From: a virus
Lineage: Duplodnaviria; Caudoviricetes
Length of the DNA: 50,221 nucleotides
Reading direction: 5' to 3' (one strand)
Virus record (IMG/VR): IMGVR_UViG_3300038393_000928
Location: 1-50,221 of that record
The notes below the pieces were generated by a model that did no database searches, was not told the DNA's origin, and saw only the letters and a program-made list of their open reading frames with translations. The position numbers and the translations under genes were made by a program. Below, piece after piece: positions 1 to 50,221 of the stretch; the first letter of the stretch is position 1; each line of letters begins with the position of its first letter.

Positions 1-20
1 GCAACACGGTCGCTCTGATC

Positions 21-407
21 GTGGGAAGCCTTCCGCTAGGAACGCGGGTGGAGATCGGTGAGGAAACCCGCACCCAGCGCCAGAACCGGGCCATCCACGG
101 GCTCATCGGCCAGATCATGAAGCAGCGGCCCGTTCACCGCGGGATCGAGATGACCATGGAGGCGTATAAGGCCGCCTTCATGCATGGCCTCGGCCGAGAG
201 ATCGACATGATCCCCAGCCTGGACGGCAAGAGCATGGTCCCGCTCGGTCTGAGCACCTCGGCGCTCAGCGTCACCGACTTCAACCAGTTGGTGGAGTTCA
301 CGTTGGCCTGGGCGGCGAACGAAGGGCTCACCATTCGGCATTTCGATGGCGGCAGGGACGCGGCGGGTGGGGGCGAGAGCTCGAAGCCCGCCGCGCGTGC
401 CGCGTGA
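21..407 (+). CDS. NinB/Orf-like recombination protein (probably 5'-truncated by window edge)
   Basis: RTxxQNxxxHGLIGQI...PSLDG...GLSTSALSVxxFxxLVEFxxAWAAxxG pattern typical of NinB family. Confidence 0.7.
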   Translation: MGSLPLGTRVEIGEETRTQRQNRAIHGLIGQIMKQRPVHRGIEMTMEAYKAAFMHGLGREIDMIPSLDGKSMVPLGLSTSALSVTDFNQLVEFTLAWAANEGLTIRHFDGGRDAAGGGESSKPAARAA

Positions 408-538
408 TGGAATTTCTCACGTTCGTTCAGTGGTGTTTCCGCTCCTCTGAGAGCGGTTTTGTGACGGTGCTTGTTGGCTGGCTCGTCGTAGATGGCCTCG
501 CCAAGATCGTGTCAGCTGCACGTGGGCGGGGCGGATGA
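407..538 (+). CDS. Small membrane protein, 43 aa (not in ORF track)
   Basis: MEFLTFVQWCFRSSESGFVTVLVGWLVVDGLAKIVSAARGRGG; coupled by TGATG upstream and ATGA downstream. Confidence 0.6.
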   Translation: MEFLTFVQWCFRSSESGFVTVLVGWLVVDGLAKIVSAARGRGG

Positions 539-912
539 CCATCAACCCCCTCATGACCCGCGAGCGCGTGGTGATCCCGGATCGCCCGACGCCAAGCAAG
601 GCGGTCAAGATCCGCGTCTGGAACCGCGAGAACGGCATCTGCTACCTCTGCGGAAAGCCGGTCCCGCACGAAGGCCCAACGGTTCGCTACGACCATCGCG
701 AGATGCGCGAGGTCACGGCCGACGACAGCGACGCCAACCTCTACCCGACGCATGAACGCTGCCATGCGGAAAAGACCGCCAAGCGCGATGCGCCGCGGAT
801 CGCCAAAGTTCGGCGTCAGGAAAAGCTCACCAGGCCGAAAGTGAAGAAGGCCGGCGGCCTTACCCATCCCACGCTGAAGCGGACGTTTGATGGTCGGGTG
901 GTGCCGAGATGA
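535..912 (+). CDS. HNH endonuclease
   Basis: CYLCG...YDH...D.NL...H.RCH.EKT motif. Confidence 0.85.
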   Translation: MTINPLMTRERVVIPDRPTPSKAVKIRVWNRENGICYLCGKPVPHEGPTVRYDHREMREVTADDSDANLYPTHERCHAEKTAKRDAPRIAKVRRQEKLTRPKVKKAGGLTHPTLKRTFDGRVVPR

Positions 913-1757
913 CCCAACCCCAATCCAAGGATGGACGGAGAGAAGATATGGCCGTGATCCCGGGGCCTAGCGAACAACCTGGGGGCCGCGACCTGTGTTG
1001 GTTCTCCGATGGCATCGCTAGCGCCGTCGCCGCAAAGTTCTGGCTGCGGGACAATCCTGAGGCCTTGGTTGTCCACTGCGACACCGGGTCGGAGGACGAA
1101 GACAATGCCCGCTTTCGGGCAGATTGCGTCCGCTGGCTGAACCGCGAGATTATCAGCCTCAAGAACCCCGATTTCGCCGACAACTACGCGGTGTGGTCGA
1201 AGCGTCGCTACATGAGCGGTATAGCTGGCGCTCCCTGCACCATGGAACAGAAGGTGACGCCACGGCTCGCCTTCCAGCAGCCCGGTGACGTCCATGTGTT
1301 CGGCTACACCTGGGACAGCAAGGACCGCGAGCGGTTTGAGAACTTCCAGAAGAATTACCCCGATCTTATCGCCCGCGCACCGCTGATCGAGCGCGAGATT
1401 AGCAAGGCCAACTGCCTCGCCATGATGCAGGACACAGGGATTGCTCCGCCCCGAACCTATGCGATGGGCTTCCCGAACGCGAATTGCCTTCAGACGGGAT
1501 GCGTGAAGTCCACCAGTCCGGCCTATTGGGCGCTGTTCCGGAAGGTTTTCCCAGATCGCTTCGCCAAGACGGCCGCTATGGCGCGCGACCTTGGCGTCCG
1601 CTTGGTGATCCTCGATCGCGAGGAGCTGCCTGACGGCTCGGTCAGGAACATCCGCGGATTCATCGACGAGATCCCCGCCGACCAGTCCACGCTCAACCCT
1701 ATCGCTCCTGCGTGCGATTTCCTCTGCCACATCAACGGACAGGACTTGGCCGCATGA
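909..1757 (+). CDS. PAPS reductase-like / PP-loop family protein (alternative start 948)
   Basis: WFSDGIASAVA PP-loop-like motif, EDEDNARF, APCT..K, GFPNANC...GCVK. Confidence 0.75.
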   Translation: MTQPQSKDGRREDMAVIPGPSEQPGGRDLCWFSDGIASAVAAKFWLRDNPEALVVHCDTGSEDEDNARFRADCVRWLNREIISLKNPDFADNYAVWSKRRYMSGIAGAPCTMEQKVTPRLAFQQPGDVHVFGYTWDSKDRERFENFQKNYPDLIARAPLIEREISKANCLAMMQDTGIAPPRTYAMGFPNANCLQTGCVKSTSPAYWALFRKVFPDRFAKTAAMARDLGVRLVILDREELPDGSVRNIRGFIDEIPADQSTLNPIAPACDFLCHINGQDLAA

Positions 1758-1933
1758 CTGCAGAACCGCACAACGTGGGCCAGCGCGTCCGTTCGATATT
1801 CGATGAGCGCGAGGGCGTCGTAATCGAGAGTGACCCCGTCAGGACCCTCATCGAGTTTGAAGATGAGGACCAAGGCGAACCCTTCAAACACCGCAAGTGG
1901 CTTCCTACTCGGCATTGGGAGCCTGTCCCATGA
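1754..1933 (+). CDS. Hypothetical protein
   Basis: ATGA overlaps at both ends; MTAEPHNVGQRV... Confidence 0.65.
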   Translation: MTAEPHNVGQRVRSIFDEREGVVIESDPVRTLIEFEDEDQGEPFKHRKWLPTRHWEPVP

Positions 1934-2649
1934 CCCCTACCAAGAAGGAAGCTGCTGGGCTGCGGGACACGGTCGCTCAGATCATCGGCTCCTATGTCGT
2001 TGTCGACGATCATGGCGGCCCGGACACCGTCACCCTGCATGACGAACTAGGCGGCAATTCGTACGAGGAGAACACCCGCCGCCTCTACGAGCTGACGGAC
2101 GAAGTTCTCTCCTCCCTCCCCGCCTCTGCCCCGGCTGCTGGGGTAGAGGAAGCGGTAGAGCGGGCCGCGCGGATCATCGATCCGTGGGCTTTCAAGCAGT
2201 ACGAGTGGGCCAGCCGCGACGACAACACGGAGGCGCTTCGGACGGCTATCCGGGAGATCGAAGCCGCTCGCACCAAAGCCCGTGAGATCTTCTCCGCCCT
2301 TCCTGTGTCTGTGGGTGGGGATGGTTCATCCGTTGCCAAGAGTGCCAGCGAGGGCCTTCGGCCGTTCGCATCCGAGGGTCAGCGGAAGTCGGAAGGCGCG
2401 ATCCGCCAGCCGCAGGACATCGCGACCGATTGGCTGGAACTGGCCCGCGCCGCTGAGCGGTACTTCGATCGGTATTGCCAAGACGAGGCTGCCGACGATT
2501 TCCATGAGTTCGTTGGGTGCAGCTCGGACCAGCACGCAGATGCCGCGGCCCTCCGCGATGCCTTGAAGGACGTGAGCGCTGACGAGTTGGTCTACGCGCT
2601 CTGCGCCGCCACGGCTCCTCAGAAGAAGCCGGAAGGGGAAGGGTCGTGA
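1930..2649 (+). CDS. Hypothetical mosaic protein
   Basis: ATGA coupling; internal palindromic linker at about 2317-2396. Confidence 0.7.
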   Translation: MTPTKKEAAGLRDTVAQIIGSYVVVDDHGGPDTVTLHDELGGNSYEENTRRLYELTDEVLSSLPASAPAAGVEEAVERAARIIDPWAFKQYEWASRDDNTEALRTAIREIEAARTKAREIFSALPVSVGGDGSSVAKSASEGLRPFASEGQRKSEGAIRQPQDIATDWLELARAAERYFDRYCQDEAADDFHEFVGCSSDQHADAAALRDALKDVSADELVYALCAATAPQKKPEGEGS

Positions 2650-2954
2650 GCGTCCGCAAGAACTACTCCTGCGACTTGTGCGGAAGCGGGATCACCGACA
2701 CGAACGGCGTCGGGATCATCCACATGGCGGCCGGCGACATACGCGCGGTGTGGCTGCACAAGGAGGGGGCCGGTCGCCACCTCTGCAACGGGTGCGTCAA
2801 GGGCCTTAGGGCTATGCTGGCCGACCTAGACCGCACGTCACAGATCCACGCGGAACTAGACGAGGCAGAAGTGGCGGCCCGCTCTCAGGCTGGCACCTCC
2901 GATGCCGAACTAGGCCCCGGGAGGCCAAAAACCCCTTCCTCTGAGGGCGAGTAG
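2646..2954 (+). CDS. Hypothetical Zn-finger-like protein
   Basis: CDLC...HLCNGC; GTGA coupling. Confidence 0.7.
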   Translation: MSVRKNYSCDLCGSGITDTNGVGIIHMAAGDIRAVWLHKEGAGRHLCNGCVKGLRAMLADLDRTSQIHAELDEAEVAARSQAGTSDAELGPGRPKTPSSEGE

Positions 2955-2955
2955 C

Positions 2956-3549
2956 ATGGGCGAGAAGATCACGAAGGCTCAGCGAGAGATCGTCAGTCGA
3001 GACCCGATTGCGGCCCGGCTCGTCGCAAAGCTCGCCCCGGCCGACAACGGCTGTTGGCTCTGGACCGGCTGCAAGAACGAAGACGGCTACGGCACTGCCT
3101 TTATCGACGGGAAGGGGCGGAAGGTCCACCGGGAGATGTACGCACGGTTCAACGGCCCGTTCCCGCCAGGCATGTTCGTCTGCCACCACTGCGACACTCC
3201 CTCATGCGGCAACCCCGCACACCTCTTCGCCGGCACTGCGCGCGACAACATGCGCGACATGGTCGCCAAGGGCCGGGCGGTCTGCATCACGTCGGAGCAA
3301 GCCCACTTCCGCGCCGGCCACTCTCCGCGAGGCGAGGCGACAGCTGCCGCCAAGCTGACCGAGGATGATGTCCGCGAGATAGTGCGGCTGCGCCGTTCAG
3401 GCATTGGCTCGACGGCGATAGGCAAACAGTACGGCGTCAATCGGACCACCATTCAGCGACTGCTCAACGGCCAGACTTGGGGTCACGTGGCCGGTCGTGC
3501 GGCTCTGTCGGAGGCCGAGACACTCAATTCAGGAAAGGAAGGGGCATGA
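2956..3549 (+). CDS. HNH endonuclease (HNH_3 type) with C-terminal HTH
   Basis: CWLWTG...GYG...HR...VCHHCD.PSC.NP.HL..GT..DN..DM..KGR; KLTEDDVREI HTH. Confidence 0.9.
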   Translation: MGEKITKAQREIVSRDPIAARLVAKLAPADNGCWLWTGCKNEDGYGTAFIDGKGRKVHREMYARFNGPFPPGMFVCHHCDTPSCGNPAHLFAGTARDNMRDMVAKGRAVCITSEQAHFRAGHSPRGEATAAAKLTEDDVREIVRLRRSGIGSTAIGKQYGVNRTTIQRLLNGQTWGHVAGRAALSEAETLNSGKEGA

Positions 3550-3731
3550 TCGACCCCGACGATAACGACTTCTACGAGGACTCCGAATGCATGGACTGCC
3601 CCGACTGCTTCGGCGAGGGCGGTTACAACTCCTGCATGGAGGACTGCTGCCCGGCTATCGGCGGTGAAGAGGGCTGCACCGATCCGGCCTGCTGGAGGGT
3701 GTGCAGCACTTGCCGGGGTATCTGCGCATGA
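3546..3731 (+). CDS. Cys-rich small protein (11 Cys in 61 aa, CxxCxGxG)
   Basis: ATGA coupling; CPDCFGEG...CSTCRG. Confidence 0.65.
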   Translation: MIDPDDNDFYEDSECMDCPDCFGEGGYNSCMEDCCPAIGGEEGCTDPACWRVCSTCRGICA

Positions 3732-4615
3732 CCACCCACCCAAACGGGGCGGACAACGCCGAACTGCGACGGGAATTGCTAGAGCCACGCAGGGGCTTCC
3801 ATGCCGGCGACTGTCAGAACTGCGACGAAGACCTGAAACGCCGAGCCGCTGAAGCCCTGGAAGCCGCCGAGCGCGAACGGGACGAGGCGCGCGCTCTGTT
3901 GGCCGAGTTGCCGGATGACCGCGCGCTGATCTACGCCAATCTGAGCGCCCGTGCTGAAGCCGCCGAGTCCAAGGTCTCCGATCTAGAGCGGGAGAGGGAG
4001 AGCCTACGTCGTCAGGCCGAGCAATGGGCGATGGAAGCGCGTGCCCACAAGTCGTCGCTGCATGAGGCCTATCAGGCGGTCACCGGAGCCACCGGCGAGC
4101 CCGGCAACTGGAATGGCGCAAGACCCATCATCGAGGCGTTCGCCGGCCTTGAGCGAAAGCTTGAGATCGCCAACAACCGCATCTCGTTCGAAATCGGCGT
4201 CTCTGAAGACCTAGAGCGACAGCTTGGAGAGGTGCGGGGGGTGTTGGATGCCATGTACGACGAGTACATGAAGGACGAGGCCTGCGACCACACGGTGATC
4301 AATCGGCTCATCGAAGAGGCTCATGCCGCCTTGGGGGCATCATGTACCGAGAGCGGCGGTACGGCTTCGCCGAAATCCGATGGGCTCTGCAAGTCGGAAG
4401 GGTGGGACGCCGCCGAGTTTGATCACTGGTTTCAGGTCGTTCGCGATTGGTCTGGATCCGCACTCGTGGCTGACGAGAAGATCCCCGCGAGGCTGCGGCG
4501 CGAACACCTGCTGGCTCTCTACGGCGACCTTTGCAGCCTAGGGAACTACTTGGCGGCCTGGGCGGACATGGCGCGCCACGTCACTGACGACGGTTCTCCG
4601 CTGGAGGGAGAGTGA
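3728..4615 (+). CDS. Coiled-coil hypothetical protein
   Basis: ATGA coupling; heptad-rich EAAERERDEAR segments. Confidence 0.7.
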   Translation: MTTHPNGADNAELRRELLEPRRGFHAGDCQNCDEDLKRRAAEALEAAERERDEARALLAELPDDRALIYANLSARAEAAESKVSDLERERESLRRQAEQWAMEARAHKSSLHEAYQAVTGATGEPGNWNGARPIIEAFAGLERKLEIANNRISFEIGVSEDLERQLGEVRGVLDAMYDEYMKDEACDHTVINRLIEEAHAALGASCTESGGTASPKSDGLCKSEGWDAAEFDHWFQVVRDWSGSALVADEKIPARLRREHLLALYGDLCSLGNYLAAWADMARHVTDDGSPLEGE

Positions 4616-5076
4616 TGCCCGTCCGCGTTCAACTCAGCCGGGCCAAGGGCTGGCGGATGCCCGAGAACACCGTGAAGGTGGATCGGACGACGCGCTTCGG
4701 AAATCCGTCTCTCTGCACTCGGCCGCATAACTGCTCGCTCGCGCCCTGCGAATGTTGTGGTGGCGATCGGTGCTGCGTGTTGGTTTTCCGAGAGTACGTG
4801 ACGAGCGGCTTAGAGGGCCGCAGCTCTGAGACGGGGTCGCTCTCTGTCGCCTTGGATGCCTACGCCGGGTACCCACGGAGGGCTAGGCTCGTCGAGGGAC
4901 TTCCCAGCCTTCGCGGTAAGAACCTCGCGTGCTGGTGCAAACTGGACGCGCCATGTCACGCTGACGTGCTGCTGGAACTGGCGAACCGAGAGCCGACGCG
5001 CGAAGCCGGAGGCCCCACTGAGGTCCAGCTAGGCCCCGGGAACGCTTCAAATCCTGATCCTAAGGTGCAGCCGTAA
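4612..5076 (+). CDS. DUF4326-like protein
   Basis: R.KGWRMPENTV.VDR.TRFGNP...LRGKNLACWC....PCHADVLLELAN. Confidence 0.8.
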   Translation: MMPVRVQLSRAKGWRMPENTVKVDRTTRFGNPSLCTRPHNCSLAPCECCGGDRCCVLVFREYVTSGLEGRSSETGSLSVALDAYAGYPRRARLVEGLPSLRGKNLACWCKLDAPCHADVLLELANREPTREAGGPTEVQLGPGNASNPDPKVQP

Positions 5077-5288
5077 TGGGCCGGGCCGTGTCGCAAGCGC
5101 AGATGCGCCGCATGAAGCGCGCCATCGAGGGCGAGGGCCTTCCCTTCGCTGGCTACCTGTCCAGGCCGGATGGGAGCGTGCTTGCGCTGGTGGGCGAGCC
5201 CTTGACCTCCCCTGCCGATATGGCGCCACCCTCTGACCCACTCGACGCAGAGCTAGCGGAGTGGGCGGCCAAGCATGGCTATGATTGA
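5076..5288 (+). CDS. Small protein upstream of integrase (possible excisionase/directionality factor)
   Basis: Position and overlap with int; function inferred from position only. Confidence 0.5.
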   Translation: MGRAVSQAQMRRMKRAIEGEGLPFAGYLSRPDGSVLALVGEPLTSPADMAPPSDPLDAELAEWAAKHGYD

Positions 5289-6345
5289 GCTCAAGGGCCT
5301 CTACACGGTCACGGCCAAGGGCCGGACCTATCACTACGCCTGGCGGGGCGGCCCGCGCGTCAAGGCTCCCTACGGCACGCCAGCGTTCGCCGCAGAGTTC
5401 GCCGCGCACCACGCCGATCGCAAAGGCGGCGACAAGTCCAAGATGTCAGGGCTATGCGCCATGTTCCGTGCGTCGGACGCCTGGAACGGCCGCGGCCCCA
5501 AGCCCATCAGCGACAAGACCAAGGCGAGTTGGACCAAGTGGCTCGACCGGATTCAGGAAGAGTTCGGGGATCTGCGCGTCGAGCAGTTCGACAGACCCCA
5601 GATGCGGCCCATCATCACCAAGTGGCGGAACAAGTTCGCCGCGACCCCCAGAGCTGCCGACATGGGCATCCAAGTGCTCTCGCGCCTGCTGAGCTTCGGC
5701 CAGGCCGAGGGCAAGCTCCTGAACAACATCGTGGCCGGCCGCGGCATCGAGACCATCTACAGCGCTGACCGCTCCGGCATGATCTGGACGCAGGCGGATC
5801 TGGACGCCCTGAAGGCCGTGGCCCCGCCCGAGATCGTGCAGGCCGCCATGTTGGCCTCGCTGACCGGCCTCCGCCAATCGGACCTCCTGAGGCTGTCGTG
5901 GTCGCACGTGAAGGCCAACAGTATCGAGATCGCCACCGGCAAGAGCAAGGGCCGCAAGACCACGCTCATTCCGATGTACGGCGAGTTGCGGACCTACCTC
6001 GAGGGGCTGAAGAAGCGCGCAACGACGGTCCTGGTGACGACGCGCGGGCGCCCCTGGAAGACCGGCTTCGGCTCGTCCTGGCGGGAAGCCAGAGACGCCG
6101 CCGGGATTGCAAACCTGCACTTCCACGATCTGCGCGGAACCGCCGCAACCCGGTTCTATCGTGGCGGCCTGTCGATCCGCGAAATCGCGGAGATCATGAC
6201 GTGGTCGGAGGACTACGTTGAGACGCTGATCGACCGCTACGTGAAGAAAGATGAGCTGCTGCTGGACCGGATTCGCAGGCTCGACGAGAACGCATCGGGA
6301 GCATCGAATGCAAAACCCGATGCAAAACTGTCGGGAGCGAGCTAG
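5275..6345 (+). CDS. int: Tyrosine recombinase / phage integrase
   Basis: TGLR, K, HFHDLRGTAAT, IMTW...RY catalytic pattern; N-terminal YHYAWRGG arm-binding-like region. Confidence 0.95.
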   Translation: MAMIELKGLYTVTAKGRTYHYAWRGGPRVKAPYGTPAFAAEFAAHHADRKGGDKSKMSGLCAMFRASDAWNGRGPKPISDKTKASWTKWLDRIQEEFGDLRVEQFDRPQMRPIITKWRNKFAATPRAADMGIQVLSRLLSFGQAEGKLLNNIVAGRGIETIYSADRSGMIWTQADLDALKAVAPPEIVQAAMLASLTGLRQSDLLRLSWSHVKANSIEIATGKSKGRKTTLIPMYGELRTYLEGLKKRATTVLVTTRGRPWKTGFGSSWREARDAAGIANLHFHDLRGTAATRFYRGGLSIREIAEIMTWSEDYVETLIDRYVKKDELLLDRIRRLDENASGASNAKPDAKLSGAS

Positions 6346-6526
6346 ACCATGGAAGCCAAATTCCATAGTATAATCAATGTTCCGGCGTGGTCGGGGCGGT
6401 GTGATTCGAACACACGACCCTCTGCTCCCAAAGCTGGATGCACGCCAATACAGTCAATGCCTTGCGTGTGAAACCCACTTCAGACGGGCGAAACTGAATC
6501 AATGACTTACCAGCTACCTGCAAAAC
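6309..6526. promoter_or_regulatory. attP arms: TGCAAAAC repeats and IHF-like site
   Basis: TGCAAAAC at 6309, 6321 and 6519; AATCAATGACTTA (WATCAANNNNTTR) at 6497-6509. Confidence 0.6.
6388..6434 (-). other. attP core = 3' half of tRNA-Pro(TGG)
   Basis: Reverse complement GCTTTGGGAGCAGAGGGTCGTGTGTTCGAATCACACCGCCCCGACCA contains anticodon loop TTTGGGA, T-arm and CCA; 5' half absent; 42 bp after int stop. Confidence 0.9.
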
Positions 6527-7056
6527 TTTCGGGCGGCTCTGAGGGGGCTCCCTATTGGGGGTTTGTCCATCCGTCAATCGGGGCTGAAGGGCACGCCGCG
6601 TGGTTCGCGAATTGCTGGGTGTATGTCATCGCGTCCGGCCGCGACGAGAAGCCCGTCAAGATCGGGATCAGCCAAGATGTGCCGGCGCGCATCAAGGCTT
6701 TCGAGGCGGGCAACCCCTACGGCCTGCGGGCCGTCTCCACGCATCTCGCGCCTCGCGGAATGGCGCGCCAGGTCGAGCGCCGCCTTCATCGCCTGTTCGC
6801 CGATGTCGCTCTGGGCCGGGAGTGGTTCGAGCTAAGCGCCCACGATGCGGCCAAGCCGATCCCCGACCTGTGCAACAAGGCACGAATGGCCTGCGAGGCG
6901 TACCGGGATGACATCCTGGCGGAGCCAGAGCTCGACGCTCTCATGACCGAGAAAGCCGAGGAGATCACGCGCTTCAAACGCAGGCTGTACCAAGCGACTG
7001 CGGAGAGAGCTTACGAGCGCGCTCAACAGATCGCCGCAAGACGGAGGCGCGCATGA
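6502..7056 (+). CDS. T5orf172/MUG113-like GIY-YIG domain protein (start uncertain)
   Basis: VYVIA...VKIGIS.D...R......GNP...E..LH..FA......EWF. Confidence 0.8.
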   Translation: MTYQLPAKLSGGSEGAPYWGFVHPSIGAEGHAAWFANCWVYVIASGRDEKPVKIGISQDVPARIKAFEAGNPYGLRAVSTHLAPRGMARQVERRLHRLFADVALGREWFELSAHDAAKPIPDLCNKARMACEAYRDDILAEPELDALMTEKAEEITRFKRRLYQATAERAYERAQQIAARRRRA

Positions 7057-7071
7057 AGCGCCTCACGGCGG

Positions 7072-7230
7072 TCACCGCTTCCGAGCGCGGCGCTTGAGCT
7101 CAGCGTCGATGGCTCGCCGGATCAGCGAGACCCGATCCTCGTTATCGGCCAGGGCCGCATCCACCTCAGCCAACATCTCCCGCGTGAGTGGGAGTGTGAT
7201 CCGAATCGGAAACAGCTTGGCGCGCGGCAT
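7072..7230 (-). CDS. Ribbon-helix-helix (CopG-like) regulator
   Basis: MPRAKLFPIRITLPLTREMLAEVDAAL...RVSLIRRAI: beta strand plus two helices. Confidence 0.7.
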   Translation of the reverse strand: MPRAKLFPIRITLPLTREMLAEVDAALADNEDRVSLIRRAIDAELKRRARKR

Positions 7231-7244
7231 GCGAGCCGGTGTGC

Positions 7245-7335
7245 CGTATGTACGAATGTCTGTCAAAGCTCACCTTTTCCGTATGTACGCTATTGACGCT
7301 ATCATATGTACGATATAGCTTCAATCGTAGATACG
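7245..7335. promoter_or_regulatory. Divergent promoters with four CGTA-NN-TACG operator-like palindromes
   Basis: CGTATGTACG 7245 and 7280, CATATGTACG 7303, CGTAGATACG 7326; TTGACG 7293 (+) and TTGACA 7266-7261 (-). Confidence 0.7.
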
Positions 7336-7351
7336 AAACGGAGAGAGGCAG

Positions 7352-7795
7352 ATGACCGCGGAAACCTTCACCTTGGACACCTCGGGCGAGGTACAGTTCC
7401 GTGACAGCCACGGCGAGCTGATGAGCTATCGCTGGATCGAGCTAACCCCCTTCGTTCAGGGGTACATCGAGGCGCTGTTTGCGGAGATCAGCGAGTGGGC
7501 CACGCACACCTATGACGAAGCAGCGGGCGCGCAAGTTCCCCTCGGCTTCCGTCACCTCGCCCCCGAAGCCCTAGCGGCGATCCTGACGGACTGTGAGGCG
7601 ATGCTGAGTAGTCTGCACATCAGCGAAAGTCGGGACAGCGGGCGCAACGCCTGGGACGCCCGTCAAACCGGATGGAAGACCTGGGGGACAACGCCCCGCA
7701 AACGCTTCCCTCCCCTCACCCCGACGCTTGGCGAGGACGGCTTGGGCTACCTCTCCCCCGAACGCTCTGGAGTGAAGAATGAAGGAAATCAATAA
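7352..7795 (+). CDS. Hypothetical protein, first gene of accessory array
   Basis: GGAGAGG RBS; intact ORF. Confidence 0.75.
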   Translation: MTAETFTLDTSGEVQFRDSHGELMSYRWIELTPFVQGYIEALFAEISEWATHTYDEAAGAQVPLGFRHLAPEALAAILTDCEAMLSSLHISESRDSGRNAWDARQTGWKTWGTTPRKRFPPLTPTLGEDGLGYLSPERSGVKNEGNQ

Positions 7796-7796
7796 G

Positions 7797-8084
7797 ATGA
7801 GCTCCCGGAGCCAGCCTTGCGGCGATGGGACCCAGCCCATCCAGCCCCCTACCGCCGAGCCTTCTGCGGCCGAGCGGCTCGTCAGCGCCTTGGCCACTTA
7901 CGATGCCTACGTGGCGAAATGTCCGGTCAACAACTTCGAGATCGATCGGCGCGTCTACGGCCCGAATGACAAGTGCTCGGCGTGCGGGGCGCAGGCGAAC
8001 GGGAACTGCGGAAAGGAGTCGATTGCCTCCTACTACCTAGTCGCAGAAGTGCGAGCCATCGCCAAGGCGGAGGGTCAGTCGTGA
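7797..8084 (+). CDS. Hypothetical protein (CSAC...C)
   Basis: Starts 1 nt after upstream stop; N-terminus encoded by inverted repeat copy. Confidence 0.65.
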   Translation: MSSRSQPCGDGTQPIQPPTAEPSAAERLVSALATYDAYVAKCPVNNFEIDRRVYGPNDKCSACGAQANGNCGKESIASYYLVAEVRAIAKAEGQS

Positions 8085-8284
8085 GCTTCTTGGAAGACAT
8101 CGGACGGTATGTGGACGGCACCCTCCAGGACCGCGATGTCCATACGTGCGACGTCGAGTTCACGCGGGTTCCAGGCAGCGGACGCGAGACCGGAGACGGC
8201 TTCTCGTGCGATTTCGACGTCCTGCTTCAGGGGAAACGAGCGCGGGTCACCGTCAGCGTTACGAAGTCAGAGAACCCGTCATGA
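8081..8284 (+). CDS. Hypothetical protein
   Basis: GTGA/ATGA coupling. Confidence 0.6.
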   Translation: MSFLEDIGRYVDGTLQDRDVHTCDVEFTRVPGSGRETGDGFSCDFDVLLQGKRARVTVSVTKSENPS

Positions 8285-8436
8285 GGCGCGTCCAGCTTGA
8301 GTTGGGTCCGCTCACGATAGCGGTCGGCTTGTTCTGCTGTTTCGAGGCCTCGCGGTCTCCGCCAGGGCTCGCGTTTGGCCCGTTCGCCATGATGTGGACG
8401 CCTAGCCTTCCAGGTTGGGGGATCAGCTTTTGGTAA
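8281..8436 (+). CDS. Small hydrophobic protein
   Basis: ATGA coupling; MRRVQLELGPL... Confidence 0.5.
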   Translation: MRRVQLELGPLTIAVGLFCCFEASRSPPGLAFGPFAMMWTPSLPGWGISFW

Positions 8437-8506
8437 GCCAAAGAAGCCGAGAACCCGTCATGAACCCCCTAGTGAGTTCTGAGACCGTTCCAGATCACGG
8501 AGAAGG

Positions 8507-8983
8507 ATGATGCCGGCGCCAATGACGGCTGAGAAGTTCTGGTCGAAGGTCGATCGCTCGGGTGGCGAGGGTGCTTGCTGGCCGTGGCTGGGGTCGTTCT
8601 TCGAGAACGGATATGGCCAAGTCTCCTGGAACTACAAGAAGCTGCGCGCTCATCGCGTCGCCTACACCCTGACCAATGGTCCGATCTCAGACGGCCTGCT
8701 GCTCGACCACATCGAATGCAAGAATCGAGCGTGCTGCAACCCGGACCATGTTCGACCCGTCACGCCGCAGATCAACTCGATTGAGAACAGCGACGGACAG
8801 TCCGCGCTAAACGCGGCGAAAACGCACTGCCCACAGGGTCATGCCTACGCTGGTGACAATCTGATCTTCGGAAAGGGAAGGCGCGGACGCCCCGAGCGCA
8901 GATGCCGAACCTGCCATCGAGAGAAGAATGCGAAATGGCGGGCCAACGCCAGTTCGGAGACGAAGCAGGGGATCGAACCGTGA
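8507..8983 (+). CDS. HNH endonuclease (HNH_3 plus KTHCPQGH Zn domain)
   Basis: FWSKVD...CWPW...GYG...AHRVAY...DH..C.NR.C.NP.H; KTHCPQGH...R.CRTC. Confidence 0.9.
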   Translation: MMPAPMTAEKFWSKVDRSGGEGACWPWLGSFFENGYGQVSWNYKKLRAHRVAYTLTNGPISDGLLLDHIECKNRACCNPDHVRPVTPQINSIENSDGQSALNAAKTHCPQGHAYAGDNLIFGKGRRGRPERRCRTCHREKNAKWRANASSETKQGIEP

Positions 8984-9213
8984 CGGACATCGTCACCCAG
9001 CAATTCCGCATCAGGGCGCGGCTGAGCATCGCGGATTGGGAGTACGTCTGCGCCGCCCTGAACGACGCCTACGCGCTGCGGGCGGTCAACGCGTATATCG
9101 CCGAGCACAAGGTCCGCTGCTACTCGGACGTGGGCGGCATGGCCAGGCGGACCGCCTTCCAAGAGGTCGAAGACCTGATTTCCAAGACCAAAGCAGGGAT
9201 CGAAACGCCATGA
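8980..9213 (+). CDS. Hypothetical protein
   Basis: GTGA/ATGA coupling through repeated junction. Confidence 0.65.
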   Translation: MTDIVTQQFRIRARLSIADWEYVCAALNDAYALRAVNAYIAEHKVRCYSDVGGMARRTAFQEVEDLISKTKAGIETP

Positions 9214-9683
9214 GCGAGCGTCTAGCAGCGGCGGTCGAAAGAGGTCGCGCGGAGGGCAAGCTGGCGCTGTATTTCGGCTGCTGGAACCGGCCTGGACACT
9301 ACCTGCACCGCCCTGACGGCAATACACTCTGGGACGCCAAGCAGAAGATTCCCGGCTTCCCCTGGTCCGACGCGTTGATGGACGGTGGCCTCCTGAATAA
9401 CGGGAAGCGCCCTGACGTTTACGACGGCAAGGTCTTCTCGACTTGCGGCGGCCTGTCGTTCTGGTGGGCCTTCTTCTGGTGGGACAATTCCGTTGACCGG
9501 CGCGGTGCCAGCAACTCGGGCTTCTATGTCCGAGGCTTCGCCTTCGATGAGCGAGAGGCCGCCTTTGCTTACGCAGGCGAACAGTTCCCCAGCGTCGTCG
9601 CCCGCCAAAAGCATTCGCTGATTCTGCAACCGCCTCGCGCCACCCCTGCCACTTCCAAGACCGAGATAGGGATCGAACCATGA
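9210..9683 (+). CDS. Trp-rich hypothetical protein
   Basis: YFGCW..PGHYLH...DGGLL...WWD.SVD.RG.SNS; ATGA coupling. Confidence 0.75.
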   Translation: MSERLAAAVERGRAEGKLALYFGCWNRPGHYLHRPDGNTLWDAKQKIPGFPWSDALMDGGLLNNGKRPDVYDGKVFSTCGGLSFWWAFFWWDNSVDRRGASNSGFYVRGFAFDEREAAFAYAGEQFPSVVARQKHSLILQPPRATPATSKTEIGIEP

Positions 9684-9880
9684 GCTACGACCTGAACGCG
9701 CTCGCTCAGAAGATGGACGAAGCCATCAAGCGCGCAGCGATCACGCGAACAGAGAGCGTGAGGCTGGACTTATGGGCGCCTGAAGCTCGCGACCTTCTCA
9801 CCTTGCTACGCCACCACATCACACGCGTAGATCCGGCCGGTCTGAGCAACGCCGCTTCAATCCCTGAGACAGGCTCCTAA
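9680..9880 (+). CDS. Hypothetical protein
   Basis: ATGA coupling. Confidence 0.6.
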   Translation: MSYDLNALAQKMDEAIKRAAITRTESVRLDLWAPEARDLLTLLRHHITRVDPAGLSNAASIPETGS

Positions 9881-9979
9881 CAGCCATGAGCCATGTTCGC
9901 GATCACGGCCGTCGCACCCACAAACCTACCCCTGCCCGATCCGCCCACCCCCTCCCTAGGAAGAGAATAAATGGAAGAT

Positions 9980-10177
9980 ATGGCATCCCAGAGCCAGCCC
10001 GTCTTGGCCTCAAATGGCCAAACCGACGCGGAGACTTCTGCGGCTGAAGAGCGCCTCGTTCGCGCCTGCAACGCCGTCATCAACGCAAGCGCGGAGTTTG
10101 GCCTTTCCAGCGGCTACTGCGGCGAGACCCTAGCCGAACTCTGCGACGCCCTGGACCGCCTCATGGGTGACTCATGA
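9980..10177 (+). CDS. Hypothetical protein (alternative start 9971)
   Basis: N-terminus similar to the 7797 ORF (SQP...AE.SAAE.RLV). Confidence 0.6.
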   Translation: MASQSQPVLASNGQTDAETSAAEERLVRACNAVINASAEFGLSSGYCGETLAELCDALDRLMGDS

Positions 10178-10311
10178 CCGAATCTGTCTTCCCGGCCTTC
10201 ATCGCTTTCGCTCTCGGCTGCGCCTTCCTATCGTGCGCTGGCGGCCCGCCCGTCAAACCGTGGAAGCGGCCTCCGCACATCCGCAGGGGCAAGGCGGGGG
10301 GCCGGTCGTGA
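10174..10311 (+). CDS. Small membrane protein, 45 aa (not in ORF track)
   Basis: MTESVFPAFIAFALGCAFLSCAGGPP...; ATGA and GTGA overlaps. Confidence 0.55.
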   Translation: MTESVFPAFIAFALGCAFLSCAGGPPVKPWKRPPHIRRGKAGGRS

Positions 10312-10514
10312 GCCCCGAAGATCATGAACGGGCGCGCCGCTTCTGCCTGGAGTGGCTTGGCGAGCCCTACGACCCGGATCAGCATCCCGAATGGCTGAAT
10401 CTCGCGCGCTCTTATCTCGACCTGGAGCGGCGAAGCCGCGCTAAGATCGAGGAGGCAAACCGCGAGATTGCGAAACTCCGTCGCATCATGTCCACCCCCA
10501 CGACTGGGGCCTAG
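10308..10514 (+). CDS. Hypothetical protein
   Basis: GTGA coupling; MSPEDHERARRF... Confidence 0.6.
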   Translation: MSPEDHERARRFCLEWLGEPYDPDQHPEWLNLARSYLDLERRSRAKIEEANREIAKLRRIMSTPTTGA

Positions 10515-10516
10515 AC

Positions 10517-10777
10517 ATGGCTCATGGCAACGCTCACCGCAACCACCTCGGCAAGCGCGACGTGCATCGCGTCTGGGCAATGCGCCGGTACTGGCACTTC
10601 ACATTCAGCGATCAATGGGGACCGATCCTCACCGACGAATGGGGCGATCCAGCCAACAACATGCCGCTGGCCGACGAGGAGCACCCTTTTTGGGACGCGT
10701 TCGAGGTGTGGCAGAAGGCCCGCTCTCAGGATGGCACCACTGACCAGTCGGGGCGTGGTCCCGGGAGGAACACATGA
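10517..10777 (+). CDS. Hypothetical protein
   Basis: Tightly packed ORF; Trp-rich. Confidence 0.65.
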   Translation: MAHGNAHRNHLGKRDVHRVWAMRRYWHFTFSDQWGPILTDEWGDPANNMPLADEEHPFWDAFEVWQKARSQDGTTDQSGRGPGRNT

Positions 10778-11178
10778 CCGACCTCTCCGACTTAATCACA
10801 CGCTTAGAAGGGGCTGAGGAGGCGGATAGGGAATTGGATGCGCGGCTCTATGTTGAGCTGATTGCGCGCCTGCGTCGCCCTGACATCGAGGACATGATCG
10901 CTGCACGCGCTGCTAGCCATCCGGACGAAAACGTGTGGCTGAGCGGCGCCCGCGATTGGCAAGTGCCCCCGTTCACCTCCAGCCTCGATGCGGCACTTGG
11001 GCTGGCTGAGAGGGTGTTGCCGGGGTGGTGGTGGGTCGTCAGTTCCACTGGAGGAGAGTGCGCGGCCGAGATCGGCAACCTGGAAACACCACTCGCCGAC
11101 AACATCATTGCGACATCCAAGACCCCCGCCGTCGCCCTGGTCCTGGCGGTGTTGAAGGGTAAGGATGGGGGCCTCTAG
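10774..11178 (+). CDS. Conserved phage hypothetical protein
   Basis: LI.RLE.A...DRELDA...P.FT.SLDAA..L.ERVLPGW pattern, as recalled from alphaproteobacterial prophages. Confidence 0.7.
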   Translation: MTDLSDLITRLEGAEEADRELDARLYVELIARLRRPDIEDMIAARAASHPDENVWLSGARDWQVPPFTSSLDAALGLAERVLPGWWWVVSSTGGECAAEIGNLETPLADNIIATSKTPAVALVLAVLKGKDGGL

Positions 11179-11244
11179 TTCTACCCAGCGGCGACGTGTC
11201 TTCGCACGCTGCCCCCAAACATCCTGCGATCTGAAGGGAAGACG

Positions 11245-11667
11245 ATGAGCAAGCGCCGCATGGAACTCGGTCCAGCGTCAGGCTGGGCGCCGTGGCAGCC
11301 GAAGAAGCACGCCCGCGAGCACGCACCCTATGATTACGAACATCGGGACCGCTACTGGGGCAAGCCGTACGAGCGGTTCCTAGATCGACGCGGCCTGCAT
11401 AGGCGCTACCCCTCCGGGCCGAGCGCGTGGCGCCCGGGTCGATATCGAACCTCCGCGTGGCAGCCCTACAGCGGTTTTGGGCGTTTCTCAGGCCTGTCGG
11501 AGATCATGGATGGCAAATACCACGCCGCTCGCTACACGGGCCGCCACGTCACCCCTGAGCACTACACGCTGAACCGATGGGGCGTGGAGGTCTACGAACA
11601 GCAACTCGCCGAGCGCTGGCGCAAAACCTCATGGACCCCGAACCTCGAAGTCGCGCGCGCAGCCTAG
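11245..11667 (+). CDS. Hypothetical aromatic/Arg-rich protein
   Basis: GAAGGGA RBS; intact ORF. Confidence 0.6.
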   Translation: MSKRRMELGPASGWAPWQPKKHAREHAPYDYEHRDRYWGKPYERFLDRRGLHRRYPSGPSAWRPGRYRTSAWQPYSGFGRFSGLSEIMDGKYHAARYTGRHVTPEHYTLNRWGVEVYEQQLAERWRKTSWTPNLEVARAA

Positions 11668-11741
11668 CCGAGGGAAGTCCCGAGGCCCCACAGGTTGACG
11701 GCTAGGCCCCGGGAGCGCCAACAATCAATTGAGGGAAGACG

Positions 11742-11840
11742 ATGCCTGTAGAACTTCTGTGGCTTGCGGCTGGCCTGCTTTTCGGCGGCATTGGCGGCTA
11801 CTTCGTGGGCGCCATCTCCGAAGCGCGACGGCGGCCCTGA
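11742..11840 (+). CDS. Small membrane peptide, 32 aa (not in ORF track)
   Basis: MPVELLWLAAGLLFGGIGGYFVGAISEARRRP; GAGGGA RBS. Confidence 0.55.
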   Translation: MPVELLWLAAGLLFGGIGGYFVGAISEARRRP

Positions 11841-11849
11841 CCGGAACAC

Positions 11850-12074
11850 ATGACCGAAAGAACCTACCTCCCAGGCCTAGAAGACCAACCTCATGAGGTG
11901 GTTCTAACCCTACCTGCCAGGGAGTGGGCGGCTCTGGTTCGATTGCGCGACGAAACGTTCAGTGGCCAGCCGCTCGAGCTCGTAGCCCGCAAGCTGGTTC
12001 AGGACGGCTTGCTGGCGTGCGGCGTGCTTTCGCTACCGCCTGGCAATCGCGGACGAGCTGCGGGGCGCAAGTAG
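11850..12074 (+). CDS. Hypothetical protein (possible RHH-like)
   Basis: Last + strand gene before the convergent lysis genes. Confidence 0.55.
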   Translation: MTERTYLPGLEDQPHEVVLTLPAREWAALVRLRDETFSGQPLELVARKLVQDGLLACGVLSLPPGNRGRAAGRK

Positions 12075-12143
12075 CCGCTTCGCCACCACGACACACATCA
12101 CCATGACCACCAGCATCAGTGACAGCCAGAATAGGTCCGTCAC
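12033..12143 (-). CDS. Small membrane peptide after o-spanin (not in ORF track)
   Basis: MTDLFWLSLMLVVMVMCVVVAKRLL...; GTGA coupled to lipoprotein stop. Confidence 0.45.
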   Translation of the reverse strand: MTDLFWLSLMLVVMVMCVVVAKRLLAPRSSSAIARR

Positions 12144-12424
12144 TTTCCCGAGGAACAGGCGGAATCCTTCGCGAGCCCAGCCCGTTCCCATCCTCGACGC
12201 CCCCAGCTAAGAGCTTCAGCCACAGAGTTCAGGAAGTCCGACAGAGCTTGCCGCTCGGCCGCGGTCGCCGGCTGGATCACACCGCCCTGGACCTGAGGTT
12301 CCTTCTCAAGCGCAGCGCAGATACGTGGATCGACAGCTTGGGGCCTCGGTTGCTCAACGAGGCTGGAGGGCGTCGCGCAGCTGGTCAGCGCCAATGAGAG
12401 GGCGGATAGGGCAACGGTCAGCAT
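12140..12424 (-). CDS. Lipoprotein, o-spanin (Rz1-like)
   Basis: Signal peptide with lipobox LTSC; overlaps the Rz-like gene. Confidence 0.75.
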   Translation of the reverse strand: MLTVALSALSLALTSCATPSSLVEQPRPQAVDPRICAALEKEPQVQGGVIQPATAAERQALSDFLNSVAEALSWGRRGWERAGLAKDSACSSGK

Positions 12425-12722
12425 CGAGCTTGACGGGCGCATTAACAATCTCCCGGATAACCTTGGCGGAAGCGCGGGCCTGCTTCACGCGGGCGTCGCA
12501 CTGGAGTTGGACGCTATCGACGGCCTGGCGGGCGACCTGGGCCTCTGTGGCGCGGATAGCCTCGGATCGACGGAAGGACTTCTCCCAGCCCGCGGCGAGC
12601 TGCTGGGCGGCCTCGGCCTTCGGCTTCCACTGCGTCACGCCGTCGCTGCGCCCCTTGGCGTAGAGGCCCCCCAGAAGCCCCAGGACGGCCAACAGTGCGG
12701 CTATGTAGATGTACACCCTCAT
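12354..12722 (-). CDS. i-spanin (Rz-like)
   Basis: N-terminal TM plus coiled coil, immediately after lysozyme. Confidence 0.75.
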   Translation of the reverse strand: MRVYIYIAALLAVLGLLGGLYAKGRSDGVTQWKPKAEAAQQLAAGWEKSFRRSEAIRATEAQVARQAVDSVQLQCDARVKQARASAKVIREIVNAPVKLDADRCPIRPLIGADQLRDALQPR

Positions 12723-13198
12723 GACAGGCCCTCCAGGCACAGGGCGCGTTCATCCTTGCGCCGGTTGTCGAGGCCCTTCACGACCTTGCCGCCGGCCTTG
12801 TTCCAGGCCAGCAGCGAGTCACAAGCCCCGCGTAGATCCCCGGCCAGGGCCTTGCGGGACATGGACGAGCCGCAGAACGCCTGTGTGCCGATGTTGTAGG
12901 CCGCCGACACGAACGCAGCTCGCGTCTCGGTCGGGAGCACTTCAGGCAGGCATGGAGAGATAGCCGCGCCGTACTCGACCAGCTCACGCGCCGCCAAGCT
13001 CTGACACTGAGTATCGGTGTAGGTCGTGTTGGGCTTCACGCCTCGGGTTGTGCCGGCGCAGGCGGTCCAAACGCCCACGATATCGGCGTAGGACTTGCGC
13101 TCCCAGCCCTCCCACTGGATCACCAGGGGGGCTGCGGTGGCGCAGGCGATGAACAGGGCGGCGACGCCAGCCGCGCCCTTCTGTGCGGAACTAGCCAT
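12719..13198 (-). CDS. GH24 lysozyme, SAR-type endolysin
   Basis: E-x8-D-x5-T triad (EGWERKSYADIVGVWT), YNIG, GL..RR..E; Ala-rich N-terminal segment. Confidence 0.92.
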   Translation of the reverse strand: MASSAQKGAAGVAALFIACATAAPLVIQWEGWERKSYADIVGVWTACAGTTRGVKPNTTYTDTQCQSLAARELVEYGAAISPCLPEVLPTETRAAFVSAAYNIGTQAFCGSSMSRKALAGDLRGACDSLLAWNKAGGKVVKGLDNRRKDERALCLEGLS

Positions 13199-13393
13199 CT
13201 ACTCGTCACGCCCCCGCGTCCTGGGGGACATGCGGGCGAAGTCCTCCGCGTCGTCGTCGGCCTCAAGGCGCTCCACGCGGCGGGTCAGATCTACGAGCCG
13301 TTCCTTGGCCCGGCCGATCTTGATCAGCAGTCCAGCCAGGGCAGACAGCACGCCGAACACGCCCACGAGGGCGCCTATAGCCTCGAAGCTCAT
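13199..13393 (-). CDS. Single-TM protein, holin candidate
   Basis: MSFEAIGALVGVFGVLSALAGLLIKIG; directly upstream of endolysin. Confidence 0.5.
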   Translation of the reverse strand: MSFEAIGALVGVFGVLSALAGLLIKIGRAKERLVDLTRRVERLEADDDAEDFARMSPRTRGRDE

Positions 13394-13508
13394 GGAAACC
13401 TCGCGATGTGAGGGGGCTATGCGCTTCAGCGCATAAGGTTGGTTTATGCCGTTTGGGGCATACTCAGGCGGCGCGTTGGGCCGGTGATGTACAGATTTCT
13501 GTACAGGT

Positions 13509-14696
13509 CTAGGCGGCTCGCAGCATGGCCGCAGAGCAAGTGTGCCGCTCCACCTCGCCAAAACTTGCCGCGTAGACAATGGCGCGGGTGTCCCGCAGGG
13601 ATCGATATCCAGCACCAGCGTGCCAGAAATCCTTGGGCGCCAGCGTTCGAAGGCTTTCGACCCGCACCCCCTGGATCTCCTTCACGGTGTCGTGGTGGAT
13701 GTGTCCGATGAAGATGTAGCGATACTCCGTCGCCCCCCAATCCTCGGCGCGATCCACCGCCATAAGAAGGGGTAGATCGTTAGGCTTTGCGCCGTGTCCA
13801 TGATGCCCGCCGATCAGAACCTTGCCGAAGCGCAGGTACCGGTACGCGGCCCTGGTAACGTCGATCTCCACCCGCGGCTCATCGTGGAAGAACATCGAGA
13901 GCGCGAGCGAAATCGCGAAAGCCGCGTCCGGATCGTGGTTCCCCGGCAGAAGCCAAACAATCACCTTGGTGTGCTTCTCCAGCATCCGGCGGATTGCGTA
14001 GGCCCAAGCGTGGGCGCTAACGAGAATTGCGTCATTGTGGTGGCCGTCCATATCCATCTGGTTGCCGTGACCCGGCGTTCGATGGCTGCCGTCGTTCGCG
14101 TGCGTGTTGTCCCCGACGTTCATCAGGAGCGCTGTGCTCGATGGGGGCGTCGTGCTCACCAGCCGGTCGATACCGGCGCGGGTTATCCGGTTGCACTCGG
14201 CTAGGTCAAAGTCATCGCCTGACGAAGAGGCGGAGGCCTTCATACCGAAGTGGGGATCGCCGAAAGCGTACACCGCCAGGAGATCGTTCAAGACATGCTC
14301 TGGCGGCGGGGTGATCGGCGCCAGCGCTCCGAGCGAGCCAACCAAGCCCTCGACGAACGCTCGGATGCTCTCTTCGGCTTGCTGCGCTTGGGGCGATTGC
14401 CGCTCCCAGGTCCGCTCAACACTTCCATCGGCGGATCGCTGGATAGTAACCTTGCCCATCGCATAGCCGGGCGCGACGCCGTGTTGGAAGTGGCCGGGCG
14501 CATAACCCGCCTTGGCCGCCCGAACCTTCAGCTTGCGGATGGCGCGGGAGAACAGCCCAAGGGAAACGCCCGCCTCCCGCTCAGCCGCGCCTACGGTTCC
14601 CGCCGCAAGTACGCGGTCGATGATCTCGCAATCCCGTGCAGACGCCCACAGTGGGTTCTTGAGGTCTTCGCTGACTTCGGTCGGAGGTGTTGGCAA
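13509..14696 (-). CDS. Calcineurin-like metallophosphoesterase with N-terminal HTH-like region
   Basis: GDPHFG, NVGD..H, PGNHD, HHGH, GHIHH motifs. Confidence 0.85.
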   Translation of the reverse strand: MPTPPTEVSEDLKNPLWASARDCEIIDRVLAAGTVGAAEREAGVSLGLFSRAIRKLKVRAAKAGYAPGHFQHGVAPGYAMGKVTIQRSADGSVERTWERQSPQAQQAEESIRAFVEGLVGSLGALAPITPPPEHVLNDLLAVYAFGDPHFGMKASASSSGDDFDLAECNRITRAGIDRLVSTTPPSSTALLMNVGDNTHANDGSHRTPGHGNQMDMDGHHNDAILVSAHAWAYAIRRMLEKHTKVIVWLLPGNHDPDAAFAISLALSMFFHDEPRVEIDVTRAAYRYLRFGKVLIGGHHGHGAKPNDLPLLMAVDRAEDWGATEYRYIFIGHIHHDTVKEIQGVRVESLRTLAPKDFWHAGAGYRSLRDTRAIVYAASFGEVERHTCSAAMLRAA

Positions 14697-14698
14697 CG

Positions 14699-14848
14699 TC
14701 AGCCCTCGTCTTCCACGAGGTCAGCCACGACCCCCGGTTCTGGCTTCTCAAGGTCTTCGGAATACGGAAGGCCTATGCTGCGAGCCCAGCGGCGGCGCTT
14801 CTCGTGGTAGCGCTTGCGGGCGGCCTCGATCTCGTCGGGCGTCATCAT
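14699..14848 (-). CDS. Hypothetical protein
   Basis: TGATG coupling. Confidence 0.55.
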   Translation of the reverse strand: MMTPDEIEAARKRYHEKRRRWARSIGLPYSEDLEKPEPGVVADLVEDEG

Positions 14849-15054
14849 CAAAACGCCACCGTCACTCGAAGCAGCTTCACACGCCCTGCACAGGTCTTCG
14901 GCCGGTAGCACATGGGCCTTGCCGACCAACCGTAGCGCTCAGCGGGATCGCTCGCCGTCCACGGCGTTTCTGCCAGGATGACTACTGACCGAGGGGCCGA
15001 GGCGCACCCCGCCACATAAATCCCGGCCAGGAGAACAAGGGCCAGCCGGGTCAT
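14848..15054 (-). CDS. Small lipoprotein
   Basis: Signal peptide plus VAGC lipobox. Confidence 0.65.
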   Translation of the reverse strand: MTRLALVLLAGIYVAGCASAPRSVVILAETPWTASDPAERYGWSARPMCYRPKTCAGRVKLLRVTVAF

Positions 15055-15293
15055 CCGATCAGGCCTGTCTTGAACAAGACCACGGTGACCAGGAGCACGA
15101 TGGCCGTTCCAGAGACGGCGAGCAGGATGCCCTGGAGGAGGTTCTTGTGAGCGGCGTTGTCCGCCTTCAGGTCGCCAAGCTTCTCAAAGATGGCGCTGTA
15201 ACGCTCCGCGCAGACCGCCTCGTGGCTGTCGATCTTCGCGTGCGCGTTTTCAGCCACGGCCAGGGCCACAGCCGCGGTCGGTCTCTCGGTCAT
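15051..15293 (-). CDS. Coiled-coil plus C-terminal TM protein (XhlA-like/holin-like)
   Basis: HEAVCAERY motif and C-terminal hydrophobic helix. Confidence 0.6.
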   Translation of the reverse strand: MTERPTAAVALAVAENAHAKIDSHEAVCAERYSAIFEKLGDLKADNAAHKNLLQGILLAVSGTAIVLLVTVVLFKTGLIG

Positions 15294-15387
15294 TCATCGG
15301 GGCTTTCGGCTGGAGAGCGCGCCGTCACTTGCGCTGGTTGTGAAAATTGTTCTTGCACCCTGGATGGCTGTAGTACATCTTGCAGCC

Positions 15388-15540
15388 ATGGTTCAGCCGA
15401 AGACGCCGCCGATGGGAATCCGCCCCAATCCCGCGCTGAGAGCCCGGGTCGAGGCCTACGCCGCGAGGCACGGGATCAGTCGCCACGCCGCCTTGCTGAA
15501 GCTGATCGAGAAGGGCTTGCGCGCGGAGGGCGTCGAATGA
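15388..15540 (+). CDS. Arc/RHH-like regulator (moron)
   Basis: PPMGIRPNPALRARVEAYAARHGISRHAALLKLIEKGL. Confidence 0.7.
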   Translation: MVQPKTPPMGIRPNPALRARVEAYAARHGISRHAALLKLIEKGLRAEGVE

Positions 15541-16418
15541 GCATCAGAACGTTGTCGAAGTTGGTCCTGAAGCACCCGCTCAACCAGCGGAGCGGGCGGA
15601 CCTCAGCAGCCCTGCGCATCCTCCGCTGGCAGCTCGCGCAGCGCTTGATGCCGGTCCCGATGGCCGTGCCGTTCGTTGGGGACAGTCACCTGATCCTGAC
15701 CAAGGGTCTCTTCGGTGCGACCGGGAACTGGTATGCCGGCTTGCACGAATCTAATGAGATGGGCTTCGCGCTTCACCTCCTGCGGCCGGGCGATCTCTTC
15801 GGAGACATCGGCTCCAACGTCGGCAGCTACACGATCCTTGCGGCTGCGGGCGTCGGGGCGAACGTCGTCGCCGTCGAAGCCTATCCCCCCACCTTCGAGC
15901 GCCTGACCCGCAACATCGCCTTCAACGGCGTCCAGCATCTGGTTGACGCCCGCTGCACCGCGGTTTCCTCAAAGGTCGGAACCCTGCGCTTCAGCACCAG
16001 CTACGACGCGATGAACCACGTCATGGGGCCTGACGAACCCGGCGAGTTCGTGGAGACGCCCATGGTGCGCCTGGACGACGTGATCGGCGACCGATCCCCC
16101 ACGCTGCTCAAGATCGACGTGGAAGGCCACGAGTTGCCGGTGTTGCTGGGCGCCCCCAAGACCCTCGCCAACCCCTCGCTCATGGCCGTCATCATGGAGA
16201 TCAACGGCCTCGGCTCTATGCGAGAGGGCGTGTCCGATGACGAGATCATCGCCCTCATGAAGGGGAACGGCTTCTCGCCCTACAACTACGACTGTCTCGC
16301 GAGAAAACTTGGCCCCCCGGTGGACCCCTCCAACACCATCTTCGTGCGCGATCCGGAGGCGGTTGACGCCCTCTGTCGAAGCGCCCCTCGCTACCGGCTC
16401 TGCAACGGAGAGATCTAG
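15537..16418 (+). CDS. FkbM-family SAM methyltransferase (moron)
   Basis: LRPGDLFGDIGSNVGSYT, LLKIDVEGHELPVL.G motifs; ATGA coupled to the RHH gene. Confidence 0.9.
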   Translation: MSIRTLSKLVLKHPLNQRSGRTSAALRILRWQLAQRLMPVPMAVPFVGDSHLILTKGLFGATGNWYAGLHESNEMGFALHLLRPGDLFGDIGSNVGSYTILAAAGVGANVVAVEAYPPTFERLTRNIAFNGVQHLVDARCTAVSSKVGTLRFSTSYDAMNHVMGPDEPGEFVETPMVRLDDVIGDRSPTLLKIDVEGHELPVLLGAPKTLANPSLMAVIMEINGLGSMREGVSDDEIIALMKGNGFSPYNYDCLARKLGPPVDPSNTIFVRDPEAVDALCRSAPRYRLCNGEI

Positions 16419-18706
16419 GCCGCCGGCCAGGTCGCCGGACTGGTCGGGCCTTTCGTCAGGCGATCCGTCGAGTTGGATAGCTTGAACTGATCGTAGAGGG
16501 CCGTCCGGAACTGCGCTTGAGTCAGGCCAGCCGTGATGGAATAGGTCAACCGCCCCTCGCTGTCGCGCGTGAACGTCCCAGCGAGCTTGTCTTCTGGCCG
16601 GTTGGGGGCTGAGACCCCGCCACGGTGAGACACGAAGATGTTGCCCGACGCGTTCATGTTCGCGTCCGACCCGTTGCCGTAGATGCCGTTCGAATTGCGG
16701 TTGATGTAGGTGATGCTGGGCTGTTGGAGATTGGTCAGGCGCTCAATCATCAGCCCGACCACACTATTGGTCACGTTCACCTGGGTGGGGACGTAGCCTG
16801 AGTACGGCGTGGCGATGGTGATGTTCGCTTCAGGGTCGATGGAGTAGTTGAACCCGTTGGCCGCCGCCGTGGCGCTAGGCGGGACGCTCGTACGGCCGAA
16901 GTAGCAGCGCTCCAGGTCGTAGGTCCCGCCCCAGGTACGGCCGGAGTTGCCCGTTCCCGTCGCTCGGATGGAGCAGATGTCCACGAGCTCGATAGCGTAG
17001 GGCGTGTCGTCGTTGTAGTTGCCCTGCGTGTTGTTGCCATAGCGCACGCCAGACTGAACGCTAATGCTCGCGGTCCCGCCTAGCTCGCTGGCGGTGAAGC
17101 CGTTGATATTGACGATGAAGCGGTCGGCGCTGTTGCCGGTGCCGTAGGTGTTGGCCGGGATATTGGCCTTCATCGCGAGGTTGATGTTCTGGGCCGTGAT
17201 GGACTTGTTGGACCCGATGGTGATCTCATTGACGTTCGACGCAGCGGTCACGAACGTGAAGGTCTTGTCCCGGAAGATCAGGGTTTGGCCCACGGTCGGG
17301 TTGGTGTTCACGTTGAAATAGATCTGGTCCATGTAGGTCAGTCGAGGCGTGTTCACGCACTCGAATTCCTTGATGGCGCGATAGCCGCCCTTGTCGCCCG
17401 TCCCGCTGCTGGCGTTGTAGGGCGTGCCCGTCTGGTCCGCATCCGCGTGGGCGAAGGCGATTTCCTTGTCGTCGTAGGGGTCGCGAACCGTGTTCAGCCG
17501 GTCCCAGATATAGACGATCTCCTCCCAATTGGAGTTGCCGTCCCTGAGGTTGTACTGGTGAAGCGTCTGGCGGTTATCGAGCACCGAGTTCCGGAAGTCG
17601 TTGCCCCAACGGCGGATCATGTGGACGGCGCCCATGATTATGGCGCTGTCGTTGCCGTTGAACTCGCAGTTGATCACATCGACCTGTTCCACAGTACCGG
17701 TCGTGAAGATACCCTTACCGAAGTACTTCCAGCCGGTGGCGGCGAGGCTTGCGGGGTGATTGGGATTGTAAAGGCCGCCGATCTTGCAGTTCTCGATGCG
17801 AACAACCGGCATCTCTTCCCAGAAGCCGGAGTTGGTCTTGATGTTGATCGCCTTTGCGGCGGTGCGCGCGGTCTGCGTCGCAGCCGAAGCTGTCACGGCA
17901 ATGATCACGTTCCGGAGGTGACAGCCACGCGCGCCCTCGAAGGTCACGCCGGCCGTGGTGTCAAAGCTGATCTGGACCGGGTTGTTGACGTCGGAGCTTT
18001 CCACCAGGACGCCGCCGCCGTAGGTCGATAGATCCTTTGCGCCGCCGTACTTCGCTCCCGTGGGCAGGACGGCTTGAGTTCCGCGCATCCGAAGCCCGCT
18101 CGCCCACGCTGAGGCAGGTTGCGTGCTGTCCAGGCGGATGCGATGCCACTTCGTGCGATCCGTCCGAACCAAGGCGTTGAACTTGGTCTCGAAGTCACTC
18201 GAGCTGGTGGCGAGGATGTCGGTGAAGAACGCTTGGTCCTCGTAGCCCGGCCAGGCGTTGTCGTCGAAGTACGTCGCCCAGGTCTGACGGCGAAGCATGG
18301 TCGCCTCGCTCACACCGTCGTAGGCGTCCCCAAGGTCATCAGGGATGACCGCTGGCGTCTGGATCGGGCCGACGCCGGCCGAAGTCGTCGTGAGCGAGCC
18401 TGCCGCATTCGCCACGGTCTCGGCGACGGTGATCGTGCCTCCGGCATCCGCATGCACAGGCGTATAGAAGGCGCTCGTTGCCCCGACGATGGCGCTGTTG
18501 TTCAGCTTCCATTGGTAGGTGCGGGTCGTGACCGTGCCCGTGTACGTGCCCGGCTCGACGGAGAGCATGACGCCCTCTTTGTAGACGCCGGTCTCCGCAC
18601 TGACGATCACCGGGCCAGGGTTCGGGTTCGACGGGGCCTGAAGGGGCGGCGTAGGGGCGCCACCTTCCACGACGCCGAACAGGCGGATGAATTGGATGCG
18701 GTTCAT
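16415..18706 (-). CDS. Tailspike / receptor-binding protein (beta-helix-like, N-terminal Ig-like segment)
   Basis: TYQWK.N...I.GAT...YTP..AD.G..IT domain; N/T/G-rich beta repeats; last tail gene. Confidence 0.65.
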   Translation of the reverse strand: MNRIQFIRLFGVVEGGAPTPPLQAPSNPNPGPVIVSAETGVYKEGVMLSVEPGTYTGTVTTRTYQWKLNNSAIVGATSAFYTPVHADAGGTITVAETVANAAGSLTTTSAGVGPIQTPAVIPDDLGDAYDGVSEATMLRRQTWATYFDDNAWPGYEDQAFFTDILATSSSDFETKFNALVRTDRTKWHRIRLDSTQPASAWASGLRMRGTQAVLPTGAKYGGAKDLSTYGGGVLVESSDVNNPVQISFDTTAGVTFEGARGCHLRNVIIAVTASAATQTARTAAKAINIKTNSGFWEEMPVVRIENCKIGGLYNPNHPASLAATGWKYFGKGIFTTGTVEQVDVINCEFNGNDSAIIMGAVHMIRRWGNDFRNSVLDNRQTLHQYNLRDGNSNWEEIVYIWDRLNTVRDPYDDKEIAFAHADADQTGTPYNASSGTGDKGGYRAIKEFECVNTPRLTYMDQIYFNVNTNPTVGQTLIFRDKTFTFVTAASNVNEITIGSNKSITAQNINLAMKANIPANTYGTGNSADRFIVNINGFTASELGGTASISVQSGVRYGNNTQGNYNDDTPYAIELVDICSIRATGTGNSGRTWGGTYDLERCYFGRTSVPPSATAAANGFNYSIDPEANITIATPYSGYVPTQVNVTNSVVGLMIERLTNLQQPSITYINRNSNGIYGNGSDANMNASGNIFVSHRGGVSAPNRPEDKLAGTFTRDSEGRLTYSITAGLTQAQFRTALYDQFKLSNSTDRLTKGPTSPATWPAA

Positions 18707-19557
18707 CAGTTGAACCCGTAAAGCGCGCCGCGGATCGTGGTGTCACCGGTGCCGTTGTTGGCGCCCGCCGCCCACACCCGGTACTTGACCGCCTCCCCGC
18801 TCGCGACAGCCGTTCGGATCAACCGGCTCTCGCCCCGGGAGAAGTCCGCCGTGCTGGAGTTGGAGATGTTGACGGGCCAGCGGCCGATGATCGTGTTCGA
18901 CGCGCCATAGGCCAACTCGAAGACCGCTTGTTGCGCCGTCAGGTTCGCCGACCCCGCACCCGAGGGGACGAAGATGAACGCCCCGTAGGACGCCGCCGTG
19001 GTTGCGGCGGTCACAAAGGAGGGCGCGGTCGAGCTGGTCGAGGCGTTGACGCTGGCGTTGCCGCGGGTGTTCGACGTGTCCGGCGCGAGCAAGGTGGTTG
19101 CGGTGTCGTAGCCGGGAAAGTCGGTCGTTGACGTGGGCAGGCCTTCGACGAGGAACACCATGCCGACGCTGGCGCTCGTCGATTGACATTTGACGTAGAG
19201 CTGCGTTCCGGCGGCGATCTTCAGCGGGAAGAAGACGCGATAGTAGCTGCTGCTCGCCGTGATGAACATGAAGTTGGAGACCACGTTCGCGGTCGAGTTG
19301 TTCGAGCTGATATCGAAGATATAGCGTGTGCTGGTCCCGGCGTAGGCGTAGAGAAAGAAGCCGGAGCAGTCCGCAGCGAAGGTGCTGCCAATCGGCACCC
19401 AGGAGGCGTTCTTGTTGTTGGTGCTGCCGGTCGTCAGGCTCGCGCCGACCGAGACCGTGCCGGACCCGTCGATCACATAGCCTTGGGTCTCGAATCCCTG
19501 ACTCGGATTGACGTAGGACCCGCTGCCGCCGGTCGCCAGCTTCAGAAAGCGCCCCAT
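18706..19557 (-). CDS. Virion structural protein (tail-associated)
   Basis: S/T/G-rich beta protein in tail operon. Confidence 0.55.
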   Translation of the reverse strand: MGRFLKLATGGSGSYVNPSQGFETQGYVIDGSGTVSVGASLTTGSTNNKNASWVPIGSTFAADCSGFFLYAYAGTSTRYIFDISSNNSTANVVSNFMFITASSSYYRVFFPLKIAAGTQLYVKCQSTSASVGMVFLVEGLPTSTTDFPGYDTATTLLAPDTSNTRGNASVNASTSSTAPSFVTAATTAASYGAFIFVPSGAGSANLTAQQAVFELAYGASNTIIGRWPVNISNSSTADFSRGESRLIRTAVASGEAVKYRVWAAGANNGTGDTTIRGALYGFN

Positions 19558-19559
19558 GG

Positions 19560-20075
19560 TTAGGCGCTCTTCTTGTAGAAGAAGTCGATGTTGGCCTCAC
19601 CGGAGCCTGACCAGTAGAAGATGAGCGCGGTGTTGGCGGTCGTGACACCCCACGGGCGCCCGTTGAACTCGCGGCCAACGCCGTCAGCGGCGGCGAAGAT
19701 GTGCTTGACGAGCGCCGTCCCGCTGGCGCCGTCGCGGATCTCCACCGTCCCGGCGCCCGGCACGGTCACGATGTACTCGTGCAGGCGCGTCGTCTGGCTG
19801 GAGGTGGCCGAGACCATCGTGGTTTCACCCGCGCCCGTTCGGCTGACGTTCGCGTGGGTGACGTCGAGGGTCGCGTCCAGCGCTTCGTGCGGGATTTCCG
19901 TTGCCGGCTGGCTAACGGCGGTAATGAGGTTCTGAAGGCTGGCCTCCGTCGCCAGGTCTCCGGTGTCGATGGTCGCGGAGACGGGTAGCGGATTGGCGGC
20001 GGTCACCTCCACCGGTCCCTGAACAGTCGTGCCGTCCAAGTCCGTGCGCGGACCCTTGAAGCGCAATGCTTCCAT
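19560..20075 (-). CDS. Virion structural protein
   Basis: ANPLPVS motif; operon context. Confidence 0.55.
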   Translation of the reverse strand: MEALRFKGPRTDLDGTTVQGPVEVTAANPLPVSATIDTGDLATEASLQNLITAVSQPATEIPHEALDATLDVTHANVSRTGAGETTMVSATSSQTTRLHEYIVTVPGAGTVEIRDGASGTALVKHIFAAADGVGREFNGRPWGVTTANTALIFYWSGSGEANIDFFYKKSA

Positions 20076-20140
20076 GTCGGTGTTCTCCAGAATTTCGGTG
20101 GGGTGTTGGCGCGCCTGGCTTGGCGCTGTATGGTCACGCC

Positions 20141-20374
20141 ATGCGGAAGGTGATCGACGCCGAGTTTGAGGTGGTCAGCGGGCCGACGCCCGTCAGGTGG
20201 CAGGCGAGGCCGTCAAAGCCGCGAATGCCGATCTACAAGAAGGTCTACGTGGCCCTGATCTTGATCGTGGCGGGCTACACGCTGCTGCTGGGTTTGGCCG
20301 GAGCCGATCTGGATACGACCGACGCGGTGAAGGCCGATCAGTCCCGCCAGCCGGTTGCAGCCGCCCTGCCCTAG
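20141..20374 (+). CDS. Membrane moron protein
   Basis: MRKVIDAEFEVV..., one TM; TTGGCG-N17-TATGGT-N6-ATG. Confidence 0.7.
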   Translation: MRKVIDAEFEVVSGPTPVRWQARPSKPRMPIYKKVYVALILIVAGYTLLLGLAGADLDTTDAVKADQSRQPVAAALP

Positions 20375-23178
20375 TTCTTCGCGGCCTCTAGAAGCGATGC
20401 CGAGCTAACGCCCGCCGCCGCGCCGGGGAGCTGGCGCATCGGGATTTCGCGAGCCGCCCGGTAATGTTCCAGCAGGTTGAGCAGGCGGGACATCTCGTTC
20501 TGATCGGTCAGCGCCTTCGCCAGGGCCGCGTTGGCCACTTCATCCCCGATGACGCTGCGGTCTTTGCGCGGGATGGCCTTGAGGGCTTCCTTCAGCGCCT
20601 TGCCGGTCAGCGCCTTGCCGGGGCTCAGGATCAGGTCAACGCCTTCTGCCGCCACGTCCAGGGGGTCGCGGGCTTGGTCTTTGAGGTCGGCATGGGCCGC
20701 CTGACGCGCATAGGTCGGGGAGCCGCCCACAACGCGGTTGTTGCGTGCGGCGCGGTCCACTTCCCGCTCCATGGCCGACATGAAACCCTTGAAGCTCATG
20801 TCATCCGGCACGGCCAGGCGGATGCGGTCGGCGAACTCCTCATTCTTCAGTAGTTGGCGCGCCTCGGCGACACCGCCCTTGCTGCGGACGGCCGCAAGGA
20901 CCGCTTCGCCAACACCCACGCGATAGTTCTCCTTCGCAGCGTCCGTCCAGCCCTTGTAGGTGTTCCGCAAGGCGTCAGCCGACATCTCCAGGTTCGGCGA
21001 GAACACCTTTCGGCCCATTTCCAGGGCATCGATCCCAGACGAGTCCTCGGCGTACTTCTTCAGCCAGTCGCCATATTCCGAGAAACCGCCGCGCTCAGGG
21101 GTGGAAGCGTTCTCACGAACCGACTTCCCCAGCGCCTTGAGCGCCGTCCCTCGCGAACCATTGCCACCCCTGTAGGCATCATCCGCGGCGTCCAGCAGCA
21201 CACGCGAGATGTTCTGCGCGTCGCGAACCGTGATGGTCTGTGCGCCCGGCTTGTCGAGAAGGTCGTCGTACAGGCGGTTGAGGCTCGCGCCCGTCGCCCG
21301 GATCTCTGCGTCAGGCGAGGCCAGCGCATTCAGCGCCTGTTCGCGCACCGCAGAGCGGGCGAGGTCCGAGCGAAGCGCCAGAACCGAATCCTGGTCGAGC
21401 GTCACCTCGTGCCGGCCCAGCGTCGACATGGTTTTGTCGGCTTCTGTTTTCCGGGCCAGCTTGGCGGCGCTCAGCTTGTCGAAATAGTCGCCCGTTCCGC
21501 CAAGGGTGGTCGCAATCTCGCTCTTGATACGGCCGCTGGCGCCCGCCGCCTGATCGCTCACCGCGCCACGCACGATGCGCTGGCCGGGGCCGGGAGATTG
21601 AGCCACCACCTCAGCGAGGCCGGTCAGGTTGTCTCCGCGCTGGAACGGCAGGGCGTCGCTGGGATCGACTTCGATCAGGCCGGGCGACAGGGCGTCACGC
21701 TCCATGGCGCGGCGTACGGCTTCAGCGGCTTTGACTTCGGCCTTGCTCCCGCTCGTGCTGGCCATGGGAAGGCCCGTGAGCGGGCTCGGGACGCTTTCGC
21801 CAGCGATGGCGCGCATCGGGACGCCCGACAGGTCCAGCGCCGCGCCCGCGAGCTTCGGAGCGGCGTAACGCATGACCTCGCCGCCGAGCACGCCAAGTCC
21901 GGCGCCCACGGCGCGATCCTTCAGGTCGCCATCCGTCGCCAGGAAGCCGGAACCGGCCCCGATCCCCGCCGTGGCGAGGCGTCCGGCCGGCAACACTGCG
22001 CCCGATGCTAGCCCACCGCTCACAGCCGAGGCATCATAGGCGATGGGGAAGTCTCTGCGGGCCTTGGCGCTCGCGCGATCCTCTCGTTCCAGCGCATCGC
22101 CGAAACGCTCCTTGACCATCGGCACACCGCCTTCGAAAAGCGCCGGGATGCTCTCGATGCCCGCGCGCATCTCGTTGCGCCCGCCGAGCATGACGCCGCT
22201 TTCCACCGCCCGAAGCATGGCCTCGGAACGGGGATCGAGCACATCGGCCCCGGACTGCGCCATGAGGCGAAAGCTTGGGTCGGAGAGCAGGCGCGCGACG
22301 TTGATTCCGGTGTCCAGCATCGGGACTTCGGGAACCTGGCGCTTTTCGCCTTCGGGCGTCACATACCAATCGCCAGGCTTCGGCAGGTCTTGCGGGTCGC
22401 GCTGGAGCAGCGGGAACTCTTCCGTACCGGCGCGGTAGCCGCCCGAACGCACCTTTGCCGGGTCCAGCTTTCCGGCCTTGATCTGACCGACGTAGAAAGC
22501 CTCTTGAGCAGGCGTGGCCGCCTTGCCCTCCTGCGCATCAACGACGGTGGACTTGCGGCCGCTGGCAGCGGTTGCTGGGGCGGAGATGAACTCCACGTCC
22601 CCGATGGGGTCGACGGCATCAGCGTCAGCGTCAGCGCCGGCCGTGGGCATGGGGGCGTCGGCGTTGGCGATGGCCTCCAACTCGTCGTCGGACATGTCCT
22701 CAAGCGAGGGCATTGCGACTTCCGACGCCGGCTGACCGCCATAGGACAGCTTGAAGAACCGATGGTCGCCCAGGTCCACACCCGAGCCATCATCCCACTT
22801 CGGGGGCTTACGGCCTTTGGCTGCCTGCCCCTTCGGGCTGTAGAAGTGCGTCGCGCCGCCGGTCGGGTCGTCGTCGCCCTCGATGTCCGCCAGGATCGCC
22901 TGATAGGCGTCAGACGCCGGGTCCAGGCCTTCCAAGTCGCGGCGGGTCTTCGGGTCGCCCCAAGGCTCGAACTGGCCGGGTTCCTGCACGACGGCGCGGA
23001 TCGGTTGGCCGGACAGGTTGGCTCGGTTGCGGATCACCGCAGCGACGGCCTTGCGACCCATCGGGTCCTGATTGCGCGCCTCGCCCCAGACGGTGCGCAC
23101 CAGGGCGTCCGTGTCGGGGTCGATCTCGCCCGCGATGGCGGCGAGCTGCGAATCGGTCAGGCTGTTGAGATCGGTCAC
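20371..23178 (-). CDS. Large DNA ejection protein with N-terminal SleB/Hydrolase_2 cell-wall hydrolase domain
   Basis: RTVWGEARNQ...AVA.VI.NR...QFEPW...DPTGGATHFY...G.H.FF. Confidence 0.85.
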   Translation of the reverse strand: MTDLNSLTDSQLAAIAGEIDPDTDALVRTVWGEARNQDPMGRKAVAAVIRNRANLSGQPIRAVVQEPGQFEPWGDPKTRRDLEGLDPASDAYQAILADIEGDDDPTGGATHFYSPKGQAAKGRKPPKWDDGSGVDLGDHRFFKLSYGGQPASEVAMPSLEDMSDDELEAIANADAPMPTAGADADADAVDPIGDVEFISAPATAASGRKSTVVDAQEGKAATPAQEAFYVGQIKAGKLDPAKVRSGGYRAGTEEFPLLQRDPQDLPKPGDWYVTPEGEKRQVPEVPMLDTGINVARLLSDPSFRLMAQSGADVLDPRSEAMLRAVESGVMLGGRNEMRAGIESIPALFEGGVPMVKERFGDALEREDRASAKARRDFPIAYDASAVSGGLASGAVLPAGRLATAGIGAGSGFLATDGDLKDRAVGAGLGVLGGEVMRYAAPKLAGAALDLSGVPMRAIAGESVPSPLTGLPMASTSGSKAEVKAAEAVRRAMERDALSPGLIEVDPSDALPFQRGDNLTGLAEVVAQSPGPGQRIVRGAVSDQAAGASGRIKSEIATTLGGTGDYFDKLSAAKLARKTEADKTMSTLGRHEVTLDQDSVLALRSDLARSAVREQALNALASPDAEIRATGASLNRLYDDLLDKPGAQTITVRDAQNISRVLLDAADDAYRGGNGSRGTALKALGKSVRENASTPERGGFSEYGDWLKKYAEDSSGIDALEMGRKVFSPNLEMSADALRNTYKGWTDAAKENYRVGVGEAVLAAVRSKGGVAEARQLLKNEEFADRIRLAVPDDMSFKGFMSAMEREVDRAARNNRVVGGSPTYARQAAHADLKDQARDPLDVAAEGVDLILSPGKALTGKALKEALKAIPRKDRSVIGDEVANAALAKALTDQNEMSRLLNLLEHYRAAREIPMRQLPGAAAGVSSASLLEAAKN

Positions 23179-24635
23179 GCACCACCTCGTGCCGCACGGC
23201 GTTGGCGGAGGATTTCAGCCGCCCGCGCACGGTCTTCGGGGGTGTAGCGAGACGCCCCGCCGGCGCCTGGCGCAGCGCGAGCCGCCTTCGCCTCTGCGCG
23301 GGCGAGCCCGGCCCTGACGACGCTCTCATAGTCGTTCATGGCGTCGAGGAAGCCTTGCTTGGACTGCCGCTGGTTCTTCATCCGGGCAATGGCGTCCGTG
23401 GCCTTCTTGCCCTCGATTTCCGTGATCTGGCCCGAGCCCTTGAGCGATTGGATCGCCTCAAGGAACGCTCCGCCGGAGACCTGATCGACCAGCGTGTCGA
23501 AATCGACGTCAACCGCTCGCAGGGCCGGCAGGAGCGTGCTGTTGCCGGTGCGGTCTTCAAGGCTGGGATGTCGGCGGATCTTGTCCATGATGCCGAGCGT
23601 GAACTTGGCTTGGTCGCGCAATTTGGGGAGATCAATCCGACCCTGCGTCGCGTCCTTGACCACCATGCCCTCGGCATCGACGGTGTTCTTGGCGCGCCCC
23701 TCGGCCAAGGCCTTCTCGGCGGCCGACTGTCCTCGACTGATGTCAGGATAGCCCCCACGCGCTCGCCCGCCAGGTAGCGGGGGCGCGGGGATCGTGCCGC
23801 CGCCGACAGCGGGGATGCCGCCGTTCAGGGCGCCAGCGGCCTGCGCACGAGTCATGCGGTGCGGAATGCCAGCTGCATCTTCGTAGACCCCAACGTCGAG
23901 GCCAGCCTTCACGCCCTCGGTCGCCTCGGCCTTCGCCCGCTCCAAATCAGCCACGGACTGCACGTAACCCTTGGCGTTCATCACGCCGACTACGTTCCCG
24001 TTGGCGTCAAAGACCCGCTGTTGGCCCTTGTCGACGTCGATGATCTCTCGCGGCGCACTGGACGGGTCGCGAGCGTCGTAGCGAATGCCGCGCTCGTACT
24101 TGACGTCCGGCCCAGCCTTATCGAGCATCTCGATATCGGGTTTGATATCAATACCTAGGGCGCGACGCTTCATGAGCAGCGGCAGGGCGTCACGCAGCGT
24201 CGGCGGACCCTGGCGACGTTGACCAGGCTCCACGTCAAACTGAGGGACGTTCACATTCACGCGGTCACGCTTGATCGGCACGCCTTCCAAGCCGCCGAGG
24301 CTGCTGGCCAAGGCCGCCGCGGCGCTGGAGGTAGCATCAACCGGCGGCGAGGAAGGCTCACGGATTGCTTGGCGTTCCGTTCTATTGAGCGTGGGGATGC
24401 CTTCGCCCAAGACGAAGCGCTCAAGCTCACGATCCGAACCCATCTGCTGCGCCTGACGCGCCCGTGCCGCCGCCAGCATGGGGATCTGCTGCGCGCCCGC
24501 CATATCGCCACGCATGGTGGCGCCGAGCATCATCAGCTTTTCCTGCATGGACAGGTCTTTGAAGCCCGGCATGTCGCCGGGGCGCACGGACGTGGCCTGC
24601 GGCTTGATGAAGTTGCCGAACCCGAAACCCGCCAT
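23175..24635 (-). CDS. DNA ejection / internal virion protein
   Basis: Position; FLEAIQSLKGSGQITEIEG.KA segment. Confidence 0.7.
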   Translation of the reverse strand: MAGFGFGNFIKPQATSVRPGDMPGFKDLSMQEKLMMLGATMRGDMAGAQQIPMLAAARARQAQQMGSDRELERFVLGEGIPTLNRTERQAIREPSSPPVDATSSAAAALASSLGGLEGVPIKRDRVNVNVPQFDVEPGQRRQGPPTLRDALPLLMKRRALGIDIKPDIEMLDKAGPDVKYERGIRYDARDPSSAPREIIDVDKGQQRVFDANGNVVGVMNAKGYVQSVADLERAKAEATEGVKAGLDVGVYEDAAGIPHRMTRAQAAGALNGGIPAVGGGTIPAPPLPGGRARGGYPDISRGQSAAEKALAEGRAKNTVDAEGMVVKDATQGRIDLPKLRDQAKFTLGIMDKIRRHPSLEDRTGNSTLLPALRAVDVDFDTLVDQVSGGAFLEAIQSLKGSGQITEIEGKKATDAIARMKNQRQSKQGFLDAMNDYESVVRAGLARAEAKAARAAPGAGGASRYTPEDRARAAEILRQRRAARGGA

Positions 24636-25037
24636 CTATCGACCTCCGAACCCGAAACCGCGCTTACCGCCCAGCAGCGCCGGAATGATCCCGAGCGGCA
24701 TCTGAGAGAGGAGGCCAAGGCCCACTCCTCCCATCATGCCGCCCGTCTGCCCGCCGCCATGGCCCCCGGTCTCATCTCCCTCATCCTGAGGGGCGTCGCC
24801 GTGGCGGGGGACGCCATGGCGCGCGAAGTCGCCGCCAAAGGCTGCGCTGATGTCCTGGCCGCCTTGGCTCACAACGGGGGCGCCGCCGCCCTGGCCGCCT
24901 TGCAGCTGGGCAAGGATCGACGACAGACCCTGCTGGTCACCGCTGAACGCCGAGCCGAGCGCCTGAAGCTTCTGCTGATTGCTCATCATGGACATCGGGG
25001 AGCCGCCGGCCCCGGACGGCATCTTGAAGCTGAACAT
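24636..25037 (-). CDS. Gly/Met-rich small ejection-like protein
   Basis: Composition and position. Confidence 0.55.
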   Translation of the reverse strand: MFSFKMPSGAGGSPMSMMSNQQKLQALGSAFSGDQQGLSSILAQLQGGQGGGAPVVSQGGQDISAAFGGDFARHGVPRHGDAPQDEGDETGGHGGGQTGGMMGGVGLGLLSQMPLGIIPALLGGKRGFGFGGR

Positions 25038-25047
25038 TGCCGGTTCC

Positions 25048-26166
25048 TTAGATCTGAGCGTAATCGACGGCGTAGAAGCCGTTGGGCATGGTGACGACGG
25101 CGGCCGGCTTCACCTTCAGCACCTCTTGGGCCATTACGCCGATGAAGCGCGCCGGACCCCAGATGTAGCGGTAGAGGTAGACGCCGAGGCCATCGGGCCG
25201 CTCGTAGAGTTTCGTGATGTCCGTCTTCAGCCGGCGATCCGACATGAACAGCGCCGCGATCTGCGCGGCCTGCCCCGCCTTATCCATGAAGCTGCTGCCG
25301 CCCTTGGTCTTCTTGGTGGAGTTCTCGGTCGAGGTGCCCGAGCCCTCCTCCCCGCCGAACAGGTCGAGAGGGATGCCCGAGAACAACTCTTCACGACGAC
25401 CCAGCCAGTCGGGAACCGCATTAGCCTGCTGGGCGGTGATGTCGCGATTGATGCCGCCGACTGCGGTTTGCGCTCCGATGTTCGCTCGCTGCTCACCGCC
25501 AAAGGCTCCGGCGATGTCCGCCAATTGGCCAGCGGCGTTCAGCGTGCGGTCCTGACCCTGCGCCATCAGCTGGGCGTTGAGGTCGTTGGCGCTCTGACGG
25601 CGGTTTGCGTCCGCCTGAGCAGCTTGCAGCGCCGTCTGGAAGCCACGATCCCGGATGTCAGCCGAGGTCCGTCCACGGCCGCGCGCGAGCTCGCCCTCAG
25701 TCATGCTCTGGGTGATGGCCGCGCCCGATCCTCCGAATGCCCCCGCGCCAGCCAGGTCAAGGGCCTGCTGTGCTCGAGTGTTTCCGGCCCCGAAGTCGAA
25801 GTCCGCCAAGGCGGCGTCAAGCACCTGCTGCTGGTACGGGTTTTCATAGTCGGCCATGAAATTCTTGGCGCGGACACCCTCAGTGCGCGGTGCGTTGGCC
25901 CCAGCGACGCCCTTGGTGAGATCCAAGGCGGCGTCGTAGTTCCACGGCGTTCCCGTGAGGTTGCCCGCATTGGCCGACGCCTTGGTCTGCAACGGGTCAG
26001 CGCCCGGAACGAGGCTGTTCGGGTCGATCTTCGAAAGGTCTGAGACCTCGCCGCCGAAGCCCTCCGCCAGATTGGTCACCCAATCCGGGTTGGTCCGCTT
26101 CTTGGTGGTGTTGAACGTCGTCGTGCCCGTCGAGGTCTGCTTCGCGGTGCTATCGAACAGTCCCAT
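25048..26166 (-). CDS. Ejection/pilot-like protein with C-terminal intramolecular chaperone (S74-like) domain
   Basis: AGAFGGS motif; SDRRLKTDI...GVMAQEV...AVDY. Confidence 0.75.
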   Translation of the reverse strand: MGLFDSTAKQTSTGTTTFNTTKKRTNPDWVTNLAEGFGGEVSDLSKIDPNSLVPGADPLQTKASANAGNLTGTPWNYDAALDLTKGVAGANAPRTEGVRAKNFMADYENPYQQQVLDAALADFDFGAGNTRAQQALDLAGAGAFGGSGAAITQSMTEGELARGRGRTSADIRDRGFQTALQAAQADANRRQSANDLNAQLMAQGQDRTLNAAGQLADIAGAFGGEQRANIGAQTAVGGINRDITAQQANAVPDWLGRREELFSGIPLDLFGGEEGSGTSTENSTKKTKGGSSFMDKAGQAAQIAALFMSDRRLKTDITKLYERPDGLGVYLYRYIWGPARFIGVMAQEVLKVKPAAVVTMPNGFYAVDYAQI

Positions 26167-26177
26167 GGGGCGTCCTT

Positions 26178-27980
26178 CTAGTGTTGACCGGCGGGAGCCA
26201 CGTCGAAGACGGGCTTCCCGATGCGGCACTTGGTAGGCGCGCTCTCGCCGGCGATGCGCATGTTGAAGATCCGGCCCGAAATCAGGAGGTCCGCCCGCGC
26301 GTCGCCCGGGGCCATCGGCTCCGAGGCCTGCGTATGGCCTTCGTCCTGCGGCACTTCACGGGCGCGCAGGGTGACGGTCACCGGGCCTTGCTGGTCCTTG
26401 AAGTCCGGCCAGATGCCGCGGATCAGAAGGCGTTGATCGGGGTCGAGATTGGCGCCAGCCGTCTCGATGAACCACGCGAAGGACGAGCCGTCCGCTGAGT
26501 TGCCCTTCTCGTGATAGTAGACATTCCCTGCGTAGGTCGCGCCGAGCGGATAGAGGCTCGGCCCGGCATCCACGAACGCAGTCCTAGCCATGATGCCCTT
26601 GTGCCAGGCTCCGGCGTCCTGGCCGTTCAGGCAAAGCGAGATGTAACGGCTGTTCTCGTAGCCGTCGCGGCCGTCCGGATAGTCGAAGCGGATCTCGCCA
26701 AACTCGGCATTGGAGGACGCGACGATCTTGTCGCCCTGCGAGGCTGCAAGATTATCGGCGAAGTCGCTGCGGATCGGACATTCCAGGGGCGCAGGCTGGC
26801 TGCCGATGGCGTAGCGGTAGAATTGGCGGTCAGGGCTGGCCCAAAAGGCGGTCTGGCCCACCACCACCACGGCGTTCGGGCCGATCAGTCCGCAGTTGCG
26901 GCCTACACGGTCGAAGCGCCACGGTTGGTTCAGGGCGCCGACGAAGGTCCCGACGAACAAGTCCTTGTCGGTCCACACCAGCATGTAGGGACCGACCATC
27001 CGGCCAGCGACAATGCGCCCCCCACCCGTCAGGATGTACTCCCGAGAGGTTGATCCGCTCGCCGTCGTGCTCCACACCGTGTTGTCGCGGATAGATGAGG
27101 TCCGGATGCACATCGGGTTGAAGGTCCCGGAAACCTCCTCCTGCGTCCCGAGGGCAAAGACCTGGTAGCCGCCGTTCAGGGGGGCTACCAGCATGTAGGT
27201 GATCTGCGTCGGCGCGTTGTTCACCGCTACGGCCCGGTTGGCGGCGGTGTTGGTCCATTCGTAGAGGCCGCCGCCGCGCGGGCTGGCCATGAGGTACTGA
27301 CCCCACGCGTCGAAGCTCCAGGTGCGGGGGTAGTATTCGGTCGTGAGCGAGGTCGTGCCGTACGGGCCAGAGCCATAAGCCCCGGTGCTGTAGCCTATCG
27401 AGCCCGTTCCATCGATCGCGCCAGCCGGGAGGGCCGACTGAGGCGTGATGACGACGTTGGCCCCGCCACCCGTTGTGGTGGAAGTGGCGTTTGCGCCCGC
27501 CGTGAAGGTGTAGGCGTTTGCCGTCGTGACGGTGATCGTGCGCGTGCCGTCGAGATTGGCGGCCGAGATCCCGCCCGTCGCCGCGGAGCCGTAAATCTTG
27601 ACGCTCACGCCGGTCGTATAGCCGTGCGCGGTGTGGGTGACGGTGACTGTCGCCGAGCCGTTCGTGACGCTGAAGGGGTTGGCGCCCAGGCGAACCGGAG
27701 GGCCGTGCGGGGTGATGTCGTAGAGGCCGCCGCCCTTCCACAGTTGCAGCTTCGAATGCGTGCCGAAGGCGATGTTCAGCAGCTCGCCGTTGTCCTTCCA
27801 AGGGAACACCGTGCGGCACACCCCGGTCAGGAGATCCGACATCAGGCTTTCCCAGCCGCCGATGGTCTCCGGCAGGCCCAGGCGGAAGCGCACGTTCGAT
27901 CCGTCGCCCCAGCGGCCCTTTGCGGCATAGGTGGTGTCGTCGCCGAAGAGGCCTGGCGGAAGGCTTAGGTCTTGGCGCAC
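26178..27980 (-). CDS. Tail hub / head-closure protein (P22 gp10-like)
   Basis: Beta-rich, CGLIGPNA motif, inserted Thr-rich domain; position. Confidence 0.65.
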   Translation of the reverse strand: MRQDLSLPPGLFGDDTTYAAKGRWGDGSNVRFRLGLPETIGGWESLMSDLLTGVCRTVFPWKDNGELLNIAFGTHSKLQLWKGGGLYDITPHGPPVRLGANPFSVTNGSATVTVTHTAHGYTTGVSVKIYGSAATGGISAANLDGTRTITVTTANAYTFTAGANATSTTTGGGANVVITPQSALPAGAIDGTGSIGYSTGAYGSGPYGTTSLTTEYYPRTWSFDAWGQYLMASPRGGGLYEWTNTAANRAVAVNNAPTQITYMLVAPLNGGYQVFALGTQEEVSGTFNPMCIRTSSIRDNTVWSTTASGSTSREYILTGGGRIVAGRMVGPYMLVWTDKDLFVGTFVGALNQPWRFDRVGRNCGLIGPNAVVVVGQTAFWASPDRQFYRYAIGSQPAPLECPIRSDFADNLAASQGDKIVASSNAEFGEIRFDYPDGRDGYENSRYISLCLNGQDAGAWHKGIMARTAFVDAGPSLYPLGATYAGNVYYHEKGNSADGSSFAWFIETAGANLDPDQRLLIRGIWPDFKDQQGPVTVTLRAREVPQDEGHTQASEPMAPGDARADLLISGRIFNMRIAGESAPTKCRIGKPVFDVAPAGQH

Positions 27981-28180
27981 TGCTCAGCCTCCCAGGCCTT
28001 TTGGCAGTGTCCCTTGCCGAAGATGGCATCCACGATCACCACGGCGACACGGCCCCAGTGCTTGCCGCGCGTCTTCGCGTACCAGGCGCGGGCGGAAAAG
28101 CTCTGGTGGGCGTCGCCCCAGGCCGCAGCGTTGAACAACTCGCTCAGAGCCGTGAGAATCTGCTTCGGACCCCTTTTCAC
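27965..28180 (-). CDS. Hypothetical protein
   Basis: Coupled ORF (S.SARAW...HC..AW..E). Confidence 0.65.
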   Translation of the reverse strand: MKRGPKQILTALSELFNAAAWGDAHQSFSARAWYAKTRGKHWGRVAVVIVDAIFGKGHCQKAWEAEQCAKT

Positions 28181-28587
28181 AGGCGGATCTCCGAGGGGCG
28201 GTCTTCGGTCAACAAGCCCAGCAGCACCAGCAGACCAAGGCCGGCGATCACGTCGGGATCGTCGAGGTAGACCTTCTCGGTCGCGTCAAGCACTTCGCGG
28301 AAGTCGGTCATCGCCAGGCGCGCCTCGATGGGAACGGCTTCGTTCGTTTCCGCCAGTCGGATGCTGATGCGCTCGGCTGAGGTGAACCGGCGCTTGAACA
28401 GCGCTTTGTGTATCCAGCGAACGGGCGGCTCCGGATCGGGCGGAAGCGGGAAGTAACCCGTGTCCGGCAGGCCGTAGCTTTCGAGGTTCGCTAGCGTCTC
28501 GTCCGGCAGGCCGCGGAGGAAGATCGGCAGCAGATCGGGCTCTCCGACGTTGCTGTCCGTGGAGAGGGTCTTGCGTTGGTAGAGCAC
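28177..28587 (-). CDS. Tail fibre assembly-like protein
   Basis: F..RFT.AE...I...V.LDDP....GL..L...GLLT..R..EI. Confidence 0.55.
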   Translation of the reverse strand: MLYQRKTLSTDSNVGEPDLLPIFLRGLPDETLANLESYGLPDTGYFPLPPDPEPPVRWIHKALFKRRFTSAERISIRLAETNEAVPIEARLAMTDFREVLDATEKVYLDDPDVIAGLGLLVLLGLLTEDRPSEIRL

Positions 28588-28591
28588 GGAC

Positions 28592-29197
28592 CTATTCCCA
28601 GATGTAGAAGCCGCTGGGACGGGCGCCCACGAACGGCGCCTGTCCGGTGTTGATGGTCATGTTCTCCGCCGTATTGAACTGAGCGGAGACCGTGGGGAAA
28701 ACAGCCCCGGAGATGGTTGAGAAAGAGAAGCCGCCGGTCGCCGTGGCGGGGTCGGCAGCACCGCTGTTGTTCCAGTTGCCGGCAGCGCCCTTGCGGAGCC
28801 AGATCAGCTTGGCGGCACAGTCCACAGCCACGCAGATAGTGTCGCCGGCTGCGTATGTGCCCCACGTCGCGCTGTTCACGGTCTTCAGGTAGACGCCGCC
28901 GCTGCTCTCCCAGCCGACGCCGTTCGTCATATTGCGAATACCGTTGTTCGCGGAATCCGAAGAAATGCACAGGCCAACCGCGAAGGAGCCCGCCCCGCCC
29001 GCAACCGCCACCTCGAAATAGTGCTTGCCGGTCGAGCGGCTGAGGGTGCCCCGCGTGGACTGGAAAGTCGCGTTGCTGAACGTCGCCGTGCGCCGGTTGG
29101 CGCTAAGCGTTACGCCCGTGCCCAGAAACCCACTGTCGAACGCCGAGAATGCTGCCCTTCCGGCCAACATCAGCGCTGCGCCGAAGTTCAGGGACAT
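28592..29197 (-). CDS. SPRY/ConA-like domain structural protein
   Basis: GKHYFEV...VG...GDTICVAVD...IW..K...N.GQ.PF...PSGF. Confidence 0.7.
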   Translation of the reverse strand: MSLNFGAALMLAGRAAFSAFDSGFLGTGVTLSANRRTATFSNATFQSTRGTLSRSTGKHYFEVAVAGGAGSFAVGLCISSDSANNGIRNMTNGVGWESSGGVYLKTVNSATWGTYAAGDTICVAVDCAAKLIWLRKGAAGNWNNSGAADPATATGGFSFSTISGAVFPTVSAQFNTAENMTINTGQAPFVGARPSGFYIWE

Positions 29198-30144
29198 CAG
29201 GCAAACGCCTTCAGCAGATTGCCCCGAATGATCGTGGCGCTTTCGACGTAGCCCACGAACACGTCGACTGCGCCGGCAGCCGTGCTGAGCGCTGGCGTCC
29301 CGCCGGGGAACTTGTAGTAGGCGCCGGGCGTCCATAGCCGGCTTCCCGTGCCGTCCTGGGTGATAGTGATGACGATGTACTGGCCAATGGCTGCGGACAT
29401 GCTGCCGGCGCTAGGGTTGGCGAGCGCCACGTTGCCGGTCAGGGTCAGGGTCCAATTCCGACCGAGGGTCAGGTCCGGCGTGACGGTCGCACCATAGGTC
29501 AACGCCTGAGGCGCAGACGATGAGGTCACGTTGGCCGGAGTGTAGGCCACCAGGGACGAGGAGCCGGCCCAGATCTGCGCGTTGGATGCGCTGAACGCTA
29601 CCAGGTCGCTCGTCGCGAGCTGTTGCCAGGTCGGCGCACTCCCATCGACCGTGACCTTCAGGAACTTGCCAAGATGCCCCACGGTGCCTGGAACCGCGCC
29701 GGCGCTAGCCGTCTGGGCGGTGATGTAGGTCTTGAGGTCGTAGGTCCCGAAGGTGATGGTGTGGACTGCGGAACCGTCGCAGTAGATCACCGTCTTGTCG
29801 CCGGCATCGACGGACACGGTAGAGCCCGCGCCCGTCGTGAAGGTCAGCACCTTGTTGGTGTTGTTAAAGACGAAGTACGACTTGCTGACCGAGGGAATGG
29901 TGATCGTCGCGTTCGCCGCCAGAGCTGCCGCGGTGAACTTCAGCATCGCGGCGCGGGCTTCGTCGGTCGAGCCGTTGGCCGTGGTGAGTGTATAGTCCCC
30001 GGTGATGGTCTTATTCAGCCATCCCGCAAGGGCGTAGTCGACAAGCGCGAACACGCCCGTATTCAGCGTGTCTCCCCAGGTGTTGATACCCTCGCCGGGG
30101 AACTGCAGATTGAGCCGCAGGGAGGACGAATAGCTAGACGGCAT
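29197..30144 (-). CDS. Tail fibre-proximal structural protein
   Basis: M.SSYS..LRL...GE..NTWG..LN; ITQD.TGSR. Confidence 0.65.
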   Translation of the reverse strand: MPSSYSSSLRLNLQFPGEGINTWGDTLNTGVFALVDYALAGWLNKTITGDYTLTTANGSTDEARAAMLKFTAAALAANATITIPSVSKSYFVFNNTNKVLTFTTGAGSTVSVDAGDKTVIYCDGSAVHTITFGTYDLKTYITAQTASAGAVPGTVGHLGKFLKVTVDGSAPTWQQLATSDLVAFSASNAQIWAGSSSLVAYTPANVTSSSAPQALTYGATVTPDLTLGRNWTLTLTGNVALANPSAGSMSAAIGQYIVITITQDGTGSRLWTPGAYYKFPGGTPALSTAAGAVDVFVGYVESATIIRGNLLKAFA

Positions 30145-30153
30145 TCAGCCCTC

Positions 30154-30426
30154 CTAGAGCGCCGTTCCATCCGCCCGCAGCCAGGTCCAGGTCCCGGCTA
30201 CGTTCGTGGATACGGCGATGCAGTTCTTGTCGGTGACGACGATGGCGGCGTTCGGGTAGTTGGCGGCCGGCGCTTGAGCCAAGAGGTTGGCGGCCGTGTC
30301 GATCACGCCGAACTGAACCGGCGCGCCAGGGTTCTGCAGTTGCGTCAGGGCCTCGTAGTAGCCTTGCAGGACCGTCCGCATCGGCTCGGGGACGTCCGGG
30401 CCGGGCGGCTGTATGGAAACCGCCAC
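30154..30426 (-). CDS. Hypothetical virion protein
   Basis: Operon context. Confidence 0.6.
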   Translation of the reverse strand: MAVSIQPPGPDVPEPMRTVLQGYYEALTQLQNPGAPVQFGVIDTAANLLAQAPAANYPNAAIVVTDKNCIAVSTNVAGTWTWLRADGTAL

Positions 30427-31077
30427 TTAGTCGTCCCGCGTGATGTCGTAGGCGCGGTTTCGGTAGCCGGTTACTTGCGCAACCTCCGTCGCCAGGGGCT
30501 GCATCGCCTTGCTGCGGTGCTCCTTGGCGTTCAGCTCTCGGATGGAGCGGCTGAGCTTGCCTTCGTAGCTGGCCAGGAGCGTCTCATCCCGCAGGAACGG
30601 CCCGGCCTCACAGAGCGTGGCGAACAGGTAGGCGTCTGGCGCATCCGTCAGTAGCGCGTTGGTGGGCGAGGCGTCGGACAGGGCGAACTTGGCGAGGTAT
30701 CGCAGGACGAAGCTGTAAGCGCTGTCGCAGGGGCGCTCGAACACGAGGCTTGTGCCATCAATGCCCCAAAGGCGGGGTTCGCCGCTTTCGCTCTCCGCCT
30801 CCATGAGCACGGGCTCGCGGAACTCCATCGCCACCCGGTCGCCGTCGCGCGAGATCCACAGGTTGAGCGGCTCGGCGAAGGTGGTAGGCAGGGTGATAGA
30901 GCGGCTAGCCGGCGTGGCGGTGAGCGACGCTTCCGCCTCTGCCCGGCGCATCCTCAGGACCCGGTTCAACCTCGCCTCGGCGAGCGAGATGAACTCCGGG
31001 ATGCGGGCGGTCAAGTCGTTGCGGATCAGCCACGTCGCCGCAGCGGTCTGCAACTCTGCGTACGTGCTGATCGCCAT
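30427..31077 (-). CDS. Head-tail adaptor / tail tubular-like protein
   Basis: MAISTY.EL......L.R.DLT..IP.FI.LAEARLNR.LR...PD.YL...L.E. Confidence 0.7.
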   Translation of the reverse strand: MAISTYAELQTAAATWLIRNDLTARIPEFISLAEARLNRVLRMRRAEAEASLTATPASRSITLPTTFAEPLNLWISRDGDRVAMEFREPVLMEAESESGEPRLWGIDGTSLVFERPCDSAYSFVLRYLAKFALSDASPTNALLTDAPDAYLFATLCEAGPFLRDETLLASYEGKLSRSIRELNAKEHRSKAMQPLATEVAQVTGYRNRAYDITRDD

Positions 31078-31080
31078 GGC

Positions 31081-31644
31081 TTAGAGCCCGCCCTTGCGGC
31101 TGCCGCCAGTTTTTCCGTCGCCGTCTTTGTCGAACTTCGCGATCTGCGCCTTGGCGTCCGCAGCAGCTTGCTGGGCGGCAGCGAGTTCAGCGGTCAGACG
31201 TTCGATGGTCGCTTTGGCTTCGGCGAGAGGCTCGCTCACCCTCGCGGCGCGCTGGCGCTCGTTCTCGGCCTCGATGCGGGCCTGATCGCGTTGGGCGGCG
31301 GTTTCCAGGTGCCTGGCCTCGGCTTCAGCCTGCGCCTTCTCGGCATCCAGGGCGCGCTGGTTGAGGCCTTTGACTTGCGCAAGAGCCGCGTCGCGTTCGT
31401 CGGCGATCTTGCCGCGGTCGTGATCACCGGCCGTGATGACCGCGCCCAGGCGTTCAATCTCCTGATGGGCCGCAAGCAACTCCTTCACGGCGTTCGCCTT
31501 GGCGGCCTTGTCCTCGGGCTCGGCGTCCTTCTGATCTGACCAGGCGTCCCCAGGCCATTGCTCGCCGGCTCGGAACAAGCGCCCTTCGGGCTCGGCCGGG
31601 CTATAGAGAACGCGGTCAGCGGACAGGATCATTTCGCGGGCCAT
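31081..31644 (-). CDS. Coiled-coil protein with C-terminal DKDGDG motif
   Basis: Translation. Confidence 0.65.
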   Translation of the reverse strand: MAREMILSADRVLYSPAEPEGRLFRAGEQWPGDAWSDQKDAEPEDKAAKANAVKELLAAHQEIERLGAVITAGDHDRGKIADERDAALAQVKGLNQRALDAEKAQAEAEARHLETAAQRDQARIEAENERQRAARVSEPLAEAKATIERLTAELAAAQQAAADAKAQIAKFDKDGDGKTGGSRKGGL

Positions 31645-31666
31645 GAAGGCTCCAGTGTTGAGGCGG

Positions 31667-32461
31667 CTAAGCCGCGGATCGGGTCGGGCTGGCGTCCCAC
31701 CAGGGAGCCTCGCCCTCGCGCGCACCACCCGGGCGGCGCATGAAGAAGTCCATGAAGTTGCCGGGAAATGCCCGGCCATCTTCGTGGTGATGGGTCAGGT
31801 TCAGGTCTGGCACGCACCAGACGTCCCCGCCGATGGCTCCCCAGCGGCGGCAGAAGGCGTAGTCCTCGCCCCACCATTGGCCGTCGTGGGCGCCGTGATT
31901 GAAGAGGTCGACGGAAAGCCCGAACTTCGGCCCGAAGCACAGCTCCGGATAGGCCTCCATGAAGCGGTGAACCGCCTCCTTGGTGACCTTCAGAAATCCC
32001 GCCGGCATGAGCTTCGCGCGGATCGCGCCGTCACTCTTGCGCAGTTGCGGGCGGTCGTGGGCGTCGACATGGATCGTGCCCATGTACGACTCTTCGTCCA
32101 TCTTGAACCGGTAGGTGCCGCAGACGACGTCGCCCTCTGTCTCGATGAGCAAGCGAAGGTCTTCCGGGTCCCAACTCAGGTCGTGGTCGATGAAGACGAC
32201 GATATCGGCCTTGGCGTCCATCGCCTTGCGCAGCATCTCAGCGCGAGCGCAGGAGATGTAGGGCGAGCCGACCGAGGCCACTGTGGCGTGCCGGATGCCG
32301 GCGGCGTCCAGATCCTCGACCGAGGCCTCGAGGGCGTCCAGGTACTGCGGGAACGGCTGCTTGATCGTCGGTGTGCAGACGACGACGAACGGGTCTTTGG
32401 GCTTCTCGCCGAAGATAGGGAGAAGCCCCGGACGGGGGAGGTCCGCCGGGGCTTCGGTCAC
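31667..32461 (-). CDS. GT-A fold glycosyltransferase-like protein
   Basis: I..AR......FIDHD (DxD)...GF...GEDYAFCRRW...GG.VW. Confidence 0.75.
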   Translation of the reverse strand: MTEAPADLPRPGLLPIFGEKPKDPFVVVCTPTIKQPFPQYLDALEASVEDLDAAGIRHATVASVGSPYISCARAEMLRKAMDAKADIVVFIDHDLSWDPEDLRLLIETEGDVVCGTYRFKMDEESYMGTIHVDAHDRPQLRKSDGAIRAKLMPAGFLKVTKEAVHRFMEAYPELCFGPKFGLSVDLFNHGAHDGQWWGEDYAFCRRWGAIGGDVWCVPDLNLTHHHEDGRAFPGNFMDFFMRRPGGAREGEAPWWDASPTRSAA

Positions 32462-32700
32462 TAGGCGGAACCCTTCCAGGCCCCGATAGCGGTCAGCGTG
32501 TTGCCGACTTCGATCAGGAACGCCTTGTGGTCGGTCGTCATGGCCGTGGTCGAGGCCGTGCCGATGAGCGACGTGGCTTGAGCCGCCGCGGCGCGCTGCG
32601 AGGCGGGGGTGCCGCCGTACAGGGCGATGAGGTCCGCGGTGGACTGGCCGAGGGCCGTGCCGCCCGGATTGCCGTCAGAGAGATACTTGCCGATAGCCAT
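32461..32700 (-). CDS. Small head decoration-like protein
   Basis: LGQS..D.I..YG.TP..Q; follows the capsid locus. Confidence 0.55.
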   Translation of the reverse strand: MAIGKYLSDGNPGGTALGQSTADLIALYGGTPASQRAAAAQATSLIGTASTTAMTTDHKAFLIEVGNTLTAIGAWKGSA

Positions 32701-32787
32701 TGGCCCGGCTCCTTTCGAGAAGTGGCTGTCCGCTCGGGACAGCTCGCAGGTTGAAGGAAACCGGCTAGGCCGGCAGACAAGCTGGTT

Positions 32788-33573
32788 TCAGGTAACGTGC
32801 GCCCAGCTCCGGCGCTTCCGGATGTTGGAGATCGTCGGCGTACTCACGCCGTATCGCTCAGCGAGCACTTTGCCTGGCTCCGCACTGGCGCGGATTTCCA
32901 AGACGATCTCCGGTGTAATCTTGTCGGATACGCCGCGGCGGGGGCTAGTTCGCTTGCCCTTCACCACCTCAGCGTCGATGTGCTTCCAGGTGTAGCCGTT
33001 CTTGATATCGCTGATGGTCTGAGTGTGGACCCCATACTCAGTGGCTATCGCAGCGTAGGGCCGCGGGTCAGAGAAGATTTCCCTTACCTGCGGCTCGGTC
33101 AGAACCACGTTGTGGGCGTCTTCGCCCTTCGGAACCCTGCCGCGCCCCTTAGCGATCTTGTCCGCCATGTTGTCGGCCGTCGTGCCGAGAAACAAATGGT
33201 CCGGATTTGTGCACTTTGGGTTGTCGCATTGATGGAGAACGCTCAGGTCACCCGGGTGCTCGCCCGTGTGCAGGACGTAGCTCAACCTGTGAGCTGTCCG
33301 GTACTCTACTCCGTCGAACTTGGCCCGCATCCTGGCGTAACCGTGATTGTCAACCGCGCCGCGCCAGCCCCAGCACCCGTCCACCTTCTTCACCATGGCG
33401 TCGAACCGTTGCTCGACGGTCAGCCCACGTAGAGTTCCGGAGTGGTTCTTCAGGGCGACGGGAGAGCCGTACAGACGATTCCGGCGCCAGTGGTTCACGC
33501 AAAGCCCCAATGCGAGGCTCGGCCGATCACATCCCTTTATGCAGCAGACCCGAAAGTCGAGATCAACGGTCAT
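32788..33573 (-). CDS. Free-standing HNH homing endonuclease
   Basis: CW.W.G...AHRLSY...VLH.CDNP.C.NPDHL.LGT..DN..D...KGR plus two HTH repeats. Confidence 0.9.
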   Translation of the reverse strand: MTVDLDFRVCCIKGCDRPSLALGLCVNHWRRNRLYGSPVALKNHSGTLRGLTVEQRFDAMVKKVDGCWGWRGAVDNHGYARMRAKFDGVEYRTAHRLSYVLHTGEHPGDLSVLHQCDNPKCTNPDHLFLGTTADNMADKIAKGRGRVPKGEDAHNVVLTEPQVREIFSDPRPYAAIATEYGVHTQTISDIKNGYTWKHIDAEVVKGKRTSPRRGVSDKITPEIVLEIRASAEPGKVLAERYGVSTPTISNIRKRRSWAHVT

Positions 33574-33580
33574 CCACGTG

Positions 33581-33619
33581 CCTCCGCTTTGATGTACGTC
33601 ATTAACATCAAAGCGGAGG
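33581..33619 (-). promoter_or_regulatory. 15-bp perfect hairpin sequestering the HNH ribosome-binding site
   Basis: CCTCCGCTTTGATGT-N9-ACATCAAAGCGGAGG; GGAGG lies 7 nt before the ATG. Confidence 0.75.
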
Positions 33620-33639
33620 TTTTGGAAGGCTAGATTAGC

Positions 33640-34836
33640 CTATCGGTTCGCGAGACGGCACGCCAGTTGGGGGCGCAACGTCTTGTAGCCATATAGCACA
33701 TCGAGCCTACATGGAAACGAACCATTGTTGATGTCGAACTGACGGACAATCCGCATGGAGATCCCGTCGATGCTCTCGCGGGCGGCGAAGTCGACGCCGC
33801 GGGGCATGACGAGGTCGGCGGTCGCGAACGCGAAGGCGCCCTTCTGGTAGGCCAGAGAGATGCCGTGCGCGGTCGAGGCCGTACCCGCAAAGGTCACGCC
33901 GGCCGTGGCCGAAGCCGAGACGACCGTGGTGTTCTGCTTGGCGCCGCCGAGGATGATGGACGGGCTGATGGCCAGGGCCACCGCACCGCCGGCCGAGGTC
34001 GTGGTGCAGGTGAACTGACGCAGGACGCCAGTGGAGACCTTGGTTTCCGGGTGGACGCGATACAGGGTGGCGATGGTGAACACGTCGCCCTTGTTGATCG
34101 TGCCCGAACCGGTCGCCAGGGTGACGGTGGCGTACTCGGTGCCGTCCGTGGCCAGGGCCGTGGTGTCGACGACGTAGGAGGTGTTCGCCGAGCCGCGGGT
34201 GTGCGACGGGATCAGCGTGTTCTCCGAGAAGTCGAAGCCGGCGGTACGGCCGAGATAGCCCTCGGTGTTCTGCTTGCTGATGGTGCTGTCCTTGTTGAAC
34301 AGGCCCTTCAACTCGCTGACCATGTCGACGTTGTCTTGGGTGTTCAGCTGCACCATGCGGTCGTTGATGGGCGCAAGCGCGTCCACCAGCATCTTGCGGC
34401 CGAGAAGCACCTTCTCGAAGGTCGCGGCCGAGCCGGTGTTGTTCACCTGCTGGGCGACGTCCTTGTACATCGAGAGCGCATCGGCCTCGATGTTCGCGGC
34501 GAGAACCGACATGGCCGGCTCGATGACGCGTTCCGAGAAGTCGTCCAGCGACAGGGTGAGGTCTTGGTCGGTGAAGCTCATGTCCACGCCCTTTTGGGAC
34601 GAGACCACGAGGTCGACCGAGCTCTCCACGGTGTCGTTGACGTCCATGACGGCGCCGGAACGGACGGTGTACTGGTTCGGCAGGCGGACCTTCAGGGTGC
34701 TGCCGATCTTGGCGCCGGTTTGAGCGAAGCGGTCGTCATAGTCGCGGGTGATCGAACCCACGAACGAAAGCTTCTGGTGCAGGACGCGAAGGGCTTCGCG
34801 CGTGACCGCCGTAGCAGTCAGGATGGTGTTCGCCAC
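33640..34836 (-). CDS. Major capsid protein (P22 coat family)
   Basis: MANT.LT...TREAL..L...KIG.TL..RLP...CR.DVLYG...LRP..ACR. Confidence 0.92.
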   Translation of the reverse strand: MANTILTATAVTREALRVLHQKLSFVGSITRDYDDRFAQTGAKIGSTLKVRLPNQYTVRSGAVMDVNDTVESSVDLVVSSQKGVDMSFTDQDLTLSLDDFSERVIEPAMSVLAANIEADALSMYKDVAQQVNNTGSAATFEKVLLGRKMLVDALAPINDRMVQLNTQDNVDMVSELKGLFNKDSTISKQNTEGYLGRTAGFDFSENTLIPSHTRGSANTSYVVDTTALATDGTEYATVTLATGSGTINKGDVFTIATLYRVHPETKVSTGVLRQFTCTTTSAGGAVALAISPSIILGGAKQNTTVVSASATAGVTFAGTASTAHGISLAYQKGAFAFATADLVMPRGVDFAARESIDGISMRIVRQFDINNGSFPCRLDVLYGYKTLRPQLACRLANR

Positions 34837-34857
34837 GAGTGGCTCCTTTCAAGGATT

Positions 34858-34883
34858 GCGGCGTCTCTCGACGGCGCGGATGG
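34858..34883 (-). repeat. 26-bp GAGA-tetraloop hairpin repeat, copy upstream of coat gene
   Basis: Identical to 36000-36025. Confidence 0.9.
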
Positions 34884-34928
34884 GGTGTGGGCTTAGGGCA
34901 CTGTCTCTCGACGTTCCCGGCCCGAGGC

Positions 34929-35978
34929 CTAGGCCCGCTTTCTCGCGGCGACCTGGGCGTTACGGCGGCGCATCCACTCCTCGGCGGTCAGTCCGTCGCC
35001 GCGGGCGGTCGAGGGGTCGCGGACTTGCCCGCCAGAGCCCTTCGGTGTCGCCGCCGGCTTGGTCACCTGCGCCTTTTCATGGTTCGCAGCCGTCTGTTGC
35101 TGCTTCTGGGTGGTCTTCAGGGCGGCCAGTTCGGCGCGCGAGGTCATCACCTCGTGCACCAGCTTCCACGTCCTCGGGTCCGTCGCATTGGCCATTTCCT
35201 CGGGTGCGATCCCGAGATGACCCACGGCGAACTCAATGACCTTGGCGGCCACGTCCTTGTTCCAGCCCGGAACCTCAGCCTTCAGAGCCAACCCCGTTTC
35301 CTGGCGTCGCTTGGCGAGGTCGGCGTTTTGCGCCTCCTGCTGCTTTGCCAGACGTTCGGCTTCCTTGGTGGAGAGGTCTTTCTTCGCCGCTTCGAGGTCA
35401 TCGACCAGTTCGATGCGGCGGTCCCGCGCGTCCGTATAGGCGTCGCGGTATTGAGCGTACTTCAGCTTAGCCGGATCGTCGTCGGGCAGTCCGGCCACCT
35501 GGTTTCGCCAGGTGGACCAGTCGACGGCCTTCAGGGTCTCAAGCTGCTTGTCGACGGCGGAGAGGTTGTGGCTCAGCACCGCCAGCTTGGTATGCTCTTC
35601 GGGGAGCGCGGCCCTGGATTCTTCCCGTTGGGATTCCCAGGTTGAACGCTCCTCTTTCAGGACCCTCGCCTGCTCGGCGATTTCCTGGGTCTTCCGGGTA
35701 TAGTCGGCTTGGCGAAGGAGGGCATCCTTCACGGCGGCCGAGACCCGCACCTTCTGCCCCTCGTACTCGACTTCGACAAGGTCGTCTTCGGGGCCGGCTG
35801 GCTTGTCCGGGTCGGCGTCGTCCTCGCCTTCGGCCGTTGCGGCGTCTGGGTCGGAAGCGTCGTCGTCCGGGGCTGGCGCGCGGTCGAAGGCTTCGGTGTC
35901 GATATCGTCGGTCTGGGCGGCAGCGCCCGGCCCTTCGACTCCCGCCGAAGCGGGTTGGTCGTTGGCTTCAGTGCTCAA
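34929..35978 (-). CDS. Scaffolding protein
   Basis: Acidic N-terminus, LRQADYTRKTQE.A, coiled coil; directly upstream of coat. Confidence 0.85.
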   Translation of the reverse strand: MSTEANDQPASAGVEGPGAAAQTDDIDTEAFDRAPAPDDDASDPDAATAEGEDDADPDKPAGPEDDLVEVEYEGQKVRVSAAVKDALLRQADYTRKTQEIAEQARVLKEERSTWESQREESRAALPEEHTKLAVLSHNLSAVDKQLETLKAVDWSTWRNQVAGLPDDDPAKLKYAQYRDAYTDARDRRIELVDDLEAAKKDLSTKEAERLAKQQEAQNADLAKRRQETGLALKAEVPGWNKDVAAKVIEFAVGHLGIAPEEMANATDPRTWKLVHEVMTSRAELAALKTTQKQQQTAANHEKAQVTKPAATPKGSGGQVRDPSTARGDGLTAEEWMRRRNAQVAARKRA

Positions 35979-35999
35979 GGTGCATCCTTCTCAGGGAAA

Positions 36000-36025
36000 G
36001 CGGCGTCTCTCGACGGCGCGGATGG
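36000..36025 (-). repeat. 26-bp GAGA-tetraloop hairpin repeat, copy upstream of scaffold gene
   Basis: Identical to 34858-34883. Confidence 0.9.
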
Positions 36026-36195
36026 CCCGCCTTGCTTGGCCTAGCGGGTTGTTTCTGTTAGGCTCTCAGGGCTGCGGCGGCGCTGATGGAAGCGCATGGG
36101 AAACGCGAACAGGCCTCCATGGACGGAGGATGCTGCGCGACACGACCCCGAAGGCCAAGGGGAGCTGGTTTCAAGTCCAGCCCGCAGTAATTTCA

Positions 36196-36339
36196 TCAGG
36201 CGTTCGGGTTGCCGTTCAGGCGCTCGCGCACGATCCAGGCGATGGCGCGGGCCTTGTCCTTGAAGCCTGTCTTGATGGTCGTTCCAGTGGCCGCGTCGAA
36301 CACGAACCATTCGCCCGAGGGCTGGAAGCTGGTGTTCAT
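36196..36339 (-). CDS. Small hypothetical protein (not in ORF track)
   Basis: MNTSFQPSGEWFVFDAATG...; 47 aa. Confidence 0.55.
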   Translation of the reverse strand: MNTSFQPSGEWFVFDAATGTTIKTGFKDKARAIAWIVRERLNGNPNA

Positions 36340-36342
36340 GCG

Positions 36343-37176
36343 CTAACGGAACCTCCGCTCGCGCTGCATCCGCATCAGCGTGTGGCGCGGCGTCTCGCCC
36401 GGCTTCATCTCGTAAGAGCAACCGAGCGTTCCGCCCTTCCAAGAACCGGCGCGAGAGCCGACTTCATCCGAAAACCGAATGTCGATGGTTTCGACCGGCC
36501 CCCGCAAGCGCTTCTGCACCTCTCGGAGATAGTCGCTCACCCGCGCTCGCCGCGGACGCTTCACGCGCCCCAGCGCCGCCATGTGCGTACTTTCGCCGAA
36601 CCACTTCCACACCGGCCAATGACGCTCACGGGTCACCGTCGCCGTGACGTGCTGGACCTCTCCGTTGTCGAGCATGTAGTGGTAGGGATACTCGGCGCTC
36701 CAGCGCGGCGCTTCCGCTCCGTCCTCACGCCAAAGCCGGGGGCGCCACTCTCCGACGGCGTCCAGGTACTCGTTGAAAATGTATCGCCGCTGCCACGGGA
36801 AATTGACGATCTTGCAGCGTCGGCCCCAATTGAGATGAACGTCGGTCGCGTGCAGCGAGAAGCCATAACGCGGGCTCTCGATGCTGTTCACCCCTCCGCA
36901 GATCGCCCTGTCGAGCACCGGCAACCGGATGAAGACCTGAGCTAGGCCGACTGCGACCTGGAGATGGGCCGTTTCGTATCCGCCGAGGCGGATCCCAATG
37001 CCGCACCTGCCGAAGCTCAACTCGCCCCAGCGCAGGCGGTAGCTTCCACGGTCTGCGTAGTGCGTCTTCGGCCCCCCGATCAATCGCAGCCAAAGGGGGC
37101 TACGTCTCCACCCTTCGCACCACGCGGCTTGCTCTAGGCGAATGCCTTCAATCGTCTCGGTCGGAGCGAGGTCCAT
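36343..37176 (-). CDS. Hypothetical Trp/Arg-rich protein inserted in head operon
   Basis: Likely start MDLAPTE; FSDEVG.R.GSWKGGT.GC C-terminus. Confidence 0.7.
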   Translation of the reverse strand: MDLAPTETIEGIRLEQAAWCEGWRRSPLWLRLIGGPKTHYADRGSYRLRWGELSFGRCGIGIRLGGYETAHLQVAVGLAQVFIRLPVLDRAICGGVNSIESPRYGFSLHATDVHLNWGRRCKIVNFPWQRRYIFNEYLDAVGEWRPRLWREDGAEAPRWSAEYPYHYMLDNGEVQHVTATVTRERHWPVWKWFGESTHMAALGRVKRPRRARVSDYLREVQKRLRGPVETIDIRFSDEVGSRAGSWKGGTLGCSYEMKPGETPRHTLMRMQRERRFR

Positions 37177-37228
37177 GGTTGATCCGATCCGGCGACCAGA
37201 GCGGCCGGTGCGCTTGCGGCGAGGGCCG

Positions 37229-37702
37229 CTATCGGCCGAAGCCGAACTTCCGGCCTTTCGGCAGAACCACGCGGTTCGGGGCGCCATACGTCCCGTCCTC
37301 GCGCTTGCCGTTCTCGAAAGCCTGGAAATAGTTGAGGATGTCATCCGCCGAGTGATAGCGGTCAAAGGTAGGCGGCGCCGTGTAGGTCCACGTCTGATCG
37401 GGCGACTGTTCCCATTGGCCCGGAGGGTTTTGCGGGCTGGCGTAGATGGAGCCGTCCGAAAAGGTGATGTGGTTCGGCTTCTTCCAGGTATCAGGCAGAT
37501 GACCGTTCCCGGCCGCTTGCGCATTTGCCTTCCACGCGCCGCGAAGGTCGTAGTCACGCGTATTCTGTAGGTCGCTCGGCAGGCTGTCCCGCCAGGCCTG
37601 AAACGCAGTTTCCTCGCTAGGCGTCAGCGCAGTGTTGTAGTTCTCAGTTTGGTCGCTTGGATTCCGGCGTTGCGGCGGCCGTTTTCCAAAGCCGAACGCC
37701 AC
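37229..37702 (-). CDS. Hypothetical protein with FGFG at both termini
   Basis: GTG 1 nt after portal stop; YNT.LT..EE..FQ.W...DYDLRG...H.PDT.KKPNH.TFS. Confidence 0.7.
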   Translation of the reverse strand: MAFGFGKRPPQRRNPSDQTENYNTALTPSEETAFQAWRDSLPSDLQNTRDYDLRGAWKANAQAAGNGHLPDTWKKPNHITFSDGSIYASPQNPPGQWEQSPDQTWTYTAPPTFDRYHSADDILNYFQAFENGKREDGTYGAPNRVVLPKGRKFGFGR

Positions 37703-37703
37703 G

Positions 37704-39890
37704 TTAGGCCGCCATCGCTGGCGTTGGCCCGCCCTGGTCGTCGCCCGCTGGCGACCCCATGCGCTGGGCCAACATCGCCGCGAGTTGTTCCGGCGGCGCG
37801 CCCTGCCCGGCCGCCTCAAGGATGTCCGGGCTGTTGAAGAGCTGCGCCAGGGATTGGCTGATCACCGCCTCCATAGCCGCCGGATCATACGACGCGCCCT
37901 TGGGGATCACAGCTTTCAAGCGGTTGGTCTCGGCATTGTAAGCATCGATCTCGACCTTGCGTCCCTCGACCGACTTATCCGCCTTCAGAGCCTCGTTCTC
38001 GCCCTTCAGTTGCCCGATGACCTGGGCCATCTTCTGGATCTGCGCCTTGGCCGCTTCTGCCTCTGGGCTCTCGCCCTGAAGCTGCGCGGGCAGCATCGCT
38101 TTCAGTCGCTCGGCCACCTCATCAGCGCCCGGCCAATCGAGGTTCTTCGCCAACAGGTCCCCGATCAGCGGGGCGGCCTGCGGGTAGGCGCGAATGAACT
38201 CGATCATCTGGTTCGCCGCTTCTTCTCGGCGGCTGGTGAAACTCGGGCCGGCGGTCACGGTGAGGTCGTACTTGCCGACGTCCAGGCTGTAGATGCGGGC
38301 CACCTCGGCGGCCTCTTCCATGCCCTCGGGCTGTTTGGCCTGCTCTTGCTCTGCCATGGACTTCGGAGCAACGCGAACCGTCGCAACGTCACCGTTCGGC
38401 CCCAGGATGCGGGCGACGCGCGGCGTAGCGTAAACCTTCGGGATCAGGTCCAGCAGGATGCGTCCTGCGTGGCGGATGGAGCGCGACAGGTTGTCGATGT
38501 AGTGGAACGTGCCGACGTCGCCCTCGCGCTGGCGCGCCATGATCGCGCGGCCTGAGGTCTCGTTGCTGCGAGCGCCCAACGAGGCGTCGTAGAGCCCCAG
38601 GATCGCCTTCATGTCGTCCGAGGCGTTCAGGGCCTCTTGCAGCGCTCCGGCCGGAACCCCCGCGAACGGCTGCCGCTGGGGACCGACGGCGTCCGACTGA
38701 CCCTCAGGAACGTCGTACTCGATATAGGCGTGGCTCTGCGTGTTCGCCGTCGCCCACTTGGCCTGGTCGGTTTCGAACATGCCGACACGACCGATGAACG
38801 GAGCTTTGGGCGCCAGCGCAACAAGTTCAGTCGACGTCGTGCGCCAGTAGTTGAACTGCCGTTGAGCGTCCATCGCCGAGCGGACCAGGCCGGACAGATG
38901 GCGCTGCCCCTCGATGTTCAGGTCTTCGCCATACACCGGGACGATGGGAATCCACTTGCCCGCCCACGGATTGGTCTCAAGCACGTTTGCGCCCGACAGG
39001 ATGCGCTGCTCAACGCTGTGGCTGGGCACGTCGCGGGGCTGGCCGACGACCTCATAACCCAGCGCGTCGAACAGTTCCTTTTGCGCCTTGTAGACCGCCT
39101 CCTCGATGATCATGCTCTCGGGGAGAGCCTGACCGATCTGGGCTCGCTCTTCGTCGGTCAGCGGGCGCGTGGGGCGAAGCGCGAGAATGCGGCGCTTGGT
39201 CTCCGTCCGAACCCACTGATAGGCGATCTGGATGTTGTCGCTGTCGCCGGCGGCCCCAGACTTGCGGGCGAGGCCGTTGGCGTCGAAGCTTACCGCTTCG
39301 GCATCCTTCCAGCGACGCTCGAACGCGCTCCGGCGCATGTTCTCGACTTCGAACGCGATGTTCCAGTCAGACGAGTCCGCGGCGGTCGTGTCGGGGTCCG
39401 GGATGATGCTGAACGCATTCGACACCGGCTCGATAACGATGTCCTGTTCGAAGCCGTCTTCCGTGGCGTAGCGGGTGTTGATCTTGAAGAAGCCGAAGCC
39501 GCCCGTGGCGCTGTGGTCGATGGCGGTGTCATAGGCCACGTCAGCGTCGCTGGACTGCTCGATGTGGCGGATAAGACCGTCATAGACCTCCGCCGTCTCC
39601 GGATCGCTCTCGTCGTCTACGGGATGGACGGTGATCGACGGCTTGTTCTGGCGGGCGTCGTTGACGACCTGGCGAATGAAGGCCGGGAGTTTGTTGATGG
39701 TCAGGCACGGACGGCCTTCAAGGTCGCGTTGCTTGCGGACCTTCTCGGGCCACTGCTCACCCAGGCGGGCGAAGCGGAAATCCTCCAGGGCGCGGTTGTA
39801 GTTCTCGCTCCACGCCTCGTTCGCGCGGGCGAACTCCGCCTTGGCGTCTTCGAGCTCGTCGTCTTCGCGGGAGGTGTCAGCGCCGGCCAT
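37704..39890 (-). CDS. Portal protein (P22-like)
   Basis: G.QW......R....RPCLTINKL...SNETSG.AI.ARQ.EGD. Confidence 0.92.
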   Translation of the reverse strand: MAGADTSREDDELEDAKAEFARANEAWSENYNRALEDFRFARLGEQWPEKVRKQRDLEGRPCLTINKLPAFIRQVVNDARQNKPSITVHPVDDESDPETAEVYDGLIRHIEQSSDADVAYDTAIDHSATGGFGFFKINTRYATEDGFEQDIVIEPVSNAFSIIPDPDTTAADSSDWNIAFEVENMRRSAFERRWKDAEAVSFDANGLARKSGAAGDSDNIQIAYQWVRTETKRRILALRPTRPLTDEERAQIGQALPESMIIEEAVYKAQKELFDALGYEVVGQPRDVPSHSVEQRILSGANVLETNPWAGKWIPIVPVYGEDLNIEGQRHLSGLVRSAMDAQRQFNYWRTTSTELVALAPKAPFIGRVGMFETDQAKWATANTQSHAYIEYDVPEGQSDAVGPQRQPFAGVPAGALQEALNASDDMKAILGLYDASLGARSNETSGRAIMARQREGDVGTFHYIDNLSRSIRHAGRILLDLIPKVYATPRVARILGPNGDVATVRVAPKSMAEQEQAKQPEGMEEAAEVARIYSLDVGKYDLTVTAGPSFTSRREEAANQMIEFIRAYPQAAPLIGDLLAKNLDWPGADEVAERLKAMLPAQLQGESPEAEAAKAQIQKMAQVIGQLKGENEALKADKSVEGRKVEIDAYNAETNRLKAVIPKGASYDPAAMEAVISQSLAQLFNSPDILEAAGQGAPPEQLAAMLAQRMGSPAGDDQGGPTPAMAA

Positions 39891-40132
39891 TAGGCAGCGT
39901 TCCTCAGCGCCGGATAGAGACGCTCCGCATTGTCGGCCAGCCAAGCGGGGATATCCGTCAGTTGATCGCGCTGGAAGTCGGCCTCAGCCCGGACGCCGTT
40001 CATGTCGTCGCCGATCCAGACCGACCAACCGCCATCCCAGAAGGATTGCAGGCCGCAGTTGATCTCATGCGCGTAGAGAGCGCCCAGAACGGTTTCGAGG
40101 GCGCAGTCGCGGATGGTTCGATCCCAACGCAT
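39890..40132 (-). CDS. Hypothetical protein
   Basis: Coupled ORF between terL and portal. Confidence 0.6.
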   Translation of the reverse strand: MRWDRTIRDCALETVLGALYAHEINCGLQSFWDGGWSVWIGDDMNGVRAEADFQRDQLTDIPAWLADNAERLYPALRNAA

Positions 40133-40335
40133 CAGGCGGCCCTCGGCGTCAGGGCAAATCGCTCACGGCTCGAAATCGCCCAGTAGTCCGCGACGCGACG
40201 CGCATCCTTCCGCAGCAGGCGCTTAGCCCTCGTGGCCGAGCGCAGGTGACGCGCTCTCTTCTTCGGTTCACGCCGAGCCAGACGACGGGACTCTTCGATG
40301 ATCCGCTGCAGGATGGCGATTTCGAACAAAGTCAT
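40132..40335 (-). CDS. Basic hypothetical protein
   Basis: Coupled ORF. Confidence 0.55.
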   Translation of the reverse strand: MTLFEIAILQRIIEESRRLARREPKKRARHLRSATRAKRLLRKDARRVADYWAISSRERFALTPRAA

Positions 40336-40691
40336 TACGCCTGCCCCTCCACTTCCATCTGCCGCATGATCGAAGCCGTCACGATCTCGCCCACCCGCTT
40401 GACCAAGGTGCGGATCGCCTCAATCACCGGCGCCAGCGGCACGGCCTGTCCAGCCGCCACCAGTTCGTCGGCCCACGTCGAAGCTTGCTCGGGCAACAGA
40501 CGCCGGAGTCGCTCCCCGTCCCACACCGCGACCATCAACGGGCCATCGTCGGGATGGACCAGGCCGAGCACCAGACCGTAAGCCTCGAGGTCCACTTGCT
40601 CGCTCAGCATTCCGGGCGGCGGCATCGTGAAGTCGGGCGGATCGAACTTGGCCGCGCGCTTGGCGATGCGCTGGTGTGAGGCTCGGGTCAT
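40335..40691 (-). CDS. Hypothetical protein
   Basis: ATGA coupled to terL. Confidence 0.6.
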   Translation of the reverse strand: MTRASHQRIAKRAAKFDPPDFTMPPPGMLSEQVDLEAYGLVLGLVHPDDGPLMVAVWDGERLRRLLPEQASTWADELVAAGQAVPLAPVIEAIRTLVKRVGEIVTASIMRQMEVEGQA

Positions 40692-42181
40692 GACATCCAT
40701 CCGCCAGCGCCGATGTGCGGCTTGGGCTTCGGCTTCTCCACCGGGGCGTTCGGCTCTGGCGCTGTCGCCCCCGTTCGGAGCGCATCGGAAGGGTGGGAGG
40801 CCCAGTCGTGCCGGGGTTTAGACCCCCAAACGCCCCGCTCCTCGATCCATTCCTTGCGGTAGTTCTTCAGCGCCTTGATGCCGTCTGCGCACTTCTTCTC
40901 GTCGAAATAGGCGCGCGGCAGGAGGTTCCGAACGACATCGATCCCATCGGCGACGGGAAGTTGCGGCGCAACGATCCAAGGCTTTAGGCCCAGCGCCACC
41001 GCCGTCTCGACGCGGCTTTTGCCGGTGTTCAGTTCGCGGATGTTGCTGTCGTGCGGCCCGATGTGTCGGGAGTAGAGGTAAGGCTTGTCAGAAATGACCT
41101 TGGCGTAGTGCGGCAGGCCCTCGCCCGAGTTGGCGTAGTAGTCGATGAACCGAACCTCGCGCTTGAACCGCTGCACGAACCAGATGGACATTTCGTCGTC
41201 CATCCCTAGGTCCCACCAGGTCTCCACCGGAAGCTGTGGCTCGTGGGGAACCCGGCCGATCCGCCCGTCAATCTCCGCCGCCGCGATCTGTGCGGCGTAG
41301 AACGCGCCCTCAACCGAGGCCTCGAAGGCCTCCTTCGGTGTGGACGGATACTCGCGCTTCATGTCGTCGAGCTGCGTCTCCGCCTTCTTCGTGTACCAGG
41401 CGCGCTGGCCGGCGGTGAGCGTCTGGCCGACCACCGCTTCAACCTCGGCGAAATACTTCTCCATGCTGGGCGGGATCACCACCCCCTCGGGGTCCATAGT
41501 GTAGGTCGGCTCCCGCCACCACGGGAAGAAGTGGAACTTCCAATCCAGCGACGTCAGCTTTGAGCCCAACCGCTGCTTGGCCTGCGCTTCCTCGCACATG
41601 TCGAAGAAGCGCCCCTCCTGCCCCTCCGCGGTGCTCTCGATGAAGGCCATCTGACCTTGCTCGATGGTGTTGAGCGCCCCCGTCACGATCTCGCGGGCCT
41701 TGTGGGGGAACCGCGCGCAGATCTTCCCGAACTCTGAGATGTGCAGATACTGCAGCGTTCCGCCGCGGAGGCTGGTCCCGACGCGGATCAGGCTGTTGTT
41801 CGCCAGTTCCAGCGTTGTTGTGTTGTCCCGCTTGATCGGGTTCGACGCTTTGATCTGGTCCGGTAGGTTGTCGTACGCGTACTTGATCTTGTCGCGGAAG
41901 ATCGCCTCCGCGTCGTCCTTCGTGTGCGCAATCACCCCCGCCCGAGTGTCGGGGAAGAACACGCAGGCATCGAGCATGTAGATCTCGATGAAGGTCGTGA
42001 ACCCGAGCTGGCGCGCCTTCAGCACCAGGTTCAGGAAATGCATCTGGTCGAGAAGCTCCTCCTGCGCCCAGTTCATCTGGAAGCGCTGGCGGACACCCTC
42101 CTTGTCGGTGATCCAGTAGAGATTGTTGAGGCGCCAGCGATGATCGCTGAAGCTCTCAAGAACCTGGGCGGGGACGGCCAT
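40688..42181 (-). CDS. terL: Terminase large subunit
   Basis: LKARQLGFTT Walker A, LHISE Walker B, ESTAEG, WDLG.DD nuclease, HDWASH..DA. Confidence 0.95.
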   Translation of the reverse strand: MAVPAQVLESFSDHRWRLNNLYWITDKEGVRQRFQMNWAQEELLDQMHFLNLVLKARQLGFTTFIEIYMLDACVFFPDTRAGVIAHTKDDAEAIFRDKIKYAYDNLPDQIKASNPIKRDNTTTLELANNSLIRVGTSLRGGTLQYLHISEFGKICARFPHKAREIVTGALNTIEQGQMAFIESTAEGQEGRFFDMCEEAQAKQRLGSKLTSLDWKFHFFPWWREPTYTMDPEGVVIPPSMEKYFAEVEAVVGQTLTAGQRAWYTKKAETQLDDMKREYPSTPKEAFEASVEGAFYAAQIAAAEIDGRIGRVPHEPQLPVETWWDLGMDDEMSIWFVQRFKREVRFIDYYANSGEGLPHYAKVISDKPYLYSRHIGPHDSNIRELNTGKSRVETAVALGLKPWIVAPQLPVADGIDVVRNLLPRAYFDEKKCADGIKALKNYRKEWIEERGVWGSKPRHDWASHPSDALRTGATAPEPNAPVEKPKPKPHIGAGGWMS

Positions 42182-42620
42182 TCGAAGCCACGGCTTCCAT
42201 CAGGGCGGCGAACGGGTTGTTTCCGTCCGGATCAGTGACGACGGTTTCGTGCCGGTCGCGCCAGACTTCCTTGCGGCGGTTCTTCAGCCAGAAGATGCCC
42301 GCGGTCGTATCCGGCGGGTAATGCTCGGTGAACGGCACTTGCGTAATCTCGCCGCTAGCCGAGACGTGGATCTTCACAGCGTCGTGCTGGTAACCAACGG
42401 CCCGGCGATAGAGCGATTGCTCCACCCGGTCGTCCGCCTGTTCCTTGCCCACCTTTAGGGACTCGCAAAACTCCGCGTGCTCGTGCTTCCAACGATGAAG
42501 CGTCGCTTCGTTCACGCCGAAGAAGTCGGCCGCCTCTCGGTCGGTAGCGCCTAGCGCCGCCAGCTTTCGGGCCTGCTCGATGAACTCGGGCTTGAACTTG
42601 CTGGGCCTGCCGCCGGCCAT
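42156..42620 (-). CDS. terS: Terminase small subunit
   Basis: GRPSKF...GATD.E.A.FFGV...TL.RWK..H.EF...PPDT.A.IFWLKNR. Confidence 0.9.
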   Translation of the reverse strand: MAGGRPSKFKPEFIEQARKLAALGATDREAADFFGVNEATLHRWKHEHAEFCESLKVGKEQADDRVEQSLYRRAVGYQHDAVKIHVSASGEITQVPFTEHYPPDTTAGIFWLKNRRKEVWRDRHETVVTDPDGNNPFAALMEAVASNGRPRPGS

Positions 42621-42922
42621 CACGCCACCCTCGGCCAGTGCAGATCGATGCGGCAACGGCCGCCTTCGCGCACTTCAGTCCACCCAGCCGGGCCGTCATC
42701 GCGCTCCGCGGCGCTCCTCGCCAGCACGGACCACGCTATCCGCCGCTCTTCCTCAGTTGGCGACGGCGTCGAGAGACGAACGCTCATCGTGTCGCTGTCG
42801 GCCGGCGCCATGCTCAAGTAGGGGAGCGACCTGGGATTGATCCGGGCCTCGGCCGCGTCGAGCTTCCGAAGCTCTACCTCCATAGCGTGGAGATCCGCAG
42901 GCAGTTCGCTGGCGTCAGCCAT
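42620..42922 (-). CDS. Hypothetical protein
   Basis: TGATG coupled to terS. Confidence 0.6.
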   Translation of the reverse strand: MADASELPADLHAMEVELRKLDAAEARINPRSLPYLSMAPADSDTMSVRLSTPSPTEEERRIAWSVLARSAAERDDGPAGWTEVREGGRCRIDLHWPRVA

Positions 42923-43124
42923 GGTTGCCCCCTTCGCGAGTTCCTTGCGGATTGTTCGCTGGGCTGGAGTGTTGATGTCCTCGGGATCGAGGTTGTGGGG
43001 ATCGCCCGTCGCGGTGACGGCTGGCAGGAATGCAACGGAGGCTAGGTCAGTGTTCCGGTCGGGCGAAGATGGAGCCGCTTGCCAGTCAAGGCCGCCCGAA
43101 GGCGTCGCGGCGTGAGCTCGTTAG

Positions 43125-43340
43125 TCAGTTGGTCTCTCTGGACGCGGGCTCGAGGTCTTCAATGTCCGGATCGAGCGCGTAGCCGTTGCGGCTGGCGTAC
43201 TCGGCGGACAGTTCCTGAATTGCCGCGTCGTTGCGTTCGAAAACCTGAGCAGTCCAGTGCTTCATGCGATGGCAGTAGACGGCGGCGGCTTCCAACTCCT
43301 CGTTGGATAGCTCTTGTGGCCTCTTGCCGTCGTAGAGCAT
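43125..43340 (-). CDS. Hypothetical protein
   Basis: GGAGG RBS. Confidence 0.6.
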   Translation of the reverse strand: MLYDGKRPQELSNEELEAAAVYCHRMKHWTAQVFERNDAAIQELSAEYASRNGYALDPDIEDLEPASRETN

Positions 43341-43355
43341 GGCGACCTCCGCCGC

Positions 43356-43397
43356 GGTGTAACACCTATTGGCGGCGAGCGAAGGCGGTGTTACACC
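43356..43397. promoter_or_regulatory. Two palindromic operators GGTGTWACACC between divergent genes
   Basis: GGTGTAACACC 43356-43366; GGTGTTACACC 43387-43397. Confidence 0.75.
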
Positions 43398-43403
43398 TTC
43401 TGT

Positions 43404-43556
43404 ATGCCCACGAAGAAGCCGCGCGTCTACCTGACGCTCAGTCCCGAGCTGCTAGAGCTTGTCGATCAGATCGCCGCCGCCGAGGGGAAAACCCGACAGT
43501 GGGTGATCCGCGCCGGCATCCGCGAGCTCGCCAAGAAGAAGGGCCACGTTAAGTGA
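43404..43556 (+). CDS. RHH/CopG-like regulator (moron)
   Basis: MPTKKPRVYLTLSPELLELVDQIAAAEGKTRQWVIRAGI. Confidence 0.75.
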   Translation: MPTKKPRVYLTLSPELLELVDQIAAAEGKTRQWVIRAGIRELAKKKGHVK

Positions 43557-43648
43557 CCCGCTCCGAACTCCACTACGCCGCCCTGGCCCTCGTGATGGCG
43601 GTTCTCGCCGGCTACTGCCTTGGGCTGCTGACCAGCGTATCAGTTGGC

Positions 43649-43924
43649 CTACCAAGGCTCCCAGTCCCCGCTAGCGCTCCACACGATCCTAGCCCGGATG
43701 GGCTCAGGCTTGGGATCATCTGGGGGAATAAGGTTGAGCCGGTCTAGGACGTAGAGCCAGGCTTGAGCTCTGTCCTTGTGGTTGGTGGAGATTACCCGCC
43801 AGCCAGGTTGTTCCTTATCCCAGCCTCGGAAGTTCCAGACGTTGAAGCCTCCGTTGAGGGAGGGCTTTACGGTGTAGGTTTGGGCTGTCTTCCGGGCCTC
43901 GGTGAGGAGGATATGGACCTTCAT
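43649..43924 (-). CDS. Hypothetical protein
   Basis: GGAGG RBS supplied by a repeat copy. Confidence 0.6.
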   Translation of the reverse strand: MKVHILLTEARKTAQTYTVKPSLNGGFNVWNFRGWDKEQPGWRVISTNHKDRAQAWLYVLDRLNLIPPDDPKPEPIRARIVWSASGDWEPW

Positions 43925-43961
43925 GGGTCCTCCCGGGAACTTTCACGTTCGACCTGTGGGC

Positions 43962-44171
43962 CTAGGTGGACGCGGGTTCCACCATCGTCTCAGTACCGTC
44001 GGCATGAATGGTGATCCGCCGACACCAGACGCACCCGGCCCGCATCGCAGCCTCAGCTTCATCCCCCTGAAGGCCACACACCGGCGGGCCTTGGCAGACG
44101 ATCACCTTGGGATCTTCATCCCCGAACCCAGCAGCGATCATATCGGGGAGAAGCGCTTCGGGTGGCCGCAC
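43962..44171 (-). CDS. Cys-containing hypothetical protein
   Basis: CQGPP.C...C.WC; GGAG RBS. Confidence 0.55.
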   Translation of the reverse strand: MRPPEALLPDMIAAGFGDEDPKVIVCQGPPVCGLQGDEAEAAMRAGCVWCRRITIHADGTETMVEPAST

Positions 44172-44244
44172 GTTTCGCTCCAGTTTGCAGGGCCTGGGTG
44201 ATGGCGCGGAACGCGCCCACGAAGGCTTCCCTGGGATGAACTAT

Positions 44245-44391
44245 TCAGGTCAGATACGGCTCCAGAAGCTTACGAAGCTCTGCGTTCTCTTTGTTGAGCT
44301 GATCGCATCGATACGCGAACAGCCAAGCTGCAAGGCCCAGCTTAGCCCCCAGAACACTAACCACGATAAGGGCTAGAGCTTCTTGGGACAT
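44245..44391 (-). CDS. Small TM plus coiled-coil protein (not in ORF track)
   Basis: MSQEALALIVVSVLGAKLGLAAWLFAYRCDQLNKENAELRKLLEPYLT; GAGG RBS. Confidence 0.6.
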   Translation of the reverse strand: MSQEALALIVVSVLGAKLGLAAWLFAYRCDQLNKENAELRKLLEPYLT

Positions 44392-44534
44392 GGGGACCTC
44401 GCACAGAGGTAGGGAAGCCCGCTCACCGACACGTGCGTAAAAGCGTCTGGCGCGATGAGTGCTGTTGTTCGGGGCGGGCTGTCTGGGAGAAATCGGCGAC
44501 CTGAACGCAAGGCCTCGACGATTTCATTTCGGTA

Positions 44535-44563
44535 GTTTTGGCACACCATCTTGTGTGCGTCAA
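44535..44563 (-). promoter_or_regulatory. Putative late promoter
   Basis: TTGACG...GCCAAAAC (Caulobacter sigma70-like) overlapping the stop of the upstream regulator, with internal GCACAC/GTGTGC inverted repeat. Confidence 0.45.
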
Positions 44564-45330
44564 GCCCTCCGACGCAAAATAGTGACCTCGAATGGTTTCC
44601 CGGTCTCCGTCGCCTCCGGCTGCACCTCCAGGCCGTCATCGGTCTCATAGCGCACCGGAACTTCCGTGCGGCCGGCACGAGCGCGCTTGAACGGGAGCGG
44701 CGTGATGCGCGCCGTCTGGCGCTTCGGCGGACGTAGAGCGCGAGCGATTGCGGACAGCCCGTGCAAGAGGTTCTCTTCCTTCGTCAGATCCCTGACCCCC
44801 AGCGCGTGGGCCGAGGCCTTCTTGGGCATCCAGAACGGCCACGAACCGAGGACACACACGAGGAACAGTTCCTCGCGCTCGGTAGCGCTCAGCGCGACAT
44901 TCAGTCGCTTCCAGCGCTCCAGGGCCGCAGCCTCAAGCTTGGGCCTATCCTCGGGCTGGATATCGCCGCTGAACACCCGGTCGAAGATGTCCACAATCTC
45001 AGCATCGCTCATCTGCGACCAGTTCATGCGAAGCGTCTCGCTGGGCGGGACCTCCGCCAGGCTCCCGCAGCTCATGCGAGGGCCGCCGATGTGCGACAGG
45101 TTGAACGCCGCCCTGTACGACATGGCGTCCCGGTGCATCTGCTCCGTGATCCATTGACGTGACAGGGCAAAGTCTAGGGGGTGCTCCCCCGCCGACGCGT
45201 CCCCCGCTTTGCGGCGGGTCAAGAGCGCTTCGTTGGGCGCCGGCGGCTTCAGCTTGCCGGACGGGTAGCGGTCGCCGGATTTGCGCGGCCGACCAGCTTT
45301 GCTGGAGCCTTTGGTCTTACGTCGTGCCAT
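44560..45330 (-). CDS. Putative late-gene regulator (Q-like position)
   Basis: AGRPRK.G.R.PSG N-terminus; last early gene before the putative late promoter. Confidence 0.5.
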   Translation of the reverse strand: MARRKTKGSSKAGRPRKSGDRYPSGKLKPPAPNEALLTRRKAGDASAGEHPLDFALSRQWITEQMHRDAMSYRAAFNLSHIGGPRMSCGSLAEVPPSETLRMNWSQMSDAEIVDIFDRVFSGDIQPEDRPKLEAAALERWKRLNVALSATEREELFLVCVLGSWPFWMPKKASAHALGVRDLTKEENLLHGLSAIARALRPPKRQTARITPLPFKRARAGRTEVPVRYETDDGLEVQPEATETGKPFEVTILRRRA

Positions 45331-45361
45331 GGCTAGCCCCACTTCCTTTGAAAGGTTTTGC

Positions 45362-45652
45362 TCATCCCGGAACACTCGCCGACACCTCTGCGCCCTCGGG
45401 TGCCGCGGCCCCTCGGGTCACCTCGACTCTAAGTCCTTGGCGAGCGTAAGAGCCCCGCGTGGGACTGAACTCGTCCAGCACCGTCTCAACGACGTGCTTC
45501 ATCTGCCGGGGCTTCTTGACCCCGCAATCCCAGAGAGCCTGGACGACGCTAAGGCCGTACTCGTGGATCAGCGCGCGGATTTCCGGGTCGTATTCATCGA
45601 CCTTCTCCATCCGCTTGCGGCGCTTCTCGTCAATCCAGGCTTGTTCGTGCAT
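45362..45652 (-). CDS. Hypothetical protein
   Basis: R.LIHEYG..VV ORF. Confidence 0.65.
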   Translation of the reverse strand: MHEQAWIDEKRRKRMEKVDEYDPEIRALIHEYGLSVVQALWDCGVKKPRQMKHVVETVLDEFSPTRGSYARQGLRVEVTRGAAAPEGAEVSASVPG

Positions 45653-45654
45653 GG

Positions 45655-45987
45655 CTACATCCTGCCCGCTGAGATGCCCATCGTACCCGCACGCAGTTCA
45701 TGAACCTTGGGCGGCGAGAGGCGATCCTTGATCCGCTCAGCGGTGCTGATCAGGCCATTGAGGCGGCTCGCGAGAAGTTCCGCGTCGTTGACTAATCCGC
45801 ATGATGGCGAGGCGCCGGTCGCAGCTACGTCCGCCCCGTAGCCGAGCAAGTCGCCGAGTAGGCTCTCCAAGACTTCCGAAAGCGCCGATGCATAGCGGTG
45901 GCCTGCTTGGATGCTTTCCACGACGGCCGGCGGCTCCTTCGGAGCGAGGGCGGGGGCTTGCGAGTTGTACTTGGCGTATTCGTCCAT
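45655..45987 (-). CDS. Hypothetical protein
   Basis: AAGGA RBS. Confidence 0.65.
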   Translation of the reverse strand: MDEYAKYNSQAPALAPKEPPAVVESIQAGHRYASALSEVLESLLGDLLGYGADVAATGASPSCGLVNDAELLASRLNGLISTAERIKDRLSPPKVHELRAGTMGISAGRM

Positions 45988-46022
45988 AACGATTTCCTTA
46001 TGTGGTTGATGGGTAAGCGGTA

Positions 46023-46700
46023 CTAAGCTCGCCTCGCCATGACTTCGCGAAGCTCTGGCGTGATGCCGGTTTCATCGACCTTTCCGGCGGTGTTCCGTGC
46101 GGGCGGCCGGGTGACGGCCTTGACCGACCTGGCGTTGAAGTCCGCCAGCATCTCGCGGATCTTCGTGGCGTTATCGACCGCCACGCCGTCTGGGATCACC
46201 AGCGCGGGCGTCTCGGGCTCATCGGCTAGCTGAATCGCTCTACGGGCTCGCTGATAGCGGCGAAGGGTCTTGCTGACCGTCGTGTGGGCCAGTTCGTGGA
46301 GTTGTCCGGGCTTCGGCATGAACTCCGACGACGGCCGGGCCACCCAGGCCCGCATCGCCGCCTCCAGGCAGGCCAGAGGCACGTCCTTCAGCACCTCGAC
46401 GTAATCCGCCCACCACGCTTCCCATTCGCCATCAGACCGCGGTGGCTGGGGGTAGAGGGCGAAGCGCTTGCCGATCACGGCCTTGACGCCATCGTCACCG
46501 GACTTCCACTCGGCCCCGGCCTTCAGCGCCGGGAGCGCCGCCCTCGTCTCTTCTCGGAGGGTCATGAACTGGCCGATGCGCCGAGCAGCGTCGTCAGGGC
46601 TCATATCGTTGCTGTCCAGCAACTCGGTCAGCGGCTGCGAAAGCTCGGGCGAGGTTGGCCTGCTTGGCAGCGAATTTGTCGTCTTGGCGGGGAGCTGCAT
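46023..46700 (-). CDS. Replication accessory / helicase loader-like protein (alternative start 46604)
   Basis: W..Y...L.D.P...L..A...W......FMPKP.. downstream of initiator. Confidence 0.55.
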   Translation of the reverse strand: MQLPAKTTNSLPSRPTSPELSQPLTELLDSNDMSPDDAARRIGQFMTLREETRAALPALKAGAEWKSGDDGVKAVIGKRFALYPQPPRSDGEWEAWWADYVEVLKDVPLACLEAAMRAWVARPSSEFMPKPGQLHELAHTTVSKTLRRYQRARRAIQLADEPETPALVIPDGVAVDNATKIREMLADFNARSVKAVTRPPARNTAGKVDETGITPELREVMARRA

Positions 46701-47247
46701 GGGTCTGCCGGGGCTGGAGTTGAATCACTTCGGCTGGTTCGTCCTGCCATCGCTCGCCGTTGAGCCAGGTCGCGGCGTGCGGGATGAATTGGGCCTCGCC
46801 CCACCCGGCCCGCGCCCTCTCGAGCCCGCCGATCAGAATTTGCTCTTCGTCGAAGGGGGGGAGTTTCTTCCAGGCCTTGGTGAAGGCTTTCCGGGCGTCC
46901 GCCTTGGCGGTCTTCCGGGGATACGCCGCCCAGAACTTCACGAACCCGGCGTCCTCGCGAACGCGCTCCTCGCGTGTAGTTATACTCTCACGGGTATGGG
47001 TGGGTGATTGGGGGGTCTGGGGGGAAAGAGGGAGGGAAAGGGTTTCCGCGGATTCCACGGAATCGCTGGATTCCGCGGAATTCCGCGGAACATTGCGCTT
47101 CCTCTCGCGGTCTTTCGCGCGCTTGGGCTCCAGCACCGCATCAACGGCGATCTTCAACTCCACCTCAAAGGCTTCGGCGGCCTTCAGGGCGGTTTCAAGA
47201 TCAAGACCAGCCTCCTGGCAGCGACGGATGAAGCCAACTGTGCTCAC
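46594..47247 (-). CDS. Replication initiator protein
   Basis: F..FW.AYPRK.AK..A.KA...FIPH.ATWLN.ERW.DE; internal iterons. Confidence 0.8.
   Translation of the reverse strand: MSTVGFIRRCQEAGLDLETALKAAEAFEVELKIAVDAVLEPKRAKDRERKRNVPRNSAESSDSVESAETLSLPLSPQTPQSPTHTRESITTREERVREDAGFVKFWAAYPRKTAKADARKAFTKAWKKLPPFDEEQILIGGLERARAGWGEAQFIPHAATWLNGERWQDEPAEVIQLQPRQTHAAPRQDDKFAAKQANLARAFAAADRVAGQQRYEP
47044..47090. repeat. Origin iterons, TTCCRCGGA(A) x4
   Basis: Copies at 47044, 47053, 47071 and 47081 inside the initiator gene. Confidence 0.7.
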
Positions 47248-47918
47248 GCGGGCATGCCCCCGAGCTGTGCCACCAGGAAGTTGCAATCGTAGGCGATCAC
47301 CGGGTCATCGACCCTGAGAGCCTCGATGCGCCGGACGGCGTGCAGGACTGTCGTGTGGTCGCGCCCGCCGAAGCGCCGACCAATGTCGGGCATGGAGCGG
47401 TTGGTAAGCTGTTTGCACAGCCACATGGCGACCTGTCGAGGTCTGGCTACCTCTCGCCTCCGGCACTCAGAGGACATCTCCTTGAGCGGCAGTCTGAAAT
47501 GCTCAGCTACCAGCTTTTGGATCTCGGCGACGGTGACGCGTGTCGCTCGGTGGGTCACTGCGAAGCCTAGCCTTCCGGTCGGAAGGTCAACTGAGGCGGA
47601 AAACGTCACCCGAACGCCGGTGCATGGATAGACCTGTACTGTGGGACGCTGCGGCTTCCACAGCACGGCGCGCGGCTCTCGGTTGATCCTGGCAGGCGGC
47701 GGTTTCACAGCCGGCTCTACGTCGGGCGCGGGTTCGGTCTGATCACAGGAAACCCACGGCAGCACATCCTGAACGGGCCGCCCGATCATCTTGGCGATCT
47801 GGGCAGCGCTGGTTCCGGCCCTTGCGCGCTCTCGGATGAAGGCCCGTTCGGAAAAATCGACCACACCTCGGCGGGCCGTAGCGAACTCGCCTCCCGCCGC
47901 GTTAGAAGGGTTGCTCAT
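47244..47918 (-). CDS. Protein with C-terminal DnaA domain IV (Bac_DnaA_C-like)
   Basis: IQ..VA.HF...R...ARPRQVAMWL...T..S.P.IGRRFGGRDHTTVLHAVR.I. Confidence 0.9.
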   Translation of the reverse strand: MSNPSNAAGGEFATARRGVVDFSERAFIRERARAGTSAAQIAKMIGRPVQDVLPWVSCDQTEPAPDVEPAVKPPPARINREPRAVLWKPQRPTVQVYPCTGVRVTFSASVDLPTGRLGFAVTHRATRVTVAEIQKLVAEHFRLPLKEMSSECRRREVARPRQVAMWLCKQLTNRSMPDIGRRFGGRDHTTVLHAVRRIEALRVDDPVIAYDCNFLVAQLGGMPA

Positions 47919-48271
47919 GCAGCCCTCCTGAGGTTCAGAGCCACGTAGCCGCCTTCCGCCAGAACGGCGGCGCAATGCTGCTCATCCCAAGCGAAGTCAG
48001 GGCAGGTATCGTCCGGCGCGAAAGGGGTCAGGGACGGCTTGATCTCGGCGTTCAGCAGGCGACGCGGCGGAAGCTTGTAGCTCGGTCGCGGCTCAGCCTT
48101 GGACGGCTTCTTCCAGCGCTTCTCGGTCAGGCCTAAACGAAAGATGATCCCCGAGACCGCCGTGCGGTTCACGCCCATGCGCGCGGCGATCTGGGCGGGG
48201 CTCAGGCCGGCCTTGCGAAGGGCGGTGACCTCTTCGCAACGCTCGTCATTCCAGAACACGGGGCGGCTCAT
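47915..48271 (-). CDS. GcrA-like HTH protein
   Basis: W.DER....L...GLS..QIA..MGV.R.AV.G...RLGL. Confidence 0.75.
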   Translation of the reverse strand: MSRPVFWNDERCEEVTALRKAGLSPAQIAARMGVNRTAVSGIIFRLGLTEKRWKKPSKAEPRPSYKLPPRRLLNAEIKPSLTPFAPDDTCPDFAWDEQHCAAVLAEGGYVALNLRRAA

Positions 48272-48447
48272 GCTTCGCCCTCGGTCTTGAAGTGGTGAAG
48301 GATCGCGTAGGCGATGCGGGTCAGGGCTTTGGAGGTGTCTTCGCCTCCGTGACGCTCGACGTGGATGCCAGCAGCGTGGGCCATGACCTGGCGCAGCTCT
48401 TCGCTGGGCATGTCGTGAAGGTCTTGGATGAGGTCGGCGGAGATCAC
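48268..48447 (-). CDS. Hypothetical protein (not in ORF track)
   Basis: MISADLIQDLHDMP...; ATGA coupled; GGAGG RBS. Confidence 0.55.
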   Translation of the reverse strand: MISADLIQDLHDMPSEELRQVMAHAAGIHVERHGGEDTSKALTRIAYAILHHFKTEGEA

Positions 48448-48449
48448 CG

Positions 48450-48848
48450 TCAGACCTCCGTGATTTCGAGGCCGTAACAGGCCGCGAAGAGCTTGTTCTT
48501 GATGCGGTAGACGGGGTGCTTGCGGGTGATCGCGGACTTGACGTCCTCCACCACGTTCGCCGGATGGCCCGGCTTCAGGTCCCGGCGCTGATACGCGAAG
48601 TCCGCAATGTAGGTGCAGACCAGCAGGCCATTGACCTTCAGCGGGAACTTGGGATGAAGCTGGAGATCCCGGATGTAGCCGGCCTTCTCCAACAGCTTCA
48701 GCTCACCGTAGCGCTTGGCTTCCTTCCGGCTGGCGAAAGTCTCGCCGTCCACTTCCGTTGGGACGTTGCGGAACTTGCGCTTGGGCGCCTTGGCCGCGGC
48801 ATCCAAATAGGTCTCCAGGCCGTTTGTCAGGAGTTCGCGGGTCATCAC
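48450..48848 (-). CDS. DUF1064-like PD-(D/E)xK nuclease
   Basis: K.RN..T.VDG..F.S.KEA.RY..L...Y.ADF.Y...VVEDVK. Confidence 0.85.
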   Translation of the reverse strand: MMTRELLTNGLETYLDAAAKAPKRKFRNVPTEVDGETFASRKEAKRYGELKLLEKAGYIRDLQLHPKFPLKVNGLLVCTYIADFAYQRRDLKPGHPANVVEDVKSAITRKHPVYRIKNKLFAACYGLEITEV

Positions 48849-48986
48849 GCGTCTTCCGACTTGAGGAAGGCGACGAGATCCGCGCTGCGCGGGTTAAGAG
48901 GGGGAACGGGCCGCGAGACGCGCTGCCGTTCGAACTCGGACCACAGCTCGACCTTCGAACCGTGATCGTGCAGGCCTAGGCCGACC

Positions 48987-49397
48987 TTACGAGCCGACCA
49001 GCCGTAGAGCCCCGCCACTCGCATCAGACTGCGCCAGGCCAGCCGCGCGAAGGCGCGCAAGCCGTGCTTCCTTACCCCGGATGATCGCCTGCTCATGGGC
49101 TATCTCTTTTTCCAATGAAGCGAGCCGTGACGCCCCAACGACAGGCTCAATGGTGATGTCTGCGAAGTCCCAGCCGAAGAAGGCGATCAGGACTTCGTAG
49201 GTATCGAGGGAACAGCTCGGTTGGTCTGGAAGGCACGCGTTCTGAATCGTGCGGAAGTCCAGCCGGTGTGGCGTCTGCTCTTCGATCTGGCGGGAAAGCT
49301 CTTTCGCGGTGAGGCCGAGGGCCTTCATCTGCGCACGCAGGGCCGCAGAGACCCGGTGCCTGAGCAAAGGTTGGGATTTACGTTCCAAGACACGCAT
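48987..49397 (-). CDS. HTH regulator (CII-like position)
   Basis: GLTAKELSR...RTIQN HTH-like segment plus coiled coil. Confidence 0.55.
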   Translation of the reverse strand: MRVLERKSQPLLRHRVSAALRAQMKALGLTAKELSRQIEEQTPHRLDFRTIQNACLPDQPSCSLDTYEVLIAFFGWDFADITIEPVVGASRLASLEKEIAHEQAIIRGKEARLARLRAAGLAQSDASGGALRLVGS

Positions 49398-49458
49398 GCA
49401 TCTTCCCGTCATCTGTTGCCTCGCGGCGCTTGGTCGCAGGGGCAACGGGTCACATGGA

Positions 49459-49690
49459 CATGACGATGGAGGGTCAAACAGCGGACGGGATCGAGTGCGC
49501 TCTGCGGTGCTACCAGGCGATGCAGGGCGAGACTGACATTGAGACCCGGATCAGCCTGTGGCGGGCTATGGGTCGGTATATGAGACGCGACAAAGTGGAG
49601 CGGGCTGACCGGCGACTTATGGTCAGCCCGCTCCCACGCGCAGGGGTCTGGGAAACCCTGGGGTACAGTGCGCGTGACGTGAATTTCTGA
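49459..49690 (+). CDS. Hypothetical protein
   Basis: Protein-like translation; competes with antisense ORF 49409-49699. Confidence 0.4.
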
Positions 49691-49836
49691 GTGGGCCATG
49701 GGCTCAGCTCACCAGGGCCACGAGGCCCGCCCAGCAAGCGATGCTGAAGCCGAGTCCGCCGATCAGGCCAAACGCGCGCCCGTAATGGGTAGTGCGCATA
49801 GTGGCCTCGCCGAATTTCCTCGATACGGTATGGAGG

Positions 49837-50130
49837 ATGAACCTGATGGCCCAACCCCCGCCCGCCGGCCAGCGGCCGAACGTCGCCGTTGGCTTGGCGA
49901 TCCTGCTGCTGATGCTGTTGGCGGAGGAGAAGCCGAAGCGGCTGAAACGCTTCCGCGAACTGCTCGACGACAAGGCGATCCACGCCAAGGTCAAGCGCCT
50001 GAGGGGCGAGCGCACCTCTGCGGAATGGGATCTGCTGTTCGCCGTCACGAAGGAAGTGGGCGAGCCGGTGTTGCAGATGATCGAGGAAATGCTCTCCGAA
50101 AGGCCGCCCAAGCGACGCAAGCAGAAGTAG
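49837..50130 (+). CDS. Hypothetical protein
   Basis: GGAGG directly upstream; GC3-biased codons. Confidence 0.55.
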   Translation: MNLMAQPPPAGQRPNVAVGLAILLLMLLAEEKPKRLKRFRELLDDKAIHAKVKRLRGERTSAEWDLLFAVTKEVGEPVLQMIEEMLSERPPKRRKQK

Positions 50131-50221
50131 CGACAAGTCGCCACAGTATCGCTGCGCAAGCTGGTCTGCCACAACCCAACCGGGGACACCTTAAGTTGGG
50201 GGCGAGTATTGCCAAAACCTT

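Follow-up and report, generated by a model that had tools for sequence, protein, structure and literature searches.

Integron attC and shufflon sfx sites are directional sites that lie 3' of small gene units and are found with arrays of such units, and sfx sites are asymmetric, with one conserved and one variable arm. In lambdoid phages, the linker or boundary sequences associated with Susskind and Botstein and with Clark et al. (2001) are said to be short gene-boundary sequences, and have reportedly been proposed as the crossover points at which mosaics form. Stoperators keep one orientation relative to transcription, and the early lytic promoter is a further binding site of their repressor. 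In cluster A mycobacteriophages they are numerous immunity-repressor binding sites spread across the genome (PMC9283540; also PMC6550527, for the sections drawn on here). The SAS/ESAS sequences of cluster K mycobacteriophages are described, in the sections of PMC3203893 used here, as a 13-bp asymmetric word that has a Shine-Dalgarno core and stands close in front of start codons, almost always in one orientation, in the non-structural part of the genome, ahead of varied gene families and absent from the host. PeSLs of T4-type phages are, in the parts of PMC2839356 and PMC4122927 considered, short conserved motifs flanking non-essential genes in plastic regions, each formed of a strong sigma-70-like promoter and a terminator stem-loop between genes, and it is at these motifs that related phages differ by insertion, deletion or replacement.

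The window analysed here, the whole 50,221-nucleotide stretch, is the entire record of a P22-like temperate phage with an integrase and a tRNA-type attP, and carries a directional repeat at gene 3' ends or boundaries in its non-structural arms (Table 1). The element is formed of two boxes, a left GGMCMCCWC and a right CCCGGGA, separated by a spacer of ~14-20 nt (~31-36 bp in total), and an alignment of 24 copies showed the boxes to be unlike, with no inverted arms and a spacing that varies by ~6 nt. The core 13-mer CTAGGCCCCGGGA occurs exactly four times in the window, at 958-970(-) and at 2910, 5029 and 11702(+), compared with no occurrence of a reversed-pattern control and a mean of 0.002 (maximum 1) in 500 second-order Markov simulations. 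A comparison with chance expectation, in place of the shuffled sequence that the earlier note had proposed, sets the 13-mer apart, but not CCCGGGA alone (9 observed, 8.8 expected) or a 14-mer with up to three mismatches (12 observed, 10.5 expected). Using a sequence-only covariance model trained on 24 copies from other phages, none from the window, we scored the whole window with filters off and obtained 41 matches at E<=10, of which the top six are the six window copies and the seventh lies at E 0.28. Nine copies had been claimed, and the remaining three, at 45404-45365(-), 7803-7832 and 9986-10011, go unmatched on their strand at that threshold (E<=10), which leaves a genuine repeat with fewer copies than first claimed. 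The lengths of 31, 31, 31 and 34 nt given for four copies hold, and the 958 copy is indeed close to the reverse complement of the 11684 copy (958-985 is 86% complementary to 11687-11714).

Table 1. Element copies and associated features in the window.
Feature	Position	Strand	Model match (E value)	Remarks
Element copy, inverted relative to local + strand genes	958..987	-	958-984 (0.039)	Exact 13-mer and model; 7 nt after in-frame ATG at 948 of ORF 909/948-1757; translated IPGPSEQPGG
Element copy	2892..2922	+	2889-2924 (5.7e-5)	3' tail of ORF 2646-2954 (..GTSDAELGPGR..); 33 nt before ATG of HNH gene 2956-3549
Element copy	5011..5041	+	5011-5041 (0.049)	3' tail of ORF 4612-5076 (..GPTEVQLGPGN..); 34 nt before small ORF 5076-5288
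Element copy, weaker, 34 nt	10733..10766	+	10730-10769 (1.4e-4)	Tail of ORF 10517-10777; its CCCGGGAGGA is the RBS of ORF 10774-11178
Element copy, intergenic	11684..11714	+	11684-11715 (2.3e-3)	Follows ORF 11245-11667
Element copy, intergenic, minus arm	43931..43962	-	43928-43959 (4.8e-6, best in window)	CCCGGGAGGA-N3-ATG is the RBS of ORF 43924-43649
Patch shared with G001	909..987	+		79 bp, 97.5% identity; homology ends at 987
Patch shared with G001	2916..2978	+		63 bp, 95% identity; starts inside right box
Insertion at right edge of element	11715..11843	+		129 nt; G001 and G002 have 7 nt instead
attP core of integrase	6387..6434	-		Reverse complement of tRNA 3' end; differs from element

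Five of the six copies are co-directional with local transcription, and no model match better than E 0.6 falls in the structural genes (16.4-42.2 kb), as had been claimed; of the three inverted copies described earlier, only one was verified. Inverted copies do lie just past start codons, 6-18 nt after, in three independent cases across phages. Coding copies use two or more reading phases, some copies are read in reverse, and others are intergenic: the translated tails (LGPGR, LGPGN, RGPGR) and the leader IPGPS were confirmed, as was the intergenic position of the 11684 and 43931 copies, and the element acts at the DNA level. In the majority of coding copies CCC GGG encodes Pro-Gly, so that their tails resemble one another in being rich in Pro/Gly, and GGCCCGCTCTCAGG is present upstream at both 2876 and 10717, as reported, where the two ORFs are alike only in their last ~26-29 residues. 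The right half of the 43931 copy, GTGAAAGTTCCCGGGAGGA, also occurs in G006 and G008. Distances from a copy to the next start codon in the window are 6, 7, 27, 33 and 34 nt, and the proposal that the element provides an RBS in two copies was borne out, with CCCGGGAGGA-N3-ATG at 10766->10774 and 43931->43924. Shine-Dalgarno-like spacing of the SAS kind (3-7 bp) is seen in two of the six (gaps of 7 and 6 nt), with the remainder at 27-34 nt or inverted, and further copies fit in G003, G004, G006 and G008.

Folding of 33 copies with their flanks gave no conserved RNA fold or hairpin (mean z -0.22), and no terminator-like site was found at any confirmed copy. Likewise, a crude scan of 1-16500 with the E. 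coli consensus found no sigma-70-like promoter at a copy; its single promoter-like site, at 5588-5615, is not at one. The model scan also found no copy in the control region at 7266-7352 or in the divergent region around 49.4-49.8 kb, where the best match has E 2, which argues against a stoperator.

The family was also detected in soil metagenome contigs and in ~9 further phage records of IMG/VR, while searches of cultured phages and representative bacterial genomes found none. One identical 24-mer, present at the 2892 copy, joins unrelated upstream and downstream genes in five contexts, with zero synonymous change over the 24 nt and with identity stopping at the same base after CCCGGGA. Across five context groups with identical 24-27-mers, upstream proteins are alike only in their last 11-33 residues and downstream proteins are unrelated. 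Spacer subtypes are common to several genomes, and a chimeric copy (G005 11021) has its left part from one subtype and its right part from another. In the window (G000), G003, G004 and G005 a copy lies ahead of a small-ORF/integrase pair (5076-5288 and 5275-6345 in the window), although the integrases are only 34% identical, and in G003, G004 and G005 direct copies flank the integration module. No protein is common to all element-bearing records beyond common lambdoid genes such as NinB.

When the window was compared with its mosaic relative G001, just three of 77 ORFs exceeded 90% identity, together with a fourth (15051-15293) at 98.8%. The patch ending at 987 is formed of a start codon, 26 codons and the inverted element, and is followed by unrelated proteins of 282 aa in the window and 361 aa in G001. 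The patch starting at 2916 comprises the right box, tail codons, a stop, an RBS and the first eight codons (MGEKITKA) of the next gene, beyond which the gene bodies are unrelated, the body of HNH gene 2956-3549 being replaced in G001-like DNA, and joints 2651>2916 and 2978>3724 were found in G001-like contigs. Two insertions adjoin the element. One is ORF 10774-11178, which is absent from G001-like contigs, where 10743 is joined to 11214 with 26 other letters between. The other follows the 11684 copy, which is identical in G001 but has ATGACCGAAAG (window 11850) after 7 nt; the corresponding joint is 11714>11849 with ACGAAC between, and the inserted DNA carries a 32-codon membrane-like ORF (11742-11840). 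The expectation that gain, loss and replacement breakpoints in relatives would fall in or beside the element was supported (987|988, 2915|2916, 10743|10744, 11714|11715), with breakpoints at four element positions: each of the two edges, behind the left box and ahead of the right box.

HSP ends lie within 10 nt of five of the six window copies, compared with a random-window mean of 0.61 (0 of 5000 draws reach five) and with nine of 41 motif-free gene starts in the window/G001 pair, in a test that is partly circular because some HSPs match element to element, the 5011 match being the island only. Of the 16 joints listed, 11714>11849 included, 11 do not touch any copy, the joint-bearing contigs are G001-like and so not independent of the BLAST comparison, and only for G000 against G001 do homology ends show an excess over other gene boundaries. 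For G003/G004, homology ends were found at 3 of 11 copies versus 9 of 30 motif-free gene starts, and at 2 of 5 versus 10 of 33. The copy at 27422/13501 (G003/G004) is a 49-bp island with replaced flanks on both sides, and extra ORFs in G003 each have a terminal copy. G003 carries seven co-oriented copies in 7.7 kb, the smallest unit being one 58-codon ORF and some copies lying only 165 bp apart, while window units hold several genes each, with gaps of 0.9-5.7 kb between copies. Both phage types are present in the same soil runs.

The window phage encodes recombination genes (NinB/Orf, an exonuclease and a Holliday-junction resolvase), and among the window ORFs scanned we found no transposase, no single-strand annealing protein and no dedicated recombinase, the integrase being the sole recombinase found. 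This enzyme had been named as one to test for recombination between copies; its own tRNA-type attP at ~6387-6434, where loose ends occur at 6387, 6419 and 6434 with 140-245x depth in X2 and X4, is unlike the element. The description of the copies as TIR- or att-like cassette ends was also not supported, as breakpoint positions differ and there is neither target duplication around 958-2922 nor a conserved hairpin. Among specific candidates, a TIR transposon or MITE was rejected since the 958-2922 ends are inverted (13 identical outer bases) but are flanked by GTGA and GGCC, which do not duplicate each other. A simple tyrosine or serine recombinase site (att, lox, dif, gix) was rejected on the lack of inverted arms in 24 copies and the four breakpoint positions, and an integron cassette with attC on the tRNA-type attP of the sole integrase and the absence of a conserved fold.

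The explanation we favour, with evenly balanced confidence, treats the element as a portable linker at gene junctions, providing short homology for modular gene shuffling in soil temperate phages. The element spans a seam between the end of one non-structural-arm gene and the start of the next, often providing the last codons, stop context or Shine-Dalgarno sequence. Near-identical copies lie at many seams of co-occurring, otherwise unrelated temperate phages, and short homology patches are therefore available for crossover. General or phage-encoded homologous recombination could cross over at these copies and exchange whole neighbouring genes or modules, for which there is precedent in PeSLs (PMC2839356, PMC4122927) and in the relaxed recombination of temperate phages (PMC3945230), in the sections of these papers drawn on. 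We infer that such recombination spreads the element and that it is homology-driven and not site-specific, with which the differing crossover points fit, and the element probably also bears a putative cis signal by which the gene downstream is expressed.

It is possible, though rather unlikely, that the element is instead a purely cis-regulatory site (operator- or stoperator-like, start-associated, or an unusual promoter with a transcript from the final A), and the companion view, tentative to the same degree, is that a host or phage factor recognises it and that the link with junctions arises only from its position at gene boundaries. Its direction, restriction to non-structural arms and proximity to start codons agree with this, as do CCCGGGAGGA-N3-ATG in several genomes, CCCGGG-ATG adjoining plausible ORF starts in G003, G004 and G005, the copy ahead of the small-ORF/integrase pair despite the divergence of the integrases, the absence of a junction excess over other gene starts in G003/G004, and a resemblance to cluster K SAS/ESAS as described in the relevant sections of PMC3203893. 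However, selection on a binding site leaves identical spacers between unrelated flanks in five contexts unexplained, and the variable box spacing, the lack of a copy in the divergent control region, the lack of a sigma-70-like match at any copy, next starts 0 to 34 nt away and the closely spaced G003 copies all argue against it. That the repeat arose by chance or from the composition of a GC-rich genome, or reflects conservation of a C-terminal peptide without significance for the DNA, has next to no probability: this would account for the chance-level counts of CCCGGGA and the loose 14-mer and for the shared Pro-Gly tails, but for practical purposes is refuted by the simulations of the 13-mer, the six copies recovered by an independent model and the five identical contexts without synonymous differences, and copies are also intergenic, reversed or in other phases.

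Dedicated cassette exchange, in which the element is the site, CCCGGGA the crossover core and a specific phage recombinase or nuclease the agent (compare attC, sfx), is improbable, and we are equally doubtful that a dedicated phage nuclease or atypical recombinase recognises the element and acts at the invariant CCCGGGA edge. The right end that is sharp and common to all contexts, the spacer subtypes across genomes, the chimeric copy and the G003 array with its single-ORF unit are compatible with such an enzyme, and inverted copies right past start codons and the direct copies bracketing the integration module point the same way. Counter-evidence comes from the variable breakpoints and the missing candidate enzyme, and also from the absence of inverted arms and of a conserved hairpin, the lack of a specific protein common to element-bearing records, the multi-gene window units and the many gain/loss junctions that have no element. 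Were it true, the system would belong to a group of soil alphaproteobacterial temperate phages and would allow integron-like in-frame capture, loss and swap of single genes, including the integration module. We consider it very unlikely that the element is a conserved target, or a landing site beside the target, of free-standing HNH homing endonucleases, and equally so that its flanks undergo gene conversion driven by breaks in it or nearby. Three HNH genes do have a copy 33-46 nt away (in the window, 2956-3549 behind copy 2892 and 535-912 ahead of copy 958; in G005, 6926-7288 behind copy 6851), and the 2956-3549 body is replaced past its first eight codons, but the window HNH gene at 8507-8983 and those of G004 and G008 have no nearby copy, only one of three loci with relatives of HNH 535-912 has a strong copy, and each of several spacer subtypes would require its own enzyme.

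Compared with the described systems, the element is like attC and sfx in being directional and 3' of small units, in the G003 array and in an sfx-like asymmetry, but it lacks a recombinase of the IntI or Rci type, an imperfect palindrome or hairpin of the attC kind and a single fixed breakpoint position, and its units are often multi-gene. As with stoperators (13-14-bp asymmetric sites), it is dispersed through a temperate phage genome, but with six copies, none in structural genes or the divergent control region, and no repressor link (compared with the sections of PMC9283540 and PMC6550527 drawn on). As in SAS/ESAS, copies mostly follow transcription (five of six) and avoid 16.4-42.2 kb; however, SAS lie 3-7 bp from the start nearly always, against two of six window copies here, the sequence differs, no inverted repeat makes up the upstream box, and SAS, in the sections of PMC3203893 considered, are not tied to mosaic breakpoints. 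Lambdoid linkers are likewise short, conserved and at gene boundaries, whereas the element makes up a single, defined family, directional, multi-copy and divided into spacer subtypes, common to phages with almost no other DNA similarity. Judged against the sections of PMC2839356 and PMC4122927 used, it differs from PeSLs in having no sigma-70-like early promoter (E. coli consensus scan) or terminating stem-loop, in being shorter and often translated within the upstream ORF, and in residing in temperate P22-like phages; like them, it is an exchange point between otherwise unrelated sequences to which indels and replacements map. By analogy, the element would resemble PeSLs in its outcome, shuffling, and gene exchange at these seams adds a further case to a process that other phages had already shown.

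The window has exactly four occurrences of the 13-mer CTAGGCCCCGGGA, at 958 on the minus strand and at 2910, 5029 and 11702 on the plus strand, against a mean of 0.002 in 500 second-order Markov simulations, and the reversed 13-mer used as a control had no occurrence in the window. Loose matching is uninformative, with 12 matches to a 14-mer at up to three mismatches where 10.5 were expected, and nine occurrences of CCCGGGA alone where 8.8 were expected. A sequence-only model was built using 24 aligned copies from other phages, omitting those near-identical to window copies to avoid circularity, and scored over every window position, which gave 41 matches at E ≤ 10, with the seventh-best at E 0.28. 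The earlier note had claimed nine copies and six of these stand, as the six top model matches, since the model did not recover those at 7803-7832, 9986-10011 and 45404-45365 on the minus strand. Five of the six share the direction of local transcription, with the next start 6-34 nt downstream; the copies at 2892, 5011 and 10733 lie inside the last codons of an ORF, and those at 11684 and 43931 just 3′ of one. The remaining copy, at 958, is in inverted orientation, a short way 3′ of an ATG at 948. The proposed polarity thus holds for the five co-directional copies, while the inverted position after a start codon was verified for one window copy, 958. As had also been noted, structural genes lack the element, with no credible model match there, and the upstream word GGCCCGCTCTCAGG is present at both 2876 and 10717, where the two ORFs are alike in their tails only.

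Features of the window, joints between window positions, model matches and element-bearing records
Feature	Position or size	Strand	Remarks
Portal	37704-39944		PHROG scan
Large terminase	40688-42181		PHROG scan
Small terminase	42156-42656		PHROG scan
Scaffold, ejection, tail proteins	16.4 to 42.7 kb	-	PHROG scan
Lysis genes	12.3-13.2 kb		PHROG scan
NinB	21-407	+	plus-strand arm
HNH genes, three	535-912, 2956-3549, 8507-8983	+	plus-strand arm
Tyrosine integrase	5275-6345	+	plus-strand arm
attP core	~6387-6434		reverse complement of tRNA 3′ end; directly 3′ of integrase
Element match, rank 1 of 41	43928-43959	-	E 4.8e-6
Element match, rank 2 of 41	2889-2924	+	E 5.7e-5
Element match, rank 3 of 41	10730-10769	+	E 1.4e-4
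Element match, rank 4 of 41	11684-11715	+	E 2.3e-3
Element match, rank 5 of 41	958-984	-	E 0.039
Element match, rank 6 of 41	5011-5041	+	E 0.049
Joint	10743>11214		soil contigs; 26 other letters between, which are G001's right half
Joint	11247>11680		soil contigs
Joint	8074>10723		soil contigs
Joint	2651>2916		soil contigs
Joint	11714>11849		soil contigs
Record G001	53.9 kb		complete; 5 copies
Record G002			fragment; copies and flanks match those of G001
Record G003 (L059)	29 kb		fragment; 11 credible copies, 7 co-oriented in 12311-20054
Record G004	42 kb		terminal repeats; 5 copies
Record G005			5 copies
Records G006-G009			1-2 copies per record
Record L218			1 copy

Alignment of the 24 foreign copies showed a left box with the consensus GCGGACACC-C (GGCMCCWC in the window form), a spacer variable in both length and sequence, and an invariant right box, CCCGGGA, often with GGA on its 3′ side that yields a Shine-Dalgarno sequence. 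Many copies have the left box in phase 0 of the upstream ORF and no fewer than five have it in phase 1, and there are copies that contain the stop codon, that lie between genes or that are reversed. This bears out the proposal that conservation is at the DNA level, and the copies in at least two phases, reversed or between genes rule out a coding-peptide explanation. Folding of 33 copies with their flanks revealed no shared hairpin (mean z -0.22), and anti-Shine-Dalgarno/Shine-Dalgarno pairing of the two boxes was found in some copies only, with no covariation.

A 24-mer of the copy at 2892 is identical in five groups of phages or metagenome loci, namely the window, G003/G004, G005, L222/L224/L227 and L223/L228, whose upstream proteins have only their last 11-33 residues in common. 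The downstream proteins were found to be unrelated, comprising an HNH nuclease, an excisionase-like HTH protein, a second HNH-like protein and an ORF without assigned function, and in L222, L224 and L227 no ORF was called downstream. The 24-mer carries no synonymous changes and identity stops at the same base after CCCGGGA in all groups. Further spacer subtypes are each common to at least three records, and the copy at 11021 in G005 is a chimera, its left part being of the 11684 type and its right part of the 10733 type.

The window and its mosaic relative G001 are almost unrelated, with >90% identity in 3 of 77 ORFs plus a fourth in another comparison, but nonetheless share short patches that are 90-97% identical. 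One of these, 909-987, ends at the exact outer edge of the inverted copy, and two unrelated proteins of the two phages have 26 N-terminal codons of it in common; another, 2916-2978, starts inside the right box and holds the tail, stop, RBS and first eight codons of two unrelated genes. The copy at 11684 is identical in both phages, and in the window it is directly followed by an additional 129 nt, which include a 32-codon ORF. Likewise, between G003 and G004 the copy at 13501/27422 forms a 49-bp island with the flanks on both sides replaced, and extra small ORFs in G003 are each followed by a copy. Joints were read from soil contigs, which are G001-like and so not independent of the BLAST result. 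Mosaic boundaries had been expected to fall at the element, which holds for these patch ends, the insertion and some joints, while 11 of the 16 joints among those listed have no contact with any copy; seams are thus of several classes, of which the element forms one.

Between the window and G001, homology ends ≤10 nt away in five of the six window copies, compared with a mean of 0.61 copies in random windows (0 of 5000 draws attained five) and 9 of 41 motif-free gene starts, and the converse comparison gave four of five G001 copies against 15 of 49 gene starts, both copy figures being inflated by HSPs (local alignments) that are element-to-element matches. Within G003/G004 there was no excess of homology ends at copies over ordinary gene boundaries, with 3 of 11 copies against 9 of 30 gene starts and 2 of 5 copies against 10 of 33.

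Comparison with G001 gave several further observations. Patches 9862-9997 and 7747-7870 (82-90% identity to G001) take in an intergenic region and the initial codons of the ORF that follows; element-free seams therefore behave similarly. The first eight codons (MGEKITKA) of the HNH gene at 2956-3549 are those of a different G001 gene, and the body of this gene (2979-3723) is replaced in G001-like soil contigs. Non-coding sequence of 129 bp at 13390-13518 is 97% identical to that of G001, a phage otherwise unrelated; it has an inverted repeat, TGTACAG-N5-CTGTACA, on the upstream side of the minus-strand lysis genes and resembles a late control region common to both phages. G001 also matches 49624-50221 and 1-407 at 95-97%, but has ~3.2 kb between these two matches, which would be another module difference if the window record ends are contiguous.

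The distribution of the family was taken from IMG/VR pattern scans, where a loose two-box scan returned mostly chance hits (~6 of 114 new loci family-like, among the matches listed); a metagenome scan gave 10 loci, nine of them family members, two of which came from the G004 record. Using a stricter pattern and one genome per prokaryote species, we obtained 31 single matches scattered over unrelated taxa; the spacer was not of a family type in any of them, and a host repeat was rejected on these grounds. Megablast with 12.5- and 22-kb queries matched no cultured phage, and 41-nt element queries gave no match or just five weak partial ones at E 8. To judge by sequence searches alone, the motif appears to be undescribed. 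Both window-like and G001-like phages were found in the same soil runs. In G003, seven co-oriented copies and one inverted copy in 12311-20054 lie round an excisionase/integrase/attP module, the smallest units of this run being 165 bp.

At 50,221 bp, the window takes up the whole of an IMG/VR virus record (completeness estimate 97%); its genes were identified by PHROG scans and its capsid is P22-like (MCP at 33640-34836). Its plus-strand arm runs from ~49.4 kb, over the record end, up to 11.85 kb. Soil contigs of 140-245x depth match only the attP stretch 6387-6434, as a host attB would, and a search for tRNA genes gave none. A GcrA-like cell-cycle regulator at 47915-48271 on the minus strand (PF07750, 47.4 bits; cut-off 26.9) suggests an alphaproteobacterial host, and a methyltransferase gene lies at 15147-16418. 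Between a small ORF at 7072-7266 (minus) and an ORF at 7352-7795 (plus), the divergent control region 7266-7352 has lower GC, repeated GTACATA/TACG words and, as promoter-like words, TTGACG...TATAGC, and is a candidate immunity or switch region.

We give an even chance to the element being a portable junction sequence that would serve as short homology for modular exchange. Breakpoints fall at its left edge, after the left box, before the right box or at its right edge, the 24-copy alignment shows no inverted arms, the integrase's attP sequence is unrelated (attP was rejected as the element), and no protein tracks the element across element-bearing records. For these reasons a homology-type reading is favoured, and the facts fit crossing-over in short common sequence better than a site-specific reaction. 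Phage genes encode NinB/Orf, an exonuclease and a junction resolvase, and no annealing protein was found among window genes. NinB, a gene common among lambdoid phages, is present in G001, G004 and G006, all three complete records besides the window, and in most fragments. Co-occurrence with an HNH gene was rejected, as relatives of that at 535-912 had a strong copy in only one of three loci. The boldest reading that the data allow, a cassette system of integron-like kind driven by an enzyme, we consider improbable. A cis role in downstream gene expression is plausible from the arrangement of the sequence, because copies supply an RBS, starts abut CCCGGG and the element has a constant position before a small-ORF/integrase pair in four records. 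In consensus scans, none of the copies coincided with a terminator or a sigma-70-like promoter, and by eye the sigma-54, ECF and Caulobacter sigma-73 consensuses fitted single copies only.

Phage genomes are mosaics, and to our knowledge the sequences of module exchange are seldom defined. In the uncultivated temperate soil phages considered here, which have almost no other DNA in common, exchange points are marked by one short directional word, and the same 24-mer joins five unrelated gene pairs. The element offers a concrete marker by which module boundaries can be searched for and a substrate on which recombination driven by short homology or by an enzyme can be tested; it might also be of use in engineering these phages. 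Should it turn out to act also as a binding site or expression signal, the unexplained boundary motifs of mycobacteriophages would gain a proteobacterial counterpart.

Among known systems, the element fails the tests for a stoperator, an attC site, a TIR element and a simple recombinase site. The TIR- or att-like cassette ends of the earlier note are not supported, given the lack of inverted arms and the varying breakpoints. In outcome the element is like the PeSLs, although it is without their promoter and stem-loop (PMC2839356, PMC4122927). In description it comes near the SAS/ESAS of cluster K mycobacteriophages (PMC3203893), though with only some of its copies at an RBS.
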